Shown here: piece by piece, positions 1-32,000 of the stretch | How positions within the stretch are numbered: position 1 is the stretch's first letter | Layout of the letters: each line of letters opens with the position of its first letter | Translations under genes and position numbers: made by a program | Notes under the pieces: model-generated | The model's input: only the letters and a program-made list of their open reading frames with translations | Told to the model about the DNA's origin: nothing | The model's database searches: none | Source of the DNA: Candidatus Saccharimonadota bacterium | GTDB taxonomy: Bacteria; Patescibacteriota; Gracilibacteria; BD1-5; UBA2023 | Reading direction: 5' to 3' | Assembly (NCBI GenBank): GCA_963706795.1 | Contig: OY970170.1 | Span: 450,001-482,000 of the forward strand | DNA length: 32,000 bases

Positions 1-2172
1 ATCGGTGACAAACTTTGCCATCTCCGCACGTGAGACGATCATAGGGTCACCTTTTCCAAACTGCTTACTCGCACCAATGAGTTCAAAAGACGAACCATTC
101 ACACGAATATCTAGGATGAATGCATCATCGATAGTCTTAGTCAGTCCATAGAAGGATTTTTCGAATGGCTTTACAGCGATTGCAAATTTTTTGTCTCCGA
201 TGACAATCACCTGCTTTGTACTATCAAAGGCAATATTTCCAGTTGGGAGATTAATGCCAGCTTCCTTCATTTTAGGAGCATCAAGCTCTGACCAGTCGAG
301 CGTAATAGGAAAGTTAGTTGCCTTGTTGACCATGCTTGCCATCACTTCATCACGCTTAGTTGCGTATTGTGATTGTGCATTGGCGCTGTCGATCTTGGCA
401 CGCTCTGTCTGAATGGTTGCAAGCGCTGCAGCTGGCTTCGTAAGATATGCTTCGTTGTATCCCACAAGTGCAAGGAGTTGCTTGCGAAGTCCGTAGACAT
501 TCGCAAACCCCGTATCGAATTCTCCACCTGCAACTTGTTTGCGATACTGAGATTTAAATGGCTCAAACACATTATTTTTAATTGCTCCATTGATCACTGC
601 TCCAAGCGTATAGAGATCAGCCATGATCGCAGCGCGACTCGCATCATACTCTTTTGAAGCAAGAATCTTGTTTGCAATCGCTCGATATGAGCCGTCACTG
701 AGATTCTGGACGCTCATGTCCTTAAATTTTTCTACGAGATCTGGTGTGATCGCAGTACCCTGAAAGAGCGCGAGATATGGCTTGTTATGATTGAGTCGTT
801 CAGTAGCAGCTTTTTGAGCAGATTTCACTTCGTTAGTCTTGGCTTGCATGAGTTGGTTTTGCTTGTCGGCTTCGGCTTTTTGAGTTTGCTCGAGAGCAGT
901 TCGACTTTGAGTTTCGAGGGCTGTTTTGTGGTTTGCGCCAAGAGAATTGAGCTTTTGATAGAGTCCTTCGTAGTCGTTTTTAAAATCGGCTGATTCAAAT
1001 TTTGGTGTCTTGATCGCCTCATTTACTCAAGCAAGTTCGCCTGCAAATATTGCTGCCCAGAATTCTGGAGTGTCGATTTTTTGTTTTTGTTCGCGTGCAA
1101 ATTCAAAGAATGGAACAAGATTTTTACGTTTCAGACCTGAAAGATCAACTCATTTAATGAGTTCAATCTTTATAAGCTTTTTACTCTCAGGATCCGAACT
1201 TTCAGGCATGCCATTTTTTGAGAGCTGAGCAAGAATATTGAGCGACTTACGCTCTTCGAGCTCCTTTCCTACGCCCTCAATGGCCATGTCTCCATCGCTA
1301 TATCCAAGGAACTTTGCAAAAATATCACCCACAATCGGAAGACTCAGAAGCCACTTAAAGATTTCTTGTATAAACGAAGGCGCGGAAGCCAAAAAATTCA
1401 TACCCTTCTCCTTGAGTGCTTCAAGCGGGAGAATCTTGCGATCAATCTCTAAAATTTTGCCATTCAGAGAATTGAGATACGCACTAAGATCATCTTGTGA
1501 GAGCTCTGAAATTTGTGTAGGAATTTCACCACCTCTAAATCCTGCGACGAGAGCCGGATTTGAAAGAAATTTTGAGAGATTTACAGGCTTCGTTTTTTCA
1601 TCCAAAAGCTTCGTGAGTGGAACAACAGAACTATCGATGAGGTTCGTGATACGTTCCTCAAACGAATTTGCGCTCGTTTTCGCCTCTGTAGCTGCATCCT
1701 CTGGATTCGTTTTTTCTGGGGAAGATGTGAGAGCTTGGATGTATTCACCTTTTCAGAGATGATCTACTGAACTTTTGAGGGTATCAGTCGCTCATCCAAG
1801 GAGATCCATCGTCTCAGGATTTGAGAGTAGACGATCCATTGTCCCAAGAACCACACCCTTTTTTTCGGTAGGCGTAAGATTATATTTTTGGAATTTAGAC
1901 TCGATATATGCCGCAAAGGCTTTTTGATGCTCTGACGAGAAAAGCTCCGATTTTACACCAGCAAATACTCGGTCGAGTTCATGAGAACGTGCAACCTCAG
2001 GGAGCTGCGAAGAAGCATCTGTAGGCTTTGGAACTTCTGCAAGTACCTGCTTGGATTGATCTCTGACTTCTGCTTGTACGGTCGCTTTTGCAGCAATATA
2101 TTCCGTAGGAACAGGAATAGGTTTTTTGAGTGTTTCGGGAGTTGAACCCGTCTCAGAATGAAGAGTTTCCAT
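1..2172 (-). CDS. large hypothetical protein (>=724 aa, C-terminus runs off the window), coiled-coil rich, no recognisable domain
   Basis: ORF fragments 1792..2172 and 1150..1605 are in the same frame. I hand-translated the frame down to position 1 and found no TAA or TAG. There are four in-frame TGA codons (1792-94, 1753-55, 1150-52, 1027-29). ATG at 2172. Confidence 0.7.
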
Positions 2173-2223
2173 ATGAAAAAATGAATATTTGAGATTACTT
2201 TCTCATATTTTTGTCTTTTGTGC

Positions 2224-2248
2224 AAAAAACCACCCAATAGATGGGTGG
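2224..2248 (-). terminator. rho-independent terminator after the methyltransferase gene
   Basis: Stem ccaccca (2230-36) pairs with tgggtgg (2242-48), followed on the minus strand by a T-run (plus-strand aaaaaa 2224-29). Confidence 0.6.
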
Positions 2249-2268
2249 CCGAGTATGAACGAAGAAAT

Positions 2269-3705
2269 TTAGATGATCTTTTCAAGACGCACGACGGTCT
2301 CGATATGGTGTGTATGTGGAAACATATCTACAGGGATAACATCCGTGAGTCGATATTTGCCGCTTCAGAGCAAAATCTCAAGATCTCGCGCAAGCGTAGA
2401 AGGATTACAGCTCACATAGATCATCTCACTCACTCAAAACTTGAGCAGATTGAGCGGAGCGCTTGGGTGCATACCATCTCGTGGTGGATCGATGACAAGG
2501 CAATCCGCAAGCTTGCCTTGTGCAATATATGTATCAAGGAATTTTTCGACTGGAGCATTGACGGCTTCAAATTGCGTAACGCTATTTTCGTGAGCATTTG
2601 CCGTAGCATCGAGGCTCGCATCCGCGACTATTTCGACCGAATAGACATGAGAGAAGAGGTCTGCCAAAATAATTCCGATCGTTCCAGTGCCAGCATAGAG
2701 ATCAAGAAGCGTTCCACCTGGCTTTTTGATGAGTGAACGAACGGTTTCGTAGAGCTTCGTCGCGCCCAAACTATTTGTCTGAAAGAAGCTCTTCGGACGA
2801 ATCGTAAAGCGCTTTCCGAGAATTGCATCCTGAATAGTTCCCTTTCCAGCAAGAATAGACTGTTCACCCGTCACGATATCCGCTCGACCTGTGTTTTTGA
2901 GCAGGATATGAGCAACAATTGCCGGATGCTTTGCAACTTCACGCCAGACAGATTCAAAGGCTTGTTTGCCGGATTCGTCATAGCTGACGTCATTGGTATT
3001 CACGCTCCAAATGAGCATGATTTCACCGGTTGTTTTGGATTCTCGTAGGACGAGGTGACGATAAAACCCGATACCATTTCGTGGATCATACGTCGGAAGC
3101 CTACTCGCACGAGTTACGCGATCGATGATAGTAAAAATCTCGTTGACTGTATCGCTTGCAAGCACACAAAATGTGCAATCTACGATGCGGTCAAATTCGC
3201 CCTGCTTATGAAATCCAAATCGAAACTCATCATGTACTCATTCTTTAGCAGAGATGTATTTACCAAATGAGAACTCGACCTTATTGCGATATCCGTAAAT
3301 CTCAGGTGATGGAACAATCGGATGGAAAACCGGTGCTTCACCCTGCCAATATTTGCGGGTGGATTCCATACATTCGCTTACTTGTTCTGATTTGATGCGG
3401 AGCTGATCCTCATAGCCAATTGGGAGCCATTTACATCCGCCATAGACTTGGAAATGCTCGGGTAAATCGATCTCAATCGGAGATTTTTTGACTACATCGA
3501 GGAGCTGCGCCTCAAGATGGTGACTGCGAGATTTAAGTACGCGAAGATTTACAACTGAGCCAGGAATTACCCCGCCAGCAATCATGATCGCCTTGCCTTC
3601 GGCAGTGTGCGCAAGCCCCTTCCCCGAAAAGACGAGCTTTTCGACAGTGACATTTTGAATGATATCGTTCTTTTTCATGGCGGGAATTGTAGGGAAAAAT
3701 GCCAT
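2269..3705 (-). CDS. 23S rRNA (uracil-C5)-methyltransferase, RumA/RlmD/TrmA family (TRAM + class I SAM MTase)
   Basis: Fragments 3238..3705 and 2434..3165 are in frame and joined through TGA at 3238, 2434 and 2365. SAM motif LLDLYAGTGTIG; catalytic C-terminus IYVSCNPSTLARD...PVDMFPHTHHIETV. TAA stop at 2269-71. The start could instead be the MKKNDII Met at 3678. Confidence 0.85.
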
Positions 3706-3755
3706 TTTGTCATAAAAAAATCCCCGAATGATCGGAGATTTTAAAGAAGTATATT

Positions 3756-4298
3756 TTAGAATTCGAGGCCCTTGCTTGTGAGCTCGTAGAGCGTACCGTC
3801 AGATACGAGTGATGTAGATGCAAGGTTAATGGGCGTCGCTGCTTTGTTTTTACGAGCAAATGCAACCGTAAAGAGATCAGTGTTTGCTACGACATTCGCA
3901 GGAGTTTTAAAGCGAACAATGACGAGCGCTACACCATCGATATTCGAAACTTTGGAGATTTCGATATTTTTGTCTTCGTCATTTTCGAGATTGAGCATCT
4001 TGAGTGCTGTAGGATCGAAGAGAACCGTTGCCTGAATCTCGCGAACATTAGTCGCTTCGTGCATAAGTCGGAGCTTGATCATATCGGTTCCAGTACCTGC
4101 ATTGGCAATCACGATATCAGGAGTACCCGTCTCTTTCTTGCCTCAGGCGTATTCGATTGCAGAAGCCTGGAGCTTTACTCCAGTGTTTGTACCCATGAGA
4201 AACGCGTTTACTCCGATAGCAAATGCGAACGCACAAACCGCTATGGCAATATGTTTCTTGGTGTTTTGTTTTTTGAACTCAGTGAAAAGATCTTTCAT
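3756..4298 (-). CDS. hypothetical N-terminally membrane-anchored or secreted protein (180 aa)
   Basis: Extending ORF 3756..4112 upstream through TGA at 4143-45 reaches ATG 4298. The N-terminus is MKDLFTEFKKQNTKKHIAIAVCAFAFAIGVNAFLMG (signal anchor). TAA stop at 3756-58. Confidence 0.65.
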
Positions 4299-4340
4299 TT
4301 GGAAAAAATGTTTATTATCATGATCTTATCGTATCATCGC

Positions 4341-5000
4341 ATGCAGGTCAAACAAAAAGCACTTTCGATTGTTGGAGTGGACGAGGCGGGCCGAGGTTCA
4401 TGGGCCGGACCCGTTTTTGCTGCGGCCTTTGTCGTTCTCAGTCCAAAAGTCCTCAGAGCCCCTTGGTGGAAGATGCTCAATGACTCAAAAGTCCTCACTG
4501 CCAAAAAACGCGAATATCTCTTCGAATGCATCCACGAGGCAAAGACATCTGGATGGGTCGACTTTGCAATCGGACAATCATCTGCTCTACAAATCGATAC
4601 ATTTGGCATCAAAGAAGCCAACAGAATGGCCATGTCTCAAGCACTTCTCGCCATTCGACAAAATTGAAATATTAAGTCGCGTTTAATTCAGATCGATGGT
4701 AATGACAAATATCGCTTCCCTGAGCTCTGAGATATGGAGGTCGAGTTTATTATACGCGGAGACTCAAAAGTGAAGTCGATTTCTGCCGCTTCTATCCTTG
4801 CAAAAGTTGGACGAGACCAGCACATGACTGCTCTCGCAAAAAACAATCCAAAATATGGGTTCGAGATACACAAGTGATATGGGACAAAAAAACACATGGA
4901 AATGCTCACGCTTTTTTGACCGTCTTGCGATCATCGTGCGTCTTATGCACCCATAAAAAACTTGCTTTCGACCCCAAAAGACCTATATTTTTGTGGATAA
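4341..5000 (+). CDS. rnhB: ribonuclease HII
   Basis: [37 protein letters not shown], then HK[TGA]YGTKKH and LF[TGA][11 protein letters not shown]. Both of these TGA codons fall on Gly residues conserved in RNase HII (HKGY; HG..HR.SF.P). Four in-frame TGA; TAA stop at 4998-5000. Confidence 0.9.
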
Positions 5001-5010
5001 ATCACACCTC

Positions 5011-6048
5011 ATGAAAAAATTCCTCGTTCTTATATCGCTCCTGTCTCTTGGACTCGGAGCCAATCAGGCGTTCGCTGCAACCGGAGATGTCTCGGATGTA
5101 CAGAGCGCAGTACTCCAGTCTCTCACAAAGCTCGTACAGTCATATGAAGGGCGACTTACTACACTCGAAGACGAAGTAAATCGCCTCCGTATTGAAAACG
5201 AATCCCTCAGGGCACGGCTTGGAACTGGAACGATTGTTACAAAACCAACCGTCACTACTCCAGCAGTCGAGGCGGCAAAAACTCCCCAGGAGTTGAAATA
5301 CAACGCTATCATGTCAAACATCAATGTTGATCTCATGAAGATCCTCACTGATAACAATCTCACGGCCACAGGATCGATCGGACTCTTCGAATTTATCGAA
5401 CCAGATGCGTTCTTTATCTCAATCGATGACGGAGCAAATCCAGCGGGAGTTACGGCATTTAAGACGAAGATTCTCTTCAAATATGACGCAAATCTCAAGC
5501 TCACAACCGTCGGAGTATTCAGTCTCGATTATGCGTCTGGGCGCTACGTCACACTCAAAGGAAGCAACCCATACACGACCGGAACTCGAATCCGCGTAAA
5601 AAATCCAGCCTACAAAGGAAAACTCCTCGAAGAAAAAACTCCAACAACTACCGACGGAACTATCACTGCAACAAAGCCGACAAGCCCAACGGTTACCATC
5701 CCACCTACAACACCAGCTACCGGCACTGGGAGCACTGACGTAGCTACGCTCGATGCTATTCGTAAAGCCTACGAAAAAAACAAACTTGGACCAGCTGTTG
5801 AGCTCGCAACATCATACCTCGCCCAAAATCCTGGTAATGTTGAAGTCCTCACTATCCGAGCACGCAGCTACTACATCATCGGCAATCTTGAGTCAGCCAT
5901 CGTTGACATCAAGAGTATCTATGCAATCCAAAAGGACGCGATAGACTGTGGTATCGTCAATGACGGAGCCCGCGCCGAGAAGTCCCTCAAGGGAGCTAAG
6001 GGTACAGCTATCACCGACATCCAAACTGCAAAGTGTAAGAAGAAATAG
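5011..6048 (+). CDS. secreted hypothetical protein with N-terminal coiled coil, Thr/Pro linker and C-terminal TPR-like helical region
   Basis: ATG 5011 gives MKKFLVLISLLSLGLGANQAFA (signal peptide). The ORF runs uninterrupted to TAG at 6046-48. The product assignment is inference only. Confidence 0.7.
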   Translation: MKKFLVLISLLSLGLGANQAFAATGDVSDVQSAVLQSLTKLVQSYEGRLTTLEDEVNRLRIENESLRARLGTGTIVTKPTVTTPAVEAAKTPQELKYNAIMSNINVDLMKILTDNNLTATGSIGLFEFIEPDAFFISIDDGANPAGVTAFKTKILFKYDANLKLTTVGVFSLDYASGRYVTLKGSNPYTTGTRIRVKNPAYKGKLLEEKTPTTTDGTITATKPTSPTVTIPPTTPATGTGSTDVATLDAIRKAYEKNKLGPAVELATSYLAQNPGNVEVLTIRARSYYIIGNLESAIVDIKSIYAIQKDAIDCGIVNDGARAEKSLKGAKGTAITDIQTAKCKKK

Positions 6049-6065
6049 TTTATACGAATGATTTT

Positions 6066-6096
6066 AAAAACAGTGAACCAAGATTCACTGTTTTTT
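6066..6096 (+). terminator. rho-independent terminator
   Basis: Stem cagtgaa (6071-77) pairs with ttcactg (6084-90), followed by tttttt (6091-96). Confidence 0.8.
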
Positions 6097-6168
6097 GTTG
6101 GATGTTTAGTTTGCTGGCACTCACATTTAGTGGATCTCGCTGTCTCGTAATCGTCCGTTCATCGTCAC

Positions 6169-6332
6169 CCCACTCACATACCATCCGATTTCTTGGAGTG
6201 CCGCGAGGACTGTGCGAGCAAAAGCTCTAAAGTCAGTTAAATCACTCAACACACTCAAGCACGCTTTCCATTACAAGAGGCCTGCGAGTTCCACAACAAA
6301 CGAAAGAAATACGGATGAGTATGTGAAGTGGG
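6169..6332. repeat. long-range inverted repeat: a 26 bp stem enclosing about 109 nt (structured RNA or MITE-like element)
   Basis: 6169-6194 (ccccactcacataccatccgatttctt) pairs with 6304-6332 (aagaaatacggatgagtatgtgaagtggg). All 26 pairs are Watson-Crick, with three single-nt bulges in the right arm. It lies between convergent genes. Confidence 0.5.
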
Positions 6333-6375
6333 AGGAGGTAAAGGTGAAGCGAGAAAAATATCAAAGAAAGGACAC

Positions 6376-7626
6376 CTACACCTTCTCAATGATGGCCTTT
6401 GTTCCCTTTCAGAGGATGCTCTCGATAGTTAAGCGAAATCCGTGGGCCTCCGCGATCTTTTTGGCAACCGAGAGACCAAGGCCATGTCCTGAACCATGGG
6501 CACGAGAAGAATCTGCTTTGTAGAAGCGATCAAAAATAAATGGAAGTTTGTCAGGATCAATTCCTGATCAGTGATCTGTAATCTCAATACGATCTTGCGT
6601 AAAAGATATTTCAATCTTGGTATCTTTGTCGCTATATTTGAGTGCATTGCCCACCAGATTGAAGAGCACGGTTGCGAAGAGTTCCGGTGCGACTTCCCAG
6701 AGTACGGGCTTCTTTGGGGTAATGGTAAGCCTGTGAGCTTCTGCTGGGAAAAGACGAGTGATGAGGCTTTGAAGTTCGGTATGCTCGCGGACAAGCTCGG
6801 TATTCTCAAGACGAGCAAACAGAAGGAGCTTATCAACCAGCTCAGAGAGTGCGGCGGTCTCATCGAGAACACGGGCGATGGTTTTTTCGTATGTCTTTTT
6901 ATGAAGTCCAAGTTCGAGGGTACTTCGGAGTTCGAAGAGTCGATTCTTGAGCTCATGGGCAAGATCATCCGAAAACTGTTCAAGTCGCCCTGTATTTTGG
7001 ATGAGCCGTGCAAAAAGCTCATCCATCGAGGCTCAAAGCATGACAAATTCATCCTTTTTATCACCTGAGAGACCAACTCGCACGCTTTCGAATGGGCTGT
7101 GTGGATCGAAATCTTGAGCCTTCTTAGCCATGACACGAATCGGACGGAAAAGATACCATGTAAAAAAGAATGCAAGAAGCGACACCACTCAGAGAGCTAC
7201 AAGCGAGAGAATTCTCGTTCTCTTCACGAGATCAAATTTTGTACCGACAACATCTGTCACGTCATCCGCAACCGCAAAAATAGAGCCGTCTGGAAGCTTG
7301 TCAGGAAGTATCGCGTAATAGCGATCGCCAATTGGCTTAATATCTCAGGGTTGTATCCCATCTAGTGAATCGATCTGCTCAAAAACGCCAGATCGAAAAT
7401 TAACAACTCCATCAGCACCCACAAGGCAGACATTTTTGAGCTTCTTTTTAGCCTCATCAAGAGAGAGCATGGAGTGCATGTCAGATTTCATGATCGACAT
7501 TTTTTTGTCCTGCCAGTCTGCTTCGGCGAGCGAAAAAATCGCATAATTAAAAACTGCGAGTACCCCCATGACAATCGCCACAAAGAGGAGGAATATTTTT
7601 GTACGGGCCTTAAGCATCAATAACAT
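6376..7626 (-). CDS. sensor histidine kinase (two TM segments, HisKA + HATPase_c)
   Basis: Fragments 7345..7632 and 6568..7026 are in frame. H-box LAHELKNRL, N-box LFNLVGNALKYS, G1 ITDH[TGA]SGI (DxGxG), G2 GSGHGLGLSVA. Five in-frame TGA; TAG stop at 6376-78. The start (7626 or 7617) overlaps the end of the regulator gene. Confidence 0.85.
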
Positions 7627-8293
7627 AACCAACGAGTTTGATAGTACGAATAATGGGTGTCCCGAGTTTGCGTCTGAGATAGGCTATATGGACATTGATT
7701 GTGTCAGACTCGAGCGAAAAATCGGATCCATGGTCACCCCACACGAGCTCAAAAATCCTATCTCGCGATAGAACAATTCCCTTATTTTTGAGAAGCACAA
7801 CCAAGAGATCATATTCTTTGGGCGAAAGGGGAACTTCTTGGTTTTTGCGAAATACCTTGTGAGCCTCGAGGTCAACGCGGATATCACCGGTCACGAGCGA
7901 CGATTGAGTTGCGAGATTTTGAGAAATTTGCGTTCCTGATCTTCTGAGAATATTTTCGATACGAAGCTTTAATTCTTGGAGATCAAAAGGCTTTACGAGA
8001 TAGTCATCAGCTCAGAGTGAGAGTCATTCGATGCGGTCAATAGACTTGCCAAGAGCTGTGAGAAACAAAAATGGGATGCGGATTTTTTTCGCTTCTAAAA
8101 GTCGAACCAGACTGATCCCATCCATACGTGGCATCATCCGATCCAGGATCAAAAAATCAAAGCGATTACGGATGATCGCTTCGTAGGCTTCTTCACCATT
8201 GCTCACGCTCACAACATCAAAATGGTGACTTGTGAGATATTCGGCGATATTTTCGGCAATGATTGGACTATCTTCGGCAATAAGAATGCGCAT
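7610..8293 (-). CDS. OmpR/PhoB-family response regulator
   Basis: Fragments 8024..8293 and 7610..7894 are in frame. Receiver domain MRILIAEDS...LILDRMMPRMDG, then DRIE[TGA]LSL[TGA]ADDYLVKPF (canonical GL..GADDY). Winged-helix C-terminus ends VGYVIDA. TAA stop at 7610-12. Confidence 0.9.
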
Positions 8294-8470
8294 GAGGCGA
8301 TTATATTCCAGGATACAAAAGAAGCGAAGGTTTTAGATGCAACGTCATTTTTGACGCGAAGTTACCAAATCACTCTACTGTGCAAGATTAAGAATAGATT
8401 AATCCCGAACTTGCCATGCATCTCGAATACGATATCCTACACCCGTTTCTATTTCTTCATCTGGGATACT

Positions 8471-8695
8471 ATGAAGCTGTTCGCACTTTTTGCAGTTATC
8501 GCAAGCCTCCTCCTCAGTACTCAAGCATTTGCCGCTACGAGCGACACCGAAGGATTTGATGTACTTTTTAATAATGCCATGAAGACCTCCGCAACTATGA
8601 AGAAACCAACGGTCGTCAAAAAAGTGGTCACTAAAAAGCCAGTGAAAAAAATTATCATCAAAAAGAAGGTTCCAACTACTGGAGCGAAGCAATAA
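8471..8695 (+). CDS. small secreted lysine-rich protein (74 aa)
   Basis: ATG 8471 gives MKLFALFAVIASLLLSTQAFA (signal peptide), followed by a K/V/T-rich tail. TAA stop at 8693-95. Confidence 0.55.
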   Translation: MKLFALFAVIASLLLSTQAFAATSDTEGFDVLFNNAMKTSATMKKPTVVKKVVTKKPVKKIIIKKKVPTTGAKQ

Positions 8696-8700
8696 TCTAG

Positions 8701-9303
8701 ATGAATACCGTTACGCATCTCGCACTCAAATCAATAAAATGACAGCCACTCACGCGGGCGACTCAACTCATTTTTGATCAGAGTGGCATAAAAGAAGCTA
8801 TATCATCGCTTCCTCTTAGACAGGTTTTGATATTGTCAGATACCATCTTGCAGGAATGTAATCTGAAGCCTGGCGATCTGCGTGAAAATATCGTGGTTCG
8901 ATTCGATAATTTGCATGATTTGCCATCTGGAACAGTTATTCAAATAGGAGAAGCTCGTATTCGCTTAACTTTTCACTGTGAGCCGTGCAGAGTCGCGCTC
9001 GAAAAAGTCAGTCTCAAAAAAATACTCCATAGACGTTGAGTATTGGGTACATTTCTCAATGAATGAACAATCCAGATAGGCGATACTATTACTGTAACAA
9101 AGGAAATATTTGAATCCATCCCCTACGAACTTCCCGAAAGAATCAGATGGTATTTAGATGGACAGACATCTCCCGTTACCACAAGCAAGATGTTGCACGA
9201 TATCGGAGTGTCATCTGTGTACGCACGGGCTGTTCCAAAATTCCTCAAAAAATTACCTCAGTCATATGCTGATTTGGTAATATTTGCATCAAAAAAACCT
9301 TAA
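8701..9303 (+). CDS. MOSC-domain protein (YiiM-like)
   Basis: ATG 8701 is in frame with ORF 8827..9039, joined through three TGA codons. GDLRENIVV...IGEARIRLTFHCEPC...HRR[TGA]VLGTFLNE[TGA]TIQIGDTITV matches the MOSC beta-barrel pattern. TAA stop at 9301-03. Confidence 0.7.
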
Positions 9304-9309
9304 CGATAT

Positions 9310-9351
9310 AAAAAATCCTCCTTCGCCCTTGCGGGCCTCGGAGGATTTTTT
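9310..9351. terminator. bidirectional rho-independent terminator between MOSC gene and groEL
   Basis: aatcctcc (9314-21) pairs with ggaggatt (9340-47), with an inner gccc/gggc pairing. An A-run lies on the left and a T-run on the right. Confidence 0.8.
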
Positions 9352-9369
9352 GAGGAGTAAGTGTGAATC

Positions 9370-11016
9370 TTAGTACATTCCGCCCATTCATCCCATGCCG
9401 CCCATAGCTTCGTGGTTATGGGATTCTGATTGGTCCTTTTTTGGGGCTTCGACGATGAGCGCCTCAGTCGTGAGGAACATTCCGGCAATACTGATCGCGT
9501 TTTCGAGTGCGCAGCGGGCAACCTTTTTTGGATCGATGATACCAGATTTGATCATATCAACGAAGGTATCAGTTGCGGCATCATATCCGTAATTAATATC
9601 TGCGGATTTTACGATATCAGAGACAACAAGGGCACCTTCTTTGCCTGCATTTTCAGCAATCTGACGAACAGGATATGCGAGGGCTCGGGCCACGATCTGT
9701 GCACCAATCTCTTGATCACGGTTTGTGAGGCGGAGATTTGCGAGTGCACTTGATGCTTTGAGCAGCGCGACTCCTCCACCAGCAACAACACCTTCTTCGA
9801 CCGCAGCCTTAGTAGCATTGAGAGCATCTTCGATACGGAGCTTTTTTTCTTTCATCTCGACTTCGGAGGCGGCACCGACTTTGATGACGGCGATTCCACC
9901 AGCGAGCTTCGCGAGACGCTCAGCAAATTTTTCACGATCGTAGTCAGATTTGGTGTTTTCGATCTGAGAACGGATCTCATTAACGCGGCGAGCAATGAGG
10001 TCTTTGTCACCAGCACCACCGATGATAGTTGTTGAATCCTTCTTTGCGACAACCGTCTTGGCATGTCCGAGATGCTCAAGTGAAGCGATATCGAGTTTGT
10101 AGCCGAGTTCTTCGGTAATAACGGTCGCACCAGTGAGTACCGCAAGATCCTTGAGCATTTCTTTTTTGCGATCTCCAAATCCTGGAGCCTTGATCGCGAG
10201 AACATTGAGAATTCCCTTGAGCTTATTGAGGATGATACCAGTGAGCGCATCTCCGTCGACGTCATCTGCGATGATGACGAGATCGCGTTTCCCGTTACCA
10301 GCAAGTTGCTCGAGTACTGGGAGGATATCTTTGAGAGAAGAGACTTTTTTGTCCGTGATGAGGATATGAGCATCACTGATGCGTGCCTCCATTTTTTCGG
10401 CATCACTGACCATATATGGAGAGATATATCCGGTTTCAAATTTCATTCCTTCGGTAAGCTCGACTGCGAGACCAAAGGTTTGACCTTCTTCAACCGTGAT
10501 TACTCCGTCTTTTCCGACCTTGTCCATAGCGTCAGAGATGATAGCTCCGACTTCGGCATCTTGGGCAGAGATGGTCGCTACTTGAGCGATTTCTTCTTTG
10601 CTTGAGAGCATTTTTGCATTTTTAGCGAGCTCGATCTCGATGATCTCGCCTGCCTTCTTCATACCGTTCTTGAGCTCAATTGCGTTGATCCCTGAGCGGA
10701 TTTCGCGGAGACCTTCTTTGATCATCGCGTAAGTAAGAAGTGTCGCAGTTGTTGTTCCGTCACCAGCTGCGTCATTTGTGCGAGATGCTGCTTCTTTAAT
10801 AAGCTCGGCCCCCATGTTTTCGATTTTGTTTTCGAGCTCGATTTCTTTGGCGATCGTAACACCATCGTTGGTGATCTGTGGAGCTCCGTAGCCCTTAGAA
10901 AAAATGACATTGCGTCCTTTTGGGCCAATCGTCGCGGTAACCGTCTTTGCGACCTTCTCGATACCTGCGAACATCTGAAGACGTGCTTCGTCTCCAAAAT
11001 GGATGTTTTTAGACAT
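9370..11016 (-). CDS. groL: chaperonin GroEL (548 aa)
   Basis: The true start is [12 protein letters not shown] at 11016; the track ORF start at 11178 overlaps groES. The body matches GroEL throughout ([32 protein letters not shown]). The C-terminus reads AMGGMG[TGA]MGGMY, ending at TAA 9370-72, which restores the classic GGM repeat only if TGA is Gly. Confidence 0.97.
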
Positions 11017-11041
11017 ATGATATGAGTTATGTTGAGTAGAT

Positions 11042-11332
11042 TTATGCGACCTTTGCCAAGATATATTCGTATGCAACGATCTTGTATTTTTGACCGTCGA
11101 GCTCGACTTCATCGCCTGAATACTGTCCAGAGAGGACTTTGTCGCCCGTTTTGAGATCAATAGTGACCAATTTGCCATCCTTGTCGGTTTTACCAGGGCC
11201 TACGGCAACGACTTCGTAGATATATGGTCGCTCTTTGTTGGCTGATGCTGGGAGAATAATACCGCTCTTCGTGACATTTTCTGCTTCGAGACCCTTGAGA
11301 AGGACGCGATCCGAAAGTGGTTCGATATGCAT
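11042..11332 (-). CDS. groS: co-chaperonin GroES (96 aa)
   Basis: MHIEPLSDRVLLK...GIILP...YIYEVVAVGPG...GDKVL..YSG..V. It lies immediately upstream of groEL. TAA stop. Confidence 0.95.
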   Translation of the reverse strand: MHIEPLSDRVLLKGLEAENVTKSGIILPASANKERPYIYEVVAVGPGKTDKDGKLVTIDLKTGDKVLSGQYSGDEVELDGQKYKIVAYEYILAKVA

Positions 11333-11355
11333 AAATACTGAATCTTAGGATTAAA

Positions 11356-11394
11356 TTAGCATCGGAATTATATACGTGCTAAAATCTGAGTCAA
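11356..11394 (-). promoter_or_regulatory. groESL promoter (TTGACT-N16-TATAAT) overlapping a degenerate CIRCE-like inverted repeat
   Basis: The minus strand reads TTGACTcagatTTTAGCACGTATATAATTCCGATGCTAAttt. The -35 is at 11389-94 and the -10 at 11367-72. TTAGCAcgt-N9-cgaTGCTAA at 11356-82 resembles CIRCE (TTAGCACTC-N9-GAGTGCTAA). Confidence 0.6.
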
Positions 11395-11413
11395 GAAAAT
11401 ATCCGAGACAGAT

Positions 11414-11441
11414 TTGACAACCCGATCTAAAATCGTACAAA
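11414..11441 (+). promoter_or_regulatory. candidate sigma70-type promoter at the left edge of the SD-led islet
   Basis: TTGACA (11414-19), a 16 nt spacer, then TACAAA (11436-41). Confidence 0.3.
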
Positions 11442-11631
11442 TGTGCTGTCAATCGTCATCTTACCGGATGAAAAGAGGATACTTGGAGGGTTACGATTAT
11501 CGTCGTGATTCTCTGAGGCAAAAGCTTTTCCCGTCAATTCTTCATCAAAAATTAATGGAGGTTTGTATGACTGAAGAATAAACCCTTCAGGAAGCGTGGT
11601 ATTAATGAACATCACGAGAAAGGAAGAAGTT

Positions 11632-12042
11632 ATGCAAAAAGGTATGAGCATCATCTGCATTGTCGGCATGTGCGCAGCAAGCATGGCATCCGCCATGAAT
11701 CTGTCAGTAGCTCTGTCGGCAGAACATGCAATCGAAGGAAAGGTGTTGGTAGTAAGTCAGCCTGGCGAAGGCCTGGATCCGGTCGTCTCCGAAGTTACAC
11801 AACAGGAAATGATCGCACTGATTTGCCCATATCAACTGGAAAAACTGGAAGTCGGCATCTTCGATGTTGGCAAGCTGCAAGCTTCACTTGTAGACAATCA
11901 AAATCCAGTTCTGCCAAATTCTGCCACTCGCCACCCCGCGGTGCTGGGCGTTCAGTCGCCTATCAGCGCACAGCAAAAAAATATCAAAGTCGCCTACAGT
12001 GCCAGCCGTATCGACAAGCCAGGCGGGCATCTCCGCTTGTAG
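11632..12042 (+). CDS. hypothetical secreted protein (136 aa), orphan
   Basis: SD-like AAGGA lies 7 nt upstream of ATG 11632. The N-terminus MQKGMSIICIVGMCAASMASA resembles a signal peptide. No in-frame TGA; TAG stop at 12040-42. I recognise no family. Confidence 0.6.
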   Translation: MQKGMSIICIVGMCAASMASAMNLSVALSAEHAIEGKVLVVSQPGEGLDPVVSEVTQQEMIALICPYQLEKLEVGIFDVGKLQASLVDNQNPVLPNSATRHPAVLGVQSPISAQQKNIKVAYSASRIDKPGGHLRL

Positions 12043-12158
12043 CTCGGTCAGGCCGTTGTAAAGTAATAGAAGTTGTCCCGCTCACGACCCGCACTTGGAC
12101 CCTCAAATGTTTTACCCAAGAGCGAGCCGTGAGCATCCCTTCAACACAGGAGTAAACC

Positions 12159-12440
12159 ATGAGTCAGCTCGGTTCGACTATCCAAACCGCCATATTATCG
12201 GTAGATTGGTCAGTTCGTAAACTCGCCGAGAAATCAGGTTTATCTCCAAGTGCGATTTCCGCAATTGAAGATGGCAAAAACCAGATTTCTTTGCGGAGCA
12301 TGGAAAAAGTTGCAAAAGCTTTCGGTATTAAAGTCGAAGAACTCTTCATTCTTGATGAAAATTTGACTGAATTACAAAACGAAGTAGCAAGACTGCAGCT
12401 AGAAATGAAAGAAATGGTACTAAAAGTTGTTCTGTTGTAA
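12159..12440 (+). CDS. XRE-family helix-turn-helix regulator with C-terminal coiled coil (93 aa)
   Basis: AGGAG lies 6 nt upstream of ATG 12159. HTH_3 pattern: SVRKLAEKSGLSPSAISAIEDGKNQISLRSMEKVAKAFGIKVEELF. The C-terminus LTELQNEVARLQLEMKEM has heptad character. TAA stop. Confidence 0.8.
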   Translation: MSQLGSTIQTAILSVDWSVRKLAEKSGLSPSAISAIEDGKNQISLRSMEKVAKAFGIKVEELFILDENLTELQNEVARLQLEMKEMVLKVVLL

Positions 12441-12460
12441 TTCAAATTAAGGAGGATTCC

Positions 12461-12502
12461 ATGGATCATGCACCCAAGCTGGACGAGCTGAGCTTGGTTT
12501 AA
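12461..12502 (+). CDS. micro-ORF 1 (13 codons, MDHAPKLDELSLV)
   Basis: AAGGAGG (12449-55), a 5 nt spacer, ATG 12461, TAA stop at 12500-02. Confidence 0.4.
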   Translation: MDHAPKLDELSLV

Positions 12503-12538
12503 TCAGCCGAAGTTTCGTAAAAACGCAGGAGTAATAAA

Positions 12539-12565
12539 ATGTTGGACAAAAAACCTGGTCTTTGA
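12539..12565 (+). CDS. micro-ORF 2 (8 codons, MLDKKPGL, if TGA is a stop; 31 codons under table 25)
   Basis: AGGAG (12527-31), a 7 nt spacer, ATG 12539, TGA at 12563-65. Confidence 0.25.
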   Translation: MLDKKPGL

Positions 12566-12600
12566 TGTAGTATAGCAATACTCGGATTAAGGAGAATCTC

Positions 12601-12642
12601 ATGAAACGCGTCGCCAAAATGGATATTGAAATAATGGTGTAA
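12601..12642 (+). CDS. micro-ORF 3 (13 codons, MKRVAKMDIEIMV)
   Basis: AAGGAG (12589-94), a 6 nt spacer, ATG 12601, TAA stop at 12640-42. Its upstream context ATTAAGGAGnATnnCATG is shared with micro-ORF 1. Confidence 0.4.
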   Translation: MKRVAKMDIEIMV

Positions 12643-12687
12643 AAAACTGGCGTTAATAAACCCTGTCATTATCACAAGGAGCAAGAC

Positions 12688-12729
12688 ATGCCGCAAGGTT
12701 ATCTGCAATGCGTTGAGATCACGTTCTGA
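12688..12729 (+). CDS. micro-ORF 4 (13 codons, MPQGYLQCVEITF, if TGA is a stop)
   Basis: AAGGAG (12676-81), a 6 nt spacer, ATG 12688, TGA at 12727-29. Under table 25 it would read through the terminator into the secD start region, which seems implausible. Confidence 0.3.
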   Translation: MPQGYLQCVEITF

Positions 12730-12782
12730 TCTCATGCGTATAATTCTCAAAATATAGAATACACCCACGCCCAGAGGGCAAT

Positions 12783-12807
12783 AACCGGATCTCAGATCCG
12801 GTTTTTT
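12783..12807 (+). terminator. rho-independent terminator closing the islet
   Basis: aaccggatc (12783-91) pairs with gatccggtt (12795-803), followed by a T-run to 12807. Confidence 0.85.
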
Positions 12808-12860
12808 CATGCCCAAACGTGTAAAATACGTGCAATATACAATTCTTCACCAAGCTTTTT

Positions 12861-12888
12861 TTGACCTTTGGTGGGTTTTCTCTATACT
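12861..12888 (+). promoter_or_regulatory. candidate secD promoter TTGACC-N16-TATACT
   Basis: The -35 is at 12861-66 and the -10 at 12883-88, about 31 nt upstream of the secD ATG. Confidence 0.5.
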
Positions 12889-12919
12889 TCGCGACAACTT
12901 TCATTTTGCATTTTTTCCT

Positions 12920-14707
12920 ATGAAGTGACTCGGCATTAAACTCGCATCCATCGTTATTTTAACGGTTCTTGCATTCGGATTTGTATTTCCTTGGAAGCAC
13001 TTTGGTGTGGACACAGGAGTGCAGCTTCCTGATTTTAAACTCGGACTCGACCTCCATGGTGGAGTAGAACTCGATTACAAGATCGATTTCGATGACCTCA
13101 AAAAACGAGGAACCGCCTATGTTGAACGTGATGTGAGCGAAGGACTCAAGTCCATCGTTGAAAAGCGCGTTAATTCTCTCGGTACGGCAGAGCCAACGAT
13201 TTCTACTGCAAGCTACGGTGGAGAATCTCACATCATCGTGCAGATCCCAACTCAGAGCTTCGCCGGAGAAAATCTCTCTGATGCTGAGATCAAGGTTCGT
13301 AATAACGAATATATCGCCAAGGCTAAGGATACTATTGGTAAGGTTGTTCGTCTCGAATTCAAAGAAAAAAAGGACACGGTTACTGATGCAGACCGAGCAG
13401 CTCGTAAGACCATTGCTGATGACGCCCACAAGGAGCTCGTAGCAAACAGCGACTTTGCAAGCATCGCTAAAAAATACGTACAGAATAACGAGAATGTTGG
13501 CTATTTCACAGGAACCGAAGCAAAAGAATCACTTCCACCCGAGCTCGCATTTACTGGCTTTACAAGCATTACAAAGACTGGACTTACAGATGTACTCCTC
13601 GGAGAAAAAACTGGAACGTACACTCTCGGTGCAGATGGAAAGCTCGTAAAATCAGCTGGAGAAAAGGCATACGTAATCGCCAATATCACTGCAATTAAGA
13701 GCGTTACAAAAGAACGTGACGTTACAGCCAGTGGAGCTACAGCTTCAGGAGCTACTAAAAAAGAAAAATACGAGACAAAAGAAATGAGCTACGAAGTCCT
13801 CTATATCAGCGAACGACCAAGCGAATGGATGGCAGCAAAGACAGCTGACGGTAAGGTACTTGATGAGAAGTATCTCTCTCGAGCAAGTGTAGGTTTCACT
13901 CAGGGCTACATGCCACAGATCGACCTTCTCTTTAATGAAGAAGGAAAGAAGATCTTCGCAGAGCTTACAAAGCGCATGATCGGGAAACCTCTCGCGATCT
14001 ACGTAGGTGGAGAGCAGCTCACAGCTCCAACGGTTCAATCAGTTATTCCAGACGGACACGCTGTAATTACTGGACAGTATTCAGCCGAAGAAGCAAAGAA
14101 GCTCGCAAATGACATCAATACTGGTATCGTTCCTGCTCCAATTTATCTCACGAGCGAACGAGCAATCGATGCAAAGATCGGAGCTGATGCTCTCACAGTA
14201 ATCATCCAGGCTGGTATTATTGGGCTTCTTGCGATCATCGTATTCCTCGTGGTATTCTACCGCGTATCTGGACTGCTTGCCGGTGTTGCACTCGTTATTT
14301 ACGGAATCCTTCTCCTTGCCATCATCAAGGCACTTGGAATCGTTCTTACACTTGCTGGTATCGCGGGTATTATCCTCTCGATCGGTCTCGCGATTGACGC
14401 GAATATCCTCATCTTCGAGCGCACAAAAGAAGCACTCCGAGATGGAGCTGACACGACTCGCGCTACGATCGTTGGATTCTCAAAGTCATGGACAGCGATC
14501 TGGGATTCGCATATTACTTCTCTCACGTCAGCGGTTATCCTCTATATTTTTGGAGTATCGCTCATTAAGGGTTTCGGTCTCGCACTTGGAATTGGTATCG
14601 CACTCTCACTCTTCACTGCTATGTGGGTATCACGCATTCTCATCCTCTCAGTAGGAAGCAAATTCAATGGACGCGAAAAAGCTTTCGTCGGACTAAGCAA
14701 GAAATAA
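12920..14707 (+). CDS. secD: protein translocase subunit SecD (595 aa)
   Basis: ATG 12920 then MK[TGA]LGIKLASIVILTVLAFGFVFPW supplies the missing N-terminal TM helix, in frame with ORF 13007..14707. LGLDLHGGVEL motif, a large periplasmic domain and a C-terminal five-TM bundle. TAA stop. Confidence 0.9.
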
Positions 14708-14715
14708 TCTCGAAA

Positions 14716-14742
14716 AGAACCGGTCGAACCGGTTCTTTTTTT
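14716..14742 (+). terminator. rho-independent terminator after secD
   Basis: agaaccgg (14716-23) pairs with ccggttct (14729-36), followed by a T-run to 14742. Confidence 0.85.
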
Positions 14743-14765
14743 AGTGCAAAATCACAAAGAACAGA

Positions 14766-14794
14766 TTGAGAATTTATAAAAAGATATATACAAT
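14766..14794 (+). promoter_or_regulatory. promoter TTGAGA-N17-TACAAT placed for a leaderless transcript
   Basis: The -10 ends at 14794, and the ATG of the HAD gene is at 14801, only 6 nt downstream. Confidence 0.5.
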
Positions 14795-14800
14795 ACCCCC

Positions 14801-15442
14801 ATGCAAAAACCTTCCGCACTTATCCTCGATTTGGACTTTACTATTGCACACCTTGAAGGTGGCTACGAAGCAATCTACGGCACACTTGCCACATTTGAAA
14901 TACCCCGCTACGAAGCTCGCACGCTCCTGCGAAAGGTTGCTGACAGCGAAGCAGGATTTACCTTCGATTCCTACATACAGGCACTCGAAGCCGAATGACT
15001 GAAGGCAGACTGGAGTGCGGTAACAAGTGCCCTTGAGGCCCTTTTTAAAAAGAGTTTTGTACTCTATCCAGATGTGCTTGGTTTACTAGAAGCAGTAAGA
15101 TCCAAAAATATTCCGATTATCGTGATCACAAACGGCAATCCAATATTCCAACAAATGAAGCTCGATCTCATACCTTTTGCATTTGATTCCACCCACATAA
15201 CAACTACGCCCAAAGCAAAGGGCGACATCATCTACAAAATCCAGCAGCAAACTGGAGCCAATGTCTGGCTCATAGAAAGCAAACGACGAGAGCTCGTACG
15301 AATATTTGAGACTCCAAAGATCAAAAAAGCGATGATTACCCTCTTTGAAATCGATCGCCCTGACAAGTCACACAAAGAGACCACCAAAGATGATCGATTT
15401 GTTTCGATCTCGCAATTTACTCCACTTATTGAACAACTCTAA
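14801..15442 (+). CDS. HAD-superfamily hydrolase (213 aa)
   Basis: Fragments 14801..14998 and 15074..15442 are in frame, joined through TGA at 14996-98. Motif I is LILDLDFT (DxDxT); motif II region is IIVITNG. TAA stop. Confidence 0.7.
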
Positions 15443-15444
15443 GT

Positions 15445-16182
15445 ATGCTCGGTTTTTTTGACTCTGGAATTGGCTGACTCGAAGTCATGAAGGCATTCCG
15501 CAAAAAATTCCCAGATCTGGACATGGTCTATTTTGGTGACCGAGCAAACTGTCCCTACGGAGATCGCCCTAGTGAAGAAATTCGTAGTCTCACAACCAAG
15601 TGAGTCGAGTACCTCTTTGATAAAGGCGCAACGATCGTCATCATTGCCTGCAATACTGGAGCAGCGCATGCGGTTCGATTTCTTCAACACGAAAAATATC
15701 CATTCTGATCGGGCAAACAAGTCCTCAGTGTCACTGTACCCTGAGCCGAAAAAGCAGCAGAGCTCGGATATAAAAAAATTGGGATCCTCGCAACCAAGGC
15801 AACCGTATCATCTGGCGTCTACCGCGAACGTATACAGCTCCTCGATCCATCCATCGAAGTCCAAGAAATCGCAGCCCCAGGCCTCGTAAATCTCATCGAG
15901 GCAGATTCGCATGATCGCGTAACGATTCGTGAGCTTCTCAATATTTATTTGGGGAAATTCGCACCAGATACGCAGGCCCTCGTACTTGGATGTACCCACT
16001 ACCCAATCATACGTCAGGAGATCACCAATATGTGGAAAAAGTGCCATGGTACCCCTATCACCATCGTCGATCCCGCTGATGAGGCAGCAATTCGATTCGA
16101 AAGCTATTTAAAACGTCATCCGGAATTCCAGATGACGCATGAGGGAAAGGAGAATATTTTTTGGAGCAAGCAGGCTAAGTAA
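15445..16182 (+). CDS. murI: glutamate racemase
   Basis: ATG 15445 gives MLGFFDSGIG[TGA]LEV (canonical FDSGxGG), then IIACNTGAA and LVLGCTHYP (the two catalytic Cys motifs). Four in-frame TGA. The standard-code track does not recover the full-length gene (only the C-terminal fragment 15949..16182 appears as an ORF). TAA stop at 16180-82. Confidence 0.9.
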
Positions 16183-17953
16183 GGATGTCCTTAGGGACAT
16201 TGTAGTATTTTGATATTTTTTCAAGATATACCGGAGTCATTACCTCATTTCAATAGTAATACGTCGGGAAAAGAATTGGACCGATTTCGAGCGTTCTTTG
16301 GCGATCTTTGTACTCGTCATGATGCGTTGGCGAGAGAAGATCCTGCTCAGCAGCAATATAGCTCGGCAGATCAAAAAATTGAAGCTCTACATGGAGATCG
16401 CGTTCGAGTTTCGCGGCAATCTGATAGTACGGTTCGATAGCATGTCAGAGCTCATTGAGTTGAGAGTGTAGACCGCGATTCTTGCGACTTTTCATCGAAG
16501 TAGTTCGAAGACTCGCGAGTACCTCGGATGTTTGAGAAACCTTGTTCTTTACGGAATCAAAATTATGAGGAATGCGAATGACGCACTTTCTGCAATTTCA
16601 TTGGCTATTTGGGACATTTTCGATCATTTCACGATACGAAGCACCAAGTTCAGAGACGAGCATGTCTAAGAGTGCATCCATCTGACTAAAGTCTTCTAGA
16701 ACCATCATCATTCCTGTGTAATCAAGCACTTGACTATCGGGTTTGCGAAGACTTTTTTCAAGGCGAGAGTCTGCATCTTTGAGGGTACGGAACTGAAGAT
16801 GCTCGAGCTTAAAGGATTTTTGTCGGAAGCTTTTCTCCCCTGGATCGAGCTTTCATCGAAGTGTTGCAGACTCAAAACGGAAGGTATGCGGCACCTTTTT
16901 GTCATGCTTCGTAAAGATGTAACCACCCTCAGCATTTCGATCCCATTTGATATATTGGGTGCTCGTAAATTCGTATGCAGGATTCTTTGTGCCTGCGGGT
17001 ACCACTGGTGCCTCACGATCACGGACAATGAGCTTTGTGACTTTTTCGACGAGTACATTTTCATCGATGCTATGCAAAATAGCATCGGATGCACGATCAT
17101 TTTGACTGTATCGAACCGTTAAGCCCAAAAGTCTGCGAATTTCCCATTGTGCGAGATCAAACTGTGATACTGCACTTTCTTCGGCAGCTTCTTCGTTGTC
17201 TCACAGATTCTTGTCGACTGTTGCAGTATTAATTTTTTTGTGCTCCATTTTGGATTTCTCAAGCTCAAAATAGAGAGCGACGTACTCTCGTACATTCATT
17301 GGTGGCACAGATGGATCATCTCCATGGATTTGATTGTAGTATTCACTCTGAAAAAGACCATCAGAAGATTTACCGATTTCTTTTTTATAGACTTCTTCAA
17401 ATCCTTTAACATAGCGCTGCACAAAAGCGATGGCGGGGATAAGATTTTTGCGGGCAATCTCATCTATTTCTTCGACTGACTTGATCTGACATTCCTCGCG
17501 TGAGAGACCAAGTTTTCGGCCAAGCCAGTCTTTATAGTAAGCATCTCAACGGAGATAACTTTCTTCTGGTGATGCATCTTCGGGGATTACCGGCTCAGAA
17601 AGATCAGCTGGATAGGCACCCATATATTTAGCTGCCGCTATAAATCTGCGTGTATCCCTGGGATTCGGATGCGAAGCAAGCAAAGGATCGTAGTATTCAG
17701 TACGATCTTTGAGAGAGTCTCAAAGGACTTTTTTTGCTTTTTTGACCTGTGCTTTTCACTTATATTCTGATGAATCCAAAAGACTGGTGACTGCTCACTT
17801 GGTATTCTCGATATTTGCTTGGATCAGCTTCATATAGGCAATGGCCTGAGGACCAAGAGCACTTTGGAGAAGCGTATTCATTGCTCAAATATCGTCTGCA
17901 GAAAATACTGCGAGATCGAGGGAAGGACCCTCATGTTGAATGAGATCAGACAT
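16175..17953 (-). CDS. hypothetical protein (592 aa), no recognisable domain
   Basis: I hand-translated a single frame linking track ORFs 17201..17422 and 16853..17128. ATG 17953; ten in-frame TGA. The TAG stop at 16175-77 overlaps the convergent murI 3' end by 8 nt. Confidence 0.7.
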
Positions 17954-18044
17954 ATAACAAAAAATATAATTCGTTCATTTGCCACGAATGGGTTTTTTCG
18001 TAGACTTTGCCTGATTTTATCAGATAAGACCAGGCAACGCAAAA

Positions 18045-19352
18045 ATGCTCGCAATGTATGGGAAGGCTCGCGTATGAGACAGTGTCATGGAACTCGCAAA
18101 ATCCCTCAACATCGCCATAAAACAGGTGGATGATGCAGACTCCGATTTTCGATCGGATGATTTTTTGGCGATTATTCCAACGCCAGGTGTGAATCCAAAA
18201 AATCGAGCATACACAAGTGGCAATATTCTCTCTGAGCTCGACTTTGCATATCGCTATTTGCCGAAGGGATTTAAGATTTTGGCGGTCACCGGAACTGATG
18301 GAAAGTCGACCACTGCATGGATGCTCTATGAACTCATGCGTCATGAGTACGGAGATGATCGTGTATTTTTATCAGGGAATTTTGAGATTCCCTTCTCAGA
18401 AACCGTTCTCGACATCCGAAATCGTGGACTCAAAAATGGCTATATCGTACTCGAGGTTTCAAGCTTTATGGCGTATTCGATCGGGCTGCGACACGGGATC
18501 GAAACGCTTCCAAAGTGAGCGCGTGATGAGGGATTTATGGCGGATTATACGATTTTTACAAACTTTCAAACAGATCACATCAACTGGCATGGTTCGTTTA
18601 GGGAGTACTTTGAGGCGAAAAAAAATCTCATTGATCACACTACAAAACGATCCATTATCGAAGAATGAATCCTTCAAAAAGAGCGCCAGTTTGAGTGAAT
18701 TACTCCGATGAAAAATATCCGAGTATTTGGACGTTCAGCGGAACTCAAAGATCGAGTATCTGGCTCGGATATTGTGATTTCTGGTCGCAAAAAATATCGT
18801 CTTGAAGAGACACATTTTAAGGGGGCTCATAATGCACTCAATATCCTTGCTGCCACCCTCGTCACAAATGAGCTCAGAATATGCTCGAAGCGGACAAAAG
18901 TCTATCTCCAGTCTATCCAAGGACTTCCACACCGGCTCGAGTTGGTAAAAACCGAGAATTGAATATCATATGTCGACGATTCAAAGTCAACCTCCTCGCA
19001 AAGCCTCACGGCAGCGCTTGGATCGTATGATTCGAAGTCGGTCATTCTCATTGCTGGAGGTTCGGATAAGGGAGATGAATTTGATTCGCTTGAGACACTG
19101 TTTCGAGCTCGTGTAAAATTCGTCGTCTGCATCGGAGCCACACGCGAAAAATTTAAAACGCTCGCTACTTCGTCAGAAGTCCCAAGCGTTTTTGCAGAAA
19201 GTATGCAAGAAGCTGTCTGACTCGCTCGTAGTCAGGCCAAAGAAGGCGATACCGTCCTCCTGTCTCCCGGATGCGCCAGCTTTGGCATGTTCCGAGATTA
19301 TCTGGATCGTGCAGAGCAATTCAAAAAAGCTGTTTACGACATCACGCAATAA
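18045..19352 (+). CDS. murD: UDP-N-acetylmuramoylalanine--D-glutamate ligase
   Basis: Fragments 18087..18518 and 18708..18962 are in frame. VTGTDGKSTT P-loop, TNFQTDHINWHGS, YVDDSKSTS, LLSPGCASFGMF. Five to six in-frame TGA. The start is uncertain (18045, 17988 or 18087). TAA stop at 19350-52. Confidence 0.88.
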
Positions 19353-19358
19353 TTACCA

Positions 19359-19664
19359 ATGAGTAATTTCGATACCTACCTCCACAAGATCTCAAAGATC
19401 GAACCTCTCTCCTACGAGGACGAGTACGCACTCCTCGAGCAGGCTGCCAGTGGTGACCCAATTGCCAAGCAACGCATTGCCGAATCCCGCCTTAAACATA
19501 TTGTTTCACTCGTTTGGGATATAGCAGCAGTAGGTGATCATGTCCTTGCTGCCAATGCCGGAGTACTGAAATGAATCGACGTCTTCGTCAAAAATCCAGG
19601 CAAGTGGAAGAGTCTCGACGAATGCATCGAAGCCTATATTAAAAAAGAAATTATCGAAGACTAG
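19359..19664 (+). CDS. small sigma70 region 1.2-2 like protein (101 aa), lacking regions 3 and 4
   Basis: DTYLHKISKIEPLSYEDEYALLEQAASGDPIAKQRIAESRLKHIVSL...AGVLK[TGA]IDVFVKNPGKWKSLDECIEAYIKKEI follows the sigma70 r1.2/r2.1-2.3 pattern. TAG stop at 19662-64, 2 nt before the murC ATG. Confidence 0.6.
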
Positions 19665-19666
19665 CC

Positions 19667-21031
19667 ATGTCACACCTTCATCTCATCGGAGCAGGCGGAA
19701 TAGGAGTTTCTGCAGTGGGGCGATATTATAAATCGCTCGGTTGGACCGTATCTGGATCTGATGGGGCTACGAGCGATATTACCAATGACCTACAGAGCGA
19801 AGGCATCCATATCGCTATCGGCCACCGACCAGAAAACCTCCCTGACAATACCGATCTCGTCGTATATTCCGAAGCGATCATCACCAAGCCAGACCTCAGC
19901 AAAGAAGAACAACTTCTTGCAAATCCTGAGCTTCGTCTCGCGAAAGAACGCGGTATCAAGCACCGATCATATCCCGAATCACTCGGCGATATTGCGAATT
20001 CGAAGTACGAGATCGCCGTAACAGGAAGCCATGGGAAGTCCACTACCACTGGCTTTATTGGCGTAATGCTTCATGGGTCAAGTACATGAGGATCTACAAT
20101 CGTGGGCACGAAGCTCACCAATTTTGGTCGTACCAATCTCATGAGCGATCCTGAGAGTCCATTTTTCGCGATTGAAGCCTGTGAATATCGCAGATCATTC
20201 CTCAATTACACACCTGAGATCGCCATCATTACGAATATCGATCTCGATCATCTCGACTATTACAAGAGCGTTGATGACTATGTGAGTGCTTTTGTATCGT
20301 TTGTGGAGAATACAAAAACAGCGGTGATTCTGCCTGCGAGTGATATCAATTGCAAACTCCTCTACGAGCGTGTAAGCCCCGAAAAGCGCACATCTCTCAA
20401 ATGGTATTTTGTAGATCAGACTGGCTACACTCTGGATGGGAAGCGATTTGAAATCCCAAAACTCGCACTCAAGGTTCCTGGCGATCATCTCGCCTTCGAT
20501 GCTAATCTTGCTTATATCGCAGGTCGCATTATCGGGCTTACTGAGGACGAAATTAAAACGGGAGTTGAATCCTATTCTGGCGCATGGCGTCGCAGTGAAT
20601 TTGTTGGCGAAACGGCCAATGATAATCTTCTCTATTCCGATTACGGACATCATCCGAGCGAGATCAGGCCAACGCTCAAAGCAATCAAAGAAATGCATCC
20701 TGATAGACTCTTCATTGTTGTCTTTCAGCCACATCAGTATTCTCGCACACGCGAGCTTTTAGCTGATTTTGCTACAAGCTTTGATGACGCTGATGAGTTG
20801 ATTGTTCCAAATATCTACTTCTCACGAGATAAAAAAGAGGATGTCGAATGGATGACCGTTGACCGTCTCCTCGATGCGATCGAACCACACAACGAAAACA
20901 TCACTAATGGTGAAGGTCTCGAGAATACTGAGGAAATCCTCGCTCAGCTCGATGACGAAAATCCAGGGAAACTGCTCTTCCTCCTGCTTGGCGCAGGAAA
21001 TATAGACGGACTTCGCTACAATCTCATATAA
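19667..21031 (+). CDS. murC: UDP-N-acetylmuramate--L-alanine ligase
   Basis: Fragments 19667..20089 and 20102..21031 are in frame, joined through TGA at 20087-89. HLIGAGGIGVSAV...VSGSD, VTGSHGKSTTT, DYGHHPSEI. TAA stop. Confidence 0.93.
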
Positions 21032-21040
21032 AAACCCTTC

Positions 21041-21484
21041 ATGGAACACGTACCATTTGCACTCATTAAAGCCCGTGGAGTCATTATGCACGAGGGGAAG
21101 ATTTTCCTCTGCAAACTCGCTATTGGGGATGCGAGTTTTTACTGTCTCCCTGGTGGAACACTCGAAATGAATGAAACCCTCGAGACTGGACTGAGTCGCG
21201 AACTCTTCGAAGAACTCGGCGTAGAAGCAAAAGTCGGTCCACTCGTCTATACACAACAGATTATCCGAGAAAACAAAAGCACTTTTGATTACTGGTACTG
21301 GATCGAAAATGCTTCAGACTTTTTAGATATCGATCTTTCGAAAGCAAGTCATGGATTTGAACATACAGAAGTAGGATTCTATGATCCAGCTGAACTCACT
21401 GCGCCATACCGCCCACTTACACTTCCAACACTTATGAAGATTTGGTGAGAAAAAGGTCCGATATTTGTACAAGAAATCCAATAA
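21041..21484 (+). CDS. Nudix hydrolase (147 aa)
   Basis: Nudix box GGTLEMNETLETGLSRELFEELGV. One in-frame TGA at 21446-48; TAA stop at 21482-84. Confidence 0.85.
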
Positions 21485-21485
21485 C

Positions 21486-21519
21486 AAAAACTCTCAATCG
21501 TCTATGATTGAGAGTTTTT
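21486..21519. terminator. bidirectional rho-independent terminator
   Basis: ctctcaatc (21491-99) pairs with gattgagag (21506-14), flanked by an A-run and a T-run. Confidence 0.85.
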
Positions 21520-21534
21520 GTTATTGCGCGCAGA

Positions 21535-21990
21535 TTAATCTTTTTCGCCTTCAACTACATTCGAAGCCTTATTTGCGACAATATCCACACACTCCTCGGT
21601 TTTTATGAGGAGTTTTTTATTGTGGATCACTCCAAGGCATGCACTTCGAATTGCTTCTATATCTGCATTCGAGGTAATATTTTTGAGTTCGCAGTTCCAA
21701 TTTGCGTGATCAAGAAGATATGCATCAAGCCAGGCAGATCTCCCAAAGTCATGAGCTGTAAGATGTACTTCCATCCGCATTACCGCTTCTAAAAATGAAG
21801 CCATAAGGTGCTCTACTTTTGGGGATTCAAATACTCCATCATCATTAATCACACCACGAATGAGTGCATAAAGGAACCCGACATCCGCGTTTTTAAAATC
21901 GTTTTCAAGTGTCCCCAGTGCTCCGATTGCAAAAGATGAATAGTCCGTAACGAGTCGTAGATGTGAAGGAGGTCGTGGAGTTTTTTCCAT
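21535..21990 (-). CDS. hypothetical protein (151 aa), second gene of the ORFan operon
   Basis: Uninterrupted ORF. Its ATG at 21990 lies 9 nt downstream of the stop of the 1031 aa gene. TAA stop at 21535-37. No family recognised. Confidence 0.7.
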   Translation of the reverse strand: MEKTPRPPSHLRLVTDYSSFAIGALGTLENDFKNADVGFLYALIRGVINDDGVFESPKVEHLMASFLEAVMRMEVHLTAHDFGRSAWLDAYLLDHANWNCELKNITSNADIEAIRSACLGVIHNKKLLIKTEECVDIVANKASNVVEGEKD

Positions 21991-21999
21991 AGATGGGGA

Positions 22000-24900
22000 T
22001 TATAGAGCCTTTTTTAATGGGGGTGTCGCGACTATTCGAACAGAAATTTTGTCGACTGGAGTAAGGAGGAGTCGTACTTCTGGAAAATTAAGGACCATCG
22101 TACCTTCTCTCGAATTTCAGAGCATAGCGAGAGCATTTTTGATGGTGTTTTGTTCACGGGTAACTGCCTGAAGTACCATCGATGCATCGAGACCCTGTGT
22201 GGTAATCTCAACGTGACGAATAAAATCAGGCGCTAGTCCATTACTCATTTTTGCATATTGCTCGATCATTTTGGGGATGTTTAGCTCAGAGTCAAGTATG
22301 GCGAAGAGCTTGTGTCACGCCTCACCGATTCGACTTGCGAGTCGGATATTAAATCCCTGGCTGGCCATGATATTACGAGTGAACTCAGAGATTACTTTTG
22401 CCTGTTTTTCATCTGCATTTTCTACAAAAAAACGAAGTTCATCGCCTCAGATATTCATTTTGACCCCAGGAAATGCCTTACGAATCTCGGCCGCAGCGAA
22501 AAGAATACGCCTCGTTATGGGCCCCAGAACATCGAGCTTCATTTCGGGAGAAATTGCGGCACCAGAGTTAATAAGATCAGCGAGCGCTTCGAGATGCTTA
22601 CGATTCATGGGATCAAGACCTATTACATCCACCAAAAACAAGGCACCTTTTTTTCATTCAACATTTATCATGAATGCCTCTTTTGAGAGTCCACCCTTCG
22701 CGGTCATTTCGAGTGCTTCACGCGAGACTCGACCTACTGCAAAGGAGTCTTCTATCGCTTTTGCCTGAGCAAAGCCTTCTTTGAGGTTCGGTACTGGAGC
22801 TACGTAATCCAACTCTCGTCTGAGTGAAGTAACGAATTCTTTGAGATCTCGCATAAGTTCGGGTGGACCCTTTATCGTCTCAAGACCTCCAGGCTTGCGC
22901 AGAGCATCATACAGAATGGGGTGAAATTGCGGCTTTCAGAGTGTCGCCGCGATAACCGAATATCTTACACCCGCATATTCAAAAACTCGCCCAGCATACT
23001 GCTTAATGAGTGCAGTATTGAGCTCAAAATAATTCTCAATTCCTTTTTTTGTATCGATATTGTGACCGTTTTCAACCAGAGAATATCGTGCTGCGCGCTC
23101 ACTCTGGCGAGCTGCATCGAGTTTAGACATACCATCTGCCTTTGCTGGGACTTGAACCTCTCCCACTCAGATACGAATACTTTTAAAAGCGGAGGCGAGT
23201 GTTTCTGGGCTCTTCCCGATTTGTTTGGCGGCATTCGCGATAAAGTCTGCCTGTTCTCTGAGTGTTTCTTGGACTATTTTCTCAAGCTCTGCCGGAGTCG
23301 GCATAACCTGTTTTGTATGTTCGGGAAGCGAGACAGTCGCAATTCGATGAGTGCGATCTACGACGCGCATGTTTGGATTTCCCCCAGCACCATTTCGCAT
23401 ATGAGCAAAAATCTTGGATTGGAATATTCCAAAAAGTACATCTGCTGCAGACTGCCCAATAGTATCATTTACACCCTTTGTTCCCTCAATCAAAAAGGTA
23501 GTCAGTCGCCCATTTTGAAAAATACGAAGGGTTCAGAGAAGTGGATAATTTTGGGCGATAATTTCCGAAAGCATGCGCTTAGTTTCTGGAGAAATATCAG
23601 AAGAAAATCGATATTCCACAATCTCAGGATGATCCCTCAGTGTTCGTAAAACATCATTTCGAAGTGACGGAATATCCTTCGGTATCCCAGAGATACGCAT
23701 GGCTGTACCCTCAAAATGAAGTTCTATACCTGACGAAGTTTTAATAGATGCTTCTTTAGGGGCAAGGGGCGTTGCTTCTGTCTGGTTTGTTTTATTGTTT
23801 GCGGCTTGACCCGTTTTTTTAGACTCGGGTGTGAGTTTTGTTTTGAGAACCTCTATCACTTCTCCCGCTTTTTTGAGAGCTTCTCTCAGAAATTGGCGTT
23901 CTTCTTCTGCGAGAACTGCCGAAGCAGCAACAACCGGAGCTCCTGATGTGATCTCAGCACGTTTTTTTGCGACGAAGAATTGTGCTATTTTTTCGAGTAA
24001 TCACTGCTCTCATTCAGACTCAAATACGCGTCTGATCCATGAGAAATCTACACCCTTCATTGCAGTCGGGTTTGCCATTTCTTTAGAAAATCCATGTGTC
24101 GCACCTGGCGCAACAGCGAGCAATATACCAACCGCATGGCCAAACTGTTCTCAACCGGCCGTTTTGGCTGCTTCGACAATTCCAATAAATTTAGCCATGT
24201 CGATCCCAAGATTGATGGCGGTTTTACCCACTGTAACGAAGATTTTATCTCATTCTTTACGAGCCAAAACACGCACTCATGGCACTGCTAGAACTGCGAG
24301 GGGTTTCGGGACTGCTTGAGCTAAAGTGCCGACCATATTTGTTGCACGAAGGACATTTGGACTCTTTGCTGCGAGTTTTGCAATAATAGTTCCCACTCAG
24401 CCAGAGCAGGCTATAAGCAGGATCTGATCTACCGACAAAAACATATTTGCTGCACTCGTGAGATTTTCATGGAATTTTGCACCCATTCCCATGCTCTCGG
24501 CCTCAGCAAATTTGGCATACGGTGTATCTTTGAGTTTTTTGTAATACTCCTCTGCAAGTGCATCGCCACCAATGCCGAGTCCCCTTACAAATCGCGCCTT
24601 ATTGAGATGAAATTCTGCCTCTGCCTGTTTTGGATCAACACCTCCAAAAAGACCAAGAAGGAGTTTCCCTTCTGGCAGATCAAAGAATTTTTGTACCACT
24701 GGAATCTGTGCGCCCGCCTCTTGGATCGTTTTCCCACTACGAAGTGCCTGTGCAAGTCGTGTGGCGCCAATGACCGCAAATTCAGCGGCATCATATCATG
24801 CACTGAGCGTCTCGAGCTTTGCTCCGCTAAATGTTGTCCCACCCGTGAGTCGAGTGGAGAATCCCATCGCGTTTTCTGGGGAGATAAAATTCATAAATGA

Positions 24901-25095
24901 GAGTTCTCGTTCTCGCCCTTCTTCTACCTGCTTTTTGAGTACATCAGCACTCTGCCTGAGTTTTGCTGCAAATCAAACGACCAATTCAGCAGCTTCTAAA
25001 AATTCTGGAGGCGTCGAAATTTTCTCCACCTGTGGTCTTTGCGACTGAGTGGAGGAGGAAGTTTCTGATACAGAACGAGGAGGAAGTTCGGTCAT
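22000..25095 (-). CDS. giant hypothetical protein (1031 aa) with Gly/Ala-rich hydrophobic segments, no recognisable domain
   Basis: Six track ORFs (24397..24699, 23533..23859, 23167..23493, 22936..23166, 22654..22854, 22447..22641) share one frame. Hand translation from ATG 25095 to TAA 22000-02 shows 15 in-frame TGA and no TAA or TAG. Confidence 0.75.
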
Positions 25096-25223
25096 ACTCC
25101 CTTGAGTTTGCCATAAGCGCAGGATAAAGGCAAAAATGGGAGGGTTTAGACCGACGTCTTAACTTGACATATAAATATATTGAGTAGCTTATATAATAAT
25201 ATGTGCATTTAAAAACCCATTCT

Positions 25224-25661
25224 ATGGCTGTTAATCTTCAGAAGTCTTTTAGCGCTTCGCTTGATGTGTATAAGGAGAGCCTGCAGTTACAGGCATCAAG
25301 AGTAGCAGCTCGCAATATAGAAGGTTTGGTAAGCTCACTCGTAGCATTGATTATTGATGCACGTGAGAGTAATCAGGTTCTACGATATAAGCTCCTTCTC
25401 GAAAAAGCCACCCTCGAATCACTCGGAAGCGATGACACAGAGCTGAATGCTGCAAAGTGAAAAATCCTAGAAGAAATCTTTGCAGTGGTCAATTCGCAAC
25501 TCCATACCATCTTGATGGATCGCCCAACAAAGATCTCAGTGCATGGAAAATTACAGGATCCTCGAGCCTTCCTCATGCGATCATTCGCACAATTGCTCGA
25601 TGTAGAAACAGACTATTTGAGAACATTTCAGTACAAGCCAAGCTCTGAGCGATCAGAATAA
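25224..25661 (+). CDS. hypothetical protein (145 aa), divergent from the giant ORFan
   Basis: ATG 25224 (MAVNLQKSF...), one in-frame TGA at 25458-60, TAA stop at 25659-61. Confidence 0.55.
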
Positions 25662-25695
25662 GCAGGCGAACTCCCTTGCGAAATGCGCAACAATT

Positions 25696-25743
25696 AAAAT
25701 CCCCCCTCTTTCGCTCTTGCGAGCTTCGGATGGGGGATTTTTT
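25696..25743. terminator. bidirectional terminator (also follows the tRNA 3' end)
   Basis: atccccc (25699-705) pairs with gggggat (25732-38), with an inner gctc/gagc hairpin. An A-run lies on the left and a T-run on the right. Confidence 0.7.
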
Positions 25744-25750
25744 ATATATC

Positions 25751-25825
25751 TGGAGCCGCTGGCGGGAATTGAACCCGCGACCTATCCCTTACCATGGGAT
25801 TGCTCTACCACTGAGCCACAGCGGC
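25751..25825 (-). tRNA. tRNA-Thr (anticodon GGU), CCA encoded
   Basis: The reverse complement folds as a cloverleaf: acceptor GCCGCTG/CAGCGGC, D stem GCTC/GAGC, anticodon stem ATCCC/GGGAT with loop AT-GGT-AA, T arm GCGGG-TTCAATT-CCCGC, and 3' TCCA. Confidence 0.93.
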
Positions 25826-26887
25826 CTATAAAAGCTCGGCCATTATATGATCGAGCACAAAAATTCAAGGCAGAGTTGGGCGAACTTGCTCTCCTGACTG
25901 CAAAAGCAATCCCTGATCAATACACGTCTTCAAGCGCGAAGCATCAGCAACCGCTGAAATTGGAAGACTAAAGGTTCGTAATCAAAACATAGCGCTTTCG
26001 AGAGCGATTTCATGCTCAGTGAGGGTTTCTTGACCAACAACTTCTCCACGATAGTAGGCGGCAAAAGATGCGGCATTTTCAAAGCGTGTTCCATCCCAGT
26101 GACTCGCAGCAGAGAGACCAAAACCTCTCACATTTTGATGTGTCCAATATGCTCTATTATGACGACTCTCATGGCCTGGTTTTCCAAAATTAGAGATTTC
26201 GTAGTGATGCAATCCTCGCTCAGTGAGATAATGTACGATATCTGAGTACTCATCGGTCATAGCCTGATCATCAATCGCAAGGGCCTTCCAGTCCTTTGGG
26301 TAGTCACCCTTCTCTAAAAAATAGACACTCGTGTGCTTGATATTAGCGTACCGTTCATGAAGCTCTCTGATCGCCTGAAGCGTCTCGCCTGCTCGAGTGT
26401 GTGGCAGTCCAAGGATAAAGTCCACATTCACATTAGTAAATCCAGCACGAAGAGTACAATCGAGGGCTTCAAAAATAGTCGCACGAGAGCTGCGATGCAC
26501 GGCAGTAAGCGTCTCATCTTGGAGAGACTGAATACCAAGCGAGAGCCTATTTATTCAGAGTTCCCGAATACCGCGAACAAATTCCTCTGTGATATCCTCG
26601 GGATTTGCCTCGAGTGTGATTTCGATATTTGGCGCCCAGATTTCACGTGGAAATTTTGAGAGTAAAAAACCGATCTGTTCGACCGAGAGAACGCTCGGCG
26701 TCCCTCATCCAAAGTAGATGGATTGAAGTGGTGTATCTGGATTTTTTGTCTCGAAGAAATGCTCGATTTCCTTGGCTATGAAGGCAATATAACGCGCAAT
26801 CTTCGCATCCTGTACAAAAGGTGTCAGAGCAAATTTGCAGTAGGGACATTTCTGTCTGCAAAACGGAATATGGAGATACGAATACAT
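25826..26887 (-). CDS. hemW: radical SAM heme chaperone HemW / oxygen-independent coproporphyrinogen oxidase-like protein (353 aa)
   Basis: CRQKCPYC (CxxxCxxC); IYFG[TGA]GTPS (YFGGGTP); REL[TGA]INRLSLGIQS. Read-through of TGA at 25982 gives AMF[TGA]LRT... (HemN_C GLR motif). The TAG stop at 25826-28 directly abuts the tRNA. Confidence 0.88.
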
Positions 26888-26972
26888 TTTGCGTACAGTT
26901 TGCTCAGTGGTTGAATAGAGCTAAATTACGATCAAAGCACGTATTGTCAAAGCAGTGTGCTTCGCTTTGTAT

Positions 26973-27000
26973 TTGACAGTGAGAAACGAAAGACTATAAC
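26973..27000 (+). promoter_or_regulatory. candidate promoter TTGACA-N16-TATAAC
   Basis: The -35 is at 26973-78 and the -10 at 26995-27000, upstream of the SD-led orphan ORF. Confidence 0.5.
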
Positions 27001-27034
27001 TGTCGGGCAACAAACACCAATACGGAGGCATATC

Positions 27035-27391
27035 ATGGAGAATACAGTCTCAACAGCAACATCAAACCTCGCAATTATCGAAGCTTTCTTGCAATCAGGA
27101 AAGGCAATCGAATTTAGTGGGGAAAAGGCAACACTCGTTACCTGGAAGGACCAGCACATATTACGTGCAACGGAAGTAGAACCCGTTACAGTTCAAGATG
27201 GGGAATCGATTTTCATTCCATCCATTCGAATAGCTGACGGCGTGAAAATTCCTCAAAAATCAGGCCTGTCATTTCTTCTTGGCCTGTTTGGACCCAAAGA
27301 CTTCTTTTTGGAAGCACGAGTCCCGACAGATCCACAGAGGTGCTGCAGGGTACGTTGCAACAGCATAGCTGCACTTATAGTATCGGCTTAA
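27035..27391 (+). CDS. orphan hypothetical protein (118 aa) with canonical SD
   Basis: GGAGG lies 6 nt upstream of ATG 27035 (MENTVSTATSN...). No in-frame TGA; TAA stop. No family recognised. Confidence 0.55.
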   Translation: MENTVSTATSNLAIIEAFLQSGKAIEFSGEKATLVTWKDQHILRATEVEPVTVQDGESIFIPSIRIADGVKIPQKSGLSFLLGLFGPKDFFLEARVPTDPQRCCRVRCNSIAALIVSA

Positions 27392-27413
27392 TGCGATGCA
27401 CACCACAAAACTC

Positions 27414-27440
27414 GGAAGCAACACACTGCTTCCTTTTTTT
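27414..27440. terminator. rho-independent terminator between the orphan ORF and adk
   Basis: ggaagca (27414-20) pairs with tgcttcc (27427-33), followed by ttttttt. Confidence 0.8.
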
Positions 27441-27451
27441 ATGCTCAAATT

Positions 27452-28075
27452 TTATACGTATGCGCTGAGTACAACCTTGATCTGCTCTGCACAGGTATCA
27501 ATATCCTTGCTTGCGTCAATAGTATAGACTCGCTTCCCTTCGCTTGCCCAGAGTGCGAGGAGTGGGATAGTATTCGCATAAAATGTGTCGATGCGCTTGG
27601 CAACAGCTTCTGGATTATCGTCCTCGCGGTGAACGAGCTTATTGCCGGTATACGGACTAAAATCACCCACAAAATTCGAAGGAAAACTCTCGCCCGTTAC
27701 TGGATCGATACGTCTATTGGCGAGTCGCTCAATCGCCTTATCACGAGGAAGGTCGAGGAAAATGATCATGTACTCTGGAAATACGCTATCAAAGAGATCT
27801 TTTTGTTCTTTAGATCGTGGAATTCCATCAAACACGATTGGTGCACCCGAATGATTCGCCCGATAGTGGAGTAAAATCTTCTCAACCAGACTATTGGGTA
27901 CGAGTGCCCCTTGGGATAAAAGTTGTGCTACTTCAGCAGACTGGGGTTCTTGGAGGCCAGCAAAATTTCGGAGTTTTTGACCCATTTCAAAAAAATGGTG
28001 ACCATATGTCTCGATAATCTTTCGAGCCATTGTTCCCTTTCCGGATCCTTGAATTCCAACAAGAACTAAGTGCAT
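27452..28075 (-). CDS. adk: adenylate kinase (207 aa)
   Basis: P-loop GIQGSGKGT; FDGIPRS; LID-like region RRIDPVTGESF...REDD. Uninterrupted ORF; TAA stop. Confidence 0.92.
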   Translation of the reverse strand: MHLVLVGIQGSGKGTMARKIIETYGHHFFEMGQKLRNFAGLQEPQSAEVAQLLSQGALVPNSLVEKILLHYRANHSGAPIVFDGIPRSKEQKDLFDSVFPEYMIIFLDLPRDKAIERLANRRIDPVTGESFPSNFVGDFSPYTGNKLVHREDDNPEAVAKRIDTFYANTIPLLALWASEGKRVYTIDASKDIDTCAEQIKVVLSAYV

Positions 28076-28097
28076 AGTGTAAAAGCTGTATTAAAAT

Positions 28098-28496
28098 CGT
28101 CCACAGCATCATAAGCCGGATTCTGTACTTCGCTCTCAATCTCTCTAGGGCATGCGTCGCCGCATGTCTCAAGCAGGGTATACGCTGGGCGGTCTCGGAC
28201 CCGAACTCCCTTTGTACCATTCCCCTTGCACCACATGGGGTTTACCAACGTTCGTATGTTGCCATACGAGTCCTCGCGTAGCCGAAGCAATCTACGAGGC
28301 TTTTCACCTTTCTCCCGCCGAGGCGGGATAGTATTGTCTCTGTGGTACTTTCCGTACAACTGCTTTATGAATTATATGCAGCTGCCGCAGTCGTTATCTG
28401 CCATGCTTTCCGAGTGGTGTCCAGACTTTCCTCCCCACGCTCTGTCGGTATGCGACATACAAAAAAAGCGTGGGGTAGAGAGCGTTGCTGTGGACG
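28098..28496 (-). ncRNA. rnpB: RNase P RNA, bacterial type A
   Basis: The minus strand has a P1 pairing of CGTCCACAGCAAC (5') with GATGCTGTGGACG (3'). It also has a P3 hairpin CCCCACGC...GCGTGGGG, CR-I GAGGAAAGTCTGGACACC, GGTAAACCCCA, GTGCAAGG and CR-V ACAGAATCCGGCTTAT. Confidence 0.92.
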
Positions 28497-28501
28497 CGGA
28501 G

Positions 28502-28529
28502 ATTCTACGGGGCTTCCACCCGAAAGCAA
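28502..28529 (-). promoter_or_regulatory. candidate rnpB promoter TTGCTT-N16-TAGAAT
   Basis: On the minus strand the -10 TAGAAT (28502-07) ends 5 nt before the predicted P1 5' end. The -35 is at 28524-29. Confidence 0.5.
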
Positions 28530-28535
28530 AGAATT

Positions 28536-28563
28536 TTGTACCTCGCTATTTGTTCGCTATACT
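28536..28563 (+). promoter_or_regulatory. candidate promoter TTGTAC-N16-TATACT for the lipoprotein gene
   Basis: The -35 is at 28536-41 and the -10 at 28558-63. Confidence 0.4.
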
Positions 28564-28597
28564 TTAAATCTCACTATTATTTTTAAATTCTTTGTCT

Positions 28598-29869
28598 ATG
28601 AAGCTTCGTATTTTTGCACTCGTCATGGTCTCGGTATTGCTTGCAGGCTGCACGAATCCATTTGCTAAAAAGGATGATTTCCAGACAGTCGTCAAAACAC
28701 ATTTTGAAGCACTTGGAGAAAGCGTTGGCGGAGACTCGCTTGGTAATTTCTCTGGAACTTCTCATTTTGATGGAAATATTGCCGCAAAGAGCAAAAACCA
28801 GAGCATTGCTATCGCCTTAAACGGAGATGCAAAACAGCATGCTGGTGACTCAAGCGTCTCACTCGGCCTCGATGCTAAGCTCGAGATGGGAAGCGAAAAA
28901 CCCGTCAGTGCAAAAGGTGCATTTGAAGGCGTATTTACAACTGGAACTGGCTACGTAAAGCTCGGAAGCCTTGAACTGACTTCTGCCGAAAAGGATCCAA
29001 TGGTCGAATCAATGATCAAATCCATGATGGGACAATATGGTGGCAAGTGGATCAGTATCTCAAATACTCAAGAAGGTACTCCGACCAAGGTAGACCCAAA
29101 GGCAATTAAGGCCGCTTTTACTGCACATCCGATCTTTGCGATGACGAAAGATCTTGGTTACAAGGACGGACGCTACAATTACGAAGTAGGCCTCGATAAG
29201 ACACAGATGCTCGAGCTCGAAAAAGCCATCAATCAGGCACTCACGGGTACTGGACTCACTGATAAATCAATCGAAGCATCAAAAAAAGAAATCGAAAACA
29301 CGAGCCTCGTCGGAGTGTTTTCGGTAGAAAATGCTCATCGCGAATATGGATCATTTAGCGGAACATTCTCAAGCACTATGGGAAGTGGCGCAACTGCCAC
29401 CACCGAAACTGGCAAACTTACCTACGAAAACTCAAAAGATGCCTTTAAATTTGAAGTAAGCACCGCCGACGGAGGAATTATCGTCGCAGTCGAGAAACAG
29501 CTCACAAAGGCTATTGGAACAATCACCATCGTCGCAAAAGATAACAAGCAGACTCCGATCCATTTCACGATCGAGAAGACACTTGATGGGTACAAACTCA
29601 ATGTTGGAAGTGACTTCGATTCACCAACCGGTGAGAGAGTAACACTCACTATTGATGGAAATCTCAGTTCAAAGAAGGATGATAAAATTACAATCGACAT
29701 CCCAAAAGAGAGCATAGATCTCAAGTCACTCCTCGGTGGCATGATGGGAAGCAGCATGACAGCTACTCCAGAGAACAGTGCAGCAGCAGAAAGCATGATC
29801 GGAAGCATGGACAGCGCTCTCTCTCAAGCAGATGCCTCTGCCGGAGATGAGATGAGCATGCCTCGTTAG
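28598..29869 (+). CDS. hypothetical lipoprotein (423 aa)
   Basis: ATG 28598 gives MKLRIFALVMVSVLLAGC (lipobox LAGC). Uninterrupted ORF; TAG stop. Confidence 0.75.
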   Translation: MKLRIFALVMVSVLLAGCTNPFAKKDDFQTVVKTHFEALGESVGGDSLGNFSGTSHFDGNIAAKSKNQSIAIALNGDAKQHAGDSSVSLGLDAKLEMGSEKPVSAKGAFEGVFTTGTGYVKLGSLELTSAEKDPMVESMIKSMMGQYGGKWISISNTQEGTPTKVDPKAIKAAFTAHPIFAMTKDLGYKDGRYNYEVGLDKTQMLELEKAINQALTGTGLTDKSIEASKKEIENTSLVGVFSVENAHREYGSFSGTFSSTMGSGATATTETGKLTYENSKDAFKFEVSTADGGIIVAVEKQLTKAIGTITIVAKDNKQTPIHFTIEKTLDGYKLNVGSDFDSPTGERVTLTIDGNLSSKKDDKITIDIPKESIDLKSLLGGMMGSSMTATPENSAAAESMIGSMDSALSQADASAGDEMSMPR

Positions 29870-29882
29870 TCAGGCACAAAAT

Positions 29883-29911
29883 AAAAACTCCTCAGATTCT
29901 GAGGAGTTTTT
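29883..29911. terminator. bidirectional rho-independent terminator
   Basis: actcctcag (29887-95) pairs with ctgaggagt (29899-907), flanked by an A-run and a T-run. Confidence 0.85.
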
Positions 29912-29912
29912 A

Positions 29913-30521
29913 TTAGAAGAGTCTCATAAGACTCGTTTCTTCGAGTTCAATAACTCCACGCTTCACGAGTTCACCAAAGGACTTTGCTGTGGCTTCCACG
30001 TCGATCATCGCATCATGCGCGCCTTCGAACCATGTATCGAAGAGGAATTTGTGGAGCTCACTGAGCTTTGGCGCCTTGAAACTAAATCCACGCCCCTGGA
30101 GTTTGCAATACTCAGTCGATGAACGCATCGTACATACTGATTTGATCGGCTGATAGTCACCAGGTCGCCCAATACGTGCAAGTTCATCTCGGATTACTTG
30201 TTCATCGTATTCAATATTATGCCCAACAACAACGTCTGTGGTATTGAGATACTTGATGAATTTTTGATATACCTCCTCGATATATGGCGCATCTTCGACA
30301 TCTTTATCATAGATTCCATGAACCTGCGAAGCTCCAAACGGAATAGAGATGCGTGGCTTAATAAAAATATTCACGCGCTCGATTTCTACGAAGCCGTTTT
30401 CCTTAGAAATTTCACCAAGAATTCCCGCAAATTGAACAATATACGGCTGCTCTGCCAAGGTTCCTCCCCTGACGCTAAAACCGGTCGTTTCCGTGTCGAA
30501 TACAAATGCTTTCATGGGCAT
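29913..30521 (-). CDS. DEDDh 3'-5' exonuclease, DNA polymerase III epsilon (DnaQ)-like
   Basis: ExoI FVFDTETTG, ExoII VVGHNIEYDEQVI, ExoIII GAHDAMIDVEAT. A TATAAT (30526-31) sits immediately upstream, so the true start may be the second Met at 30515. TAA stop. Confidence 0.85.
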   Translation of the reverse strand: MPMKAFVFDTETTGFSVRGGTLAEQPYIVQFAGILGEISKENGFVEIERVNIFIKPRISIPFGASQVHGIYDKDVEDAPYIEEVYQKFIKYLNTTDVVVGHNIEYDEQVIRDELARIGRPGDYQPIKSVCTMRSSTEYCKLQGRGFSFKAPKLSELHKFLFDTWFEGAHDAMIDVEATAKSFGELVKRGVIELEETSLMRLF

Positions 30522-30634
30522 GGATTATAGGGAGAAGGGGTGAAAATCAAGGGTGAAAATTACAATATGAGAGTTCTATTTTGCTATCAGAATCTGCCCC
30601 TTATACTTTCTCGAGTTCTATCAACTTTCAGTCT

Positions 30635-31192
30635 ATGAAAAAACCTCGCGTCATATATCTCCACGGAAATGATGCAACTCATTGGTCTTTTGCTTGGGCG
30701 CCCTGGCTAAAAAGCGAATTGGAGAAGTGAGGCTATCCAGTGTTTTTTGAAACATTTCCAGATTCGATCATGGCACGAAGTGAATACTGGTTGCCATTCT
30801 TAAAAGAACATATTCAAGCCTGAGAGAATGACATCCTCGTAGGATGGTCTTCCGGTGCTGTAGCAGCTATGAGATACGCCGAACAGCAGAAGATTCTGTG
30901 ATCTATCCTTGTTGGAGCATGCTATACAGATTTAGGTGATGACAAGGAGAAGATTTCTGGCTACTATTCTCAGCCCTGGTTATGGGAAAAGATACGCGGG
31001 AACCAAGATTGGATTGTACAATTTGGCTCCGTAGATGACCCCTGTATTCCCATAGAGGAAAGCAGGTTTGTTAATACTAAACTCAATTCAGAGTATACCG
31101 AATTTCCTGACCGTGAACACTTTGGTTGGCCAACAAAGATGTTAGAGTTTCCTGAGTTACTAGATGCGATTATTCACTATACAGGTAAGTAG
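30635..31192 (+). CDS. alpha/beta serine hydrolase, YdeN/RBBP9 family (185 aa)
   Basis: Not present in the standard-code track. ATG 30635 with three in-frame TGA gives VIYLHGNDATHW...ILVGWSSGAVAA (GxSxG)...QFGSVDDPCIP...REHFGW. TAG stop at 31190-92. Confidence 0.75.
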
Positions 31193-31338
31193 GTAACTCT
31201 TTTTATGAATATCACAAAAAACAATAGCATAGCACTTAGAGTTTAATTATTTATACGTTCTGGTACGAGTGGTATCCGCATTGGCACAGCTTGAATCGCT
31301 CTCCATGAAGAAAAGATTTATGAAAGAAAGGAGGTAAT

Positions 31339-31366
31339 TTGCAAAACCTATCCTGACCCATAGAAT
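31339..31366 (+). promoter_or_regulatory. candidate promoter TTGCAA-N16-TAGAAT
   Basis: The -35 is at 31339-44 and the -10 at 31361-66, upstream of the SD-led membrane-protein ORF. Confidence 0.45.
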
Positions 31367-31411
31367 GCACCAGATTGAGATCCCTCAATCATAGACGCCA
31401 CGGAGGTTCAT

Positions 31412-31741
31412 ATGAAATACATTTTGCATCTCACAAAAATCAATACATTGACGGGTTTAGTAATCTGCTTGTTTATATTTGAGAGAGACGGGGATCGTAC
31501 ACGTTTTATGGGTATGGATCATACGGAGATTGGATGTATTTTATTTCTAATACATATATTGATCTCTGTAATGTTCGCGCACTACGTCATACACCTTGAT
31601 GATGAATGGTTATGCAGAAGCGATATACACTATAATGAAAGGTTACGAATGCACCGCTTGGGCAATAAAAAGTTATGTGGTTTTCATGTAGCATACACCA
31701 CAATCTTGCTAGGCTATATATGCAATGTTTACCTGAGTTGA
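31412..31741 (+). CDS. orphan small membrane protein (109 aa; 114 aa ending at 31756 under table 25) with canonical SD
   Basis: GGAGG lies 5 nt upstream of ATG 31412. Hydrophobic segments LTGLVICLFIF, IGCILFLIHILISVMFAHYVI and VAYTTILLGYICNVYL. The local sequence is AT-rich. It ends at TGA 31739-41. Confidence 0.5.
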   Translation: MKYILHLTKINTLTGLVICLFIFERDGDRTRFMGMDHTEIGCILFLIHILISVMFAHYVIHLDDEWLCRSDIHYNERLRMHRLGNKKLCGFHVAYTTILLGYICNVYLS

Positions 31742-31810
31742 CACTCCACCTGCTAAAATCTGATCTACACCAACTTCAGCATTGTCTGTATGATCAACAA
31801 TCTATAAAAT

Positions 31811-31839
31811 AAAGCCCATCCTTATTCGGATGGGCTTTT
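31811..31839 (+). terminator. rho-independent terminator
   Basis: aaagcccatcc (31811-21) pairs with ggatgggcttt (31828-38), followed by a T-run. Confidence 0.8.
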
Positions 31840-31932
31840 ACTTATAACAGAAGTAGTCTCTAGGAATTCTTCAAAAACGATGGGATTTGTATGAAGACTG
31901 CCGCTAGCGCCCCCTATTGTGAGGTTACCGGA

Positions 31933-32000
31933 GTGCGGTGTAGCAGTGCTACACCAAACGAGGAAACGCAAAGCCTGAACACGAAGATCGAAGCTATTTA
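31933..32000 (+). mobile_element. possible 5' end of a group II intron (truncated by the window edge)
   Basis: GTGCG start followed by the hairpin GTGTAGCAGTGCTACAC, then GAGGAAAC and CCTGAACACGAAGATCGAAGC. From memory this resembles domain I 5' sequences of bacterial group II introns (for example ...CCCGAACUGUGAAGGCAGAAG...). Confidence 0.3.

Follow-up and report, generated by a model that had tools for sequence, protein, structure and literature searches.

Gene content of the window

The window (the whole 32,000-nucleotide stretch analysed here) holds 24 protein genes when TAA and TAG are taken as the sole stop codons for gene calling (Table 1). Its GC content is 44.8%, its sole tRNA gene is a tRNA-Thr(GGU), and scanning revealed neither tandem repeats nor anomalies in composition. 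With these gene calls, 68 in-frame TGA codons are spread over 17 of the 24 genes, close to the roughly 70 sense TGAs that the earlier note had counted by hand. That note had also stated that true stops are TAA or TAG only, which is borne out by each of the 23 complete genes (TAA in 17, TAG in 6). The eight TGAs it had quoted are each in frame in the gene named: GroEL (9388-90), the response regulator (8024-26 and 8012-14), the histidine kinase (6568-70), MurI (15475-77), the HemW-like protein (26705-07), RNase HII (4875-77) and MurC (20087-89).

Table 1. Protein genes of the window, called with TAA and TAG as stop codons
Product	Position	Strand	In-frame TGA	Stop	Remarks
Large lineage-specific hypothetical protein	1-2172	-	4: 1792, 1753, 1150, 1027		C-terminus beyond window edge; no Pfam match
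RlmD/TrmA-type RNA (uracil-5) methyltransferase	2269-3678	-	3: 3238, 2434, 2365	TAA	
RNase HII	4341-5000	+	4: 4665, 4728, 4875, 4917	TAA	
Secreted protein	5011-6048	+	0	TAA or TAG	
Sensor histidine kinase	6376-7626	-	5: 7345, 7189, 7033, 6568, 6409	TAG	HisKA + HATPase_c
OmpR-type response regulator	7610-8293	-	2: 8024, 8012	TAA	Both TGAs inside Response_reg domain
Small secreted protein	8471-8695	+	0	TAA or TAG	
MOSC-domain protein	8701-9303	+	3: 8740, 9037, 9064	TAA	
GroEL	9370-11016	-	1: 9388	TAA	TGA in GGM tail
GroES	11042-11332	-	0	TAA or TAG	
SecD-like export protein	12920-14707	+	1: 12926	TAA	TGA is codon 3
HAD hydrolase	14801-15442	+	1: 14996	TAA	
Glutamate racemase MurI	15445-16182	+	4: 15475, 15601, 15706, 15742	TAA	
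Lineage-specific hypothetical protein, 592 aa	16175-17953	-	10	TAG	No Pfam match
MurD	18045-19352	+	6: 18075, 18516, 18666, 18696, 18960, 19218	TAA	
MurC	19667-21031	+	1: 20087	TAA	
NUDIX hydrolase	21041-21484	+	1: 21446	TAA	
Hypothetical protein	21535-21990	-	0	TAA or TAG	
Lineage-specific hypothetical protein, 1031 aa	22000-25095	-	15	TAA	No Pfam match
HemW-like radical SAM protein	25826-26887	-	4: 26705, 26555, 25982, 25865	TAG	
Adenylate kinase	27452-28075	-	0	TAA or TAG	
Lipoprotein	28598-29869	+	0	TAA or TAG	
Exonuclease	29913-30515	-	0	TAA or TAG	
Serine hydrolase (PF06821)	30635-31192	+	3: 30728, 30821, 30899	TAG	

Coding density is ∼82% with TAA and TAG as the only stops, compared with ∼58% under translation table 11, which truncates, splits or loses 17 of the 24 genes. 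This agrees with the earlier observation that the standard code fragments or misses most genes here. Under table 11, murI is reduced to a C-terminal ORF of 77 aa (15949-16182), and no ORF of at least 60 aa is found between 30600 and 31200, where the serine hydrolase gene lies. By contrast, Pfam domains run continuously across the in-frame TGAs of the window proteins: the RNase_HII match covers residues 11-190 of RNase HII with TGAs inside it, and the three Mur ligase domains of MurC lie in a single frame that spans TGA 20087.

Fragmentation by table-11 gene callers would also be seen if the TGAs were real stops, whether in pseudogenes, through assembly errors, or as selenocysteine or programmed read-through sites. 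However, the genes affected include essential ones (murC, murD, murI, groEL and secD), and no frameshifts were found. An assembly error is also at odds with an independent assembly, in which a 35.9-kb Logan contig is 100% identical to window positions 9426-21332 (11.9 kb). Table-11 calls on that assembly are visibly broken, with MurC in pieces of 140 and 296 aa and MurD in several.

Glycine lies opposite TGA in standard-code homologues

Among 24 TGA positions that could be scored against standard-code homologues, 13 fell in columns with a Gly majority and none in a Trp column. At a Gly background of 7.2%, the binomial probability of this outcome is ∼2e-9. In PDB proteins, Gly is found opposite the TGA-encoded residues 178 and 193 of RNase HII, 11 and 100 of MurI, 90 and 94 of the response regulator, 61 and 111 of the HemW-like protein and 415 of RlmD, and also opposite the TGAs of the kinase G1 box and C-terminal G-x-G motif. 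For RNase HII, TGAs 4875 and 4917 are opposite Gly in the PDB chains 7uwe and 5y9p; in the response regulator, TGAs 8024 and 8012 are both opposite Gly in PhoP and PrrA. The histidine kinase TGA at 6568 faces Gly in two of three PDB kinases and that at 6409 in two of two. Gly is also found opposite MurI TGAs 15475 and 15742 in PDB racemases, and opposite TGAs 26705 and 26555 of the HemW-like protein in HemN and NocN. In RlmD, the PDB alignment places Gly opposite TGA 2434, while TGAs 3238 and 2365 lie in variable columns. Of the 34 standard-code loci described below, 30 have Gly at MurD residue 306. A joint homologue query of five proteins (1721 aa) gave no match, and MurD was then used alone.

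Around half of the TGA sites fall in variable or non-Gly columns and are thus uninformative on the amino acid, for example MurD residue 208, opposite a mostly Gln column; others are MurD 218 and 392 and MurC 141. The earlier description of the TGA sites as invariant Gly positions goes too far for these MurC and MurD residues.

That UGA clearly encodes an amino acid would also fit translation table 4, in which it is read as Trp. Many database homologues do show W at the TGA columns, and a few first cases of UGA-to-Trp reassignment have been reported in Patescibacteriota (gTranslate preprint). These W residues are, however, an artefact of table-4 translation: in the DNA underlying one such entry (P0004), 8 of 12 W are TGA, and the argument for Trp from database residues was rejected once this DNA had been checked. 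Per-column log-odds gave +20.8 nats for Gly, -24.5 for the next best residue and -38.3 for Trp. We see next to no chance that UGA encodes Trp in this window.

TGA interchanges with GGN codons among relatives

Codons were compared across 80 loci listed from GTDB species-representative genomes, comprising 46 related and 34 standard-code loci. In-frame TGA was used by 45 of the 46 closest loci listed and by none of the 34 standard-code loci listed. The 824 in-frame TGAs of the related loci listed lay opposite a window GGN codon 531 times and a window TGA 56 times, and never opposite Trp or Cys; no window TGA faced a Trp column either. Conversely, at 289 aligned TGG codons of the window, the listed loci of relatives had TGG in 91% of cases and TGA in none, and conserved Trp columns all used TGG. 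TGA and GGN thus interchange among relatives, and TGA and TGG never do.

Individual genes showed the same pattern among the relatives listed. At MurI residues 11, 53 and 100, the counts were Gly 19/TGA 5, Gly 14/TGA 12 and Gly 14/TGA 13, and at MurD residues 11 and 306 they were Gly 33/TGA 9 and Gly 30/TGA 9. One relative (L045) has Gly, Gly, Gly and TGA at the four TGA positions of the HemW-like protein. The MurC TGA column is variable, with Gly 5/TGA 1 in the relatives listed.

The conserved Gly opposite the TGAs and the occurrence of TGA at the same columns in relatives further oppose the real-stop reading, and the lack of any Cys opposite TGA speaks against selenocysteine, which is not the residue of UGA in the window. 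Real stops, pseudogenes and selenocysteine are refuted by domain continuity, the alignments of relatives and the log-odds score, and we give this reading hardly any credence.

The GroEL TGA is a weak example on its own, since a stop at ...AMGGMG would still leave a plausible protein; the column in the relatives listed is nonetheless Gly (8) or TGA (1). This site bears on a further alternative, in which UGA is ambiguous or context-dependent, mostly read as Gly while continuing to act as a stop where certain genes end, such as GroEL ...AMGGMG or the NUDIX hydrolase, 12 codons before its end. In GroEL, NUDIX and SecD, the TGA is indeed just a few codons away from one end of the protein, which would be plausible under both readings. 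Yet no gene requires a TGA stop, every complete gene ends without one, the GroEL tail column is shared with relatives as Gly or TGA, and RF2 is absent from published genomes of the lineage (PMC6851277). We consider context-dependent termination very improbable.

A screen of all codons for other reassignments found nothing beyond TGA; flags on AGA and AGG came from very few, pseudo-replicated columns. A reassignment of CGA and CGG to Trp was also tested and rejected, as CGA (97 codons) and CGG (11 codons) are still opposite Arg. For CGG, this was the case in 81 of 96 comparisons in relatives and 33 of 70 in standard-code loci among those listed.

Assignment of the code and its practical meaning

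These results support UGA as a sense codon for Gly rather than Trp. Coding-density heuristics are unable to separate table 4 from table 25 (gTranslate preprint); here, table 4 is excluded and table 25 identified from the standard-code homologues, the codons of relatives, the lineage and domain continuity. We are therefore almost certain that the window belongs to a Gracilibacteria-lineage (CPR/Patescibacteria) genome using table 25, as the earlier note had proposed, with UAA and UAG as the sole terminators and UGA as an ordinary, fairly rare Gly codon (68 of 627 Gly codons, 10.8%).

Based on published work on the lineage, UGA would be decoded by a dedicated tRNA-Gly with a UCA anticodon, and release factor 2 (prfB) would have been lost, so that RF1 alone would handle UAA and UAG. 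The glycine identity elements expected of this tRNA(UCA) are G1:C72, C2:G71, G3:C70 and U73. No tRNA with a UCA anticodon was found in the window or in the 46 related loci scanned, and the window carries no gene for RF1 or RF2.

The code matters because correct gene calling here is impossible without table 25, and all gene calling, domain annotation and analysis of gene neighbourhoods in the window hinge on it. Table 11 cuts murI short, makes the hydrolase at 30635 invisible and leaves murD in pieces, whereas table 4 would write Trp at 68 Gly positions, some of them in catalytic Gly-rich motifs such as the G1 box of the kinase and GGGTP of the radical-SAM protein. Large public protein collections for the lineage already contain both kinds of error. 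The public entry for GroEL is the truncated table-11 form (542 aa), and public gene calls for the genome of the window still use table 11, with truncated genes.

Lineage and comparison with known codes

The nearest homologues of MurD are named Candidatus Gracilibacteria, Altimarinota or 'uncultured bacterium (gcode 4)'. Judged by their labels, the nearest MurD, GroEL, SecD and MurC homologues are from Gracilibacteria; in these relatives, too, TGA has a sense meaning and occurs in frame at Gly columns. The closest species-representative MurD among the matches listed is 59% identical, and exact taxonomic placement is inferred from homologues of at most this identity among those matches.

Table 25 is the Candidate Division SR1 and Gracilibacteria code, found in GTDB class JAEDAM01 (orders BD1-5 and Absconditabacterales). 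That it was already described for this lineage, as the earlier note stated, is confirmed for Gracilibacteria (PMC8629427, PMC6851277). UGA-to-Gly reassignment in Gracilibacteria and Absconditabacteria is accompanied by a tRNA-Gly(UCA), absence of RF2 and proteomic validation (PMC8629427; PMC6851277; gTranslate preprint), and RF2 was absent from all BD1-5 genomes then available (PMC6851277). The GC content of the window lies towards the upper end of the values published for the clade (0.21-0.53; PMC8629427) and is considerably higher than in the first BD1-5 genome to be closed (28.9%; PMC6851277). The genome might belong to a lineage, as yet undescribed and comparatively rich in GC, that branches deeply within the UGA = Gly clade or, alternatively, retain a residual context-dependent UGA stop near gene ends; we regard this as unlikely. 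Either, if true, could bear on the origin of the reassignment outside the low-GC 'codon capture' setting. On the table 25 assignment, the window and known table 25 systems share UGA as Gly and termination at UAA and UAG only, the host is likewise a small CPR genome (1.27-Mb contig), and nothing differs in kind. Published work already covers the code, the lineage that uses it and its mechanism, and the window adds no new biology to them.

Table 4 is used by Mycoplasmatales, several insect endosymbionts, Hodgkinia, Zinderia and others. The window shares with these a UGA sense codon and the same fragmentation under table 11, but its residue is Gly and not Trp. Absconditabacteria, as Shulgina & Eddy are said to have reported in 2021, use an extended code with CGA/CGG as Trp plus UGA as Gly; UGA-to-Gly is common to both, whereas CGA and CGG remain Arg in the window. 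Selenocysteine recoding likewise involves in-frame UGA, but the 68 sites of the window are in ordinary housekeeping genes, aligned with Gly and never with Cys.

UGA is a sense codon in the window

Genes were called with TAA and TAG as the only stops and with starts picked by homology. This yielded 24 protein genes totalling 8,549 codons in the window (GC 44.8%), with 68 in-frame TGAs spread over 17 of the 24 genes. Among the three stop triplets, TGA is the most frequent in each frame of the window. Coding density was ∼82% with TAA/TAG-only stops versus ∼58% under table 11 (UGA as stop), the latter counting true-frame ORFs of 60 aa or longer. In agreement with the earlier note, all 23 complete genes end at TAA (17) or TAG (6). 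GGN makes up 6.5% of codons and glycine 7.3% once TGA is counted in, such that TGA contributes 10.8% of glycine codons in the window genes. The genes for GroES, adenylate kinase, the exonuclease and two secreted proteins are TGA-free, and the highest TGA counts occur in large lineage-specific hypothetical proteins (table). For the three large proteins lacking a Pfam family, the retrieved loci contained one distant homologue only, a 26% identity match of hyp592 (a 592-aa hypothetical protein) to locus L004.

Pfam domains are continuous across TGAs, including RNase_HII, HisKA/HATPase_c, Response_reg, Asp_Glu_race, Mur_ligase, Mur_ligase_M, Mur_ligase_C, Radical_SAM, tRNA_U5-meth_tr, MOSC and Ser_hydrolase. 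Each TGA singled out in the earlier note was recovered in frame in its named gene, i.e. groEL (9388), the OmpR-type response regulator (8024 and 8012), the sensor histidine kinase (6568), murI (15475), the gene for the HemW-like radical SAM protein (26705), rnhB (4875) and murC (20087). Its prediction that two genes depend on recoding also held: under table 11 the murI frame retains just a 77-aa C-terminal ORF, and the hydrolase region (30600-31200) has no ORF of at least 60 aa. Pseudogenes were excluded by test; pseudogenisation is not credible because TGA-bearing genes include the essential murC, murD, murI, groEL and secD. Positions 9426-21332 of the window match, at 100% identity, a contig from an independent Logan assembly (ERR12037365, 35.9 kb). 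The standard-code calls on that contig are fragmented as predicted, with MurC split into 140 + 296 aa and MurD into several pieces.

Features of the window, with TGA content where reported
Feature	Position	Strand	Remarks
Large protein	1-2172		>724 aa; 4 TGA; no Pfam family
groEL	9370-11016		single in-frame TGA
136-aa protein, hydrophobic N-terminus	11632-12042	+	TGA-free; called in Logan contig
93-aa XRE/HTH_3 regulator	12159-12440	+	TGA-free; called in Logan contig
hyp592	16175-17953	-	592 aa; 10 TGA; no Pfam family
Large protein	22000-25095		1031 aa; 15 TGA; no Pfam family
tRNA-Thr(GGU)	25751-25825	-	directly downstream of HemW-like gene
Bacterial class A RNase P RNA	28095-28495	-	181 bits

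UGA corresponds to glycine in standard-code proteins and in relatives

Each TGA was masked as X before alignment to solved structures (PDB), because an unmasked residue could bias the alignments. PDB homologues carry Gly at RnhB 178 and 193, MurI 11 and 100, response regulator 90 and 94 (G-L-x-x-G-A-D-D-Y), HemW 61 (GGGTP) and 111, and RlmD 415, as well as in the kinase G1 box (2/3 homologues) and C-terminal G-x-G (2/2). MurD 306 is occupied by Gly in 30 of the 34 genome loci that use the standard code. The other scorable columns are variable or gapped (RnhB 130; MurI 53 and 88; RlmD 147 and 438; MurD 11, 158, 208, 218 and 392; MurC 141). Overall, 13 of the 24 scorable TGA columns have a Gly majority and none is a Trp column (binomial P ∼2e-9). 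Simple per-column log-odds sum to +20.8 nats for Gly, −24.5 for the next residue and −38.3 for Trp.

MurD homologues from the protein search were at most 57% identical and were named Candidatus Gracilibacteria, Candidatus Altimarinota or 'uncultured bacterium (gcode 4)'. A MurD alignment scan using one genome per GTDB species gave at least 80 loci. Among those listed, the 46 closest (MurD identity 36-59%) are mostly labelled Gracilibacteria or Patescibacteria, and the other 34 belong to ordinary CPR, Chloroflexi and similar taxa. All loci were translated with TGA masked, aligned to the window proteins and compared codon by codon. Among the loci listed, in-frame TGA occurred inside orthologous alignments in 45/46 close loci versus 0/34 distant loci. 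The 824 in-frame TGAs of these relatives lay opposite window GGN in 531 cases and window TGA in 56, and never opposite window Trp or Cys. Reciprocally, window TGAs faced GGN (39%) or TGA (16%), and the 289 aligned window TGG codons faced TGG in 91% of cases and TGA in none. This pattern marks a codon used synonymously with GGN throughout a clade and excludes table 4 (UGA as Trp). Table 11 was likewise excluded by test, as was selenocysteine recoding, since the relatives' TGAs are never opposite Cys.

Together, these results demonstrate readthrough of UGA as glycine, with termination at UAA and UAG alone. On the sequence evidence, it is very unlikely that UGA keeps a residual stop function near gene ends, and nothing in the window requires UGA as a stop. 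The call of UGA as Gly is correct and important for annotating the window.

TGA usage varies ∼100-fold among the relatives L002-L046, from 1/1,586 aligned codons (L003) to 66/1,013 (L037), with the window intermediate (68/8,549). In-frame TGA, mostly opposite Gly, also occurs in ten MAG contigs (L003, L004, L017, L019, L032, L039, L042, L043, L046 and L081) that bear the label 'uncultured Candidatus Peribacteria bacterium'. Peribacteria are generally considered to use the standard code, and for these records the taxonomic label, or the code it implies, looks wrong.

Public protein records contain mistranslated products

MurD homologues in the public protein collection (P0003-P0122) have W at conserved Gly columns (column 306: G 83, W 30), with overall shares of 2.6% W and 5.5% G. 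In the DNA encoding P0004 (L082, Logan SRR21620675 contig, 3001-4344), 8 of 12 W residues are TGA codons; these W residues are therefore table-4 translation artefacts, not evidence for Trp. Many Gracilibacteria relatives are translated with table 4 in this collection. The window's own genome is represented by table-11 calls, including a 542-aa truncated GroEL on a 1,267,896-bp contig (sources NCBI and ENA), and searches for the exact full table-25 products of MurC, the response regulator, GroEL, MurI, HemW and RnhB found none in the collection.

Gene neighbourhood and RNAs

L082, whose MurD is 57% identical to that of the window, keeps the gene order of 14801-21031: HAD, murI and, on the opposite strand, a large hypothetical, then murD, a short gap and murC. 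Thus, hyp592 is part of a conserved cell-wall gene neighbourhood despite having no Pfam match. The two small TGA-free genes (136 and 93 aa) sit between groES and secD. In relative L045, the same tRNA-Thr(GGU) lies close to the HemW, Adk and exonuclease homologues. On both strands, the RNase P RNA is overlapped by several spurious table-11 ORFs (97-113 aa). In the lowest-GC kilobase (39%), at 31193-32000, neither code gives a convincing gene and Rfam gives no match.

Decoding of UGA and comparison with known systems

UGA->Gly is listed for Gracilibacteria and Absconditabacteria, with presence of tRNA-Gly(UCA) and absence of RF2 as corroborating criteria (PMC8629427). prfB (RF2) was undetected in every available BD1-5 genome (PMC6851277), where proteomic validation is attributed to Hanke et al. 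2014. These hallmarks are also outlined in the gTranslate preprint, which describes tables 4 and 25 as inseparable by coding-density heuristics. Based on this literature, UGA would be decoded by tRNA-Gly(UCA), with prfB probably lost and RF1 kept. No tRNA(UCA) was found within the 32-kb window, where tRNA-Thr(GGU) is the sole tRNA, or in the 46 related loci listed. By its code, the window belongs to the known table-25 group, and it displays all defining features checkable in 32 kb. The reassignment is already known biology.

An all-codon screen of the same alignments convincingly flagged TGA alone. In the window, CGA (97 codons) and CGG (11 codons) are opposite Arg, so the CGA/CGG -> Trp change described in Absconditabacteria and in some Gracilibacteria (PMC8629427) is not observed.

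Follow-up and report, generated by a model that had tools for sequence, protein, structure and literature searches.

A row of four SD-led micro-ORFs behind an XRE regulator gene in a Gracilibacterium with genetic code 25

The DNA considered here (the window, i.e., the whole stretch analysed, 32,000 nucleotides) belongs to a Gracilibacterium that uses genetic code 25, where TGA encodes glycine. The code is confirmed by the many long ORFs with 5-16 in-frame TGA codons and by the TGA at codon 3 of secD; TGA makes up about 10% of the glycine codons of the host. The spacer between groES and secD, with groEL/groES on one side and secD on the other, contains a segment of about 1.4 kb, which carries in this order an orphan 136-aa ORF (U136), an XRE regulator gene, an array of four SD-led micro-ORFs (o1 to o4 in genomic order) and a terminator. 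The features are as follows.

11426..12845, no strand assigned: lineage-specific content of the groES-secD spacer (boundaries +/- 50 nt), comprising the orphan ORF, the XRE gene, the micro-ORF array and the terminator
11632..12042, + strand: U136, orphan ORF of 136 aa, with an AAGGAA SD-like motif ahead of it and a TAG stop
12080..12134, + strand: inverted repeat between U136 and XRE (19-nt arms, 17-nt loop, 84% complementary)
12159..12440, + strand: XRE/HTH_3 regulator of 93 aa; TIR CAGGAG-N6-ATG, stop TAA at 12438-12440
12449..12502, + strand: o1; AAGGAGG at 12449-12455, 5 nt, ATG at 12461, 13 codons (MDHAPKLDELSLV), TAA at 12500-12502
12527..12565, + strand: o2; AGGAG at 12527-12531, 7 nt, ATG at 12539, 8 codons (MLDKKPGL), TGA at 12563-12565
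12589..12642, + strand: o3; AAGGAG at 12589-12594, 6 nt, ATG at 12601, 13 codons (MKRVAKMDIEIMV), TAA at 12640-12642
12676..12729, + strand: o4; AAGGAG at 12676-12681, 6 nt, ATG at 12688, 13 codons (MPQGYLQCVEITF), TGA at 12727-12729
12499..12735, - strand: antisense ORF of 78 aa, called as a gene in Logan, NCBI and ENA
12706..12741, + strand: strong hairpin over codons 7-13 and the TGA of o4, part of a highly structured 3' end
12783..12809, + strand: strong intrinsic terminator at the end of the U136-XRE-array unit (9-bp stem at 12783-12803 with 5 GC pairs, 3-nt loop, T-run)

The positions and sequences of the micro-ORFs, first listed in an initial annotation of this DNA, proved exact. The SD of o1 starts 9 nt past the XRE stop, with no terminator in between. 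The spacing GGAG-N6-ATG is common to XRE, o1, o3 and o4, and the TIR of o2 (AACGCAGGAGTAA) matches that of XRE (AACACAGGAGTAA) at 12 of 13 positions. Four of these five TIRs have C at -1, whereas host genes prefer T there (43%). The SD-ATG core is all that the four units have in common in a MAFFT alignment, and TRF finds no tandem DNA repeat in the array. The predicted peptides with a formylated start are fMet-DHAPKLDELSLV and fMet-KRVAKMDIEIMV; the 13-mers have no hydrophobic core. No codon runs occur in the four peptides, which may still contain arrest motifs.

The initial annotation also pointed to a conflict between the TGA stops of o2 and o4 and the code of the host, and this conflict is real. 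Ending in TAA, o1 and o3 have the same length in both codes. Under code 25, o2 extends to 31 codons (TAA at 12632-12634) and overlaps the TIR of o3, and o4 extends to 83 codons, through the terminator, to a TAA at 12937-12939, 17 nt inside secD. The lengths are thus 13/8/13/13 codons under the standard code and 13/31/13/83 under the host code, where only two are equal. Three ORFs of exactly 13 codons are therefore a fact of the standard code, under which at least three of four random ATG-ORFs share a length with P ~0.002, an argument that depends on taking the TGA of o4 as a stop.

The array is more than a chance event, as had been claimed. The 32 kb window contains 7 AGGAG-N4-9-ATG sites, as against 6.4 +/- 2.1 expected from shuffles, and five of the seven lie on one strand within 543 nt (12148-12690). 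Gracilibacteria loci of 987 kb and the window together (about 1 Mb) contain 246 such sites, and the array is the only same-strand cluster of at least three within 500 bp. The Poisson probability of at least five sites in 540 nt is ~1e-8, or ~4e-5 after correction for all windows. CATG is not avoided in the window, i.e., we see no sign that CATG at the start codons is a restriction or methylation signature.

Could the SD-ATG pairs be by-products of a gene on the opposite strand, where CTC CTT would encode Leu-Leu? The antisense ORF (78 aa, up to 105 aa) is called by gene finders, and two of the SD boxes lie in one of its frames, as H-x-(I/L)-L-L. However, its search against 5.8 G proteins retrieves only itself, it has no family match, and no promoter is predicted for it. 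Its codon LLR of -0.03 is ~1.7 sd lower than that of host genes (0.24 +/- 0.16), and code 25 commonly leaves frames of such length open. Such a gene would also leave the ATGs at fixed spacing unexplained, and most of o1 (12461-12498) lies outside it. We consider a real antisense gene very improbable.

The segment is lineage-specific. In the closest relative (L002; SecD 88%, GroES 90%), homology ends at about 11398-11425 and returns at about 12838-12851; the spacer measures 1587 bp here, as against 388 bp for L002 and 130-134 bp for four relatives. The 1.4 kb segment is missing from the spacer of L002 and of all 31 other relatives that have both genes, and the L002 spacer shows no homology to the 3' end of the cassette above that of shuffles. 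No DNA match to the segment was obtained in phages, plasmids or viral sequences. Searches for homologous cassettes with XRE, U136 and the antisense ORF retrieved the queries alone, and the single contig encoding XRE is identical to the window. A metagenome search for the cassette had been proposed; the pattern ATTAAGGAGRATYYCATG-N36-TAA gave two unrelated chance matches in metagenomes and zero in viral contigs, with no homologue among them. No homologous locus for the array was found in the databases searched.

The composition of the segment (GC 44%) is that of its surroundings: its 3-mer signature ranks 141 of 306, as expected of ordinary window DNA, and no compositional sign of recent transfer was found. 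The lack of TGA in U136 and XRE is not significant (P = 0.23). A composition that does not mark the segment as recently foreign is a point against reading it as accessory cargo.

U136 is an orphan: among 5.8 G proteins and 1.84 G HMMER representatives it finds only itself, and it has no match in Pfam, PHROG or PADLOC. Its codon LLR (0.118) is the highest of its six frames. Its likeness to the signature/Walker B region of ABC ATPases is weak and non-significant (PDB E = 0.15), that to NCBIfam PmtA is sub-threshold (E = 0.055, against a 350-bit cut-off), and its AlphaFold model (pLDDT 31) is unusable. XRE is better defined. It matches Pfam HTH_3 with E = 4.7e-12 over residues 13-62, followed by one long helix at 59-92 (AlphaFold, pLDDT 83-94), which, judging from the model, could be a protein-protein interface. 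No close relatives of XRE were found; its distant ones are phage and ICE-type repressors of Firmicutes (31-37% identity), which we count in favour of an accessory or mobile-type module. The inverted repeat at 12080..12134 may, from its sequence, be an operator or an RNA hairpin.

These neighbours suggest that the region might be the debris of one or more degraded genes, e.g., of a toxin or an ImmA-type partner of XRE, with the micro-ORFs meaningless. Antitoxin-toxin and ImmR-ImmA orders are typical beside such XREs, and U136, with its faint ABC-ATPase likeness and lost catalytic motifs, fits decay. The region nevertheless has no Pfam match in any frame, even at E <= 5; relics of the genes of neighbouring spacers (an HD-domain gene and genes of the type of L019, one of the high-GC relatives) were not found; and four optimally spaced SD-ATG pairs are unlike products of gene decay. 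We regard this origin as distinctly unlikely. Among the tests for relics, the code-25 product of o2 has an eye-catching match to the MILQKPDELGLSIP N-terminus, which is not significant (P = 0.10 and 0.34).

The array must also be viewed against the habits of its host. SD 5-mers precede 2.9% of 930 long ORFs of the host clade, against a background of 3.8%, and G is depleted at -20 to -1 of its gene starts; the clade does not use SD at gene starts. In about 1 Mb, an AGGAG precedes 29 candidate ORFs with 60 aa or more, most of which look like shadow ORFs; by our reading, fewer than 10 are plausible genes. The earlier suggestion that the array is decoded unlike host genes or is non-functional in this host is strengthened by this lack of SD use in the clade and by the orphan, lineage-specific character of the 1.4 kb segment. 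Still, strong SDs are not exclusive to standard-code DNA, since the groES-secD spacer of the high-GC relatives L010, L012 and L019 carries two AAGGAG-led genes, one of which has a sense TGA in L010 and L019. The predicted phages of Gracilibacteria are mostly compatible with code 11 and avoid TGA (PMC10746230).

The first and third ORFs in genomic order had been suggested to be duplicates, and the comparison agrees with this. They match at 14 of the 20 positions ahead of the ATG and at 16 of 36 nt of coding sequence (P ~0.012; 6, 7 and 3 matches by codon position), and their in-register BLOSUM score has P = 0.014. The third codon positions are at the random level (3/12), with K6, D8 and V13 kept via synonymous differences, and both ORFs retain the SD, the ATG, the length of 13 codons and the TAA stop; o4 is unrelated to either. 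From their sequences, o1 and o3 resemble diverged coding paralogues, the likeness being modestly significant.

It is tempting to conclude that o1 and o3 are functional micropeptide genes adapted to the host, perhaps together with o2 and o4 in their longer code-25 forms. They might modulate XRE or serve as signals, and their strong SDs would secure them privileged translation where SD is otherwise not used. The code-independent stops of o1 and o3 agree with this, as does what the two have kept (SD, ATG, length and three residues) despite saturated synonymous sites; the composition of the segment matches the host, related genomes have SD-led accessory genes of their own, and the modelled C-terminal helix of XRE offers a possible interface. 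However, the peptides do not resemble the XRE C-terminus significantly (P = 0.19-0.23); no gene for processing, export or a receptor is recognisable in the vicinity; and the pattern searches of metagenomes and viral contigs yielded no second occurrence. To our knowledge, 13 residues are fewer than in any characterised trans-acting bacterial peptide gene product, mccA-type precursors excepted, and this, too, counts against such genes. We consider them possible but doubtful.

The 3' end differs from the rest of the array. The sequence 12700-12812 folds with -37.1 kcal/mol (z = -5.5), a value reached by 0 of 200 shuffles, whereas folding of the region as a whole is on a level with shuffles (z = -1.1) and the o1-o3 region is unstructured, as expected of mRNA (z = 0.2-0.3 and -1.1). 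The hairpin at 12706-12741 and the terminator fold independently. Alternative pairings are short (5-7 bp) and GATC-based; one of them joins 12714-12725 with 12783-12794. No gene lies between o4 and the terminator, and secD has a promoter of its own (12861-12888), downstream of the terminator and conserved in L002.

A cis-acting role as a leader or antitermination device, in which ribosomes on the 83-codon form of o4 would suppress termination and couple the cassette to secD, was also considered. The o4 frame stays open for 69 codons beyond its TGA, the end of o4 lies in the strong hairpin adjoining the terminator, and 12714-12725 can alternatively pair with 12783-12794. Yet an open frame of this length is expected by chance with a probability of ~0.06 under code 25 (our estimate, with TAA + TAG at ~4%), and the extension has a poor codon score (-0.096). 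The alternative pairings reflect the self-complementarity of GATC and show no attenuator design, secD has the promoter of its own past the terminator, and relatives without the cassette have and express secD without any such element. We find coupling to secD hardly probable, on a par with the antisense gene.

The least probable explanation, in our opinion, is a non-coding RNA, either an sRNA derived from a 3'-UTR or a sponge that captures a protein or 30S subunits on its GGA/AGGAG boxes. It would account for several AGGAG boxes followed by a terminator and for the strongly structured last 110 nt. On the other hand, Rfam gives nothing at the gathering score in the region, only noise at E <= 10, and ARAGORN reports no tmRNA or tRNA; the fold of the region as a whole is again that of shuffles, the predicted accessibility of the boxes and TIRs is unremarkable, and an ATG at SD spacing after every box would be needless for a protein sponge.

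The explanation we prefer, tentatively and at somewhat less than even chances, is that the four micro-ORFs are minicistrons that depend on SD, close an XRE operon of accessory or mobile type and are only partly decodable here. The SD starts, the C at -1, the two TGA stops and the lengths that are equal in the standard code only are all unlike host genes, and for this reason we read the array as accessory cargo. U136, XRE, o1, o2, o3, o4 and the terminator would form one transcription unit, presumably transcribed from a + strand promoter region adjoining the groES control region, with the micro-ORFs promoter-distal. Each minicistron would draw ribosomes independently via its (A/C)AGGAG box, which keeps a set distance to the ATG. 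The putative paralogues o1 and o3 would give 13-residue peptides in any code; o2 and o4 would give short products under the standard code only. In the host, o2 would be read on for 31 codons across the start of o3, and o4 would be read into the terminator hairpin, with a non-stop or 83-codon product. We presume that the array is carried by an XRE module of accessory, mobile-element or phage-repressor type and was shaped at least partly under translation rules other than those of the host, and that at most o1 and o3 can still work as designed. A point against this reading is that useless DNA is usually lost from small CPR genomes, so that some present function would be expected.

A bolder proposal, which we think unlikely, is that o1 and o3 represent genes of a new kind, i.e., SD-dependent cistrons of 13 codons for micropeptides, which share a transcript with a coiled-coil XRE repressor in a CPR accessory cassette. 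The SD boxes would serve as a privileged route to ribosomes where host genes start without SD, and the peptides would act in trans, e.g., on the XRE module. In a more exotic variant of this proposal, the decoding of TGA as Gly would let o4 run across the terminator and so link the cassette with secD.

If translated, the minicistrons would rank with the shortest genes known to have starts of their own, and no such gene would have been described before from a CPR bacterium with code 25. The locus is a natural test of whether the ribosomes of a lineage that has dropped SD still answer a perfect one, and of the fate of TGA-ended foreign or accessory cistrons where TGA is glycine (read-through or non-stop rescue). 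If not translated, it would still be a clear case of accessory DNA with translation signals that misfit the host, and would show that its public annotation as an antisense hypothetical protein is probably wrong.

Comparison with known systems begins with the leader peptides of attenuators (trpL of 14 aa, pheL of 15 aa, ermCL of 19 aa, cat/cmlA leaders of 9 aa). With these the array shares a length of 8-19 codons, a strong SD and the proximity of hairpins and an intrinsic terminator. However, leaders precede the regulated gene and are tied to mutually exclusive RNA structures, whereas the array comes after the sole regulator gene, has nothing before the terminator and lacks the 1:2/2:3/3:4 logic. 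The proposal of tandem leader peptides is not supported: the unit has no downstream regulated gene (secD having its own promoter), no mutually exclusive structures and no regulatory codon runs.

Peptide signalling of the RRNPP type (Rgg-SHP, AimR-AimP) likewise places an XRE-type HTH regulator beside a short peptide gene. Its receptors, however, are ~280-390 aa long with a peptide-binding repeat (TPR-like) domain, and its propeptides have 20-45 aa. XRE, with 93 aa, consists of an HTH and one helix without a repeat domain, and the AimR model matches it with E = 0.012 in the HTH region only. The earlier suggestion that a peptide signal is paired with the HTH protein is thus not supported as far as RRNPP signalling is concerned.

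In type VI retrons, the order is SP toxin, HTH antitoxin, RT, and the SPs of the two characterised systems (55 and 79 aa) are encoded ahead of the HTH gene (bioRxiv 10.1101/2025.10.22.683967, 10.64898/2026.04.27.721009). The likeness is a small Cro/C1-type HTH beside a small-protein gene, and XRE scores 9e-16 against the PADLOC HTH_VI profile. This profile is non-specific: SinR scores 3e-18, phage repressors ~1e-15 and HipB 4e-11, i.e., unrelated XREs score similarly or better. The groES-secD spacer contains no RT-sized ORF, and the retron was rejected on the scores of these control XREs and the lack of a reverse transcriptase. An msr-msd RNA or hyRNA gave no Rfam match; the candidate structured elements of the locus are the 3' end (z = -5.5) and the inverted repeat at 12080-12134. 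A type II toxin-antitoxin system is likewise not supported, with no match to a Pfam, PADLOC or NCBIfam toxin family in any frame of 12441-12900 or in U136. At the locus we found no member of an RNA family, no attenuator logic, no retron, no receptor of the RRNPP type and no antisense protein with conservation.

SinR-SinI resembles the locus in its small XRE regulator with a C-terminal helical interface and in very small neighbouring cistrons, although SinI has 57 aa and shares its helical hook with SinR; our peptides match the XRE helix no better than expected by chance, and SinI-like mimicry was set aside. The lambda bar minigenes (an SD and ORFs of 2-3 codons, acting by peptidyl-tRNA drop-off) are also SD-led ORFs far below gene length, on mobile DNA and with no obvious product function. 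They differ in length, 13 codons exceeding the known length of drop-off toxicity.

In its layout, the array is like the psm-alpha operon of Staphylococcus aureus, with its four tandem SD-led genes for phenol-soluble modulins of 20-22 aa: in both, four tiny cistrons with separate SDs follow one another on a single transcript (predicted here) up to a terminator, and signal peptides are lacking. The modulins are amphipathic helices, clearly alike and exported by the Pmt ABC transporter. The array, known here from DNA alone, encodes 13-aa peptides, two of four of which are alike, and has no recognisable transporter, U136 being like ABC ATPases, PmtA among them, at a sub-threshold level only. With only o1 and o3 alike (P = 0.014), o4 unrelated and 13 aa as against ~20 aa or more, it was not accepted as a PSM-like peptide operon. 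With translation signals that do not suit the host and a unique stretch of DNA around it, the array looks like accessory cargo of uncertain use rather than a regulatory device of the host.

Four AGGAG-led micro-ORFs, o1-o4, stand behind the gene of a 93-residue HTH_3 regulator (XRE), and their sequence is exactly as the initial annotation gave it, with three of 13 codons. The features of this segment are the following.

11632-12042, orphan ORF U136 (136 aa)
12080-12134, GC-rich inverted repeat between U136 and XRE, 19-nt arms, 17-nt loop
12159-12440, + strand, XRE ORF, TAA stop
12449-12455 (AAGGAGG) with ATG 12461, + strand, o1, 13 codons, MDHAPKLDELSLV, TAA
12527 (AGGAG) with ATG 12539, + strand, o2, 8 codons, TGA
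12589 (AAGGAG) with ATG 12601, + strand, o3, 13 codons, MKRVAKMDIEIMV, TAA
12676 (AAGGAG) with ATG 12688, + strand, o4, 13 codons, MPQGYLQCVEITF, TGA
12783-12809, + strand, good intrinsic terminator, 9-bp GC-rich hairpin and T-run

The Shine-Dalgarno (SD) box of o1 starts nine bases past the XRE stop. In an ATG-anchored alignment the start regions (SD box to ATG) of XRE, o1, o3 and o4 read GGAG-N6-ATG with C at -1, and the spacing in o2 is N7. The array is real and statistically exceptional, and the initial view that it is improbable by chance is borne out. The window holds seven AGGAG-N4-9-ATG sites (6.4 +/- 2.1 in shuffles), five of them within 12148-12690 on the same strand; the Poisson probability of five sites in 540 nt is ~1e-8, or ~4e-5 corrected for all windows. 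Among the 246 such sites on both strands of 987 kb of Gracilibacteria sequence, the array is the sole spot with at least three same-strand sites inside 500 bp. The equal length of three of the four ORFs has P ~0.002 in the standard code; in the host code only two micro-ORFs are equal in length.

Translation initiation in the Gracilibacteria clade seems to do without SD, as in Bacteroidetes; no paper we found makes this point for Gracilibacteria. Over ~987 kb of Gracilibacteria loci together with the window, SD motifs are slightly depleted at -20 to -4 of 930 long ORFs read in code 25: SD 5-mers precede 2.9% of them vs 3.8% of random 17-mers, and the 4-mer core 7.6% vs 12%. From -20 to -1 G is depleted (12-19%), T dominates at -1, and no G peak is present at -8 to -12; neither groES nor secD has an SD. 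There are 29 AGGAG-led candidate ORFs of at least 60 aa starting near a stop; the majority resemble shadow ORFs, and by our reading under ten could plausibly be genes. SD use being so rare, five consecutive SD-led starts are out of character for this genome.

That the host uses code 25, in which TGA is glycine, is well supported. The related loci fetched by SecD all belong to Gracilibacteria or Patescibacteria MAGs, and the array is neighboured by groEL/groES (minus strand) and secD (plus strand). Long ORFs are seen only with TGA read through (e.g., 1031 aa with 15 TGA, 592 aa with 10 TGA), codon 3 of secD is TGA, and TGA makes up ~10% of glycine codons in 20 confident genes. The TGA-ended micro-ORFs read on in this code, as was initially proposed: o2 extends to 31 codons, ending inside o3, and o4 to 83 codons, crossing the terminator and stopping at a TAA 17 nt into secD. 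Only o1 and o3 would give compact 13-residue products in this host.

The first and third micro-ORFs had been proposed to be duplicates. Of the 20 nt before the ATG they share 14, and of 36 coding positions 16 (P ~0.012; 6, 7 and 3 by codon position). K6, D8 and V13 are shared residues, each written with different synonymous codons in the two ORFs, and P is 0.014 for the BLOSUM score in register. Such a pattern fits an old pair of paralogous coding sequences or convergent selection for one unit, though with 13 codons it is suggestive only. No resemblance to anything was found for o2 and o4.

Shuffled sequences fold as well as the array region as a whole (z = -1.1), the o1-o3 part lacks structure (z about 0), and Rfam gives no match in the region. 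Its last 110 nt (12700-12812, +) are strongly structured (z = -5.5), where the 3' part of o4, TGA included, folds into a 14-bp hairpin (12706-12741, +) and two small hairpins come next, ahead of the terminator. This end also carries four GATC sites within 85 nt and a perfect TATAAT at 12739-12744. The alternative pairings near the terminator are short and all on self-complementary GATC, which is no attenuator design; the terminator follows o4 with no gene intervening, and secD is served by a conserved promoter of its own. The suggestion of tandem leader peptides is accordingly abandoned. Two other RNAs of the window, RNase P RNA class A (28095-28495, minus, 181 bits) and tRNA-Thr(GGT) (25751-25825, minus), are ordinary.

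Over the array Logan, NCBI and ENA call an antisense 78-aa hypothetical protein (12499-12735, minus). It has no homologue and no predicted promoter, its codon score is ~1.7 sd below host genes, and it is Leu-rich, as is typical for antisense frames. With homologues missing and coding statistics weak, it is probably a miscall.

The segment lies in the groES-secD spacer at 11332-12920, whose length and content vary among the Gracilibacteria loci compared, L002-L064. In the closest relative, L002 (SecD 88%, GroES 90%), the two genes are divergent with a gap of 388 bp; the gap is 130-134 bp in L003, L005, L006 and L007 and 1587 bp in the window. Homology with L002 spans the groES promoter and operator to ~11425 and restarts at ~12840 at the secD promoter. 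The ~1.4 kb in between is lineage-specific. Besides XRE, the array and its terminator, this cassette holds U136, a possible minus-strand 61-aa ORF and the inverted repeat, a candidate XRE operator or hairpin for RNA processing. The groES promoter (11394-11367, minus, TTGACT-16-TATAAT) is overlapped by a CIRCE-like HrcA operator, TTAGCATCG-N9-ACGTGCTAA (11356-11382), kept in L002; the promoter scan also called a "+ strand promoter" at 11356-11385, which is simply the inverted repeat of this operator. An imperfect direct repeat, 11535-11565 / 12840-12870 (first 10 nt, CAATTCTTCA, identical; 71% over 31 nt), flanks 1305 bp of the cassette; it may be the scar of a target site or of recombination, or have arisen by chance. 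In the L002 spacer, 9625-9800 is moderately structured (z = -2.25), without an Rfam match, and ends in a terminator-like hairpin and T-run at a position matching the window terminator; this may mark a small transcript.

In 22 more distant loci the spacer (~0.9-1.9 kb) holds a conserved HD-domain gene, and in the high-GC loci L010, L012 and L019 (2.2-2.4 kb) an asparaginase-like gene and an unknown gene; no relics of these are detectable in the window. Both genes of the latter pair are AAGGAG-led (L019 7857, 8697; L010 2773, 3618), with a start region, CACAAGGAGTAAGCGATG, similar to those of XRE and o4, and the second gene in L010 and L019 has a TGA followed by conserved residues. Both are native to code-25 genomes, where SD-led genes are rare.

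No homologous loci of the cassette occur in the collections searched. XRE, U136 and the antisense ORF each matched itself alone among 5.8 billion proteins, an exhaustive HMMER scan of U136 over 1.84 billion representatives gave only the self-match, and the sole other XRE-bearing contig is identical to the window. The segment has no phage, plasmid or viral-contig matches (DNA or protein), and the o1/o3-unit pattern has just two unrelated chance matches in metagenomes. U136 resembles the ABC ATPase signature/Walker B region below threshold and not significantly: residues 18-59 have a faint LSGGQ/Walker B/D-loop likeness with catalytic residues replaced (MASAM, SQP). Seven of its ten glycine codons are GGC (17% in host genes), and its single-sequence structure model is unusable.

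Several features favour an origin of the cassette outside the host's own gene pool: it is lineage-specific and orphan, with SD-type start regions bearing C at -1, two TGA stops, lengths equal in the standard code only, and phage-repressor-like relatives of XRE. Most predicted Gracilibacteria phages are code 11-compatible and TGA-avoiding (PMC10746230), so DNA for both codes circulates in these hosts. Three points speak against a recent transfer from a standard-code donor: the cassette resembles the rest of the window in GC and 3-mer composition, its lack of TGA in U136 and XRE is not significant, and the spacer genes of L010, L012 and L019 are AAGGAG-led too, one of them TGA-bearing in L010 and L019. 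Code-25 Gracilibacteria thus have SD-led genes among their native accessory genes. For this reason we label the cassette "accessory or mobile-pool DNA"; the narrower claim of a standard-code origin we consider possible but rather doubtful.

The most economical account, we believe, is an accessory XRE operon in which the array would form a 3'-terminal string of SD-dependent minicistrons. As a single example known from sequence alone, it is a well-documented curiosity and not a new system. At least one direct test speaks against each of the leader-peptide, retron, toxin-relic, sponge-RNA and antisense-gene readings, and the same holds for the proposed peptide signal paired with the HTH protein in the RRNPP sense. 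Type VI retrons pair an HTH protein with a small toxic protein, and XRE matches their PADLOC HTH at 9e-16; this lead was rejected because control XRE proteins score equal or better (SinR 3e-18) and a reverse transcriptase is absent. XRE itself is an ordinary HTH_3 protein (E = 4.7e-12) whose long C-terminal helix is predicted with confidence, and its distant relatives (31-37% identity) are repressors of Firmicutes phages and one ImmR-ImmA-integrase module.
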